A DNA stretch of 64,000 nt from Octopus bimaculoides (GCF_001194135.2 NC_069001.1:37706021-37770020), one strand, 5' to 3'. Shown: positions 1 through 64,000, numbered from the stretch's first letter. The notes: generated by a model not told the origin, from the sequence alone. Translations and numbers: made by a program.

Positions 1-79
1 TGGCAAATCATTCTCTAGGAGTAATATGCTAACAACTCACAAACATATTCATACAGGTGAGAAACCCATTCCACTTTGA
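1..79 (+). CDS. 3' end of a C2H2 zinc-finger gene (starts upstream of the window)
   Basis: Frame from nt 2 reads [25 protein letters not shown] then TGA at 77-79. An extra C in the linker shifts the frame; decayed finger sequence follows. Confidence 0.85.
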   Translation, partial: GKSFSRSNMLTTHKHIHTGEKPIPL

Positions 80-2784
80 TATTTATAGCAAACTAGTTTT
101 CTGACTGACATAACTTCAGATGATAAATATATTCATAGAAAGGAAAAAAGACAACAGATATCTGTGATAAAAAATCTGAGAAAGTAACAATTTGTGTATT
201 TATTGATACAAAACTATAGCTGTAGCACTGTCAAAAGTCATTCATCATCTTGTAAAGATATTCGCACATGAAAGAAGATATAACAGTGTGATAACAACAC
301 TATTTTTTTTGTAACCATAACTACATCTATATTGGTGAGGTAACTTACCATTGTCATAATGTTAATAAAAGTAGATATATTTTATCTGACCTTGTTTCCA
401 GAAAGGAGAAAAAGATACAATTGATGTATTTGACATTGTGGGTAAACAATGGAGACATGTATTAAATCAGGATATAACAACAACATCTTTTTCTTTAAAT
501 AAAATATTTCATTATAACACAATAGGATATACTTAGAATATTTTGTGTGCATTATTTCATTTATCTAATCTCTATGCTTAGATATTATTTACATGCGTGG
601 TACATATATGGGCGTAGGATGAAAAAGTTTAACCTCCAACTGTGGTTTCAGGTTCAGTCCCATCACATGGCACCTTGGACATGTGACTTCTAACTTCAGC
701 CCTGAACCAAGCAAAACCTTGACGTTGGGTTTCGGTAAATGGAAACTGAAAGAAGCCTGTTGTGTGTATCTCCTTGTCTCAACATCACATAAAATTATGA
801 GCATGACAGTTACATGTGTGTACACACACACACACACACATTCTTATGTATGTATATATTAATGTGTGTTTCTCCTCCTCTTTCTCTGCAAGTTAAAGTT
901 TACAATCTCTACTTCAGATTTTACTGCTGGTGTTGTACTTGGAGAAGAGTGTCTCCATACATTGAAAACCAATGGGGGAAATAGGTAATAACTGAAATAG
1001 GAATGATATTTCAAGAAAAGCACTGCGAAACTTGAGGTGCATCTTAAGCCATCGAAAAGAGAATAGACACATACATATCCATTTGCATGTATGTGTGAGT
1101 GTGTATGTATGTAAATATATGTGTATATTGCTAGATTGATTTGATTAAAAGGGATTCATTAAGGATGTATCAAAGTGAAACATGCCACAATTATTGGCTG
1201 GACAAAATGATGCAAAACAGAGAATCTGTTATCATAGCACAGAATGCATTGATGATGAGATATTCATTGTTGTTAGGTAATGCACAGCTCTGATAACATC
1301 CAAAAGTGTCCAACAATGAATGGAACCTTAAGTGTGGCGTAAAAACAGACAAATGGGTTATCTGGTACTACTTCAGTTGTTTTGTGAAGAATCTTAATTG
1401 TAACATAAACATGATACAGTTAGGTATGCAGTAAGCACAACATCCATAAAGTTATGTAATGTTATACAACTCCCAACTCATCAGGTTTAACAAATATACA
1501 AGCAAACAGTAACATGTTGATATATCAATAAATAAATTACTTACCTTTAAGAAACGTGTGTGGGAGTGTAATCAGTCAATTATGAGGGTGGATATCAGAA
1601 TAAGGTTGTAAATTATAGAATTGTTAAAAGGTATATTTAAACTAAAGATGTCATTAAAGTTAATGACACCACTCATAGAAATTAGTACTGGCAAAACAGA
1701 CTTACAAACCAGCAGATGGTAGGTGCCAAACAGGACATTTAACTCTATCGTAATAATTTTGAAGTCAGTTGTTGATGTTCTCAAAAAGAAACCCATTTAC
1801 TCTGTTATATTGTTTTATGGATCAAACACGTGACATGGTTAATAAATTCAAACATTTCTTATTCATTTTCATCCTATTGGTTAAAGCGAACCTATTAATT
1901 ACTGTTGAACTAATAGAATATTAGCTATAATTAAGGCAGGTACAGTTATTTATTATTCAGGGAAAGTAATTTAAAGGGGAAAAATGCAGAGAATAGCAAA
2001 CGTTTGCAAAATTTCAAAGCCATGGATCCCAGCATTTTTGTTCACCAATATTTGCATGTTATTATTGAGAATAAAGCAAATCATTTAAAATCATGTAGGT
2101 CACATGATTAATAATAATAATAATTTAAACTTATGGGAAGCATTTAAGAAAATGTTAAAAGAATTGTAAAGGCCGTAACGAGGAAGGATTAAGCAATTAT
2201 AAGATAGCAAAACTAAGGTTAGAAGCAAATTGATTAAAGTTATCTGCCCCTCTCTCCCTATTCTCTCTGTCTCTCTCTCTCCTGTTCACCTTGTACCTTG
2301 AGGATACACCCTCACCATCTCCCTTTCCAACTGGGTAAGCCATATATTTCTTCTTCAGTCAGACACCTTTTTCCTATCCATCTGTCATATTTTCATCTCC
2401 CTCAATACTTGCTGTCACTCAGTCGAGAGATCTTGACCACACTAGTGTTGTCGATGGCATTAAAACAGCACTCAGAACACACTGTGAAGTGGTTGTCATT
2501 AGAAGGGTATCCAGCTGTTGGAACCATAGAAAAAGCAGACATTGGAGTTTGGTACAGTCAGTTCCTGCCAAACTGTTTGACCTATGCTGGTGTGGATTGA
2601 TCAGATGTTACGTGATAATGATGGTTAATGCTATGTAATAACTTCAGAAGACTTCTCAATGATTGCCATATCCATAGCAGGTATGAATATGGTTCAAGAC
2701 ATGAAGAGAGTGCAAAATTCTTGGACTTTTCTGATGCAATTTGCAACACACATTGGCCAGCCAATCAATCGGGACATGCGTGTT

Positions 2785-2950
2785 GGCACTCCGTCGCTTA
2801 CGATGTCGAGGGTTCCAGTTGATCCGATCAACGGAACAGCCTGCTCGTGAAATTAGCATGCAAGTGGCTGAGCACTCCACTGACACGTGTACCCTTAACG
2901 TAGTTCTCGGGGACATTCAACCTGACACAGTGTGACAGTGGGCATGCAAG
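2785..2950 (+). mobile_element. SINE-like repeat fragment
   Basis: CpG-rich gttggcactccgtcgcttacgatgtcgagggttccagttgatccgatcaacggaacagcctgctcgtg block recalled as a common octopus repeat; single copy here. Confidence 0.45.
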
Positions 2951-3013
2951 TCAGATGGTTTTCATTTTCAGTAGGATATATAATAGACAGACCACAGTGA
3001 ATACCAAATCCTT

Positions 3014-3330
3014 TCATTATCATCATCACCCATTGTCCATGCTGGTATGGGTTGGACAGTTTGACCAGGGTTGAGTGACTGCACCAGGCTCCAATCTGAT
3101 TTGGCATGGTTGTCTACGGCTGGATGCTCTTCCTAATGTCAACCACTTTGAGAGTGTTTTATGTGCTACTGGCACAGGTGTCTGTTGTGTGACACCAGAA
3201 TCTACCTCCAGTTGGCTTCATGGGTCTTCTCAAGCTTGACATATTGTCGAATGTTTTCGGTCACATGACACTGCCTCCATGAGGCCCAACACTCAAAAGG
3301 GGCTTCTTATGTGCCACCAGCACCAGCCAC
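3014..3330 (-). mobile_element. (GAT)n-tailed SINE-like repeat
   Basis: catcatcatc..ccatgctggtatgggttggacagtttgac..ctacggctggatgctcttcctaatg; same family as 57540..57734. Confidence 0.75.
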
Positions 3331-4151
3331 AAAGAATTCACTGCACAAATTATTGGTGAGTGACTCCAGAGTCAGAGATAGGTGAACTCTGAGTCAAGAA
3401 GACATGGAAATTAAGAGAATCTGAAGTTGTTCACAAATTTACAGAAATTCTAGTTGGTACACACAAATGTAAAAAGGACATACACATGTGTAGCATAGAT
3501 ATAAAACTCTTTTATTTCCCTCCGATCATCTTTACCTTTAAGGAAGCCTGTTTGTCCACCCAGCCATGGCAATTTCACTACTTTTCCTGTAAACTTTATG
3601 TACACACACACATCTTTTAGTTTTGAAAAGCGATGACTAAATTAGATGAGTTCCATTGTCCAGGAAAAGGTTTATACTTACAATTAATCAATATTGAAGG
3701 AATGTAATGAAATGTCCATTATTGAATGTCTTCAGCTGAAGTATCCTCAATATCTTATATTGTTTGTCTTCTTTTTTTTTTTTTTCAGAATATCTTATGT
3801 GGAAAAAAGTGGTTTTTATTTGAGATCTATCTTCAATATTCATCATTTAAAGACTAAAAATGGATGTTCAAGAAAACAGATGTACCCTTGTTTGTATCAA
3901 TCTCAGATAAAATTTCTGGGAAATATTTCCTATGAATAGAGAACACTGACAAAATTTCCTTAATTCACTGGGTACAAGATGATGTTTGCATTGTAATTAA
4001 TTTTGGATTACAAAAGCGTTTCCAGTATTTCCAAATAAAGACAAAGATCACACTTGATAGAGATGTTGGAGAAGAAGTATTTATTAGGGATAAAGTTATA
4101 AAGATCAAAAGAAGACTAACATCTGTATGTTGTGTGGGAGAGAAGGAAAAA

Positions 4152-5780
4152 ATGATGGAAAATGAATTCTGTGAGAAGAAGATTAAAGTTGAAGCACAAC
4201 CTGAAAGGATTGATTTTATTGATAATATAAAGAAAGAGAAAGAAAAAACTCTATACCATTGTAATATATGTGGCAAATCATTCTCTAGGAAAGACAGCCT
4301 AACTACTCACAAAGATATTCATACAGGAGAGAAACCACATCACTGTGATGTCTGTGGTAAATCATTCTCAGCTATTGGTTCCTTAAATACTCACAAACGA
4401 ATTCACACAGGAGAGAAACCATATCTCTGTAATATCTGTGGTAAATCATTCTCTCAAATAGGTCACTTAATTACACACAAGCGCATTCATACAGGAGAGA
4501 AGCCATACCACTGTGATATCTGTGGTAAATCGTTCTCTGAAAAGGGTGTCCTAAAAAAACACAAACACATTCATACAGGAGATAAACCTTATCTCTGTGA
4601 CATCTGTGGGAAATCGTTCTCTCAACAAGGGATCTTAACTAAACACAAACGCACTCATACAGGAGAGAAACCATATCACTGTGACATATGTGGTAAATCA
4701 TTCTCTGCAAGTGGTAACTTAATTAAACACAAACATATTCATATAAGAGATAAACCTTATCATTGTGATGTCTGTGATAAATCATTCTCTCAGAGACATT
4801 CCTTAACTGCTCACATATGTATTCATACAGGAAAGAAACCATTTGACAGTGATATCCATGGTAAATTATTCAATGAAACTAGTCACTTAAGTAAACACAA
4901 GAGTCTTCAGACAGCAGAAAAGCCATATGACTGTGATATCTGTGGTAAATCATTCTCTCTAAGTAGTAACTTAACTACACACAAACACATTCATACAGGA
5001 GAAAAACCACATCCCTGTGACATTTGTGGTAAAACATTCTCTCAGAGTGGTAACTTAGTTATACACAAACGTATGCATACAGGAGAGAAGCCATATCCTT
5101 GTGATATCTGTGGTAAGTCATTCCCTCTAAGTGTTAATTTAACCACACACAAACGCATTCATACAGGACACGAACCATATCATTGTGACATATGTGGTAA
5201 ATCATTTTCTGCAAATGGTAACTTAATTAAACACAAACATATTCATATAGGAGATAAACCTTATCATTGTGACATCTGTGATAAATCATTCTCTCAGAGA
5301 CATTCCTTAACTGCTCACATATGTATTCATACAGGAAAGAAGCCATTTAACAGTGATATCCATGGTAAATTATTCAATGAAACTAGTCACTTAAGTAAGC
5401 ACAAAAGTCTTCAGACAGCAGAAAAGCCATATCACTGTGATATCTGTGGTAAGTCATTCTCTCAAAGTGGTAACTTAACTACACACAAACACATTCATAC
5501 AGGAGAAAAACCATATCCTTGTGACATTTGTGGCAAATCATTCTCTCAAAGTGGTAATTTGGTTATACACAAACGTATGCATACAGGAGAGAAGCCATAT
5601 CCTTGTGATATCTGTGGTAAGTCATTCTCTCTAAGAGGTAACTTGACCACACACAAACGCATTCATTCAGGAGAGAAACCATATCACTGTGACACATGTG
5701 GTAAATCATTTTCTGCAAACGGTAACTTAATTACACACAAACATATTCATATAGGAGAGAGAGAAACCATACCACTGTAA
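4152..5780 (+). CDS. C2H2 zinc-finger protein, 18 finger units (2 degenerate), with internal 504-bp duplication
   Basis: ORF track 4134..5780; first ATG at 4152. Repeated CxxC-x12-HxxxH units with TGEKPY linkers. Confidence 0.93.
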
Positions 5781-6687
5781 TAGTTGTAAATCATTCTCTG
5801 ATAAAAAGATACTTAACTAAACCTGTAGCTATTCAAACAGATCATCAACTGTAACAATATTAAAATTCAGCTTGTGCTAAATACAACGATGCATGTGTGC
5901 AATTAAAATTTTATTCATTACATTAATTATTTTGTTTTTGTTATTATAATGTTCTGAACGTTGACAGTTTACTGCAGTAATTGAGTGGTTTTATCAGTTT
6001 AAAGCTTGTGTACCACATATTGGAAAATATCAAAATTGATACTTCCTTAGTATAAATAAATACACAATTGATTTCTAATATTGATATAAGAACACATACT
6101 TTGGAGAAGTTCAGGGTATATTAAATTCATTTCAGTATTTGACAAGTCTTACTATTCATTGCATGAGATTGCAGCCACATGCATCATAAGAAAATAGGAG
6201 TTGCATGAAGCAGCAGGCAAATGTACCTTGAAGTCCCTACAAAGACATTCCACAGGCTTTGCTGTCTTGATCAGAATTCCTTGTTGTGGGTCATAGATAT
6301 AAGGTTTTAATTTAGCACAAACCCTACAAAAAGTGCATTGACTCTAAAAAACTGGGACGTTGTTTACTCAAACAAACTACAGTAACTGGTTATTCCAGAA
6401 TTACAGAGACAATTGTGCATTTGCGAAATATAGAAGCAAAGGAATCTGAACAGGTGTGTACCTGAGTAAATTGGTCAAAGACCCCCTTTTTCTTTATTAT
6501 CAAAACTGTATTTCACTAGTGAATGACAAGTTTTATGTGTGGAATAAGTTGTCGTTTGTTTCAGTGAGATGTACAGGTATGTATGCACGTACGTATGTAT
6601 GTCTCTGATACAGAAGTGCAAAGGTGAGCAGGAACGAGAAAAAAATCTATGTACCAGAATGGATAAGTGAATGTTGAGGTGGTTTGA

Positions 6688-7233
6688 AATTATTTGCAAA
6701 ATTTCTCTACTTCACCGTCTGAAATATGTATAAACTTATATTCTGAAGGAATATGCAGCATCTTCAAGTATCAACAAAGATTACAGTCGAATGAAATATA
6801 GCGGAAGAATTATTTGTTAGGAATAAAAGATATTAATAAACAGAAGGAAAATATGTGAATATTGTAGAGACAGAGAAAAGTAATGGATGTTAAATTAGAT
6901 GAGAAACAGGGCCAGTGTGAAACTCTCACTCAAAGTAATTGTGTCCCTGATGATAGAATGAAAAAGAAAGAAAAAGGGTTCTACCAATGTGATTTCTGTA
7001 AGAAGGTATTTGCTCAGAAGTGTTACCTAACTATTCACAAACATATTCATACTGGAGAGAAACCATACCAGTGTGATGTCTGCGGTAAATCATTTCCTAG
7101 AAGAGATAACCTAACAATTCACAAACGAATTTATACAGGAGAAAAACCACATCAGTGTGATATCTGTCGTAAATCATTCTCTATAAATGGTTCTTTTATC
7201 AATCACAAACGCATACATACAATTGGCTCATAA
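6688..7233 (+). pseudogene. Truncated ZNF copy (leader plus 3 fingers), paralogue of the 27496..29019 gene
   Basis: ORF 6883..7233 matches the N-terminus MDVKLDEKQGQCETLTQSNC of the 29019 gene. Homology starts about 6688 (no acceptor or first exon) and stops at about 7220, where a SINE begins. Confidence 0.85.
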
Positions 7234-7473
7234 GGGCCGATTTCCCGGTTTCATTGGCGTATAGGTTCCCCACATGGATGGGACATCGGTCCATCACAGG
7301 TGAGCTGTTAGATGCAGGAGGAAAGAGCAGATATTCACCATTACCTTCTGCCAGAGCCGCATGGAGCTCAGGTGTTTCGCCCATAAACACACACATCGCC
7401 TGATCCGAGATTCAAACTCATGATCCTTCGATCGCGAGTCCACTGAGCTAACCACTAGGCTATGTGCCTCCAC
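7222..7473 (-). mobile_element. tRNA-headed SINE truncating the 6883 ZNF copy
   Basis: Minus strand starts gtggaggcacatagcctagtggttag...gagtttgaatctc (A-box and B-box like). Confidence 0.75.
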
Positions 7474-7530
7474 GATCTTAATTGCTATCCAGAATTACAC
7501 TAGCTGGGATTTATGAGGGAATGGTATGTA

Positions 7531-7615
7531 CCGTGTTTCCCCGAAAATAAACCCTAGTGCGTTTTGGGGTATGCAAAATTAATATAAGACCAGGTCTATT
7601 TTCGGGGAAACACGG
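7531..7615. mobile_element. Short Tc1/mariner-type MITE
   Basis: Terminal inverted repeats ccgtgtttccccgaaaata / tattttcggggaaacacgg flanked by TA on both sides. Confidence 0.75.
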
Positions 7616-7911
7616 TATTTAGTACTGGAGTTAAGAAACAAACTACGAGCTACGTAATATCTGCATTATGAGTACGTTTCGTTTTTTCTGTGTCGAGTTT
7701 TATTCTCTGCGTTTATATTTTACTTCCGCTTTTGTTGCGATCTGATTAGAGTCAGTTCCCCCCTGATAAATACGGATTTAGAAGACAAAATATATAAAGT
7801 AGATTACGTTAAAATTGTTAAAACTTGCTAAATAATTCTATTGTTTGATAAACATCGTTATTACTGGATCAGATCTAGTTTACAACTGCCATTTAGGGGA
7901 TCCAGTTAAAC

Positions 7912-8400
7912 ATAGATGATTGTTGCTAATGAACTGTGGGAAGAAATAGCAACAACATTCTTTATTATGTCGACGTGGAAAATCTAAATGAAGGTTTGTT
8001 GTAAAATATAGTTGTGTTGAAGCTGTCATTGTCCAGTCTGAGTTGTGACTACTTGAATCTATCGTGACATCTTCGTCATTGGCTTTATATTAGTATGTAA
8101 GTATTATTAACAGAAACAACATCTACATTGTATAGGTCATGTCTTCTTTCTACTCCATCTGTTTGTTTTGATGTGTTCAAAGATGAAGTAAAGAAGAAAT
8201 TTTACTAAAGTAACGATGCTGTCTTAATCCCCATACGATAAGCTGTCACAGATGTAATATATGTTTTTATAGACTTCCTATTTCCTGGAAGAAATGTATC
8301 TCTTCCTGTTTTTCTGAAATGTTTTACTTTCAATAATTTTTGCATGTCCAGTAATTCAAGTAAGAGGAGGAGAGTTTCAGGGTATTTGGTCAACAGTGTA
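7912..8400 (+). promoter_or_regulatory. Conserved 5' module (non-coding exon, GTAAGT donor at 8097, intronic block) of the 9843 gene; predicted acceptor at 9300-9301
   Basis: gctgtcattgtccagtctgagttgtgactacttgaatctatcgtgacatcttcgtcattggct...tat|gtaagtatt recurs upstream of eight genes, always co-oriented with the gene. Confidence 0.7.
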
Positions 8401-9084
8401 CAGAAGCATTATTTACATTTGACAGATATTTGTCCTCATCTTATTTTTTGTTAACACAACGTTTCGACTGAGGTACCCTCCAACCTTCATCAGGTGTCTT
8501 GGGAAAATTTCGAACCGGGGTTCTCATTCCTAAGGTTTATAGATGTATAAGCCCTAAAATTCACTCCATAATTGCCCACGGGCATATGGCGTTGTGGTTA
8601 AGACCTGAATAATAATAATGATAACATCGAAAAATATCTTAGGAATGAGAACCCAGGTTCTGATGAAGGCTGGAGGGTATATCAGCTGTAAATATGATTT
8701 TATATTCTAATTAATCTTACATTATATAAAAAAAAAGAAGAGTCTAATGGGTGTCACGCAACTGGCACAGGTGCCAGTTGCGTGACACCAACATCTGCCA
8801 CAACTATGATTTCACTTCTACTCAAGCACAGCGCATTGCTGAAGGTCTCGGTCATTTGTCATTGCCTCTGTAAATATATGTGTGTGTGTATATAATTGTG
8901 CTCCACACATCCTCTCGCCATACTTGGTCTGCAGGCTGCCATTGATTAATGGAAACCAAAATAAAGTCTTCAAAGAAGAAATAAAGTATCTGACATGAAA
9001 GAGGAAGTTATGGAAAGGCAGTCACGTTTATCTATTAGGACATTTCACTGTATTAACCAGACGTTGTTAGACATCGCTGCTTAC

Positions 9085-9295
9085 NNNNNNNNNNNNNNNN
9101 NNNNNNNNNNNNNNNNNNNNNNNNNNNNNNNNNNNNNNNNNNNNNNNNNNNNNNNNNNNNNNNNNNNNNNNNNNNNNNNNNNNNNNNNNNNNNNNNNNNN
9201 NNNNNNNNNNNNNNNNNNNNNNNNNNNNNNNNNNNNNNNNNNNNNNNNNNNNNNNNNNNNNNNNNNNNNNNNNNNNNNNNNNNNNNNNNNNNNNN
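9085..9295. other. Assembly gap (N run)
   Basis: Run of N. Confidence 1.
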
Positions 9296-9842
9296 TTTCA
9301 GAATATCAGATGACATTGGCATAGTAGAAAGTTTTAAAGACTAAAGGAAAGTCTTATACACAAGAGACATAAACTTGTTTATATAAATCTATGCAAGAAT
9401 TTCTGTGAAATATTTGATCTGAACAGAGACAAGTTTCCAAAATTTCCCTTCTTCGTTCTCTGAAATGTGTACAGTATGATTTCAAGTTTTAATTAAACTT
9501 TGGATTGCAAAACAGTTTGCAGCATATTCCAATATCAACAGAGGTCACAATTGACAGAAACATAACAGAAGAAACATTTGCGAGGAATAAAATATAAAAG
9601 CAAAATTTTTAAATTATTGAAAAAGTTGCAAGACGCAATGAAAATTTTAGAAAAATAAAAAAGAAATAAGTGGAAATTTTACCGGTGAGTGTGTTAAATG
9701 ATAAGGCACTAAAAGAGAATGACTCTTCCCAGACAACAGAATATGCTTCAACACAAGAAATCACATAAAGAATCTTGCAAACCAAATCCAAAAATGAAAT
9801 AAAACTAAAAAAAAACTATTTGTTTCTTGTGGTTGTAAAATT

Positions 9843-10877
9843 ATGGAAGATAAACTATGTGAGACCAAGGCTATATGTGAAATACAGTCAAATAATATTG
9901 ATTTTCCTGGTGGTAAAATGAAGGAGAAAGAAAAGCCATTACACCACTGTGACATCTGTAAAAAATCATTCACAACCAAAAGTAACTTAACTACTCATAA
10001 ACTTATTCATACAGGAGAGAAAAAATATAACTGTAATATATGCAAAAAGTCTTTCTCTCGAAAAGGGAATTTAGGTGCTCACAAACGTATTCATACAGGA
10101 GAAGAACCATATCATTGTGATATCTGTGGTAAATCCTTCTCTGTAAGTAGTAGCTTAACTACTCACAAACGTATTCATACAGGTGAGGAGCCATATCAGT
10201 GTGATATTTGTAAAAAGTCTTTCTCCCAAACAGGTACATTGACTGCTCACAGACGTATTCACACTGGAGAGAAACCATATCACTGTGATATCTGTGGTAA
10301 ATCATTCTCTATTAATAGTCACTTAACTACTCACAAACGTATTCATACAGGGGAGAAACCATATCACTGTGATATCTGTGGTAAGTTATTTTCTGGAAAT
10401 AGTTCTTTAAATCTGCACAGACGCATTCACACAGGAGAAATGCCATATCACTGTGAATTCTGCGGGAAATCGTTCTCTGGGAGTAGTGATTTAACTAGAC
10501 ACAAACGTATTCATACAGGAGAAGAACCATATCGTTGTGATGTATGTGGTAAATCATTCTCTTTAAGTGGTAACTTAAGTAAACACAAAGTTATTCATTC
10601 AGAAGAGAAGTTACATCATTGTGATATCTGTGGTAAATCATTCTTTAGAAGAAATAATGTAACTAGACACAAATATATTCATATGAGAGAGAAGCCACAC
10701 CACTGTGATATCTGTGGTAAGTCATTCTCTGAAAAAAGTTCCTTAAACATACACAAATGTATTCATACAGGAGATAAACGATACCAGTGTGATGTCTGTC
10801 ACAAGTCGTTCACTCAGAAATGTAACCTAACCACTCACAAACGTATTCATTACAAGAGAGAATCTACACCCCTGTGA
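9843..10877 (+). CDS. C2H2 zinc-finger protein, 11 fingers
   Basis: 344-aa ORF, ATG in aaaattATGgaa context, 11 CxxC..HxxxH units; ends HYKRESTPL*. Confidence 0.93.
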   Translation: MEDKLCETKAICEIQSNNIDFPGGKMKEKEKPLHHCDICKKSFTTKSNLTTHKLIHTGEKKYNCNICKKSFSRKGNLGAHKRIHTGEEPYHCDICGKSFSVSSSLTTHKRIHTGEEPYQCDICKKSFSQTGTLTAHRRIHTGEKPYHCDICGKSFSINSHLTTHKRIHTGEKPYHCDICGKLFSGNSSLNLHRRIHTGEMPYHCEFCGKSFSGSSDLTRHKRIHTGEEPYRCDVCGKSFSLSGNLSKHKVIHSEEKLHHCDICGKSFFRRNNVTRHKYIHMREKPHHCDICGKSFSEKSSLNIHKCIHTGDKRYQCDVCHKSFTQKCNLTTHKRIHYKRESTPL

Positions 10878-11249
10878 AATCTGACAAATCATTCTTTCAG
10901 ACTTCTCTGTCCAGGACACACAAACATATTCTTGCAGTAGGGAACTGTGATGTCTATTATAAATCAGTATCTGAAAAAAGCTGCTTAACTAAATATGTAG
11001 TTATTCAAACAGAACACTAACTATCAATTTTAAAATTCACCTTGTAAATACAATTATATGTGTGTACAATTAAAATTGTATTCAAATTAATTAGTTCCTT
11101 CTTGTTGTTGTTATAATTGTAACGTCCAACCCATGCCAGATGGAAAAACGGACGTTAAATGATGATAATGAAATATTGATTGTTTACTTTGTTATAATTT
11201 AGTGATTTTTATCAATATACGACCAGCATATTGGAAAATATCAATATTG

Positions 11250-11779
11250 AAGGCAACGTAAAAGTGGGATGCGTGGTGGCTGCTGCATGTCATCAGACAG
11301 CAGCAGAAGCGTGCGGACGTCAGCTGCCGCTCCGTTAGTGGGCACAAATACTCGCACAGCAATCCACAGAGCAAACGCCAACTGATGGTGGTGGTGGTGG
11401 CCATGGCGGAAGAAAGAAACAGGATGGAGAAGACGACGCATTAGCAGCGGGTGTGAGGAGACGGAGTACTTTTTCGAGTGGTACTCTTTTCTTCCCCCTC
11501 TCTTCCTTTCGTCGTCACTCTGCTCTGTTATATGTCTCCGCCGTGCTTCGAGCACGTGGTGGTGGTCATCGAAAGACGAATGCAAAGCAGCACAACAATG
11601 ACAGTCTGATATGGTGAGAGTTAGAGGATTGAACGACGCACTCGTCGGGCAGGAGGTGGGCCATTTCGAAAAGCTTGCTGGGCAGTGGATTGCTTTGAAA
11701 AACGACCCACCACCCAGCTCGCCCTTTCCCGACTCACTGCAACTGCCAACAGTGGCGAAAGACAGCATTTTCATGTCCT
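11250..11779 (-). other. Probable ITS2-derived sequence
   Basis: Abruptly GC-rich segment lying downstream of the 5.8S piece on the minus strand; assigned by position only. Confidence 0.6.
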
Positions 11780-11866
11780 GACCGCCTCTTGACTGGACGG
11801 AGCCCTGCGACGATGGGATCCCAGAGCCACAATGCGCATTCGAGGTGTCGATGTTCACTGAGTCCT
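11780..11866 (-). rRNA. 3' half of 5.8S rRNA (pseudogenic fragment)
   Basis: gccacaatgcgcattcgaggtgtcgatgttcactgagtcct matches the reverse complement of 5.8S GGACACATTGATCATCGACACTTCGAACGCACTTGCGGC. The 5' half is absent. Confidence 0.8.
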
Positions 11867-12095
11867 TAAAAGAAAGAAATGAAGGCAAGTGTGGTGCTGG
11901 CGAGAGAGTGTGTGCACAGTTGGCAGCATGTGGATGGCTGTCAGAAGATGGGCAATGGCGGCCACCGCATGAGCACTGTCAGAGGGCCAAGAAGGCGAGG
12001 TGGCTTAGCTGCAGCTATGATGATGGATCGGAGTCGAGAACAATAGTGAGAAGGTTACTGATATAAAACTGACAAGCACTCGCTCGTGATCTGGT
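11867..12095 (-). other. Probable partial ITS1
   Basis: GC-rich spacer between the 18S 3' end and the 5.8S fragment. Confidence 0.65.
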
Positions 12096-12474
12096 AAATG
12101 ATCCTTCCACAGGTTCACCTACAGAAACCTTGTTACAACTTTTATTTCCTCTAAGCGATCGAGTTCGTTCATCTCCGAACTATTAGAGAATGCTCCAACA
12201 ATGGCACAGAACGCTGCCATGCATAAGCGGACTCATCAGGACCTCACCGGATCATTCGATTAGTAGTAGCGATGGGCAGTGTGTAGAAAGAGCAGGGACG
12301 TGGTTGACGTGGGCTGATGTCTTGCACCTATCAAGAATTCTTCGTTCATGGGGTTGGTTCCAGGCCCCGATCCCTATCATGGGAGGTGGTTCAGAGGTTT
12401 CCTGACTTTTTCAGGCCAGGGGAGACATGCCTGCTGAAACCTCCAGGGTAGCATGCATGCAGCCCCCGGACGTT
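12096..12474 (-). rRNA. Degenerate 3' end of 18S rRNA (pseudogenic fragment)
   Basis: The + strand reads tgatccttccacaggttcacctacagaaaccttgttacaacttt and gtagtagcgatgggcagtgtgtagaaagagcagggac. These are reverse complements of the universal 18S 3' motifs GTCGTAACAAGGTTTCCGTAGGTGAACCTGCGGAAGGATCA and GTCCCTGCCCTTTGTACACACCGCCCGTCGCTACTAC, with substitutions. Confidence 0.92.
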
Positions 12475-13794
12475 TGTGTTATTATTTTGGTCCTGTTCTA
12501 ATTTTGTTAATATCCGGGAACATACATCCACAACTTTGCTTACAGTAAGCCCTTGAACAAAAATTAGACATTTGAACATGTCTGAGATTAATTCATGAAA
12601 TTTGAATTTTTCACACTCTGTTAACTCCAGCATAGGTGACAAAATCTTCATCTTTTTTGACCAAATTTAAATATTGCCAGCAGGTATTGATCAAGGCACT
12701 AAAAATTTTCAATAAAATATTTTCATCAAAACAAATCTCCCCTGGTTTCTTTGGTAGAATATAGTTAGTATATTTTTCATGTTCAGCATGGGATAACTTT
12801 CTTAAAAGTAGTTATACATTTTTCTCATCAGACCAATTTTTACATTCTTGTTTGAAGATTTCTTCGTATCTTCAAAAATATGTAGAGAAAGTAATCCCTT
12901 CTTCTGGTTTATAACTGAATTCTTCAATTGAATTTGCTACGATGTCTGGCAAGTAAGAACCTGCAGTATTTTCAGACTTCTTCAACAGTAATTCCAGCAA
13001 CTGTTGGTTTTTGTTGTTGCTGCAACTGCACCATGGAGGCCAATAAGTCTCCCACATTAAAACAATTTTTTCTTTGGTTTCATACCAAAAAAAAAAAAAT
13101 TCTAAACATCCAACACCAACTCCATACAACTCATTACCACTTTTATATTCTGGTGTTGAATAAATAATTTAATGAAGCAGGGGAAAGAAATATTTACACG
13201 ACGCAATACAATTAACTATTACACAAAACTCAATACTCTCACTCAACGGCTCACAGTAGATTGCTTCCTCCCAATTGCTCACCATTCTTTATTTTATAGC
13301 CATGAGTCAGTCCACTTTCAGTCACTTGAGAGTGGTCGGAATCCTTCCACAATAAAAGACTTAAATGAAGAACTAAGAACCAACAGCTTTTATATAGTAA
13401 GGCATCTTATCCATCCTACATCAAATATTTCAATATCAAAACTTAATTTACATATTTTACTATTTCTTTGCTGTCACATTTCGAGGTGCACACATGGTTG
13501 TGTAATTAAAAAGTTCACTTGTCAACCATGTGATTCCAGGTTCAGTCCCACTGCAAGTGTCTACGAAAAAGGGTCAACCGAAACCTTAGGAGTAGATTTG
13601 ATAAATGGAAACTGAAAGAAGCCTTTCAGATATGTATGTGTATGTTTGTGTTTTGCTTTGTCTTGTGACACTGTCAAGCAAGCAATGTAATTTGTTTCCA
13701 GTCTTCCGTGAAGACATGTTTGGACAAGGTAAAATATTTCATCAAAAATAATGCACAGAGTATATTCTTATATTTAAACCTTTGGGGGTGGGGG

Positions 13795-14049
13795 GGAGTA
13801 AAGATTTTCGCCAATATAACATGGCAGTCCTGGTTTAGGATGAATGTTGCTGTAATTTAGCCCCAGGAGACAGCGTCTCCAGCTGGCTATATGACATGAT
13901 CTGTGTCCTAGATTCCCTATGTTTGAAAATATAAGGACACAGATCGTGTCGTATAGCCAGCTGGAGACGATGTCTCCTGGGGCTAAATTACAGCAACATT
14001 CATCCTAAACCAGGACTGCCATGTTATGTTGGCAAACAATCTTTACTCC
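13795..14049. mobile_element. Near-perfect palindromic (foldback/MITE) element
   Basis: Arms of about 110 bp (ggagtaaagatt...gatctgtgtcct and aggacacagatc...aatctttactcc) around a loop of about 25 nt. Confidence 0.8.
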
Positions 14050-14167
14050 AAAGTATTGTTGCTGAATATCTCTCGTTGTGAGATTTAAAAATAGTAATTT
14101 TCTTTTCTTTTTTTAAAAATATTTTTAGCATCATACTCTTTACAAACCAAAGTCCCAACCTGGAACC

Positions 14168-14597
14168 NNNNNNNNNNNNNNNNNNNNNNNNNNNNNNNNN
14201 NNNNNNNNNNNNNNNNNNNNNNNNNNNNNNNNNNNNNNNNNNNNNNNNNNNNNNNNNNNNNNNNNNNNNNNNNNNNNNNNNNNNNNNNNNNNNNNNNNNN
14301 NNNNNNNNNNNNNNNNNNNNNNNNNNNNNNNNNNNNNNNNNNNNNNNNNNNNNNNNNNNNNNNNNNNNNNNNNNNNNNNNNNNNNNNNNNNNNNNNNNNN
14401 NNNNNNNNNNNNNNNNNNNNNNNNNNNNNNNNNNNNNNNNNNNNNNNNNNNNNNNNNNNNNNNNNNNNNNNNNNNNNNNNNNNNNNNNNNNNNNNNNNNN
14501 NNNNNNNNNNNNNNNNNNNNNNNNNNNNNNNNNNNNNNNNNNNNNNNNNNNNNNNNNNNNNNNNNNNNNNNNNNNNNNNNNNNNNNNNNNNNNNNNN
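14168..14597. other. Assembly gap (N run)
   Basis: Run of N. Confidence 1.
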
Positions 14598-15436
14598 ATC
14601 TCATATGAAAACAGTTCCTTTCACTTTACTTGTTCAGCACAATGTACATCACCGATTGGCAGTGAAGAGAATATCAATAAAGATTATGAATGGTTGAAAT
14701 ATAGATTTTTAATCTTTACACAGACACAGAAAATGGCAGTGAATACTAACAAAAATTTGATTTATTTAAAAATAAAAAAAAAATATAATTTATTAAAGAT
14801 TTAAAAAGTAAAAATGGCAAAAAGCCTAGTCTCTGATTCTTCAAAATGTCCCTATGTAAAATTTCAGCCATCTAAGTATGAAACTGTAGCCAACAGCTTG
14901 AAACACATAGATTGATTTTTTTTTTTTTTTTTTGCAGGTCACCATAGGACAGAGTGTTAGGTTGTTTGCACTCATGATCATGAGATCATGGTTTCAACTC
15001 CTGAACCAGGAGGAGGTGCAGTGACTTCTTCAACAAAACACTTCATCACATGTTCCCCTCCCATCACTTCAACACCTCATGTGTGGTATACCATATACTT
15101 GTTCAGGCAACATTGATTTGATGGAAGGAGTGAACTAGTGTACAGCAAATACATTTGTGTGCAGCCTCCTGGCTTACCAGTTCTCAGTCAAACCATCCAA
15201 CCCATGCCAGCATGGAAAGCAGATATTAAATGATGATGATGATTGCAGAAACGTCTTCCTCAGACTATAACAGACCATTAATTAATCATCATCTTACCTC
15301 TTCACCAATGTAGATATAACAATGATTATATAAAATACAGTGGTAGGATGTTATCACACTGTTAAGTCCTCTCTATTGCTATGAAGTATAATAAATTAGG
15401 TGGGGGGGGGTTTCCGCCGCATACAATGGATTAGAT

Positions 15437-15665
15437 CAGTGGTTCTCACCTGGGGTCCATATGAAATTTTATTGCTGAAATTTATGTGCAATAAAATTGG
15501 TTACATTTCTACACAAAATCTTTTAATTTTTTTTACACAATTCCTAATAATATTTAATTATAAAAATGTTACAGGATTGTTTAAACACGAAATGGCGATG
15601 AGGGTCCACCCAGGTAAAACAGGAATCCAAGGGATCTACAGGTGAAAAAGGGTTGGGAAATACTA
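15437..15665. mobile_element. hAT-like MITE
   Basis: Starts cagtggttctcacc, ends ggttgggaaatacta; imperfect attaga flanking duplication. Confidence 0.6.
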
Positions 15666-15897
15666 ATTAGACAGATGCAGTAATTACATCACAAGAACAC
15701 ACACTATTTAATCTTTGTTCAAATTAATGTTTTTTCCTCTTGCTCATTCTGTACCTTTAGTAATTTTACGAATTTTTGTAAGGCATCAATTTTCATAGAA
15801 TTACTAAATTTACAAAGACAGAAAATCCAAATTGAATGACAAAACTTAACAACCTGTTGGATTGTATTTACTTACTGAAACCCAAACTGTGACACAG

Positions 15898-17421
15898 TCA
15901 TTGTTGTGTGTGAGCAGCTACATGTTTGGTTAAGGAACCTTTTTGTGAGAAGGATTTACCACAAATATTGCACCGATGTGGCTTCTCTCCTGTATGAATA
16001 AATTTATGTTTAGTTAAAGTATCATTTCTTGAGAATGATTTACCACATATATCACAGGAATATGGCTTTTCCCCAGTGTGAACGCGTTTATGAGTGGTTA
16101 ACTGACTACTCACAGTGAACGCTCTGCCACACACAACACAGCAATATGGCTTCTCTCCTGTATGAATACGTTTGTGTTTAGAGAAGGCACTATTTCCAGA
16201 GAATGATTTACCACAAATATCACAGGTATATGGCTTCTCTCCTGTATGAATGCGTTTGTGAGTGGTTAGTTGGCTACTAACAGAAAATGATTTACCACAG
16301 ATATCACAGTGATATGGTTTCTCTCCTGTATGAACACGTTTGTGAGAAATTAATTCACCACTCTGACAAAATGATTTACCACACACATCACAGTGATATG
16401 GTTTCTCTCCTGTATGAGTACGTTTATGAGTTGTTAAGTCGCCAATTCCAGAAAATAATTTACTACAGATATCACAGTGATATGGCTTTTCTCCTGTATG
16501 AATACGTTTATGCTTAGTGAGGTCACCGTTCTGAGAGAATGATTTATTACAGATATCACAGTGATATGGCTTCTCTCCTGTATGAATGCGTTTATGTTTA
16601 GTTAAGTCTCCTTGTTGAGAGAATGATTTACCACAGACATCACAGTGATAAGGTTTCTCTCCTGTATGAACACGTTTGTGATTGGTTAATTGACAATTTA
16701 CAGAAAATGATTTACCACAGATATCACAACGATATGGCTTCTCTCCAGTATGAATACGTTTGTGAATGGTTATATCACCACTCCCAGAGAACGACTTTCC
16801 ACAGATATCACAGTGATATGGCTTCTCACCTGTATGAATACGTTTATGTTTAGTTAAAGCACCACTTCTAGAGAATGATTTACCACAGATATCACAGTGA
16901 TATGGCTTCTCACCTGTATGAACAGATCTATGTTTAGTTAAATAACTAAGTACTGAGAATGATTTGCCACAGATATTACAGCAATGTGATTTCTTTCCTG
17001 TGTGAATGAGTTTGTGAGTAGATAATTGACTACTTCCAGAGAATGATTTACCACAGGCATCACAGTGATATGGCTTTTCACCTGTATGAATACGCAGGTG
17101 TAAATTTAAGGCACTCTTTTCAGAGAATGATTTGCCACAGATATCACAGTGATATGGTTTCTCTCCAGTATGAATACGTTTATGAGAAATTAAATAACTA
17201 CTTCTATAAAATGATTTACCACAAATGTCACAGCGATATGGTTCTTCTCCCGTATGAAGACGTTGGTGAGTTGTTAAGTTACCTTTTTGAGCAAATGTCT
17301 TCTTACAGATGTCACACTGGTACAATGCTTTCCCTCGCTCTTTCTTTTTATTATTAGGGAAACCAATCCTGTTAGATTGTTTTTCGCAATTAGCCTTGTT
17401 CCCGTGTATTTCACCTTCCAT
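15898..17421 (-). CDS. C2H2 zinc-finger protein, 17 fingers
   Basis: 507-aa ORF with 17 canonical fingers; ends HVAAHTQQ*. Confidence 0.95.
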   Translation of the reverse strand: MEGEIHGNKANCEKQSNRIGFPNNKKKERGKALYQCDICKKTFAQKGNLTTHQRLHTGEEPYRCDICGKSFYRSSYLISHKRIHTGEKPYHCDICGKSFSEKSALNLHLRIHTGEKPYHCDACGKSFSGSSQLSTHKLIHTGKKSHCCNICGKSFSVLSYLTKHRSVHTGEKPYHCDICGKSFSRSGALTKHKRIHTGEKPYHCDICGKSFSGSGDITIHKRIHTGEKPYRCDICGKSFSVNCQLTNHKRVHTGEKPYHCDVCGKSFSQQGDLTKHKRIHTGEKPYHCDICNKSFSQNGDLTKHKRIHTGEKPYHCDICSKLFSGIGDLTTHKRTHTGEKPYHCDVCGKSFCQSGELISHKRVHTGEKPYHCDICGKSFSVSSQLTTHKRIHTGEKPYTCDICGKSFSGNSAFSKHKRIHTGEKPYCCVVCGRAFTVSSQLTTHKRVHTGEKPYSCDICGKSFSRNDTLTKHKFIHTGEKPHRCNICGKSFSQKGSLTKHVAAHTQQ

Positions 17422-18129
17422 AATTTTTCATCTTTCACCACAATATAGCGATGAATTTCTTTCTTTTTCTTAGTTATAATCTCTTTTTCCAAACAAATAT
17501 TTCTATGTTTCCATAAACTGTGAGTTTCTTTGAGATTTGAAAATGCTGCAAACTCCTTTGCAACTGACATTTAATTCCAAACAGTGAATCAGAGAAATTT
17601 TGCATAGATTTAAACAAACAGATTTATATCTCTTCTGTGTAACATCTTCCTTCAGTCTTGAACAAATGATTAATATTGATGTGTTTCAAGTTAAAAATTT
17701 CCCTCTTTGTCAAGGTCATCAGATATTCTGAAATAAAAGAGAAACAGTCTAAAATATCAACCATAGTAAAAAATAAATGAATAAATTTGAAACCCTAAAA
17801 ATTAAACAACTTGCACATACACACAGTCTATTATCGATTCTGGATCAAAGGACATCATGTAATCAGTCAGAACTCCTTTAGTTTTTGGCATTTTTAGAAA
17901 ATTTTTGTGAATTTGTGTTCTACAAACTCTATCTAGTACACCTTAACTTTTATTGATGACACTGGCATTGGAAAGCTTGCAATGGACATTGCAAGTGCAT
18001 CCAGGTAAGTGTGTAACAAGACATTTACTAACAGAAAACTATGCTCTTAAAATAAATCTTTTACATACCTTTTTTAAATCACTGTGGATAAATCGCAGCA
18101 ATGACCTCAAACTTTCCAACACCTGTGTT

Positions 18130-18480
18130 ATCAATACGGATTAAGTCTAATCCGTAGGGATTTATGTGGGGTGGACAATGAAAAGATTTCAATCATAAAA
18201 AATCTTTTTTGCATAATCGTAGGAGATAGAGTTTGCAAAAATTTTCAGAAAAAAACCAATATCTTAAAGCATTATGACCAGTTACATGGTGTGCTTCGAT
18301 CTAGAATCGGTAATAGACATTCAACCATTCATCGACACCTGCATGCCATTGGAAAAAGTCAGCAAATTGGGTCGATGGGTTCCTCACAAACTTCCCGAGT
18401 TTAATCACGTGCAGAGTGTGAATGTGTGCTCTTCTTTGCTCTCACGTCTCATGAATTTACCTTTTTGGGATTGATTATCG
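18130..18480 (+). mobile_element. Mariner transposase relic
   Basis: Frameshifted peptides HSTIHRHLHAIGK and SKLGRWVPHKL (mariner WVPHEL motif). Confidence 0.75.
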
Positions 18481-19100
18481 ATCTCTAACTAGCAATATCA
18501 AAATCACTTTAAATTACCGATGTCGAGCAAAACTTGTCACGTTTATATTTTAGAAATAAAGGTAAAAGCTGGCTAAACAATGTATTCAACTGACTTTAAG
18601 AAATACAAACTTTCTCTTTGAGTTGGGGTTAAGATATGGGGGAATAACGATAACTGAAATTGAGTGTGGAAAGGAAAACAGGGGAAGTATTAAGACAACA
18701 ATAAGTACTGTCAGCTAAAGCAAATTTTTCAGCTCACTATATTTACATGCAACATCCAAGCGTATGGGATCAACATCGTTACTTTAGTAAAATCTCTTCT
18801 TTTAACTGAAAACACCAAAACAAACAGATGTAGTAGAAAAATGACACGACCGATATATAATGTAAGACGTAGTTTCTATTAAGAATACTTACATATTAAT
18901 ATAGAGCCAGTGACGAAGATTTCACATGTCAGATTGAACAATGACAGCTTCAATACGTCTACATTTACATCAATCGACAGCATAGTATTCACTCTAGGAC
19001 ATCGAAATGCGGCATTCGTGATGAAAGCAACAATAATGGGGGATGTATAAAAATAGACTCGGCAATCTTGAACTACCGAAACGAATTAGTAAACACTACC
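18470..19100 (-). promoter_or_regulatory. Conserved 5' module of the 17421 gene (donor 18892, acceptor 17728)
   Basis: Reverse-complement copy of the module with acttac at 18887-18892; gatattctgaaa acceptor at 17722-17733. Confidence 0.68.
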
Positions 19101-21736
19101 CAGATGGTTATTATTGTCATAGATTATAATATTCTTCAACGTTATTGTTTATTTAACTTATGGCACTGTTTCACCAATGAAAGAAAAAGAAAATGAAACA
19201 GAAAATGAGTTAAAAAAAAGAAAAGAAACTAAAAATACGTTTAGCCTTCCAGAGAAAACAGTAAATGCTTATTTTCGTTTCCGTTAATCGTAATAAATGT
19301 AACCTCTTTTATAATGTGTGCATTGACGTAAACAAAAATATCTGAAAGTTTAGGGAAATAAATTTATGAACTGTTTTATTTGTATATATTAGAAAGGTTT
19401 TATTTATTACTATGCTGCCTAAATAATTGCATGATGCTACCGAGAAATGAAATCAAGTCTGCAATAACATTTTCGCTTCGCTCTTTCAGGATAACATTTT
19501 TGTATATCTCCTGCTTCATTTTGTTTTCAGTCCCGCGCCATAAGCGGGAGATTATATAACTTACTAAAGTTAAATGGTTAATAAAACATACTTTTTTTTT
19601 TTACAAAAAAGAAACAAATGAACAGTAACAGATATCTAAGTTTTGCAACTGTTTGCAAGCCAGTCCCTCTATTCAGACTACAGTATGCTTGGTATCAGAG
19701 GAGCCAGTAGGCTGAAGACCATCAGGTTGGTTGTGGAGACAACATGAGTTGCATCAAAGTGGCTGTGGATTAGGAGATGCGAACCCTGAAAGGGCTAGTG
19801 TTAACTGGACACAAGCTGGGTGAAGCTCCAGTGGGTCACCTGGATGAGGGTGTCTGATGTTGAAAGACTCAAAATGCTTAATGACTCCAAGAAATATCAG
19901 TGATGATGTGTCCAGGTGCATCAAGGATGATTTATGGAAAAACCTATATATATTTTACAGATAAGAGAGTAATTTCGAATACAGCACAGCCGTGGAAGAG
20001 CGTAGGCTCGAAACGTTAAAGACTTTTTTACTTCCCAAGCGTTAAACTAATACAGCTGTTTGTTTTCTACACCATCTGTCTTCGTTTTTTGTTTTTTTGT
20101 GAATTCTCCCTATATATATATATATATATATCATCATATTTACATTTTCATGACTTTCTTCTCTGAAACCTTGACTTTACCAGTTTGTAGCTTCTATACA
20201 GAGCAATACTCTCTCACTTTCTCTTTTTTTTTTCTAATTGGAGTAGCCATGGATCTCCGCCCCAGCAGAATCCCTGTCTCTTTAACCGCTTGTCTCTTGG
20301 CACAAAGCCACCTCTCATCCATTCTACTTCCATCTCACTTGAAGCATCTTGTCTTGCAAGTTGCTTGATGACCTCACCAGTGCTGGTGCCATGTAAAAAG
20401 CACCCAGTTCACTATGTAAAATGATTGGCATTAGGAAGGGTATCCAGCTGTAGAAACCATGCCAAAGCAGAGAGCAGAGCTTGGCACAATCCTCTGATTC
20501 ATCAGCTCCTGTCAAACTGTCCAACCCATGGCAGTTCAGTCGTGGTTTCTTTTACCACTATACCTAGTGTGAAGTTGCCACAACTAAACATTAACACTGT
20601 TACATTTCTATAGAATAACGAAAGAGCCTTTCATAAACTTCACAAGTAATTTGATGCAATTCAAAACAAGTAGGTAACAATTTATTCTCCGTTATAAAAT
20701 ACAATGATTGCCATACATGAAATAAAATAACATAACAGGACACAACAAAGATGTGTGAGAGAACTCTGTGGTTGGGCTGGACTGATCTGGTAGACGAAGT
20801 CAATGTACTGTTTGGTGGTATGTTTGTCGTGTAATTTTCATACAGTAACAATGTAAGCAGGTGTTTGGTGGGGTGAAAGCGGAGACTGGCAGGTGTCAGA
20901 TACACTGTTGCTGGAGATGAGCTGCATGTGGTCAGTGGCACATGCCAATGACCTAGAGCAGTTGAAAACTGTCTTTTTTATAGAGATCAGTAGGCTCCCA
21001 GAGTTGGTGATTAATTTCCTGCGTAAGGAAAAATAAACTGTTGTGCCAACACAATTGAATGGCTTGAAACCGACCAATACAAACAACAGGTTCATGTGAC
21101 CTGCTGAAACGAAAAGGGCTCTGGAGCCAGCATTTGGGTATTTAAGCTTAACGATCTTTCACCTAATGGTTAAACATTTGAAACTAATTGAATCATTATG
21201 CTGAGATATTCCTGTAATGTTGCCCTAAGTTCAGAGTCTGATAAAAAAAAAAAAAAAGAGGCAGGTTACAGTTGGAATGTCTCGAACAACAGGTCTGCTG
21301 CATGAGAACTGTCCTAGAGTCAAAAAACAACAAAGGATATTATACATAATATAGTCCTCCTCCTCCTCATCTTCATCATTTAACATCTGTCTTCCATGCT
21401 GGCATGGGTTGGACGATTTGAAAGGAATTATGTCAATAAGAGACATTTGTTATTCATCTATTCATGCTGAGAAAGTATCAATATTGATATTTTCCAATAT
21501 GCTAGTCGTATATTGATAAAAATCACTAAATTATAACAGAATAAATAATGACCATCTCGCTATCATCGTGTAACGTCCGTTTTTTTTCATGCTGGCATGG
21601 GTTGGACGTTACAATTATAACAACAAGGAACTAATTAATTTGAATACAATTTTAATTGTACACATGTGTAATTGTATTTACGAGGTGAATTTTAAAATTG
21701 ATACAGTTCAGCCTGAATAATTAAATATTTAGTCAA

Positions 21737-22245
21737 CTCATTAACTGCCAAATATTTTTATTCATATTTTTTGGCTCTGCCAAGTGTCTTAAGAGTTAAA
21801 ATAATATATAGTATTTAAATTTTCCTCATATGTGAATTATTTTGGAAATTATGATAAATTTTTCTTAACGTCCCAAAGGGGGATCGCTGAAAAAAAGAAT
21901 ATTTATTCTTCTCTATTCAATTGCAATAATAAATATTTAAGTTTTTTGGAAACTATAATATCAAATGCGAATGTGTATGAAATATCAATGAATGATATAA
22001 ATGGGAAATGCAAAAATAAAAAAAAACTCTTCAAAACAGTCGATATTTTTGTAGTTCAGAAATTGTGATTTTATGACATAAAATGTCCTCTCGAATTATC
22101 CAGAGCTAATAATGACAAACTACTAAATATTGTTGAACACACCTCTGCAAATGGACAGAAGCATTTCACTTGAAATACAACGAACAACCAGCAGTGAGAC
22201 TCTTTTTAGCAGGTCCCCAAATGGGGCTCATGGGAAGGCAAGGGG
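21737..22245. mobile_element. About 509-bp insertion flanked by a TCAA duplication (TTAA-targeting DNA-transposon type)
   Basis: TCAA at 21733-21736 and 22246-22249; the paralogous empty site near 10985 reads TTAA. Confidence 0.55.
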
Positions 22246-22356
22246 TCAAGTAACTTTTTTCAGATACTGATTTATAATAGACATCACAGTTCCCTACTAC
22301 AAGAATATGTTTGTGTGTCCTGGACAGAGAAGTCTGAAAGAATGATTTATCAGATT

Positions 22357-23556
22357 TCACAGGGATGTAGATTCTCTCTTGTAATGAATACGTTTGTGAG
22401 TGGTTAGGTTACATTTCTGAGTGAACGACTTGTGACAGACATCACACTGGTATCGTTTATCTCCTGTATGAATACGTTTGTGTATGTTTAAGGAACTTTT
22501 TTCAGAGAATGACTTACCACAGATATCACAGTGGTGTGGCTTCTCTCCTGTATGTGTAACTTTATGTTTAGTTAAGCTACCACTTAGAGAGAATGATTTA
22601 CCACAAACTTCACAACTATATGGCTTCTCTCCAGTATGAATACGCTTGTGTGTAACTAATTGGCTATTTCCAGAGAATGCCTTCCCACAGATATCACAGT
22701 GATATGGCATTTCTCCTGTGTGAATACGTTTGTGTATATTTAAGGTGCCCTTTCCAGAGAATGATTTACCACAAACATCACAGTGATATGGTTTCTCTCC
22801 AGTATGAATACGTTTATGAGAAATTAAGTAACTATTTCTACAGAATGATTTACCACAGATATCACAAAGATATGGTTCTTCTCCTGAATGGATAAGTTTG
22901 TGTGTATCCAAGTTACCTTTTTGAGAGAAAGACTTTTTACAAATATCACACTGATATGGCTCTTCTCCTGTATGAATACGTTTGTGAGTAGTTAAGCTAC
23001 TACTTACAGAGAAGGATTTACCACAGATATCACAATGATATGGTTCCTCTCCTGTATGAATACGTCTATGAGTAGTTAAGCTACCACTAACAGAGAAGGA
23101 TTTACCACAGATATCACAATGATATGGTTCTTCTCCAGTATGAATACGAATGTGAGTAGCTAAGCTACCTTTTTGAGAGAAAGATTTTTTGCATATATTA
23201 CAGTTATATGCTTTCTCTCCTGCATGAATACGTCTGTGAGTTGTTAAGTTACTATTTACAGTGAATGATTTACCACAGATTTCACAGTGATATGGCTTCT
23301 CTCCTGTATGAATTCGTTTGTGTAAGTTTAAGCCACCCTTTTCAGAAAATGATTTACCACAGATATCACAGTGATATGGTTTCTCGCCTGTATGGATGCG
23401 TCTGTGAACAGTTAAGTTACATTTTTGAGAAAATGACTTGTTACAGATATCACAGTGATATATTTTTCCTTTCTCTTGTTTTTCCTCAGCAGAAAAATCA
23501 AGTCTCTTAAACTGTGGTTCACATTCAAACTTGTTCTCACGTAGTTCATCTTCCAT
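22357..23556 (-). CDS. C2H2 zinc-finger protein, 13 fingers
   Basis: 399-aa ORF; last two fingers and tail HYKRESTSL* nearly identical to the 9843 gene. Confidence 0.94.
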
Positions 23557-23917
23557 AATTTTACATCATTCACCACAATATACAAATGGTTTTTTTCTAG
23601 TTTTGCTTTTATATTTTATTCCTCGCAAATGTTTCTTCTGTTATGTTTCTGTCAATTGTGACCTCTGTTGATATTGGAATATGCTGCAAACTGCTTTGCA
23701 ATCCAAAGTTTAATTAAAACTTGAAATCATACTGTACACATTTCAGAGAACGAAGCAGGGAAATTTTGGAAACTTGTCTCTGTTCAGATCAAATATTTCA
23801 CAGAAATTCTTGCATAGATTTATATAAACAAGTTTATGTCTCTTGTGTATAAGACTTTCCTTTAGTCTTTAAAACTTTCTACTTTGCCAATGTCATCTGA
23901 TATTCTGAAATAAAAAG

Positions 23918-24286
23918 NNNNNNNNNNNNNNNNNNNNNNNNNNNNNNNNNNNNNNNNNNNNNNNNNNNNNNNNNNNNNNNNNNNNNNNNNNNNNNNNNNN
24001 NNNNNNNNNNNNNNNNNNNNNNNNNNNNNNNNNNNNNNNNNNNNNNNNNNNNNNNNNNNNNNNNNNNNNNNNNNNNNNNNNNNNNNNNNNNNNNNNNNNN
24101 NNNNNNNNNNNNNNNNNNNNNNNNNNNNNNNNNNNNNNNNNNNNNNNNNNNNNNNNNNNNNNNNNNNNNNNNNNNNNNNNNNNNNNNNNNNNNNNNNNNN
24201 NNNNNNNNNNNNNNNNNNNNNNNNNNNNNNNNNNNNNNNNNNNNNNNNNNNNNNNNNNNNNNNNNNNNNNNNNNNNNNNNNNNNNN
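23918..24286. other. Assembly gap (N run)
   Basis: Run of N. Confidence 1.
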
Positions 24287-24589
24287 GTAAGCAGCGATGT
24301 CTAACAACGTCTGGTTAATACAGTGAAATGTCCTAATAGATAAACGTGACTGCCTTTCCATAACTTCCTCTTTCATGTCAGATACTTTATTTCTTCTTTG
24401 AAGACTTTATTTTGGTTTCCATTAATCAATGGCAGCCTGCAGACCAAGTATGGCGAGAGGATGTGTGGAGCACAATTATATACACACACACATATATTTA
24501 CAGAGGCAATGACAAATGACCGAGACCTTCAGCAATGCGCTGTGCTTGAGTAGAAGTGAAATCATAGTTGTGGCAGATACTGGTGTCAT

Positions 24590-24860
24590 GCAACAGGTTT
24601 ATGTGTCGGTGGCACATAAACGCACCCATTACGCTCTCGGAGTGGTTAGCATTAGGAAGAGTATCCAGCCGTATTAAGGATGCCAAATGAGACTGGATTT
24701 TGATGCAGCCCCTCACGTTGCAAGCCCTGGTCAAATCGTCCAACCCATATCAGCTTGGACCGCGGACCTTAAATGATGACGATAATGAGATATCATCATC
24801 ATCATCATCATTTAACGTCCGTATTCCATGCTGGCAAGGGTTGGATGATTTGACAGGATC
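24590..24860. mobile_element. Two (GAT)n-tailed SINE copies tail-to-tail
   Basis: + copy ends ttaaatgatgacgataatgag, followed directly by a - copy starting atcatcatcatcatttaacgtcc. Confidence 0.75.
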
Positions 24861-24984
24861 TGATGCCATGTACACAAGTACAAGTTCAAGAGGTGACAAA
24901 CGCCGGTCTTTAGTCCCTTCTTGTTTATGATGGTTCTATGTGCCATAAGAGAGGGATTTAAGACAGGCTGTCCATGGGAACTCC

Positions 24985-25510
24985 AGTACACTGTTGACCA
25001 AATAACCTGAAACTCTCCTTATTTGTGTCACTGGACATGCAAAAATTATTGAAAATAAAACATTTCAGAAAAATAGGAAGAGATACGACATATTTTCCAG
25101 GAAATGGGAAATCTATAAAAACATATATTACATATGTGACAGCCTATCGTATGGGGATTAAGACAGCATCGTTACTTTAGGAAAATTTCTTCTCTTCACT
25201 TTCATTCCATTATCTTTGAACACATCCAAACAAACAGATGTAGTAGAAAAAGAACACGACATATACAATGTAGATGTTTCCGTTAATAATACTTACACGT
25301 TAATATAGATAGAGCCAATGACGAAGATGTCACGACTCAGACTGGACAACGACTGCTTGGACACACCTTCTATATTTTACAACAATCGTCGGTGACCGTT
25401 TTCACTCTGGGACATCGAAGTGCGACATTTAAAATGAAACTACAATAGGCCATGTACAAAAATAGACCCGGCAATCCTCAACTAGACGAAACGAATACAT
25501 TAACGCTTGA
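24985..25510 (-). promoter_or_regulatory. Conserved 5' module of the 23556 gene (donor 25296, acceptor 23905)
   Basis: acttac at 25291-25296 inside the module; acceptor gatattctgaaa near 23899-23910. Confidence 0.7.
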
Positions 25511-26485
25511 GAGAAGCTTATTGTTATTACAGATTACTGCTTTCTCCTCTGAACACAATCGTTTATTTAAATTATGGAGATATTTCACCAATGAGAAAAC
25601 TAAAGCCAAGAATGTTTTAAAAATAAATAAAGGCGTCTGTCTATCCAGAGAAAATGGAATTCTTATTTTCACTCCACCACAGTATTGTTTAGCTAAATTA
25701 ACAAGGTAGAAGACATTTTACAAAAAAAAGGGGGGGGGATAAAAAGAATACACATGTAGAATTTATTTCAAAAGAAGTAGAAATATTATTCGAAATTTTA
25801 CGGAAATTCATAAATTACATTCACACGTATTTTTGTTGATCTTACATAGTGAACCGAGGGTTTCCTTACTGTGAAAGGGGGAAATGCAAAAATGAACGTA
25901 GGTTACCCAACTGAAACGAAACGTTTATGGAAATGCTAAGAAGTGACTTATTAAATGTCATTTTTATAGATTTGCTTTTATAATTGCGGTGTTATAATAA
26001 AAAAAGAATACATTGAAAGAAATACAGAAATACAAAAAAATCTCAAAAATGGGCTGAAAGAACAACACAGGGTGTATTAATTAACATTTATGAAAAAATA
26101 GAAGTCAATATTTTTGAGCCTATGCTCTTGTATATACACACAACAGACACTGGCCCAATGTGCTATGCTGTGGTACTGAACCTGTGACTGTGTAACTAGG
26201 AAGCAAACTTCTTACCACACAGCCATTGTTGCACACACGTATGTATGTATATATGTTTGTGTATGTGTGTATATATATATAAATGTACGTGTATTTTTTC
26301 AATGTGTACAAATAACATGAAAAAATAAATAAATAGTTACAAGAGTAGAAAGAAATTCACATAAGTACCAAGGATGTTACAGCCTACTTATAAAGGTAGA
26401 AATTCCAGGGTTTAGTGAAATGTTTTTAGATAACATGGATAAATAAAGAAATGGAGTTAAACGCTGGTGTTATTCAAATCTTTAT

Positions 26486-26651
26486 ACTTCCGACATATCT
26501 TTCGAAGAAAACATTGGTATTATTCCACAGAGAATAATACCAATGTGCTTTGTTTCTCTTTTTTTAACTAACGAGAAGATCACATTGTTTTACATCAGTT
26601 TATTTCCTCTGGAATAATACCAATGTTTTCTTCGAAAGATATGTCGGAAGT
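26486..26651. repeat. Inverted repeat / MITE-like
   Basis: acttccgacatatctttcgaagaaaacattggtattattcca and its reverse complement, with a spacer of about 80 nt. Confidence 0.75.
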
Positions 26652-27402
26652 GAATGATACCTGTAATTCCAGATAATATAATCTTGTTGCACACTGATCC
26701 TGCCTGATATTTATCATAAAGCTACGTCTGTGGAATACTCAACCGCTTTCATGTTCAAAGAAGAGCAGGCAACTCCACTGATTTAAAAACTGGATCCTTG
26801 TCACCAAAAGACAGAAACCCCTAAGTATCACTTGGAGACAACAACAGAAGGCACACCGTAACATCATTAACCATTTAGCAATTAAACTGGCCAAAATATT
26901 CCACCTGTTTTACGTCCAAACTGACCAGATCCAGACTCCCACACCTACTCCACAATATCATTCTGAAAACAAACAATGACATCATTGAAATCTTTAAAGC
27001 TATGAGATGATGCATGATTAATTCAAAATAAATAAATAAGCATTACTTTTGATGGTTAGAGCAATCATGAGGCAGTGAGTTCGATTCCCAGACCAGATTG
27101 TGTGTTGTGTTCTTCAGCAAGACACTCTATTTCCTGTTGCTCCAGTTCACTCAGCTGTAGAAATGAGTTGCAATCTCACTGCTGCCAAGGTGTATCAGCC
27201 TTTACCTTTCCCTTGGATAACATTGGTGGCATGGAGAGTGGGAAGCTGGTATGCATGGGCAACTACTGGTCTTCCATAAACAACCTTGCTAGGACTTGTG
27301 CCTCAGAGAACTTTCTAGGTGCAATCCCATGGTCATTCATGATTTATCCTTTTCTTTTTTGATAGAATGTGAATGCTAAAGAGTTAATGGAACCCAAATT
27401 TT

Positions 27403-27491
27403 GGTGCAGCCTCCTGGCTTGCCAGTCCCCAGTCAAACTGTCCAACCCATGCCAGCATGGAAAACAGATGTTAAACAATGATGATGATGAT
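27403..27491 (+). mobile_element. (GAT)n-tailed SINE 3' fragment abutting the stop codon of the 27496 gene
   Basis: ggtgcagcctcctggcttgccagtc...gttaaacaatgatgatgatgat, ending about 4 nt from the stop codon. Confidence 0.75.
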
Positions 27492-27495
27492 ACTG

Positions 27496-29019
27496 TTACT
27501 GTTTTATATGAACAGCTCTATGTGTGGATAAGTGACTTCTTTGGGAGAAGGATTTACCACAGATGTTACAGTAGTGTGGCTTCTCTCCTGTATGAGTGCG
27601 TTTGTGCACAGTTAAAGTATCATTTCTAGAAAAGGAATTCCCACATATATCACAAAAATAGGGCTTCTCTCCTGTGTGCACATGTTTGTGTACAGTTAAG
27701 TTACTACTGAAAGAGAATGATTTACCACAGATATCACAGTGATATGGCTTCTCTCCTGAATGAGTGTGTTTATGTTTAGTTAAGGTATCATTCTTAGAGA
27801 AGGATTTACCACAGATATCACAGGAATATGGTTTCTCTCCAGTGTGAATACGTTTGTGGGTAATTAACTGACTAGTTACACAGAATGATTTGCCACAGAT
27901 ATCACATCGATATGGTTTCTCTCCTGTATGAATACGTTTGTGAGAATTTAAGTCACCACGCTGACAAAATGCCTTTCCACACACATCACAGTGATATGGC
28001 TTCTCTCCTGTATGAGTGCGTTTGTGAGCTATTAAATCACCAATTGTAGAGAATGATTTACTACAGACATCACAGTGATATGGCCTCTCCCCTGTATGAA
28101 TACGTTTGTGCTTAGTTAAGTCACCATTTTGAGAGAATGATTTACCACAGATATCACACTGATATGGTTTCTCTCCTGTATGAATGCGTTTATGTTTAGT
28201 TAAGTCCCCATGTTGAGAGAATGATTTTCCACAGACATCACAGTGATATGGTTTCTCTCCTGTATGAACACGTTTGTGATTAGTTAATTGACAATTTACG
28301 GAAAATGATTTACCACAGATATCACAACGATATGGCTTCTCTCCAGTATGGACACGTTTGTGAATATTAATGTTACCACTTCTAGAGAATGATTTACCAC
28401 AAATATCACAGTGGTACGGTTTATCTCCAGTATGAATACGTTTGTGAGTAGTTAAGCAACTGCTTGCAGAAAATGCTTTCCCACAAATATTACAGTGATA
28501 GGGTTTCTCCCCTGTATGAATAACTTTATGTTTAGTTACATCACTCTTCTCATAGAATGATTTACCACATATCTCACAGCAATATGGTTTCTCTCCTGTA
28601 TGAATACGTTTATGCTGAGTTAAGTCACCATTTTGAGAGAATAATTTTCCACAGATATCACAGTGATATGGCTTCTCTCCTGTATGTATGCGTTTGTGAT
28701 TGATTAAAGAACCTTTTACAGAGAATGATTTACCACAGATGTCACACTGATATGGTTTTTCTCCTGTATGAACTCGTTTGTGAATTGTTAGGTTATCTCT
28801 TCTAGGAAATGATTTACCGCAGACATCACACTGGTATGGTTTCTCTCCAGTATGAATACGTTTGTGAATAGTTAGGTAACACTTCTGAGCAAATACCTTC
28901 TTACAGAAATCACATTGGTAGAACCCTTTTTCTTTCTTTTTCATTCTATCATCAGGGACACAATTACTTTGAGTGAGAGTTTCACACTGGCCCTGTTTCT
29001 CATCTAATTTAACATCCAT
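27496..29019 (-). CDS. C2H2 zinc-finger protein, 17 fingers
   Basis: 507-aa ORF with 17 fingers; ends HRAVHIKQ*. Confidence 0.95.
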   Translation of the reverse strand: MDVKLDEKQGQCETLTQSNCVPDDRMKKKEKGFYQCDFCKKVFAQKCYLTIHKRIHTGEKPYQCDVCGKSFPRRDNLTIHKRVHTGEKPYQCDICGKSFSVKGSLINHKRIHTGEKPYHCDICGKLFSQNGDLTQHKRIHTGEKPYCCEICGKSFYEKSDVTKHKVIHTGEKPYHCNICGKAFSASSCLTTHKRIHTGDKPYHCDICGKSFSRSGNINIHKRVHTGEKPYRCDICGKSFSVNCQLTNHKRVHTGEKPYHCDVCGKSFSQHGDLTKHKRIHTGEKPYQCDICGKSFSQNGDLTKHKRIHTGERPYHCDVCSKSFSTIGDLIAHKRTHTGEKPYHCDVCGKAFCQRGDLNSHKRIHTGEKPYRCDICGKSFCVTSQLITHKRIHTGEKPYSCDICGKSFSKNDTLTKHKHTHSGEKPYHCDICGKSFSFSSNLTVHKHVHTGEKPYFCDICGNSFSRNDTLTVHKRTHTGEKPHYCNICGKSFSQRSHLSTHRAVHIKQ

Positions 29020-29619
29020 TACTTTTCTCTGTCTCTACAATATTCAAATATTTTCCTTCTGTTTATTAATATCTTTTATTCCTAACAAATAATTCTTCCG
29101 CTATATTTCATTCAACTGTAATCTTTGTTGATACTTGAAGATGCTGCATATTCCTTCAGAATCCAACTTTTTATCAGAATATAAAATAAGTTTAGACATA
29201 TTTGAGACGGTGAAGTAGAGAAATTTTGCAAATAATTTCAGTTCAGAGCAAATATTTCCAATCAACTTTATCAAAAAGTCTTCCTTTGGTTTTTAAAAGA
29301 TTAAAGACATTGATGGATCCAAAGTAAATAATTCCTTTACACCAGTGTCATCTGATATTCTGAAAGAAAAGAGAAAAGAAAAAAAGAAAATAGAGAGGAT
29401 ATTTAAGAAGTGGTCATTCAACAGTGGACATTTTACAACATTTCTTCTTTATGGACAAGCTGTAGATATAAGCCTTTATCTGTCTGCTACCTAACAGATC
29501 AGAGCTGTCGCTAACTAACCTTCTTTCCTTCTTTCCTTATGGAAAATGCCGAATTGATGTAAACAAATGCACGTGGACGACATGACAGTCAGCGTACTAG
29601 TATCGAATGATCGCCAAAA

Positions 29620-29960
29620 GTTTTGCTTTACTTTCTTTCTTTTATATTAGAATACATCAAAACAAACAGATGTAGTAGGAAGAAGACACGACCTATACAA
29701 TGTAGATGATGTTGTTTCTGTTACTAATACTTACATATTAATACAGAGCCGATGAAGAAGATGTCACGATCGATTCAAGTTGTCACAACTCAGACTGAGC
29801 AATGACAGCTTTGACACAACTTCTATATTTTACAACAATCGTCGGCGATGTTTTCGCAGCGGGACATCGAAGTGAGATATATAAACCTGAATCAACATTA
29901 ATGGGGAATGTACAAAAATACACTCGGTAATTATCAACGACCGAAACGAATGAGTAAATA
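29620..29960 (-). promoter_or_regulatory. Conserved 5' module of the 29019 gene (donor 29734, acceptor 29360)
   Basis: acttac at 29729-29734; shortest predicted intron, about 375 nt. Confidence 0.7.
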
Positions 29961-30531
29961 CTTAAAAGTATGTTATTTATAATAATCCATCAAATTTTAT
30001 CCCTTATCTTTTCAGTCTTTAGATATGTACAGAATGTATAAATTCTATATCTCCAATTCAATTAATTTAGAATTATATTCGGGTTTTTTTTTTAATATAT
30101 GAAGTAAAATTTTCAGAATTCCATTATATTTAGCAATGGGCTTTCATATTTTGGGTAAAAGGTTTCGAAATATACCTTTTAAAACTTTTTCAAAGCTTCT
30201 GATTTCACGTAATATCAGGACAGATTAATTTAGTTCTGGGAACTAGTTTAACGCCGGGTACTATTTTACTACGGTACCTACTATTTAATGACACCGCTTT
30301 AGTTTCATTATTGACACAAATCTTCGGATCAGGGTTTCATCCAAACTCTGGTTATTATTGTTGTCGCGATTATGGGGTAACGTGTAGTTTACTATATTTC
30401 ACATTTAAAATCGTTTTACAGTTAATACTTGAATAAGAGACAACCGCTAAAAAAAAAACTACAGATACATTTCTCACCCCTTAATTCACTAATTCTTTTA
30501 TAAATCGTTCACAGTACCCAAGTAGTATTGG

Positions 30532-31099
30532 CCAATTATTGGGCACTATCATGCTATTAGCTGTCAGAAGTGAAAGTGCTCACTGCTAGTGAAGTATCTG
30601 TCTGTCTGCCTGCATGCCTGTTGCTGGCCTGTCGATTCTTTGGCCACTGACAGCTAATACCATGACTGGCCGGAGCGAGCTATATGTCTGTCTCTCTATC
30701 TATCTATCTATCTATTACTCGAAAGTTCGCGCGTCCGCGCTAGCTAGTCGTGAGTAGAAAACACAAATTTAATATAAAAACATATTTCCTGAAATTGCAA
30801 ATTATTTAAAATATAAAAATATAATTTTCAACAGAGAGAATTTATCAAAATAGAAAACAAATGAAGTTTGAAGTTTAAAAATAATAGGATCGACCACTCA
30901 CGACTAGCTAGCGCGGACGCGCGAACTTTCGAGTAATAGATAGAGAGACAGACAGACAGACAGACATATAGCTCGATCTGGCCAGTCATGGTATTAGCTG
31001 TCAGTAGCCAAAGAATCAACAGGCAGACAGACAGATACTTCACTAGCAGTGAGCACTTTCACTTCTGACAGCTAATAGCATGATAGTGCCAATTATTGG
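30532..31099. mobile_element. Large CpG-rich palindromic (foldback) element
   Basis: Inverted arms of about 200 bp (gcactatcatgctattagctgtcagaagtg ... cgcgcgtccgcgctagctagtcgtgagt) around an AT-rich core. Confidence 0.82.
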
Positions 31100-31109
31100 T
31101 ATAAACAAA

Positions 31110-31470
31110 GGCTTGTAAAATGTAGAAGTTGTGTCAAAGCTGTCATTGTCCAGTCCGAGTTGTGACTACTTGAATCTATCGTGACATCTTCGTCATTGGC
31201 TCTATATTAACAAGTAAGTATTCTTGAGAGAAACAACATCTACATTGTATAGGTCGTTTGTTTGGATGTGTTCGAAGATAATGGAAAGAAAGCGAAGAAA
31301 AAAAGAAATTTTCCTAAAGTAACGATGTTGTTTAATTCCCATGCGGTTGTCTGTTAGTTGAAAAACTTGCTTTAACTGACATTACCTATTTTTGTCTTAA
31401 TATCCTCCCCGTTTTCCTTTCCACTCTGCATTTCAGTTATCTTTATTCCCTCATATCTTAATATCAACAC
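31110..31470 (+). promoter_or_regulatory. Conserved 5' module of the 32053 gene (donor 31214, acceptor 31790-31791)
   Basis: cttcgtcattggctctatattaacaa|gtaagtatt; the upstream part is replaced by a palindromic element. Confidence 0.68.
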
Positions 31471-31584
31471 AAAAAAAAAAACTTTGCAAAAATACTGCAG
31501 AGATGATTTAGCTTCTCTGTTACCTTTATATATAAGTCTTGAAACGGGAGAAGATCGTTTGTCAAATTAAGTTTTATCAATATA

Positions 31585-31711
31585 CAGGCTGTCCACAAAG
31601 TCTGGGTACATGGGGATTAACACATACTTTAAGAAATTATTATTTCTTATATTTAATTGTTTATGTTATGATTTTATTTACTCCATGTACCCAGACCTTG
31701 TGGACACCCTG
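31585..31711. mobile_element. Tc1/mariner-type MITE in the predicted intron of the 32053 gene
   Basis: caggctgtccacaaagtctgggtacatgg / ccatgtacccagaccttgtggacaccctg, flanked by TA. Confidence 0.78.
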
Positions 31712-32052
31712 TAGAAGAAATGTAGTAAAATGTCAGTTGAATGCCTACTTTTTAAGTATCCTCTATATTTTCTATTTCTTTATTATTTCAGATTATCAAA
31801 TTACATTGGCATAAAAGAATTATTTACTCAGAGTCGTCAAATCTGTTGTAGTATTACCATGAAATATTTGCTGTGAACTGAGATTGATTGCAGAATACCA
31901 TTACTGCTTTGTCAGAAATACATACAAAATAATTTTATTGTCTAATTAAACTCAGATTCGTAGTAAATTTGCAGCATCTTCAGATACTGACAGAAAATCA
32001 CAATTGAAGGAAATATAGTGGAAGGAATATTCGTGGTGAAACATGAAAAATT

Positions 32053-33204
32053 ATGGAAACTGAATTCTGTGAGGACAAAGTTCAAAAGAAAGAGAATGTG
32101 ATATTACATAAATGTGATATTTGTAAAAAGTCATTCTCTCAGAAAAGCAACCTAACTACTCACAAACGCATACATTCAGGGGAGAGACCATATCAATGTG
32201 ATATCTGTGGTAAATCATTTAACAGAAATGATGTTTTAACATCTCACAAATTCATTCACACAGGAGAGAAACCGTTTTACTGTGATATCTGTGGTAAATC
32301 ATTTTCTCGAATTGATACTTTATCTTCTCACAAAGTCGTTCATACAGGAGAGAAAGCATATTCCTGTGATATCTGTGGTAAATTGTTCTCTCAAAATGGT
32401 AGTTTAACTGCACACAGACGTATTCATACAGGAGAAAAACCATTTCATTGTGATATCTGTGGTAAAGCATTCTCTCAAAGTAGCAGCTTAACTGCACACA
32501 GACGTATTCATACAGGAGAAAAACCATATAATTGTGATATCTGTGGTAAATCATTCTCTCAAAATGAGAGTTTAACCACTCACAATCGTATTCATATGGG
32601 AGAGAAGCCATATCAGTGTGATATCTGTGGTAAATCATTTTCACGTTGTACAACCCTAACTATACACAAACGCCTTCATACTGGAGAAAAACCATATCAC
32701 TGTGATATCTGTGGTAAATCATTCTCTGAAAATGGTCACCTAAGTAATCACAAACGTATTCATACAGGGGAAAAGCCATATCACTGTGATATCTGTGGTA
32801 AATCTTTCTCTCAGAATGGTGACTTAACTAAACATGTACGTATTCATACTGGAGAGAAACCATATCACTGTGATATCTGTGGTAAATCATTCTCTAAAAA
32901 TGATAACCTAACTTCTCATAAACGTATTCATACTGGGGAAAAACCATATCACTGTGATATCTGTGGTAAATCATTCTCTGGAAATAGTACCTTGATTACT
33001 CACAAACGCATTCATACAGGAGAGAAACCATATCACTGTGATATCTGTGGTAAGTCATTCTCTGAAAGTGGTACCTTATTTACTCATAAACATATTCATA
33101 CAAGAGAAAAGAAATATCATTGTGATATCTGCAGTGAATCATTCTCTGAAATTGGTGCCATATCAAAGCACAAATGTATAAGCAGTGGTGCTATCTTATT
33201 GTGA
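32053..33204 (+). CDS. C2H2 zinc-finger protein, 12 fingers plus a degenerate 13th
   Basis: 383-aa ORF with shortened leader; ends [12 protein letters not shown] through a frameshift. Confidence 0.93.
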
Positions 33205-33345
33205 TTTCTGTAGCAATTGTCTAAAAAAAGGTGGCCTTAAATTTACACAGGTGTATTCATACAGGTGAGAAACCATTTTCACTGATTTTTATAGTAATTC
33301 TCTTGAAAAGGTACCTTAACTAAACATTTACATATCCATACACAG

Positions 33346-34480
33346 ATCAGATTGGAGCCTGGTGCAGCTGCTGGCTCTCCAGACCTCAGTCAAACCATCC
33401 AATCCATGCCAGCATCGAGAACAGACGTTAAACGATGATGATGATGAATTGTAATTGCATCAATATCCATATTTTGATAACATGGCTAATACAGTGCAGT
33501 TTATTTATTTTTGTTAATAATTTTTTTTCCCTTCGTATAACTAGTAATTATGTTATGAATATTGATACATTTTCATGGAGTAATTTAGTAATTTTATTAA
33601 ATGTTCAGCAAGTGTAGGAAAGATTCAATAATTAAGAAACATCAATATTGATAATTTTCACATGCATTTGGTGTAGTTCACAAATTAGTTTATTTCTGAA
33701 AAAACAATTTCTCTGGATGATAAATTGCACAGCATATATGACCAAATCATTAATTACGGACATGTTTCTAAGCATGATGCAAGGTTATTGACAATGGAGT
33801 TGTTGAAACAATTGTAAACTATGAAATAAAAATAATGCTGCTAACTTCAGTTTTTAATTTTTATTTATACTCTGCAACGGAAAAGTGGTTTGTGGATTTT
33901 GTTTATTGGGAACAACAGTTTATAAGGAATATCTCCATTACAATTTTCCGATAGCCACTGCCCATGGAAGTGCTTCTCAATGTAAACTTCTGGATTGTTT
34001 GATCACCGTCATTATCATTTAATGTCTGCTTTCTATACATGGGTTGCACAGTTTGATGAGATGCAGTCGCTTCCACTCATCTGTTTTAGCAAGGTCTTTT
34101 GGCTGGATGCCTTTCCTGAAGCCAACCACTACAAAGCGTACTGGCTGCTTTCGTATGTGGTACTGACATGAGTGATGTCTTATGTGCACTTCTTCATGTG
34201 GCATTAGCATGGGTCTGGAACAAGGACTTTTTTGCATGGCACCAGCAACTGTGGGTTTGCCAGAGGAGATATTTGGCTACTCCAGTAGGGCAAGGAAGCT
34301 GGTGGCACGTAAAAAGCACCCACTACATTCTTGGAGTAGTTGGCGTTAGGAAGGACATCCAGCTGTAGAAACCTTGCCAGATCAGACTGAAGCCTGGTTC
34401 AGCCTCTGGCTCGCCAGTCCTCAGTCAAACCGTCCAACCCATGCCAGCATGGAAAGCGGACATTAAACGATGATGATGAT
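33346..34480. mobile_element. Three (GAT)n-tailed SINE copies (+ 33346..33446, - 34010..34170, + 34290..34480)
   Basis: Family core motifs seen in both orientations. Confidence 0.72.
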
Positions 34481-34889
34481 GCGCTTCTCGTAATTTCTCG
34501 TATGTATGTGTGTGTATAGGATAAGAAGAAACTGGAGAGATCGATAGTTTAAATATCAATTGATTAACATAATGTCAATTTCAAATTGTCCTATAATTGT
34601 TTCCATATTCAATTCATTCAAATTACAAATAATAAATCAAAGATGCATTTTGAATATTGTGAGTTGAATATTTCATCAGAGTGAGAAATCGGCACAAACA
34701 AGAGTTTGAGTTTAGCAATGATCACACGATCGATTATGATGTGATCCTTTTGTGTGTGTGTTTGTGTGAGACAGAGAGGGGGGGGGGGAGAAATCGAATA
34801 ATAAACGACAGAAGCAAGTATGGAAGGACAGCAGTAGCAAAATACGCTACACGCAATATAACGTGATGTACTTCGATGGAAATCTGACT

Positions 34890-35760
34890 GCTATTTCTAG
34901 CAACTCGAGTGATCACTGGAACATTTACAAAGGTTTCGTCTTTCAACACCACCAAACACCTAAAGCGTCTCTCACCCCTAATCACAATCATTAGTGTGGT
35001 TAAAGAACTTGTTTTCATATAATGATAATAATGAATTTGTGTTGCAAGATTCCCGAAACAGATATTCTATTTCAGGACGGTCAATTTTTTTTTAACCAAA
35101 TAAACACACACACTATATATTCGTCCTTCACTCGCTTATTACTGTTCTTATTTTAACTCATGTCCATTGTCCATAATAATAACTTATCTCATCAAAATGA
35201 AATGTGAAAGATATACCAATGCGAGGGAAGTTCTTTTTGTTTTGTTTTTTACAGCGATGAAAAATGCACCTCCCTCACTTTGGTGCGTCTTAATTATACA
35301 CCGAAGACGTTGGTTGATAGATGATTGCTAATTAACCGAGGAAAGAAATAGCTACAACATTCTTTATTATGTCGATGTGAAAAATCTAAATGAAGGTTTG
35401 TTGTAAAATATAGAAGTTGTGTTGAAGCTGTCCTTGTCCAGTCTGACTCGTGACAACTTGAATCGATCGTGACATCTTCGTCATTGGCTCTGTATTAATA
35501 TGTAAGTATTATTAATAGGAATAACATCTACATTGTATAAGTTGTGTCATTTTTCTACTACATCTGTTTGTTTTGATGTGTTCAAAGATTATGGAAAGAA
35601 AGGTTACTGTTTCCAAAAGAAATTATCCTAAAGTAACGTTGGTTTCTTAATCCGCGTACGGGTTGGTTGTCACATATGTAATAGAAGTGAGTTGATAAAC
35701 TTGCTTTAGCCGACAATATCTATTGTCTTGATACTTTCACTGTTTTCCTTTACTTTCGGA
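34890..35760 (+). promoter_or_regulatory. Conserved 5' module of the 37275 gene (donor 35502, acceptor 36937-36938)
   Basis: Module with gtaagt at 35502; extended upstream homology to 41350..42110. Confidence 0.7.
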
Positions 35761-37274
35761 AGAGAGACGAAGAGGAATAAAAGAAATTGAAATGTTAAAA
35801 AAGAAAAAAAAAATTGTGGTAGAATATAATCTCCGATATTTCAAACGTGGATCCGAAAAATTTATTTGTAAAAAGATTTAAAATTGAAAAGTTACGGAAG
35901 GAAGGGATGTGACCCAAATTTTGAAAGGTCGGGGGGGGGGGGGATAAAACTACGATGTTTCAAATGAATGTCAGAAGTAATTTTTGAAAACTGCTTGTAT
36001 GAGGCCTTATAGAATCAGTCCCCTTCTCTTCCTCTACCTGTCCCCTCTGCCTACTTTACTACTTATTTCTCTGTCATTAGTAGTCCTACTTCATTCATCT
36101 CACTTCTTGCACACATCTCCAGACTTCTGCTTTGGCATTTTTGCAATTTCCCCCATTCATAGCAGCAGTTCTTAAGTTTCTGGCTTGAAGTGGAGCAGAT
36201 GGGTAGCTCATGGCCTCTTTCCTTCACCTTAAATAAAGACGATTTTTGTGATTATTTATTGGCCGACAGTGGTCTCTTACAGATGTCCTGATGTTTCTAT
36301 GTAATGTATTACCATTAGCATCAAACAGTGAACCCAGTGGCCAGGTACAGCTGGGGAGAGCAAAGCATATAAAACATGGTTACCCAGGAGGGAGAGAGAG
36401 AGAGAGAGAGAGATCAAAAATGAGAATGAGTGTGAGAGTGCAAGAGAGAGTGAGAGAGAAATAGTGGAGAATGTGCCAGGGCACATCTGCAAGGTGCAGG
36501 GATGAGAATATAAATGGGATGGTAGAGTATTGCCAAGGATGCATGAGTTGGGAGTAGAGGGTTCACATGAATGCGAAGAGGTGAAGGAATGCAGGAGTAG
36601 GGTGGGGGAACAACAGTATAGCAATGAAACAGTGGGCAGGGCAGCAAGGACAGGATTGGGATGTAGGGGAGGGAGAGATAAGCATAAGCATAGTGCAGGA
36701 AAAAGAGGAAGAGAAGGAATGTTGTTTGGTTTGTTGGGATAAGGGTGTGTGACAAAAATTTTCACACACAAAAATTTTAGAACCCAGTTTTGCTCAAGAG
36801 GTTGGTTCTATAAATGTTTTGTCTTGGAAAGGGGTTCATGTGTTGGGTGAATTTCAAGTATAGTTTTTTGATGTAGAAGAAATGCAGTAAAATGTCTGCT
36901 TTTGAACGATTCTCTATATTGTTTCTCTTTTATTTCAGAATATCTTATGTCATGTGGAAGGTAGAATTCTTCAGTACAGATGCATCAATATTTATCCTCT
37001 TTTAAAGAAAAAAAGAAAAGATGTCATAGAACAGATATAAACCTTGTTTATATAAATGTGTGGTGGAATTACTTTGAAATATCTCTACTTCACTGTCTCG
37101 AATATGTACAAGATAATTTTATATTGTAATTAAACTTGGATCGGGAATGGGTTTGCAGCATTTTCAAATGTCTACAACTTTCACAGCAGAAGAAATATTT
37201 GTAAGGAATGAAATATAAAAACAAAATATAACAGAATAGAACATCTGTGTGTTGTGGTGAGAGACAAAAACATT

Positions 37275-39011
37275 ATGGAAACTGAATGGAACTGTGAAAC
37301 ACGGATTAATAAGATGAACTTTCCTGACGATGTAAGCAAAGAGAAAGGGGAAACATTATTCTACTGTGATGTCTGTAAAAAGTCATTCCCTCACAAATGT
37401 ATTCATAAAGGAGAGAAAGCATACCATTGTGATATTTGTGGTAAATCATTTTCTAGTCGTAGTAACTTAACAAGACACAAAGTCATTCATACAGGAGAGA
37501 AGCCATACCACTGTGAAGTCTGTGGTAAATCATTCTATCAAAATGGTGGATTAACTTCTCACAAACGCATTCATACAGGGGAGAAGCCATATCACTGTGA
37601 TATCTGTGGTAAAATGTTCTCTCAAAATTGTGAATTAACCTCTCACAAATATATTCATACTGGTGCAAAGCCATTCCAATGTGATGTCTGTGATAAATCA
37701 TTTTCTCTAAGGAGTCATTTAACATTTCATAATCGTATTCATACAGGGGAGAAACCATATCACTGCGAAATTTGTGGTAGATCATTCTTTGGAAGTGGTA
37801 ACTTAACTAAACATAAACGTATTCACACAGGAGAGAAACCATATCAGTGTGATATTTGTGGTGAATCATTCTCTCATGGGAATAGTTTAATTGCACACAA
37901 ATACATTCATACCGGAGAGAAGCCACATCACTGTGATATTTGTGGTAAATCTTTCTCTCAAAGTAGCCACTTAAAAACTCACAAATACATTCATACTGGA
38001 GAGAAGCCATATCTCTGTGATATCTGTGGTAAATCTTTTTCAAGAAGTGCTGGATTAACTTCTCATGTACGTATTCATACAGGAGAGAAGCCATATCACT
38101 GTGAGATATGTGGTAAGTCATTCTCTAATGGAAGTGGAGAGTTAACTAAACACAAACGTATTCATACAGGAGAGAGGCCATATCACTGTGATATCTGTGG
38201 CAAATCATTCTCTCAATCAAGTCACTTAACTACTCACAAATATATTCACACAGGAGAGAGGCCTTATCATTGTGATGTCTGTGATAAATCTTTCTCTGGA
38301 AGTAGTTACTTGACTCCACACAAACGTATTCATACAGGAGAGAAGCCATATCACTGTGATATTTGTGGTAAATCATTCTCTCAAAGTTGTGAATTAACTC
38401 TTCACAAATATATTCATACAGGTGAAAAGCCATTCCAGTGTGATATCTGTAATAAATCATTCTCACTAAGGACATCTTTAAAATCACATAATCGTATTCA
38501 TACAGGAGAGAGGCCATATCACTGTGACATCTGTGGTAAATCATTCTGTGGAAGTGGGGACTTAACTAAACATATACGTATTCATACAGGAGAGAGGCCA
38601 TATCACTGTGATATCTGTGATGAATCTTTCACTCATGGGAATAGTTTAATTGCACACAAATACATTCATACTGGGGTGAAGCCATATCATTGTGATATTT
38701 GTGGTAAATCATTCTCTCGAAGTAACCACTTAAAAACTCACAAATATACTCATACAGGAGAGAAGCCATATCGCTGTGATATTTGTGGTAAATCTTTTTC
38801 AGGAAGTGCTGGATTAATTTCTCACAAACGTATTCATACAGGAGAGAAGCCATATCAGTGTGATATCTGTGGCAAATCATTCTCTGATGGAATTGGTGCT
38901 GTAACTAAACACAAACGTATTCATACAGGAGAGAGGCCATATCACTGTGATATCTGTGGTAAATCATTCATCCAAAAATCTCACTTAACTAAACATGTAT
39001 GTATTCAATGA
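37275..39011 (+). CDS. C2H2 zinc-finger protein, 20 finger units (first deleted internally, last lacking its second His)
   Basis: ORF track 37254..39011 opens on GTG; first ATG at 37275 (aacattATGgaa). Confidence 0.93.
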
Positions 39012-40384
39012 TAGTATGAATATGGCAGTCAGAGCTACTTCATTTTATGCTTCATCACACGAATTCACATAAAAAATCTTGCAAACCACATGCAAAGTGA
39101 AATTTATTAGTTAATATTGCTCTATTTGCCACAACTATTAAAATTATATTTAAAACAAGTATCTGAGCTAAACATAAATATATACACACTGGAAAGAAGA
39201 TAACAACTTGGCAACACTATATTTTTGTATAACTACATCTCTGTTTTGGTGAGGTAACTTACTACTGTCATATTATTAATAAAAGTATTTTAAAAAATAT
39301 ACATATGTTCTGTCTCACTTATTTCCAGAAAGGAGAAAATATGCATTTGACATTTTGGGTAAATAATTGAGAAATGTATTTTCATAAATTATGTTAGAAT
39401 TATAGGGTAAAGATGCCTTTTGGTCATGAATCTTCATGAGATTGCACCTAGAAAGTTCCCCTCCGAGGCTCAAGTCCAGCCAAGGTTGTTTATGGAAGAC
39501 CAGCAGTTGCCCATGTATACCAGCTTCTCCCTCTCCACATCATTGATGTCATCCAAGGGAGAGGCAAAGGGGCCGATACAACTTGGCACCTGTGACGTCG
39601 CAACTCATTTCTACAGCTGAGTGAACTGGAGCAACGTGAAATAAAGTGTCTTGCTCAAGAAAGCAACGCGTCCCTGTTTGGTAATTGAACTCATTACCTC
39701 ATGATTGAGAGCCTGATGCTCTAAACACTGAGCCGTATGAGAGTTATGTCAGAAATATGTATTCTCATAAATCACTGTGGTTATGTTAGAATTCAATATA
39801 CAAGGTTAAAAAAGAAACCATCATTATACCAAATATTACGATCACTTTACATCTGGCTTCCATGTTGGCTTGTGCTGGATAGGTTGTCATAATCCAAGAT
39901 ATTTCGTGTTCAGAATTATTCCATTCCTCTGTGGGTGGAGAGCACATCTTGTTCAATTGCTCCCAGTTCTGGTGTGATTCCTATGGTTAAATTCCTTTCT
40001 TAACACCAGCAACAATGAGATTACCTTCTTTCCTACCAAGATTAAAAACTCCTTGCTTTTCTATGCCATTTCCATTCAATTCGAGGCAATGTGACAAAAG
40101 GAGAGTATGATAGGAGAAATAGAGAGAAACAGTAAGAGGGAGTGATGGAGGAGAGAGTATGATGGGAGATATAATGAGAGAGAAATATCTAAATAGGGGT
40201 CAATTTGTTCTATGAAACCCTTCAAAGCAGTGCCCCAGCATGGCCATGGTCTAATGACTGGAGTAAAATAAAGAATATTGTTTGTTTTTTGTTTTATGTT
40301 GTAAATAAGTTCCAAAAAAATTGCTAAAGATAAAAAAAAAAGTTAGTTTTATACTGTTTTGTATCAGTAACGAAAAGAATACCC

Positions 40385-40720
40385 TATTCCTTCACTTATT
40401 TCAGTCATTTGAATGTGGCCATGCTGAAGCACCGCATTTAGTTGAGCAAATCGACCCCAGGGCTTATTACTTGTAAGCCTAGTACTTATTCTATCAATCT
40501 CTTAGGCCAAACCGCTAAGTTACAGGGATGTAAACAAACCAACATCGGTTGTCAAGCGATTGGGGGAGGGACAAACACACACACACACATGTATATATAC
40601 AATGGGCTTCTTTCAGTTTCCGTCTACCAAATTCACTCACAAGGCTTTGGTTGGCCCGTCATGCAGTGGGACTGAACCCGGAACCATCTGATTCGTAAGC
40701 AAGCTACCTACCACACAGCT
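40385..40720 (-). mobile_element. SINE family with ggaaactgaaagaagcc core; relatives near 605..770, 13490..13630, 26110..26240, 50625..50790, 51060..51320
   Basis: Shared tRNA-like head (ggttcagtccca) and core, often ending in (TG)n. Confidence 0.65.
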
Positions 40721-41349
40721 ACTCATTCCTAATACTTTTTTTTTTTTACATTTCTCAGCTATTTATACAAGTGATAAGTTAATGTTAAAAGATAGTTTAT
40801 TATTAACATTTTATTTGCATCTCTCTATTTAGTCGTTATTCTTCACAAATTCAGTCCTTTTTTCATATTCCCGTTTGAATTGTTATCAACCTCGGCAGAA
40901 CAAGGCCAATGGAATGATTCTGTCTGTTATCTGAGCTGTGTTTTCTTGATAGTTTGTACATGTGGGTGGGTCAGTGTGCGTGCCCATATAGATATATATA
41001 TGTATGTGTGTGTGTGTGTGTATGCATGGTCTGGACATAGTTCTGTGGGCTGTCTATTGACAGTCTGCCGGACTTGTAAAACGGTAAATACTGTGAAGGC
41101 AATAAAACGTGTGAAATATATGCGGATGATAGGACAACACAGAGGAGTGGGGGACGGGTTCGACCCCACAAGCCCCGTTCCACCTCTGAACTCTTCAGTC
41201 ACCCTTATGCCTTCACTTATGCAAGAATAAAACGTGTTCGCCACTTTCTTCATTTTTTTAACACATATATTGATTGGGCCAGTGACAAACGGGATTAAGT
41301 GTGGAAGCTTTGTTGTTATTTCTTGCATGCTGTGTGACTACTTTTGTGT

Positions 41350-42110
41350 TTCCGAGCTAACTCTTTTGTAATTAACCATTTACACTAGGAAACATTTTCC
41401 AAAGTGTTTCCTTTTTCAAAACCTTCAAACACCTAAAGTGTCTCTTCTCACAAAACCACGATAATAAGTGTTGTAAAGGAACTTGTTTTCGTCTATTTTA
41501 ATAATAATAATAATAATAATAAAGATAAACCAATATGAGGGAAGTGCATTTTTTAAACATCACTGAAATATGTACCCCCCTCACTTTGGTGCGTCTTAAT
41601 TATACATCGAAGACGGCGATCGATAGATGATTGCAAATTAACCGAGGAAAGAAATAGCTACAACATTCTTTATTATGTCGATGTGAAAAATCTAAATGAA
41701 GGTTTGTTGTAAAATATAGAAGTTGTGTTGAAGCTGTCATTGTCCTGTCTGAGTTGTGACTACTTGAATCGATCGTGACATCTTCGTCATTGGCTCTGTA
41801 TTAATATGTAAGTATTATTAATGGATACAACATCTACATTGTATAAGTTGTGTCTTCTTTCTACTACATTTGTTTGTTTGGTTGTGTTCAAAGATTATGG
41901 AAAGAAAGGTTACTGTTTCCAAAAGAAATTTTCCTAAAGTAACGATAGTGTCTTAATCCTCAAACGGGTCGGCTGTCACATATGTAATAGAAGTGAGTTG
42001 AAAAACTTGCTTTAGCTGACATTACCTATTGTTGTGTGAATACTTTCTCTATTTTCCTTTCCACTCTCTATTTCAATTATCGTTATTCCTCTACATCTTA
42101 ATATCAACAC
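41350..42110 (+). promoter_or_regulatory. Conserved 5' module of the 43480 gene (donor 41808, acceptor 43140-43141)
   Basis: Module with gtaagt at 41808; direct paralogue of 34890..35760. Confidence 0.7.
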
Positions 42111-43479
42111 AACGAAAGTTTACACAAACCCCCCACTTTATGGTCTGAATCTAATCAAAATTTACTCTGGCCTTGTTTCATAAAGTGTAAAAGTAATCAG
42201 CCTCGGTTACTTCGAAGCCTTCTGGGATCTTTCTGACCGAAAATTTTTATTTATTTACCTTTGTTTTAAAGTGAAAGATCTATGTACGTGTATACGAAAT
42301 AGATGTGTGTGTGTGAAAGAGAGAGCGAGAGAGAGTGAAGGGGCGTGTTGTCATGTATACATACATACATCAATACATATGCGTACACCCTTTTTGTGTG
42401 CATGTGTGTGTGTGTTTGAGAGAAAGAGAGTGTGTGTTGTCATGTATGTGTAAGAGGCACACTCTCTCTTTCTCTCCCGCTCTCTCTCTCTCTCACACAC
42501 GTTCATACATCTTTCACTTTCTCTCTTTCACTTTATAACAGAAGTAACAGGTGATTTTCAGGATAAAAATTGTTAAAAAAAAAAAGGCTTCTATTCATGT
42601 AAATTGATTACTATTGTTTGGATAGTTCCAATTAAATAAGAGCAGAAGTTAGTTTAAATATATATACATGCATAAGTACCGTGAATTCCCATTCTACAAA
42701 CTGGCAAACAATTCTGTGAATACTATACTGGGCAACGCTGGGTAGTAAAGTCTAGTATACATATATCATTGTATCAACCAGATTATTGGATGTTGTTATA
42801 CACCGCTAGTCACAATGCGCTTCATCACTTTTGAATGATGCCACCCTGCTGACTAGACAGGCCAGTTTTTCCTCTGAACAGAATGTCAGTCCATTGCAGG
42901 GTTGCCCATTTACAGCTAGGTTGCGCACGTACACACACACACATACGTGTGTGTATGCAGTATGTATATAAAGCTTTTAGTCATGAAAAAGGATGGATGT
43001 ATTAGATGTGTTCCAATGTCCAGGTAGAAGTTTATAACTACAGTTTATCAATATTAGAAGAAATGGAATAAGATGTCCAGTGTTGAATGTCTTTGGTTTA
43101 AGTATCCTCAGCATTTTATATTTTGTTCTCTTTCCTTTCAGAATATCAAATGATATTCAGAATATCAAATGATATATAAATGATATTATTTACCTGAGAT
43201 CCATCAATGTTTATCCATCTTTTAAAGACAAATGGAAGATGTCGTACAGAACAAATGTAACCATTCATTATATAAATCTGTGGTAGAATTACTGTGAAAT
43301 ATTTACTCTGAGCTGATATTATTTGCAAAATAGCCATACATGATTTTGCTTTCTGAATAAATTTGGACAAAAATGGAGTTTGTGGTACATTCAAATCCCA
43401 ACAAAGACCACAGTTGATGGAAGGAAATATCAAACGAAAACAAAATCTCTTGAATGTTTATGGTGCGAGACAAACAATT

Positions 43480-44751
43480 ATGGAAGATGAGTTGTGTGAG
43501 AATAAAGTTAAATGCGAAACTCTGGTTGAAAAGATTGATTTAGTTGACAAGAAAATGGAAGAGAATGGAAAACCTTTATATCACTGTGACATCTGTAACA
43601 AGTCATTCTCTCAAAAAGGTAACCTTCGTATTCACAAACGTACTCATACTGGAGAAAAACCATTTCCCTGTGATATCTGTGGTGGATCCTTTGCTCAGAA
43701 GAATTCCTTAATTTTACACAAACGCATTCATACAGGTGAGAAACCATATCATTGTAATATCTGTGGTAAATCATTCTCTACAAATTGTAACTTAACTAAT
43801 CACACACGTATTCATACAGGAGAAAAACCATATCATTGTGATATCTGTGGCAAATCCTTTTCTCAAAATTGTGAATTAACTTCTCATAGACGCATTCACA
43901 CAGGAGAGAAACCGTATCAGTGTGATATTTGTGGGAAATCATTCTCTGAGACAGGTATATTAACTTCTCACAAGCGTATTCACACTGGAGAGAAACCATA
44001 TTGTTGCGATATCTGTGGTAAATCATTCTCTCAGATAAGTCCCTTAACAAAGCACAAACGTATTCATACAGGAGAGAAACCATATCAGTGTGGTATTTGT
44101 GGTAAATCGTTCTATGGAAGTAGCGAATTAACTGTACACAAACGTATTCATACAGGAGATAAACCATTCCACTGTGATATCTGTGGTAAATCATTCTCTG
44201 GGAGTGGTGTCTTAACTAAACACATACGTATCCACACAGGAGAAAAACCATATCACTGTGATATCTGTGGCAAATCATTCTGTGCAAGTAGTAACTTAAC
44301 AACACACAAACGCATTCATACAGGAGAGAAACCATATTTCTGTGATATCTGTGGTAAATCATTCTCTGTAAGTACTCACTTAATTACACACAGGTACAGT
44401 CATACAGGAGAGAAACCATATTGCTGTGACATTTGTGGTAAATCATTTACAAGAAATAGTGACTTAAACATGCACAAGCACATTCATACAGGAGAGAAGC
44501 CATATTACTGTGATGTGTGTGGTAAATCATTTTTTAAAAGTGGTAATGTAACTAGACACAAACATATTCATACAGCAGAGCAACAGTTTTCTTGTGATAT
44601 CTGTCATAAATCATTCTCTCAAAATAGTGAATTAACTAAGCACATACATATCCATACAGACGAGAAGCCATACCACTGTGATGTCTGTGGCAATTCATTC
44701 TCTCAAGAAACCAATTTAACTTCACATATAAATAGTCATAAAGACCAATAA
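43480..44751 (+). CDS. C2H2 zinc-finger protein, 14 fingers
   Basis: Paralogue-equivalent ATG at 43480 (MEDELCENK); an in-frame upstream ATG exists at 43417. Ends HINSHKDQ*. Confidence 0.92.
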
Positions 44752-46689
44752 CTGAACCAAAATTTAAATTCATTTGATTTAGTTTTTATTGATTAAATGA
44801 ATTTTTCCCTTTTCTTTTTTCGTATAATTAGTCATATAATGAATGTTGATACTTTCCCATAGAGTAAGTTGCTAATTTTATCAACAAACACCAAGTCTCC
44901 TCTACATAGGAAAATATTGATATTTGTAAATTTTAATAATGATAATTCTCCTTAATGGTAAACTTCATAGTTTACTGTTTTTTTTTGTTTTTGTTTTCTC
45001 TTTTTTGATGAATTTTTTTTTTTTTCTTGTTTGCAAATCTAATTATGAAATAACGAATATTCATGCCCTATAGTATTATTTAAATGTTTGAGTATAAACA
45101 ACAAAATGGGAAAAGATTAATTTGATCAACAAAAGTTAAGTGTATGTTGTACTATATCATAACAGTCAGAATTCATTGAATGTAAAAAAATCTTATATGA
45201 TAATAAATGTATTGAGACGTGAAAGTGGGAGTCCCAGGAAGATATGGGATGAAGTACTGAAGAACGACCTCAGGTCACTGCACCTTTCAGGTGAGATGAC
45301 AAAAGACTAAGATGCCTGGTGCCTTGCTGTACTCCAGAAGACTCGTACTCCATACATTAAATGGTGATGCTGACACATCAAAGAAGATATCACAGTGTGA
45401 TAACAACCTGCTGACACTATTTTATATAACCAAAAGGATATCAACACACTGGTAACTTACAGCTATGATGTGTATAAGAAAATTATTCTTTCAGAATATT
45501 CCATGGGAAAAAAGATACAATTGATTTTATTTGACATTGTGGGTAAATAACTAAATAACTGAGAAATCTATTCTCATAAGCTATGTTATAACATCCCTGT
45601 ACAGTTATTAGGTAAAAAATAAATTCAGAAACCATTAAAGAAAATATTTCATTTTTATCATTATGTACATATATCTTGTATGTATTCTGGATCTTCTATA
45701 CATTGTTTCATGTATTTTACATATTTTAAATGTTATTATGGATGTATCCCACCAAGGGACCAATTCTGATGTTGGTTTTCATTTCTACAATTTTATCATT
45801 TCTTTTATTTCTAGTATGATTCCTTCATGACTTGAGGGTTAAACTGAATGTTAATTTGCAAGTATGAATGAAACCTTAAACTTGATATACACGACCTTAA
45901 TCATGTGATTGACCAGGCTATCAGATGTTGTTACACATCGCTGGTCACAATGTGTTTTGCATAGTTTTAGCTTTCGAGTGATGCCACGCCACTGACTAGG
46001 CAAACAGGCCAACATTGCCCCTGATCAGAAGGCTAGTCAGTCAGAGGGGGACCCATGAACAGCTGAGTGGACTGGAACAACTTGAAAATGAAGGGTTTTG
46101 CACAAGAACACAGTGTTGCTCAGTGCAAGAATTGAACCCACGGTTTAGCAACCACGAGTGCAACATCCTAACCACTTAGCCACATGCCTATTAGATGTGT
46201 GTGTAAATATATACATACAGTATACTAACAACAAATGACAACTGTGAATTGTTTCACCGTACTCTAAGCTCAATACCAGCCAACCCTGGTACCCTACATG
46301 TTGATATACTGAGATTCTAATGAACCATGCAATTATATGTGAATATAGATATGTATGAAGATACATATATAAATCAACAAGTGTACAATAAGATCCATGA
46401 TGGTTGGGTCCAAGAAATATAAAGTTCCAATGGTAATTCAGGTGAAGTGGTTCAAGAGAGGTAGCAAAGGTCTATGAAGACAGTAGGAATGGAGATGAGG
46501 ATCCAAGAGAGAAGGAAGTTCAGTCAGGCAAGATGTGTTCCCTCACCTGTCTCTGTCATATATATATACACAGGTAGCGGTGAATAAACTGTTGTCTAAA
46601 TTAGGCAAAAATGAAAATAACACTGACATCTCATTTTAACAGATATATTTACCAAAATTACATTACAATATCTTGAAATACTAAAGAGT

Positions 46690-47300
46690 AAATTTGTTCA
46701 ATAAAATCCCCATTGGCTTCAACCACAGCCTCCAAGTGACTTTGGAATCTCCTGCAACTCTTCTGGACGGTCTTGTTCAAGTTGGTGAATGCTGCCATAA
46801 TCCTTGCCTTCAGTTCATTTTTGGTGTTACAAGGAGTTTTGTTGGTCTCTCACTCAACTGCACCCCACACATAATAAAGGGGGTTGCAGTCTGAGGAGTT
46901 AGATGGCCGGATGTTAGGGGTGATGTGGTCGCAGAAATTGTCTGACAGCCATGACTGGGTCCTCCTGCTTGTGTGGCAGGGTGCAGAGTCCTGTTTCCAG
47001 ACATAGGGTCTCCCAGCAGTCACTCTCCTGACTCAGGGCAGCACTACTTCCTTCAGGTACATGATGTAGGCCTCTATATTGAGTCTGAGGCTGTGTGGGA
47101 AGATGAATGAAGGTATAATATTGCTATCACTAGTGATCACTCCAAACACCATGATGTTGACTGGATGTTTGATTTTTATCTCTCAGTGTGTCTTCAGATT
47201 GACACCCAAACACTCTGAAATGTTCATATTGGAGCTTCCGGTGTAAATGCCAAGCAGTACAGCATGTTGTTTCCAAATTTCTGGTGGAGTGAATTGCGTC
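46690..47300 (-). mobile_element. Tc1/mariner-superfamily transposase relic
   Basis: Minus-strand translation PSNSSDCNPLYYVWGAVE*ETNK...HLEAVVEANGDFIE*, resembling the SPDLNPLDY C-terminal catalytic region; interrupted by a stop. Confidence 0.75.
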
Positions 47301-47444
47301 ATGGTGCTGTTTTTATCACAGACTGTGCCCAACTGACCCTACTATACTGTGTAGTTGACAAAATCAAAAACAATGTGCATGCACGAAATTAAAAATATAA
47401 AATGATGACAATTTACCCATTGCACCTTCTGTGTGTGCGTGTGT

Positions 47445-47715
47445 GAAGGCACATGGCTCAGTGGTTAGAGTGTTAGGCTCACAGTCATGAGGTAGTGAGT
47501 TCAATTCCTGGACCAGGCTGTGTATTGTGTTCTTGATCAAGATACTTTTTCATGTTGCTCCAGTTTACTCAGCTGTAGAAATGAGTTGTGACATCACCCG
47601 TGCCAAGCTGTATCAGCCTTTGCCTTTCCCTTGGATAACATCGGTGGTGTGGAGAGGGGGGGGGGCTGGTATGCATGGGCGACTGCAGGTCTTCCACAAA
47701 CAACCTTGCGCCGCA
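47445..47715 (+). mobile_element. tRNA-headed SINE; relatives at 27060..27345 (+), 39410..39735 (-), 45880..46190 (-)
   Basis: ggcacatggctcagtggttagag...gagttcaattcc head, followed by ttgctccagtttactcagctgtagaaatgagttg core. Confidence 0.75.
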
Positions 47716-48573
47716 TTTAATGTTTGTTTTCCATGATGCTGGAGTGAGTTGGACAGTTTGATAGGAAGTGGCAAACCAGAGAACTGCACAAAGCTCTATT
47801 GTCTGCTTTGGTATAGTTACTGTGGCTGATGCCTTCCTGAAGCCAACCACTTTACAAATTGTACTGAGTGCTTTTTACAAGGCACCTGCACCAACAGGGT
47901 CAACAAGTATCTCGTAGAACAAAGACCCCTTGACTGGGAGGGGGAGTAGTATTGAAGGATAGATATTTTGCTGTTGAGATACATCGCTACACCAGTTGGA
48001 CACAGAGAGAGAGAGAGTTGGTGATGGAGATGCATCGGAACATATCCTCAAAGTACAGTGGTATACATTATGTAGACGGTTAAAATCCCAGCTGTGTCCT
48101 CTTGAAGCAGATCTGCTTATTTCAGCATTGCAATTCAGTGGGTAGTTGTTATATTTATGTGAAGTACAGATCAGAGTTGGAACATTCAGCAAGTATTAGT
48201 TGGAGAGTAATTACATAACAAAAGAAGAAGTTTGAACAATTTTTTGGTATTATTTATTCACCATTATACATGTTTCATTTCCTAATAGGAATCACAAAAG
48301 TGCACGTCAGATAAATGTGTAAGCAATTTCCTATTGAAAATTCTTCAGACGGAATCAAATATAAAATTTACATTTGGATGAAACATTTATGCATGGTAAT
48401 CAAGTGTCATATAAATAGTTGGGAGAGAGAATAAAGAGTAAATCGAGCAGTGAGTGTATATGCATTTACACACATACACTAGATTAAGAGGAAGGCAAAA
48501 CTAATTTGATCAACAAAATTTGACTTAATACAGAGGTTGCACTGTAGTATAACAGTGACTTCAACATTAATAG

Positions 48574-49761
48574 TCATTGTTGTATATGAATACTTACATG
48601 TGTAGCCAAATTACTTCTTTGAGAAAATGACTTACCACAGATATTACAGTGATATGGCTTTTCTCCTGTATGAATACGCTTGTGAATAGTTATGTTACCA
48701 CTATGAGAAAATGATTTCCCACAGATATTACAATAATAAGGTTTCTCACCTGTATGGATGCGTTTATGAGAAGTTAAGTAACTGCTTCCAGAGAATGATT
48801 TGCCACAGATATCACAGTGATATGGTTTTTCACCTTCATGAACGTGCTTGTGAATAATCAGATTACCTTTTTGAGAGAATGATTTACTGCAAATATCACA
48901 GTGATATAGTTTCTCTCCAGTATGAACCCGTATGTGTTTAGTTAAATGACTATTTTGAGAGAATGATTTACCACAGATACTACAGTGATATGGTTTCTGT
49001 CCTGTGTGAATACGTTTATGCATAGTTAATTCACTACTTCCAGAGAATGATTTACCACAGATGTCGCAATGATATGGCTTCTCTCCTGTATGAATAAGTT
49101 TGTGCGTTGTTAAGTGACTCAACTGAATGAATGATTTATCACAGATATCACAGTGATATGGTTTTTCCCTTGTGTGAATACGTTTGTGTTTGTTTACAGC
49201 ACTACTTACAGAGAATGATTTACCACATAAATCACATTGATATGGCTTCTCCCCTGTATGAATGTGTTTGTGTATAGTCAAGTGGCTACTTACAGAAAAT
49301 GATTTACCACAGATATCACAGTGATTTGGTTTCTCTCCTGTATGAATACGTTTGTGAGAATTTACAGCACTACTTACAGAGAATGATTTACCACAAATAT
49401 CACACTGATATGGCTTCTCTCCTGTGTGAACACGTTTGTGAGTAGTTAAGTTACTAATTTGAGAGAATGATTTCCCACAGATATCACAATGATAGGGCTT
49501 CTCATCTGTATGGATACGTTTGTGAGAAGTTAAGGCACTATTCACAGAGAATGATTTACCACAGACATCGCACTGATACGGCTTTTCACCTGTATGAATA
49601 CGTTTATGGGCAGTTAGGCTACTTTTTCCAGAGAATGACTTTTTACAAACATCACACTGATGTATTTTTTCTTTTTTTTTCTTTTTATCATTAGGAAAAT
49701 CAACAATCCTCTTAGACTCCGTTTCACATTCAATATTACTTTCACTCAACTCATTTTCCAT
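48574..49761 (-). CDS. C2H2 zinc-finger protein, 13 fingers
   Basis: ORF track 48574..49782 opens on GTG; first ATG at 49761 (MENELSE). Ends HVSIHIQQ*. Confidence 0.93.
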
Positions 49762-52174
49762 TATTTTTTTGTCTCTCACCACAACATAAAAAGGTTTCCC
49801 TTCTTTTAGTTTTTAGTTTATTGTTAATAATTATTTCTTCCGCTATACATACATTTGCTACAATCTTTGTCAATTTTGAAGATGTTGCAAACTCTTTTGT
49901 AATCCAAAGTGAAGTAGGGATGTTTTGAAAACTAATCTCAGTTCACGGCAAATGCTTCACAGTAATTCTACCATAGATTTATATAATGAGGGTTATATCT
50001 GCTCTCAATCTTCTTTTAATCTTTAAAAGATGATCCAAAAGTAAAATATTCTTTTATTCCAATGTGATATGATATTCTGAAATAAAAGAGAAACAAAATA
50101 AAATATACTTAAAAAGTGGACATTCTAGTACATTTCTTCTATATTAGTAAATTGTATATATAAACACTTACATGAACAGTGGAACTCATTTAACACATCC
50201 AGCCCTTTTCATGACTAAAAGTTGTATACACAGTGGGAGCCACTTAATTGCAGACATCTAAGTTATTGTTACATCTGCTGGCGAATGTTATCAGCCAGTT
50301 ACTATCTGAACAACAACAAATAGATAAAACATGGAGATGCAAACAAACGAACACCGGTTGTTAAGTGGTGAGAGGACGACAAACACAAAGATAGATGACC
50401 TGCCCACCACAATAGAAATGATATCCTAAAATGAAGGTGCCATGTAAAAAGCACTGATGCTATGTAAAAGGCACCCTGTACACTCTGTAAAGTTTTTGGC
50501 ATTAGGAAGAGCATCCAACTGTAGAAACCAAGCCAAAAGAGATTATGAAACCTGGTGCGGCCCCTCGTCTTGCCAGTTCCTGTCAAACCGTCTAACCCAT
50601 GCCAACGGACGTTAGATGATGATGGTAAACGACAGGCTTCCACACATTTTCTGTCTACTAAATTCACTAACGAGGTATTGGTCACCCAGGAGCTATATTT
50701 CAAGACACTTGATTAAGATTCCACGTAGTGGAACCGAACCTGAAACAATGTGGTTACAAAGTGAGACTCTTAACCACATGGCGATGCCTGCGCCTCGTAA
50801 GATTAACAAAAGAAAAAAAAAATCGGGAGGTGTTTCAGAATATTCTACTCTGACTCTATTCCGTCGAAACTCCCTCTCTCTCCCTCTTTAAAATGAGTAT
50901 CTTTAAATGACAGTTTAAAGAAATACGTTTTGGGAATCTAAAAATAAAAGGTGACAAATTACTCACATTACAGAAATTGAGGTTTAGAAAGTCGGGGACA
51001 AAAGAAGGGAAAGGGTCCTAATCAACCCCCACCCTCACCCAATTGGTTTTCTAAATTTTATAATCGTAGCTGTGTGATTACGAAGGTTGCTTTGCAACCA
51101 TGTGGTCTTCGGTTCAATCAGACTGTGAGGCACCTTGACCAACTGTCTTCTATAGTCCTGGGCAGACCAATAAATTTGGTAGACGTTAACTAAAGAAGCC
51201 CGCCGCGCGCGCGCGTCGTTGTGTTTGTGCTTTGTCCCCACACTGCTTGACAACCGGTGTTGGTTGGTTTTATGTCTCCGTAATCTCGCGGCTCGGTAAA
51301 AGCGACCATTTGAATAAGCAGTGGGCTTATATGTACCAGAGTTCATCACGGCCACATTCCAAGCAAAAGGTAATTGTAATCTCGAAAATGTATTTCTGCA
51401 AAAGTTTCTAACAAATTCGGAATGTGGGGCATCAATCTCTAGTTATACCCATACACGTTTCGTATTTACAGACATTGACCGAAGTCTGTGTATTTCCACA
51501 GATGATGTTTAGCATTCACACAACTTAATTACTGGTACAAATTGATCACTGAAATAATACACAATATTACACGGTAATAAAATGAAGCGATTGAAAGGTA
51601 ATATAAACTATAATGTGTGATGTAAAATTAGTAAGAGGAAGAAAGACATGTATACGGTGTGACTTGAATATGTCAGAGGATGTTGTCAATCCCGTGCAAT
51701 TGGCTGCCACATGTGAGTTGAAAAACTTGTTTTAACTGACATTACCTATTGTTGTCTTAATACATTCACTGTTTTTCTTTCCACTCACCATTTCAATTAT
51801 CGTTATTCCCCCTTAAGTGAAGATCAACTCAAAGAGAAAGTATTTCGTAAGGTCACTTCAATGCATTGTATAATCACAATTTATGTTTATTTCTAGCATA
51901 TAAACTTGACGAACTTTTGTCCAACATCGCTAATTTTAAGTGGTTTTGATGTTGCTAGTCAAAGATCATTATTAATTCTCCACTCCATCACAGAATCTAA
52001 AATCGGTGATTAATAATATTGAAGCATTAAAAATACAATTGAACAACAGATATATTTGTGTGTAAACATCTATACACAAATATATTCATGTATTGAGTTC
52101 TAACAAACACGCATGCATACAAATAATAGGTGTAGGCTGGGTTAGTATTCGACATGTCCGACAGAATTTCCTTA

Positions 52175-52470
52175 CTTCACTTTCTTTCCTTTATCTTTGA
52201 ACACATCCAAACATACAGATGTAGTAGAAAGAGGACACGACCTATACAATGTAGATGATGTTTCTGTTAATAATACTTACATATTAATACAGAGCCAATG
52301 ACGAAGATGTCACGATCGATTCAAGTAGTCACAACTCAGAATGGACAATGACAGCTTCAACACAACTTCTATATTTTACAACAAATCTTCATTTAGATTT
52401 TCATATCGTCGTAAAGACTGTAGAAGCGATTTCTTTCTACAGATAATTAGCAATAATCATTTCTATTTAA
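52175..52470 (-). promoter_or_regulatory. Conserved 5' module of the 49761 gene (donor 52280, acceptor 50077)
   Basis: acttac at 52275-52280; acceptor gatattctgaaa at 50071-50082. Confidence 0.68.
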
Positions 52471-52849
52471 TTGGATCCCCTAAGTGTTAGTTTTAAATTC
52501 GATCTGACCCAGTAAAAAAGATGCTTACCAAACAACAGATTTAGTTCGTTTTAACAATAAACTGTAAGAACAACTAACTCTAATCTTTTTTTCAATAGAT
52601 CCTAGTCTGCAATCACCAACCAACACGGTGACCTTTTTCTGCAGGTGCTCAGGAAAATGTACCTCCCTGGCATTGGTGTTCATTAATGTGTGTCTATCTC
52701 TATACAGACAGACAAAACTGAAAAACATTTGTCAATTTAAGTGAAACATAAAGCAATGGGGGTAAAGTATAAAAATGACGGAAACGAATAAATAAAAATT
52801 AAAAATACATTATTATTGAAGTTAATATTGGTTTCAAATTTTGGCACAG

Positions 52850-53595
52850 GGCCAGCAAGTTCGGGGGGGGGGGGTAAGGGGTTCGTTGATTACCTCAACC
52901 CTCAGGGCTCAACTGGTACTTATTTTATCGACCTTGAAAGGATGAATAGCAAAGTCGATGCTAGTGGCGTTTAAACCCAGAACGTAAATATGAAATGTCG
53001 CCAAGCATTTTTTTCTTCGGTGTGGTAACCACTTTACTGTTGGAGATGATATTATTTAGATTCTGCCTAGGTCAACTTTGCCTTTTCTCCTTTCGGGCTC
53101 GATAAATTAAGTACCAGTGAAACACTGGGGTCGATGTAATTGACTAGTCCCCTCCCCCTGTGCCTTTAGTAGAAAGGATATTATTATTAAGGCAGCGAAG
53201 TTGGTGATCAGCAAGAAATCGTAATAGCACGGCATTTCTTCTAACGCTACGTTCAACCTTGACTTTCATCCCTCAGTGATCGAGAAAATAAAGTAGCAGC
53301 CAAGAACTGGGTCTGTGTAATTGACTGGCCCCTTTCCTCAAATTTCTGGTCTTGTGCCTATAATAGAAAGCCTTATTAAGACGACGAGCCGGCTGAATCG
53401 TAAGCACGCCGGACAAAATGCTTAGCGGTATTTTTCCTGACTATGTTCTGAGTTCAGATGTCACTGAGGTCAACTTCACCTTTCATCCTACTGTGATCGA
53501 TGAAATAAGTACCACTTGAACACTAGGGTCGATATTGCCCCCCCCCCCTCCAGAATTTTAGTCCTTGCACATATAGTAGAAAAGGGTTAGTATAA
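52850..53595. mobile_element. Cluster of four SINE copies with a Deu/Nin-like core (one -, three tandem +)
   Basis: Repeated core gccttt(c)atcc...gtcgataaa(t)aagtaccag; each + copy ends tagaaag..attatta. Confidence 0.65.
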
Positions 53596-53843
53596 AAACA
53601 CGGTTTTTATTTCTCAACTCTATTGTCATTTAAAAAAATGAATTTATTTTGAAAAGTAAACAAAAGTTCATTTTTATATTTAGTTGGTGAAAACAGATTT
53701 TATTGTTTCTTGGGTGGGTCAAAAAAGGACATGTTGTTGAAGTGATGGGTGGCAACTACAAGGACTCTCAAGAACCTATCTGATTGATTGACCAAATGAT
53801 TAATAAAACAATCAATTAGTTATTTGGTTAACTAGTTGACTAA

Positions 53844-54597
53844 TAATAATAATAATAATGCCCTGATGCAGTACCAGGCAGTGGCTTTCATGACACCTGA
53901 TCTTAACTGATAAAAGATGGGCTACAGCAAATATTCTGCTCAATACCACAGATTTGCTTGTTGGTTGCTTGATCTTAATCAGTTGAGCATGTCCCTTAGT
54001 GGCTGACGATATGTGGATCTCTGATCACAAGCAGAAGTAGTGGGGGAGAATCATAGCCATGTGTTGAAAGGAATTCTTTGGGGTGTGAATAATTCAGCTC
54101 TGGAAACATGGGTGTTTCATCCAACATACTTAAACAACCCTTATTCAGGGACCTTTTGATGGGGATGGGCTACTCAACCTGAAGAAAATTGTAACTGGGC
54201 CCTATCTGCTTAGTCATGCACTGTTTATCTTGATGTGAGATCATGTCATGCGCATATGGTTGTGATGCATGCTCCTGGTGTATTCTTATCAGATGGGTAT
54301 ACTCAGCTTTGTATATTTTACCCCAGTGTCACTTTGATGGCAGCACTGTTCTCTCACTCAATAATAATAATAAATGCCCTGATACAGTACTAGGCAGTGG
54401 CTCTCATGGCTTTTGTTCTTAACAGATTGGAAGTGATATCATGTACATTACTTTGTTTTGGTATAAAAGATGGGCTGCAGCAAATATTCTACTTAATACC
54501 ACAGATTTGCTTGATCTTAATCAGTTGAGCATGTCCCTTAGTGGCTGATGATATGTGCATTTCTGATCACAAGCAGAAGTAGTGGGGGGAGCATCAT
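53844..54597 (-). repeat. Two tandem copies of an (ATT)n-tailed retroposon 3' end
   Basis: aataataat..gccctgat(g/a)cagtac..aggcagtggct...gcagaagtagtggggg at about 53844 and about 54361. Confidence 0.7.
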
Positions 54598-54769
54598 ATT
54601 AGGAATTATATTGAAAAAGAGATAAAATATTTTGTGATTTGTAGAAGTGTAACTAATTTATTACATATAAATTTTAACAACAAAATTATATGAACCCTAG
54701 TTGAGAACCACTGGTTTAAGGCATCTTCTTTACCCTTTTTAACAGTTAACGCTGCTACACCAGTCATCA

Positions 54770-55030
54770 GCTATGTACCTCCCTGTAAAACTTGATTAAC
54801 ATGGATGACTAAGCTGTATCCTTCTCCACTAGATATTTTAAGCATCCCAGTGTTAATTCCTGTCGGACTTAGGGATTTACCTGTTTTCATATCCTTAATT
54901 ACCTTATCTATAACATTGCTGTCAACTTGGATATTCAGCCCCTTTGTTGGGTCCACATTGGCAAAAACCCAATTTTTCCAAGTCATTCTCTACTTTCAAC
55001 CCTTTTGTTACAATATTTCTGTTGAGATGC
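54770..55030 (-). mobile_element. RTE-like LINE reverse-transcriptase relic
   Basis: Peptide VIDKVIKDMKTGKSLSPTGINTGMLKISSGEG resembles the K.GKAPGP.GI..EMLK region N-terminal to non-LTR RT domains. Confidence 0.6.
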
Positions 55031-55422
55031 TCAGTGTTTCTTTCAGTTAATTTTAAATACAACACAAAATTTATAAAAAGTGATTATCACTGGAACTTTG
55101 TTATAATGAGGTTATAAAAAATAACATAACACTTTTATTTATGCAATGCACAAGAGAGCATTAATGGAAAATTAGAAGAGAATTTATTCACTGATTTGTC
55201 AAATAATAGAAAGAATTTTAGCCTTTCAGTTCTGAACATCACAGCTTTTATTAATAGTTTCAGAGATTTATTCCATTAAATGAATGAGTGTCCATAATAA
55301 TGTGCAAAGAGAAAAAGAATTTCTATGAGAATATACAATAGATACATAAAACAATGCAGAATCTTTAACACACTAGGCAAAATGCTTTGCAGCATTTCAT
55401 CCATTTCTACGTTCTGGTACAA

Positions 55423-57027
55423 TTACTGTTCTATATGAACATGCATGTGCTTAGTTAAGTTACATTTTTGAGTGAATGATTTACCACAGATATCGCAGCG
55501 GTGTGGCTTTTCCCCTGTATGAATACGTTTGTGAGTAGTTAACTCACCACTTGAACAGAATGATTTACCACAGACATCACAGTGATATGGCTTTTCTCCT
55601 GTATGAATACGTTTGTGAATAGTGACACTACTATTTGACAAGAATGGTTTACCACAGATGTCACAGTGATATGGCTTTTCTCCAGTATGAGTAAATTTGT
55701 GAGTGGTCAGAGTACTGCGATGTGCAAATGACCGACCACAGATACAACAGCTATGTGGTTTCTCTCCTGTATGAATGCGTTTGTGTCTAGTTAAAGTACC
55801 CTTCTGAGGGAATGATTTTCCACAAATATCACAGGAATAAGGCTTCTCTCCTGTATGAATACGCTTGTGCTTAATTAAATGACCAATTCCTGTGAAAGAT
55901 TTATCACAGACATCACACTGATGTGGCTTCTCTCCTGTATGAACACGCTTATGTTGAATTAAGTTATCAGCACCAGGAAATGATTTACCACAGATGTTAC
56001 AGTGATATGGCTTCTCTCCTGTATGCATACGTTTGTGTTTAATTAAATTACAACTTGTAGTGAATGATTTACAACAGAAATCACAACAATATGGCTTCTC
56101 TCCCGTATGGATACGCTTGTGTGAAGATAGATAACCTTTACACGAGAATGATTTACCACAGATATCACATTGAGATGCTTTCTCTCCTGTGTGAATGCGT
56201 TTATGTGTATTTACAGCACTAAGTACAGAAAATGATCTCCCACAGATATCACAATGATATGGTTTTTCTCCTGTATGAACACGCTTGTGAACATTTACTT
56301 CTGAACCATGAACGAATGTTTTTCCACAGATATCACAATGATATGGCCTCTCTCCAGTATGAAGACGTCTGTGTGTAGTTAAGGTAGAAGAATGTGAGAA
56401 TGATTTACCACAGACATCACAATCATATGATTTCTCTCCTGTATGAATACGCTTGTGACTAGTTACAGAACTAGTGTTGGAGAATGATTTACCACAGATA
56501 TCACAATGATATGGTTTCTCTCCTGTATGAATACGTTTATGTGTAATAAGGCTACCGCAATGTGTGAATGATTTACCACAGATATCACAATTGTAAGATT
56601 TCTCTCCTGTATGAACACCTTTGTGGTTATTTAGAGAACTAAGTACGGAGAAGGATTTACCACAGATACCACACTGATATGGCTTCTCTCCTGTATGAAC
56701 ACGTTTGTGACTAGATAGGTCACTAGTCCGAGAGAAGGATTTATCACAGATATCACATCGATATGGCTTTTCACCTGTATGCATGCGTTTATGATAAGTT
56801 AAGTTAGCAAGTTGAGAGAAAAATTTACCACAGATATCACAGTGATATGGTTTCTCTCCTGTATGAATACGCTTGTGAACAGTTAAATGAGATTTTTTAA
56901 AGAATATCTTTCTACAGACATCACAGTGATATAATCGTTTTGCTTTCTCTCTCTTTTTATCACGAGCAAAGTCAATCTTTTTAGACTGTGTTTTATATTC
57001 AATGCCTGTCTCATGCATATTTTCCAT
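55423..57027 (-). CDS. C2H2 zinc-finger protein, 18 fingers
   Basis: ORF track 55423..57093; first ATG at 57027 (MENMHETG). Ends HMHVHIEQ*. Confidence 0.93.
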
Positions 57028-57539
57028 ATTTCTGCGTCTCTTACCGCAATGTACAGACGTGTCTCTTTCGATGTTATAATTTATTTTAAACAAATCCTTT
57101 AGTTAGTGAAATCTTTGTCAATATTCGAAGATGTTCAATTAAAATACAAAATCATCTTATGTTCATTCCAGACAGTCAAAGACAGCATAAAATAGATCGA
57201 CTGTGCGATTAATTTCAGTTCAGAACAAATATTTCCCAGTAATTCTACCATACATTTATATAATGAGGGTTACATCTGTTCTGTATGACGACTTCCGTTT
57301 GTCTTTAAGATGATAAATATTGATGGATCTCAGGTAAATAATTCTTTCATGCCAACGTCATCTGATATTCTAAAATAAAACAGAACAAAATAAAATATAA
57401 AAGACACTTCAACTGAAGACATTTTACAACATTTCTTTTATATTGATAAACAGTAGATATAAACTTTTACATGAACTGGACTCGTCCAACATAGCCATTA
57501 TCGAAACTAAAAGGTAGAAATATATTGTGGCCGTTTTCG

Positions 57540-57734
57540 TGCGGGTGACACGTAAAAGCACCCACTACACTCTCTGAGTGGTTGGCGTTAGGAAGGGCAT
57601 CCAGCTGTAGAAACTCTGCCAAATTAGATTGGAGCCTGGTGTAGCCATCCGGTTGCACCAGTCCTCAGTCAAATCGTCCAACCCATGCTAGCATGGAAAG
57701 CGGACGTTAAACGATGATGATGATGACGATGATA
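57540..57734 (+). mobile_element. (GAT)n-tailed SINE-like repeat (best-preserved copy)
   Basis: gtggttggcgttaggaagggcatccagctgtagaaac...gtccaacccatgctagcatggaaagcggacgttaaacgatgatgatgat. Further copies near 11120, 15160, 20370, 21350, 21555, 50430. Confidence 0.85.
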
Positions 57735-57961
57735 AATAGATTCTTAATTTGATGGCTGTGATTTGATTGAAGGTTTTGTTGATTACAGCGACCTACTCTA
57801 AATGATAAGTGGAAATAATATCAAGAATGAAATATGCTCCCGGATCGGTATTTCCCTAATGAAAATAGTTTGATGTTCGCGAAACAAGAGGGAATATGTT
57901 TCTATGTCAATAAACGTCATCCACGCAGCGGATGTCCTATTTTGAATCCAGCAGACATAGA

Positions 57962-58245
57962 CGGTACTATTCAAGAAGAGCGGTCCCGGCGCTAGCTAGT
58001 TGTGACTAATCGAGCCTACAACGACTATCTAGCGCGAATGCGCAAAACATGTATGCGGGTTTTTTCTAAACAAACTAAATAATTTTTTTGAAACAAAGTA
58101 AATAAAACACAAAGTAAATAATACTTTGTGTAAAAAAATTATTTACTTTGTTTAGAAAAAACCCCTCATAGGATCGACTAGTCACGACTAGCTAGCGCGG
58201 ATGCGCGAGTACGCGCACCGGGACCACTCTTCTTGAATAGTACCG
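57962..58245. mobile_element. Palindromic MITE related to 30532..31099
   Basis: TIRs cggtactattcaagaagagcggtcccgg / ccgggaccactcttcttgaatagtaccg; contains cacgactagctagcgcggatgcgcga. Confidence 0.8.
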
Positions 58246-58479
58246 AGATGGACAAAGACACTGCCTCATATCGAAAGAATACCGCGAAGAGTTTTGGCTG
58301 CTATTTCTTACAAGCGGAGCGAGTACAGAAGTTAAGTAGATATTAAATTTGGGCGGGAAGTGAAGCAAGAAGAATTGTTAAAAAAGTGAAATTATAAATT
58401 CTCAAACGAAAAACGAATCTGTCAGATGTAGAGTGATCATTCGTTTGAGTTTTGTTAATGTTTAAATAGTTTTAATCAT

Positions 58480-58830
58480 TGATTTCAGATTCTGTAATGG
58501 AGTGGAGAATATCGATCTCTGAGTATCAACACCAAAATCACTTGAAATCAGCGATGTTGGACAAAAGTTTGTCAAGTTTAGATGCTACAAATAAAGGTAT
58601 AAATGGTGACTAAATAACGTACAGAAGTGACCTTAAAAATTACAAACTTTTAATTTGTGTTAAGATATGGGGAAATTACGATTATTGGAATTGAGGGTGC
58701 AAAGGGAAACAGTGAAAGTATTAAGAGAAGAATCGTTAATGTCAGTTAAAGCAAATTTATCAACTCACTTATATATGTGACAGCCTGCTGTATGGGGATT
58801 AAGACAACATCGTTACTTCAAGAAAATTCC
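58480..58830 (-). promoter_or_regulatory. Intronic half of the module upstream of the 57027 gene; donor and exon missing
   Basis: Matches 18470..18790 and ends at gttacttcaagaaaattcc; acceptor gatattctaaaa at 57364-57375. Confidence 0.6.
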
Positions 58831-59372
58831 CACTTCAACTGCATCAAGATAATGTACCTCTATGGGGATGATATTTAAATTTGTTTTGTTCTTGGTAAAG
58901 TAGAAAGAAAGAACCACATGGAATAATTAGAAGCAACACAAATGGTAAATGGCTGGCATCGCGGTTTTAATTGTTAAAAAAGATTTTAAAAACTAGAGAA
59001 TATATAAAAACTTCATGGTTTAAGTGAAATACTGAAACGAAATTCATAGTGTTACCGACTAACTTCGTCACCACAAAATTTCAGGTCTTTTGCTTATAAT
59101 AAAAAAAAGGATTATTATGCCGACTACCCCGCTGTTCTTCTACACCTCTTCGCTTTTTCTGCACTATTAGCCATATCGTCACCCAAATTATGTGTCATTG
59201 GTCACCTCTTCACAGCAACTGGACACAGTCGTCATAAATATTTGACGTTGCAACGCCTCTTTTCCAGTCACTCTCACACATAACTGAAATTACACATTCC
59301 CCTGATCCTCTATCTGTCACCACTCATGTCTATAGAAGAGAATTAGAACACATACAAACAGATGGAAGAAAT

Positions 59373-59985
59373 TTTTGGTAAATTTCTATATTAACACCCG
59401 CACGATTTTCACTAAAAAAAAAAAAACCCGGATTTTTGTGTAGAATCAAGTACCTTGACCTAATATGCTGCAAATCCCTTATTTTGGTTCGGAAGAAGTG
59501 GGGGCACCATCCCGGTATCATCGGAATTTTTTTTTTTTTTTTGAATAAATTCCTGTGACCTAATATGCTACAAAAACCTTTTTTGAGGTCCGAAAAACGG
59601 GGGTGGGGTGAGGTCGAAGCCTCGGAAATTTCACCCCACCCCCATCGATCTTTTCGCCTGCACGATTTTCACTAAGGAATAAATAAATAAATAGATAAAA
59701 ATTGCCCCCGTGTGTGCGGACGGGGGTGGAGAAAGATGAACGATTTAAAAGAAATAAATAAGGGATTTAAAATAAATATATCTTAATTGTGTGAGAAAGT
59801 ATATATATATATTCTGATGACAAAATATAGTATCTTTTAAAATCACCCTAAATTTATAGATTATATCTTGTTTGTTTAAGAAAAAATGAACATTTTACAG
59901 GAATACATTTTCCAGAGTAAAAAGTCCGACTTTTTTTTTTTTCTTAGTGAAAATCGTGCGAGTGTTAATATAAAAATTGACCAAA
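59373..59985. mobile_element. Foldback element with TIRs of about 60 bp
   Basis: tttggtaaatttctatattaacacccgcacgattttcactaa at about 59373 and its reverse complement ending about 59985; an internal cgcacgattttcactaag copy near 59660. Confidence 0.65.
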
Positions 59986-60489
59986 TTTTCTATTTCGTTT
60001 TAAGTAGGGGAAATAAGAAGTCGATCACCGTCTCCGAGAAGTCTGCAGTCACGCCCTTCGTTTACAGTAAGTTGTTATACCCTCTCAACTCTTTTCTACA
60101 ATAGTATAATAATTGATAAAAAATACATCTTATTTTATATTGAGCACGAAAAGTGCGACGCAGTGTCAAATGATGTTGATAGATGGAAACTGTCTTTACC
60201 TAATATAAAACAACGCGTTTTAATCGTCGGACACTTGTGATTATTGTTTGAATAAAATTTATCATAAACCATTCCAAAGAAAATAGAACAATTTCCGAAA
60301 TTTATTGTCTGCAATGTGTACAAGATGATTTCATTTTCTAATTAAAGTTGGATTGCAAAGAAGTTTGCAGCATCTTTACATACTAATGAAGAACGCAGTT
60401 GCTGAAAATATAGAAGAAATATTTGTTTGGAATAAAAGTTAAAATAGAAAAATACATCTTTTATTTTGAGAAAGGGAGGAAGTAAAGCG

Positions 60490-61254
60490 ATGGAAGACGA
60501 AGGCTGTGGGAAGAAGATTAAATATGAAAAACAATTTAAAAGAATTGATTTTCCTGATGATAAAAAGAAAGCTAAAGAAAAAACGTTTTATCAGTGTGAT
60601 ACCTGTGGAAAGTCATTTACTCGAAGAGGTAACCTAACTACTCACGAACGTAGTCATACTGGAGAGAAACCATTTCCCTGTGATGTCTGTGGTAAAGCAT
60701 TCTCTCAAAAAGGTAACCTAACTGCACACAAACGCACTCATACAGGAAAGAAGCCCTATCGCTGTGATACCTGTGGTAAATCATTCTCTCAAAACACTGT
60801 CTTAACAAAACACAAACGCATTCATACAGGAGAGAAGCCATATCACTGTGACATCTGTGGACAGTCATTCTCTATAGATCACAATTTAACTAATCACAAA
60901 CGTATTCACACAGGAGAGAAGCCATATCTCTGTAATATCTGTGGTAAATCATTCTCTCAAAGCAGTGTCTTAACAAAACATAAACTTATTCATACTGGAG
61001 AGAAGCCATATCATTGTAATATCTGTGGCAAATCATTCTCTCACAAAGGTAACTTAGTCACACACAAATACACTCATACAGGAGAGAAACCATATCGTTG
61101 TAATATTTGTGGTAAATCATTCTCTATAAATTTTAATTTAAGTACTCACAAACATATTCATACTGGAGAGAAACCATATTATTGTGATATCTGTGGTAAA
61201 TCATTTTCTCATAAAGGTACCTTGACTAAACATACACTTATTCATAAACAGTAA
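60490..61254 (+). CDS. C2H2 zinc-finger protein, 8 fingers
   Basis: ORF track 60466..61254; first ATG at 60490 (MEDEGCGKK). Ends HTLIHKQ*. Confidence 0.92.
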
Positions 61255-64000
61255 CTGATGAATATAGTATTTAGACAGTAGTTTAAATACAATGCTGCAT
61301 ATACCCTTATTAATCAGATTTTTAGAATTATTTCTCTGTATAACCAGTGATTATATGAATAGTGGCATATATATAACGCCAGGGAGGTTATGTTTTTGCT
61401 GATGTTGGTTATAGAAATTGGGCGATTTTCAGCATGTGTGTATATAGGTGGAAATGAGCTACTTGGCAGTGGTCTGCACTCTCCAAGTGCTTTTCTAGTT
61501 CAAAATAATATTTCTATGTATTTTTATCTGCTGTTTACTATTATAGAAAAGAATTAACCAGACAATATTCATAAGTTCATAACACTTCCAAAGGCCAGAT
61601 GGAATCTGTTGAGGCTGCAGATTTTCTACTGCTGTGTTGTTCCTGTTGCTAAGCCTCAACACTTTCCAAGCAACTTAATATTTTGTTGCAGCCCTTCATT
61701 ATTTTCAAGGGGAACAGAAACAAACAGCTTCGCTTGTGTGATAGTGATGCCCACCTTCGTAGTGTCAGGAATGGTACACACACATGCACACTTACCATTG
61801 TATTAACCAGAAAATTGGGTGTTGTTATACCACTGGTCAGTATGTTTCCCTTGTTGTAGCCTTCAGTTTGATGCTGGGCAGATGCACAGGCTGACAATCG
61901 CACTGAATAATGTTGCTAGTCTGTCGTGGCATTACTCATTTGCAGTTGAATGAACTGGAGCAATATAAAATGAAGTTTTTCTTGAAGAACACAAAGCACT
62001 ATCAGTCTTGGAATTGAAACCATGAACTTGCTATTAGTGGAACACCCTAACCGCTAAGCCATACCATATCTACTCCTAAGGATTTTGTGAGCCTAAGATG
62101 TCACTCAGACTAAATCTGAGACCATGTGATTGGGAAGTAAGCCTCAAAGCACACAACTATGTGTGATAGTATAATTTTGCATATGAGCTTCGCTTTATTT
62201 TAAGCAAATGATACCATGTTGCATATGGATCGGTTCTTTAGCATTCATTTGAGAATTGGCACAATATGCAATAGAAGGAATGCTGTTAGGCTTTAAACTT
62301 TCTTTCAATCCATTATTTTACAAGAAACATCAATATGAATACCATCCTATGTTCTGAAATTGGTGTATTGTTTTGGTCATAAGTTTTGTTGATCAAATTC
62401 ATTGTTTTACTTGCTTATTCTGTGTGATTTCCAGTGATATTATGTTTATAATATTTGTAAAATTTATATATACATAGATGCAGGTTTGGCTCTAGGGATG
62501 AATGCCATGACATGACATTTCAGGAAGCTTGTGAGTGGATCTTGTTGGCAAATACTGAAAGAAGCCCATTGTGTGTGTGTGTGTTATCGAGTTAGAAAAT
62601 GTACCCTCATTGTCCTTTGTACACGCTAATGATTTTCCATATAAGGTATCTAAAATGCAAGATAATATATTTATATATGGTTTGTAATTTTGTTTGTGAA
62701 ATGAAACAATTTTAGATGAATATGTTAATTAATAAATTAATTTGTATCCAGATCTCTGTTTTATAACTTGATAATAATGTTTGATATTTTATATCATATA
62801 TTTGTTGAAGAGATAACTCTTCAAAATATAATCTATTAAACCAGTGTATCTTGGATAAATATTCCCTATAAAACGCTTAAATATCCTCATTGTGACAAAT
62901 ATATAGATATATGAATTTGGGCATGTTTGTGTTTCTTTGTCCTAACATTTCAGGATAGTTGTAGACAAGCTTCTCTATCATACAAGTGTTTGTTTCTGAC
63001 CTTCCATGAAAATATGTCTGGCTATCAAGAAATATTACCTTGTTTGGAAACAAGTGAAGGATGCCAAGAGGAAAATCTGCCTCAACAAATTCCATTTGAT
63101 TCATGCAAGCAAAGCAAAATGGACATTAAAACGATGACAATAATGATCCGCAAAACAATTTCCCCCCCTGTAGAATTAATGAAACAAATGATGTGTCTAA
63201 TAATCTTAGTTTTCATCATACTTTTGATATTTTCCTGTTGAAACTTGATTTCATCTTCCATTTCTTGTCTCACATTATAAGAAAAATCAAGTTTTGTTGA
63301 ACTTTTTTTTGTCTTCAGCTGTGTGACTTTTTTTTATTCCCAGCTCCATTTCAATAGAATGTGTTGCAATCCTACACACATAATGGAAAGCCAATTAATG
63401 CTAATTACCAATAATCTTGATGTCTTTTAATTACAACATTTTATTTTATTGAAATGTATGATGTTCTTTCTTGAAAATTTTATTTCTCCATTTATTACAG
63501 AATAAATGACATTTTAACCCCATTTATTTGTATTGTTGTTGGCATCCCATAATCATCACAATTTTCTCTATCAATCTTCACAACACTAATTCACATCCCT
63601 ACCTTGCAGTGAACCAAATCAGAACAAGCTGGAGCTCACCTTCTGATGAGCCAGGTAACACAGTGTATGTCAATAAATATCAGCCAACTGATCTACCACC
63701 CACCGACTGCAATACCATTCCCACAATGGTTGCACACCATGGATTTCTAGCTCTGAGATCAGGGTATCTCTCCAAGTTGAGTCACCACTTCTCTGCATTC
63801 AGAGGTCATGGTTTCTATACTATGGACAAGCGATTACTGTTGCAAAAAAGAATCACTAGACAGATTCTTCCAGCTAACTTTATCTTTCCCTCTTCCACCC
63901 ACTCTCTCTCTCTGTTGTAAAGAAGATATTCCACCTGATAGTTTATTGTAGACTTTCCTCCATTGCTGAAAGTTCGTTGCTAGTTCTCTCAAGCAGTTAG

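Follow-up and report, generated by a model that had tools for sequence, protein, structure and literature searches.

A predicted promoter-leader module carried by eight clustered C2H2 zinc-finger genes of Octopus bimaculoides

Mouse vomeronasal V1R clusters, and some odorant-receptor clusters, were reportedly found by Lane et al. in 2002 to hold conserved blocks of promoter and non-coding first exon ahead of genes with a single coding exon, within repeat-rich intergenic DNA. The V1R pattern has been linked to exclusive receptor choice; we know of no such mode of expression for octopus zinc-finger (ZNF) genes. In the clustered protocadherins, an array expressed in neurons, the promoters of the variable exons carry a conserved sequence element (CSE), splicing joins the variable exons to a shared set of constant exons, and the choice of promoter needs CTCF and distal enhancers. 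Cephalopod protocadherins do not use this scheme (PMC9068888). The znf genes of zebrafish chromosome 4 have TATA-box promoters of the "sharp" type in common, and their 5' ends are strongly conserved; one oligonucleotide set matches dozens of them (Hadzhiev et al. 2019, PMC6370886; Wells et al. 2023, PMC10547256). The window analysed here, 64,000 nucleotides of Octopus bimaculoides chromosome CM046621.1, contains eleven clustered C2H2 poly-zinc-finger genes (G0 to G10) with one coding exon each. The cluster is one of the octopus and coleoid C2H2 ZNF expansions, which are tandem and lineage specific and have their finger arrays in one exon (PMC9068888; PMC12513265). The promoter-leader module described below is not covered in the texts of these two papers, and the words "exon," "intron," "promoter," and "UTR" are absent from that of PMC12513265.

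Anatomy of the cluster and of the shared module

A core module of ~205 nt (-104 to +100 around the donor) was present in one copy per gene, in gene orientation, in G1 to G8 (Table 1). A profile of the full module matched eight complete copies (E 6e-85 to 1e-128) and no more, and these were recovered again with a 205-nt core profile (nhmmer; E 3e-41 to 2e-67), the next match having an E of 0.5. The claim of the preliminary description that eight genes share an upstream module in their own orientation was thereby borne out; the GTAAGT starts it gave were exact, their strand was that of the gene downstream, and its eight ATGs were all correct. All eight cores pointed toward their own gene, 375 to 2,204 nt upstream of the acceptor (chance, 1/256), and the nine bases GTAAGTATT were identical in 8/8 copies. 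The G1 core, for example, held a TATA-like box, an exon-like leader, these nine bases, and the initial ~100 nt of the intron. In the alignment, the G2 and G3 cores shared a deletion of 19 nt within their exon-like part. Within the window, no core was found for G0, G9, or G10, the region upstream of G0 containing gaps. Core copies away from ZNF genes were not found in ~165 kb, made up of the remainder of the window, flanks (~13 kb), and further octopus ZNF loci (~79 kb), so that over this sequence the module is tied to ZNF genes and not dispersed in the manner of a transposable element (TE), and viral and metagenome collections yielded no copy. At the loci examined in O. sinensis and in other parts of the O. 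bimaculoides genome, related ZNF genes lacked the module, which implies that the family as a whole can do without it.

Sequence flanking the core was shared by subsets of copies. The upstream classes {G1, G6, G7, G8} (class A), {G2, G3, G4} (a different block, class B), and {G5} (a block of its own) correlated with gene neighbourhood. On the intron side, where several hundred conserved nucleotides had been proposed, ~100 nt were conserved in all eight copies; from +101 to +300 conservation was limited to subsets of copies, the block at +110 to +310 being patchy. A GTGAGT donor-like site in the distal block was kept in G2, G6, G7, and G9 and absent in G1, G3, G4, G5, and G8. RefSeq model XP_052831393.1, whose N terminus is that of G4, has an acceptor at 25113, inside the G3 distal region.

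An acceptor of the form [TC]AG/A[AT]TATC (slash, splice point) was present in ten genes (G0 to G9), as TTTCAG/AATATC with variants in G9 (TTTTAG) and G5 (ATTATC), in agreement with the ten proposed earlier; the motif was absent in G10. Every copy of the unit kept its intron with canonical donor and acceptor. The ~150 nt of conserved sequence proposed to precede the acceptor was clear only in G0, G4, G5, G7, G8, and G9 and weak overall (positions -100 to -1 scored 0.69 versus 0.615 for shuffled sequence; -200 to -101 were at shuffle level). Computed intron lengths (375 to 2,204 nt) matched the ~375 to 2,200 nt expected, and, as anticipated, no similarity was found between the mid-introns of paralogues. 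That these are filled with TEs was borne out in part: 0 to 612 nt per intron matched dispersed repeats of a small reference set. The gaps in the G1 and G3 introns occupied equivalent positions in two tracts that are ~99% identical. No gap touched module, exon, or coding sequence, and the N runs of the window recur in the chromosome-scale assembly; the links between exons 1 and 2 and the intron lengths of G1 and G3 rest on scaffolding.

Within the core, the TATA-like TAAAATATAG, ~29 nt before TCATTG, was kept in 5/8 copies; G1, G2, and G5 had variants of it. The transcription start, placed from weak motif matches only, would give a non-coding leader of ~55 to 75 nt, or up to ~105 nt if the start lies further upstream. 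The three exon-side bases preceding the donor were variable and off consensus. CpG observed/expected over -300 to +100 was 0.99, versus 0.54 in random non-coding windows (P ~0.001); the enrichment lay in the core and the sequence before it, not in the sequence after it. A search for transcript contigs of the window genes found none. The annotated range of a G0 isoform stops at a TAG (9322-9324), 23 nt into G1 exon 2, which would fit use of the 9302 acceptor.

Table 1. Positions of exons, module parts, and gaps in the window
Feature	Position	Strand	Details
G0 exon 2	3789..5780	+	acceptor TTTCAG/AATATC; 5' UTR; CDS 4152-5780
G1 core	7996..8190	+	-101..+94 around donor G 8097; nhmmer E 1.9e-62
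G1 intron gap	9085-9295		ends 6 nt before acceptor; exon 2 begins 7 nt after gap
G1 exon 2	9302..10877	+	5' UTR 541 nt including ~190-nt repeat insertion 9611-9801; CDS 9843-10877
Intergenic gap	14168-14597		
G2 exon 2	15898..17727	-	5' UTR 306 nt; CDS 17421-15898; 17 fingers
G2 core	18806..18973	-	donor 18892; most diverged copy; nhmmer E 3.2e-41
G3 exon 2	22357..23904	-	CDS 23556-22357
G3 intron gap	23918-24286		13 nt before acceptor; exon 2 begins 14 nt after gap
G3 core	25205..25385	-	donor 25296; nhmmer E 3.2e-51
G4 exon 2	27496..29359	-	CDS 29019-27496
G4 core	29637..29838	-	donor 29734; shortest intron, 375 nt; nhmmer E 8.1e-63
G5 core	31113..31286	+	donor 31214; 22-nt deletion in intron part; head-to-head with G4; nhmmer E 3.4e-53
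G5 exon 2	31792..33204	+	CDS 32053-33204
G6 core	35398..35596	+	donor 35502; nhmmer E 8e-65
G6 exon 2	36939..39011	+	CDS 37275-39011
G7 class-A upstream (promoter-side) block	41521..41703	+	blastn, pairwise HSPs, identity matrix
Class-A homologues	G6 35207-35397; G1 ~7912-7995; G8 ~52385-52458(-)		
G7 core	41704..41902	+	donor 41808; nhmmer E 2.8e-64
G7 TATA-like TAAAATATAG	41710-41719	+	motif position read from sequence
G7 Inr-like TCATTG	A at 41739	+	predicted leader 41739-41807, by motif only
G7 distal intron block	41919..42042	+	+110..+235; nhmmer distal profile and alignment
Distal block homologues	G6 35613-35728; G2 18687-18804(-); G5 31297-31402		
Distal block, first half only	G1 8190-8296; G3 25088-25198(-)		
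G7 exon 2	43142..44751	+	acceptor doubled at 43142 and 43161; CDS 43480-44751
G8 exon 2	48574..50076	-	CDS 49761-48574
Distal block, inverted, in G8 intron	51679..51835	+	blastn 83.7% over 123 nt; nhmmer E 2.7e-10; alignment
G8 core	52186..52384	-	donor 52280; nhmmer E 1.6e-67
G9 exon 2	55423..57369	-	acceptor TTTTAG/AATATC; CDS 57027-55423
Distal block in G9 intron, no core upstream	58719..58828	-	nhmmer E 1.1e-19; alignment

Divergence, duplication, and gene conversion

The module has changed less than the proteins encoded by its genes. Differences between cores were 0.116 on the exon side and 0.163 in the intron (+10 to +100), compared with 0.38 at four-fold degenerate sites (pS, 0.56; pN, 0.22) and with 0.19 to 0.26 over the whole CDS (identity, 74 to 81%); 3' flanks, mid-introns, and sequence beyond -300 were at shuffle level. 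The slower change relative to neutral proxies that the preliminary description implied was therefore found, gene conversion being a possible contributor. Substitutions, most of them singletons, were distributed evenly over the core without forming motif-like islands (the longest run of invariant positions was 9; P 0.75), a pattern also compatible with recent homogenisation. The limits at ~-104 and ~+100 recurred across many independent pairs, as expected of a functional unit; the ends of conversion tracts would vary from pair to pair.

Growth of the cluster by DNA-level duplication of a promoter-exon-intron-coding-exon unit, inversions included, was upheld, since each unit keeps its intron and non-transcribed upstream sequence in neighbour-correlated classes; retroposed (processed) copies were rejected on the same grounds. 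The upstream classes and the deletion common to the neighbours G2 and G3 follow local duplication, which points to descent and not to homogenisation across the cluster. Gene conversion is plainly at work in the cluster. G1/G3 tracts were 98.7 to 99% identical on both sides of the gaps and at the 3' end, a G4 fragment was copied at 97.7% to 6740-7221, and G6 and G7 shared a 548-nt tract at 89%, their identity of 90 to 95% reaching flanks not common to other copies. The upstream sequence of G1 grouped with that of G6, G7, and G8, its downstream sequence with that of G3. Such activity, as seen in the 99% G1/G3 tracts, may explain part of the module similarity; the G1 and G3 cores were 74% identical (length-normalised measure) despite the 99% tract.

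Interpretation of the module

The reading that we favour, with moderate confidence, is that these are eight adjacent two-exon ZNF units in which a promoter/leader/5'-splice-site module was duplicated with the gene and has been kept mainly by selection and locally by conversion. The module would run from the TATA-like box through the initiator-like TCATTG and the non-coding leader to the GTAAGTATT donor and the initial ~100 nt of the intron, and the leader would be spliced to the TTTCAG/AATATC acceptor that opens one large exon, with a 260- to 540-nt 5' UTR and the whole CDS. Core promoter, leader, and promoter-proximal/5'-splice-site-proximal control region would act as a single unit. As the anatomy shows, the module was copied along with its gene when segments of DNA were duplicated in tandem or inverted orientation. 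It would then have been kept near constant, mainly through purifying selection and with local reinforcement by gene conversion, while divergence at four-fold sites reached 38%, flanks could no longer be aligned, and repeat insertions lengthened the introns. The preliminary description had set the intron block apart as a cis-regulatory element; this part of it was not supported, as the universally conserved sequence is one continuous -104 to +100 block, better read as a single putative promoter/leader/5' splice-site unit. That the module mediates co- or auto-regulation is pure conjecture, and the finding that ZNF paralogues fall into different co-expression modules (PMC12513265) sits uneasily with a shared promoter as simple co-regulation.

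An origin of the extra similarity in concerted evolution only, by repeated short conversion or unequal exchange acting on duplicated units at their promoter and first exon with no selection on sequence, is unlikely. The recent exchange tracts, the G6-G7 identity running into unshared flanks, the switching affinity of G1, and the even, mostly singleton core differences are what it would produce, but the core has common limits in many pairs, the indels and upstream blocks that mark each class have survived and track gene neighbourhood, the G1/G3 tract left the cores at 74%, and the finger-coding repeats, which are much better conversion substrates, are nonetheless more diverged (74 to 81%). Rather improbable, too, is a promoter with other exon limits, in which GTAAGT is not a donor, transcription starts inside the "intron" block, driven from a TATATTAATA-like box and, immediately after it, an inverted CCAAT box (CATTGGC, ~-21), and the donor lies downstream (e.g., GAA/GTGAGT at ~+215). 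CATTGGC is kept in 6/8 copies, although broken in G2 and G4; the GTGAGT site is kept in four genes, although missing from five of those with a core; G9 retains the distal block without a core, and the acceptor of XP_052831393.1 indicates that splice signals in the G3 distal region are used in at least one model. Against these stand GTAAGTATT, the only splice-like signal invariant in 8/8 copies, and the position of the CpG enrichment.

We give very little weight to a mobile or TE-derived cassette, a short promoter-plus-donor element younger than the ZNF genes and spread upstream of them. The sharp, shared ends of the core, its lower divergence than that of the genes, and the detached (G9) and inverted (G8) distal blocks are compatible with one, but all eight cores face the gene at the same place in the unit, flanks are shared inside neighbour classes, terminal inverted repeats or target duplications were not seen by eye in the alignments, and no copy occurred in ~92 kb of other sequence or in the viral and metagenome collections. 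Conservation of the leader and intron start for a role in the pre-mRNA or mRNA (e.g., a translational-control stem-loop, ADAR editing, or a small RNA) is equally improbable. All eight mRNAs would open with the same leader, and the exon-like part holds an imperfect inverted repeat (GAAGCTGTCA...TGACATCTTC) with the 19-nt G2/G3 deletion in its loop; the stem, however, requires a start upstream of the TATA-like box, folding z-scores were only -1.8 and -1.6, and 0/33 predicted pairs were compensatory, several being broken. Rfam gave no match inside the module (spliced-leader RNA and miRNA families included), and identity with a known non-coding RNA family was rejected on the combined lack of match and covariation and the z-scores of ~-1.7. 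Read as a duplicated promoter-leader unit, the module is a genuine, if rather commonplace, sign that whole genes were duplicated at the DNA level with a control region under constraint.

Comparison with known systems

Like the protocadherin CSE, the octopus module places one conserved, putatively promoter element before each member of a tandem array; unlike protocadherins, with their alternative first exons and shared constant exons, the octopus ZNF genes are each complete, every unit having its own complete coding exon and own stop codon and no shared downstream exons. The likeness to mouse V1R genes lies in the order of predicted non-coding leader exon, intron, and one coding exon, with islands of similarity at promoter and coding exon separated by unrelated repeat-filled DNA, in another gene family and phylum. 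The closest analogue would be the zebrafish chromosome-4 znf genes, likewise a lineage-specific tandem poly-ZNF cluster, many of whose paralogues have a near-identical promoter/5' UTR start. The promoter sequences of the two are unrelated, and the first exon is coding (FiNZ) in zebrafish and predicted to be non-coding in the octopus. Function was demonstrated in zebrafish by CAGE and imaging, whereas the octopus module is known from sequence alone, and it was seen in 8 genes of one cluster only.

The 5' ends of the zinc-finger genes

Eleven long ORFs composed solely of C2H2 fingers (8 to 18 per ORF) were found in the window (35.9% G+C; position = record position minus 37,706,020 in O. bimaculoides GCA_001194135.2, chromosome CM046621.1), and no KRAB, SCAN, BTB, or ZAD domain was found by Pfam in any of them. 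Eight of the corresponding zinc-finger (ZNF) genes (G1 to G8 of G0 to G10) share a 5' module that is real and well above chance. In each of these eight the predicted splice donor GTAAGT starts exactly where the preliminary description placed it (8097, 18892, 25296, 29734, 31214, 35502, 41808, and 52280), on the strand of its gene. A whole-module profile matched each of the eight over its full length (E = 6e-85 to 1e-128) and otherwise gave two partial matches, both to its distal part, and a core-only profile recovered the identical eight (E = 3e-41 to 2e-67; next match, E = 0.5), each facing its own gene. When the window was compared with itself, paralogous similarity was confined to the coding exon, the 5'UTR/acceptor region, and the module, and none was seen in 3' flanks, intergenic DNA, or mid-introns. 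Relative to the donor, the limits of similarity (about -104 and about +100) recurred in many independent pairs, so that what all eight copies have in common is a single uninterrupted block of ~205 bp. Conserved sequence does lie on the intron side of the exon-like part, as had been proposed, but as part of this block and not as a separate intronic element.

Coordinates of genes, gaps, and related features in the window
Feature	Position	Strand	Exon 2 start	Remark
G0	CDS 4152-5780	+	3789	
G1	ATG 9843	+	9302	
G2	ATG 17421	-	17727	
G3	ATG 23556	-	23904	
G4	ATG 29019	-	29359	
G5	ATG 32053	+	31792	
G6	ATG 37275	+	36939	
G7	ATG 43480	+	43142	
G8	ATG 49761	-	50076	
G9	ATG 57027	-	57369	
G10	60490	+		
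Gap	14168-14597			Intergenic, G1 3' end to G2 3' end
Gap	9085-9295			In predicted G1 intron; acceptor 6 letters beyond gap, exon 2 begins 7 nt after
Gap	23918-24286			In predicted G3 intron; acceptor 13 letters beyond gap, exon 2 begins 14 nt after
G1/G3 near-identical tracts	8774-9084 with 24597-24287; 9296-9605 with 23917-23608			
Pre-acceptor stretch	About -174 to -120 before acceptors			G7 (~42975-43025), G8, G9, G0
Short uORF	9310-9324 (G1)			Homologous post-acceptor sites in G3, G4, G6, G7, G9

The acceptor motif claimed for ten genes was confirmed in G0 to G9, in which [TC]AG|A[AT]TATC opens the acceptor exon (exon 2); the motif was absent in G10. Predicted introns measured 375 to 2,204 nt, in line with the 375 to 2,200 nt proposed, and in G1 and G3 both this length and the link between exons 1 and 2 depend on scaffolding. 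Modules, exons, and reading frames are all free of the three N runs in the window, which leaves frame continuity unaffected, and the chromosome-scale record carries identical runs. The gaps in the G1 and G3 introns lie at the same homologous point, flanked on both sides by tracts 98.7 to 99% identical, where the ungapped paralogues have the pre-acceptor block and a tract rich in T; the assembly appears to have failed there on difficult or duplicated sequence.

Beyond the core, a distal block (+110 to +310) was found in G2, G5, G6, and G7 and by half in G1 and G3, and was essentially missing from its expected place in G4 and G8. It also occurs without any core in the G9 intron (58828-58719) and inverted in the G8 intron (51679-51835). 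Conservation of ~150 nt before the acceptor proved modest and clear in some genes only, positions -100 to -1 scoring 0.69 versus 0.615 after shuffling. This pre-acceptor block begins at a common TTTTAG in G0, G7, G8, and G9, and a stretch of 36 to 45 nt within it ends in GTAGAA, GTAAGT, or GTAAAA in G7, G8, and G9; from its sequence, the stretch is a candidate for a small alternative 5'UTR exon. The middles of the introns were indeed unrelated between copies, and of the transposable elements (TEs) said to fill them, matches to dispersed repeats accounted for 0 to 612 nt per intron, a lower bound given the small reference set of unrelated loci. An origin of the intron from an introner or TE termini was rejected, since the two ends of the intron do not form inverted repeats. 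The head-to-head modules of G4 and G5 are separated by DNA that contains an inverted repeat of 224 nt (30532-30755 and 30896-31099; 87% identity), which may be the trace of a pair-making inversion or a TE with inverted ends.

A further member of the family, the twelfth ZNF gene (L006 15325-16710, minus strand; 13 fingers; MEDELYDNKVECE...), lies ~1.8 to 3.2 kb beyond the right end of the window; the ~4 kb upstream of it, half of which is gap, yielded no core module. At the start of G6 (37275-37410) the first finger is truncated, with about seven codons fewer than in paralogues. The G1-G2 interval contains a G+C- and CpG-rich block (~11100 to 12500) with a fragment that matches the 3' end of eukaryotic 18S rRNA (12104-12281, minus strand; Rfam RF01960, 77 bits, model positions 1667 to 1823), which may be a remnant of rDNA or of an rDNA-targeting element; the overlapping ORF (11241-11888, minus strand) had no Pfam match.

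Promoter-like features and public gene models

At its start the block carries TAAAATATAG in five of the eight copies and variants of it in the other three (G1, G2, and G5), followed ~29 nt further on by TCATTG; a transcript starting there would have a leader of 55 to 75 nt. Six of the eight copies retain CATTGGC, an inverted CCAAT box. The CpG observed/expected ratio over -300 to +100 was 0.99, versus 0.54 in random noncoding windows (P about 0.001), as would be expected of an unmethylated promoter. It is from the sequence that we infer a first exon and a cis-regulatory role for the module.

Hints from the existing annotation are indirect. The recorded range of G0 stops at a TAG (9322-9324) 23 nt inside exon 2 of G1, consistent with an isoform using the acceptor at 9302. 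The last exon of RefSeq model XP_052831393.1 starts at 25113, after TTTTTATAG, within the G3 intron, and in an N-terminal profile search its N terminus was exactly that of G4. In G7 the acceptor and the first 19 nt of exon 2 are tandemly duplicated (43136-43180; TTCAGAATATCAAATGATA twice), and there are therefore two candidate acceptors, 43142 and 43161. Most genes have a very short uORF, such as ATG ACA TTG GCA TAG, that begins 8 to 10 nt past the start of exon 2, and additional upstream ATGs are present in the 260- to 540-nt 5'UTRs, that of G1 being longer because of a ~190-nt insertion (9611-9801) of a dispersed repeat matching unrelated octopus loci.

Public models fuse neighboring genes (G5 with G6, 32053-39011; G3 with G2, 23556-15898; G9 with G8, 57027-~48574) into ZNF proteins of 692, 816, and 870 amino acids or splice inside finger arrays (G4, 29019-24958; G1, 9843-10877; 167 and 171 amino acids). 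The annotation of the cluster looks unreliable, or else reflects read-through transcripts. The fusions were ruled out as evidence for exon 1: the G2 5'UTR is full of stops, so that they must join finger to finger and bypass the start of exon 2. Exact look-ups of the G7, G2, G4, G8, and G1 proteins gave no match, and those of G0 and G10 returned the genome record only. Matches to full-length G7 were dominated by long vertebrate ZNFs, and the N-terminal profile search returned many Octopus proteins and gave no orthologues.

Conservation, exchange among copies, and dispersal

Differences per site (gaps excluded) were 0.116 in the exon-like part of the module and 0.163 at intron positions +10 to +100, with none among the copies in GTAAGTATT. 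Over the first 99 codons of these eight genes, 4-fold degenerate sites differed at 0.38 (Nei-Gojobori pS, 0.56; pN, 0.22), and whole coding sequences were 74 to 81% identical. By these rates the module changes ~3 to 4 times more slowly than 4-fold sites and also more slowly than the coding sequence that follows. Length-normalized identity was 0.82 for both the core and intron positions +1 to +100 and 0.65 to 0.69 for the 5'UTR and coding start; 3' flanks, distant upstream DNA, and deeper intron (~0.58 to 0.60) were at the level of shuffled controls, and a module diverged as far as neutral flanks is thereby rejected.

Such similarity could have been kept by selection or restored by gene conversion, and exchange among paralogues clearly occurs in the cluster. 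The G1/G3 tracts are 99% identical, the start of G4 recurs as a 97.7% copy, and G6 and G7 share 548 nt at 89%; G1 groups with different partners upstream and downstream. The G1/G3 tracts result from recent gene conversion or are an artifact of assembly; these genes are also 98% identical over the first 100 nt past the stop codon, and their cores and N termini differ. The copy of the G4 start (29162-28681) lies at 6740-7221 (plus strand), ~700 nt upstream of the G1 module, and comprises the end of the 5'UTR, the start codon, and two fingers; it is a pseudogene or a partial duplication of recent date. Within the core, differences are evenly spread and mostly singletons, which fits uniform constraint and recent homogenization alike, and the substitution rate varies along the block, confounding a Sawyer-type run test for conversion. 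Conversion alone is nevertheless not the favored explanation of core similarity: many pairs show the same core limits, the indels and upstream blocks specific to each class have persisted and track gene neighborhood, the G1/G3 tract left the cores of these two genes unhomogenized, and the finger repeats, although better substrates for conversion, are more diverged. Upstream sequence at -300 to -105 divides the copies into the classes {G1, G6, G7, G8}, {G2, G3, G4}, and {G5}, and a 19-nt deletion in the exon-like part is common to G2 and G3. Because of the points against conversion alone, we favor a core kept by constraint with some conversion, as judged from sequence comparison. The cluster had been proposed to have grown by DNA-level duplication instead of retroposition, and this is supported: each unit retains a predicted intron and homologous upstream sequence.

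A TE-like spread of the module independent of ZNF genes was partially tested by searches for the core, which was found nowhere away from ZNF 5' ends in the window or in its flanks (5.8 kb on the left and 7 kb on the right, both including gaps), nor in ~75 kb of other ZNF loci (on O. bimaculoides CM046628.1 and in O. sinensis) or an O. sinensis contig of 4 kb. Four related loci were compared (CM046628.1 in O. bimaculoides; two on CM016888.1 and the unplaced 4-kb contig, L007, in O. sinensis); they are nonorthologous and hence do not separate selection from conversion. Their ZNF genes share part of the exon 2 5'UTR with the window genes and lack the module, which is thus specific to the sub-cluster or to a subset of the family. 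When viral and metagenome collections were scanned for an exact pattern of the module, no match appeared, and Rfam gave none within it. A structured RNA was rejected as a reading of the module, whose consensus fold had no compensatory pairs and whose single-sequence folding z-scores were weak (-1.8 and -1.6).

Likeness to other clustered gene families

C2H2 ZNF expansions in cephalopods have repeatedly been tied to the evolution of the nervous system. The exons, introns, and promoters of such genes are not described in PMC9068888 or PMC12513265, which treat these expansions. We think it improbable that the sub-cluster is handled as one regulatory family through the ~205-bp module as its dedicated control unit, with the distal block as an orientation-independent enhancer. 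Such a unit could, for example, recruit a common factor for coordinated bursts, by analogy with the zebrafish chromosome 4 znf/miR-430 bodies, or could let each neuron select a single promoter stochastically, in the manner of protocadherin or V1R promoters. If real, such a control unit would give the cephalopod ZNF expansion its first described mechanism at the promoter level; if conservation reflects gene conversion only, the finding is ordinary. The element marks the 5' ends of cluster genes and could be used to correct fused or mis-spliced models, could provide a probe or an oligonucleotide target that reaches many paralogues simultaneously, and is a candidate for reporter, ATAC, and CRISPR tests of co-regulation versus differential regulation of paralogues. 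It is also a marker of duplication history, in which whole units were duplicated as DNA and sequence was then exchanged among copies.

In mouse V1R clusters and among protocadherin variable-exon promoters, a conserved promoter unit is repeated along a tandem array; the octopus cluster lacks the shared constant exons of the protocadherin architecture. The closest documented case is the zebrafish chromosome 4 znf cluster, in which a sharp TATA-box promoter and a highly conserved 5' end are common to many paralogues, and these paralogues are transcribed together (PMC6370886; PMC10547256). The octopus module is an analogue, not a homologue, of the zebrafish znf, V1R, and protocadherin cases.
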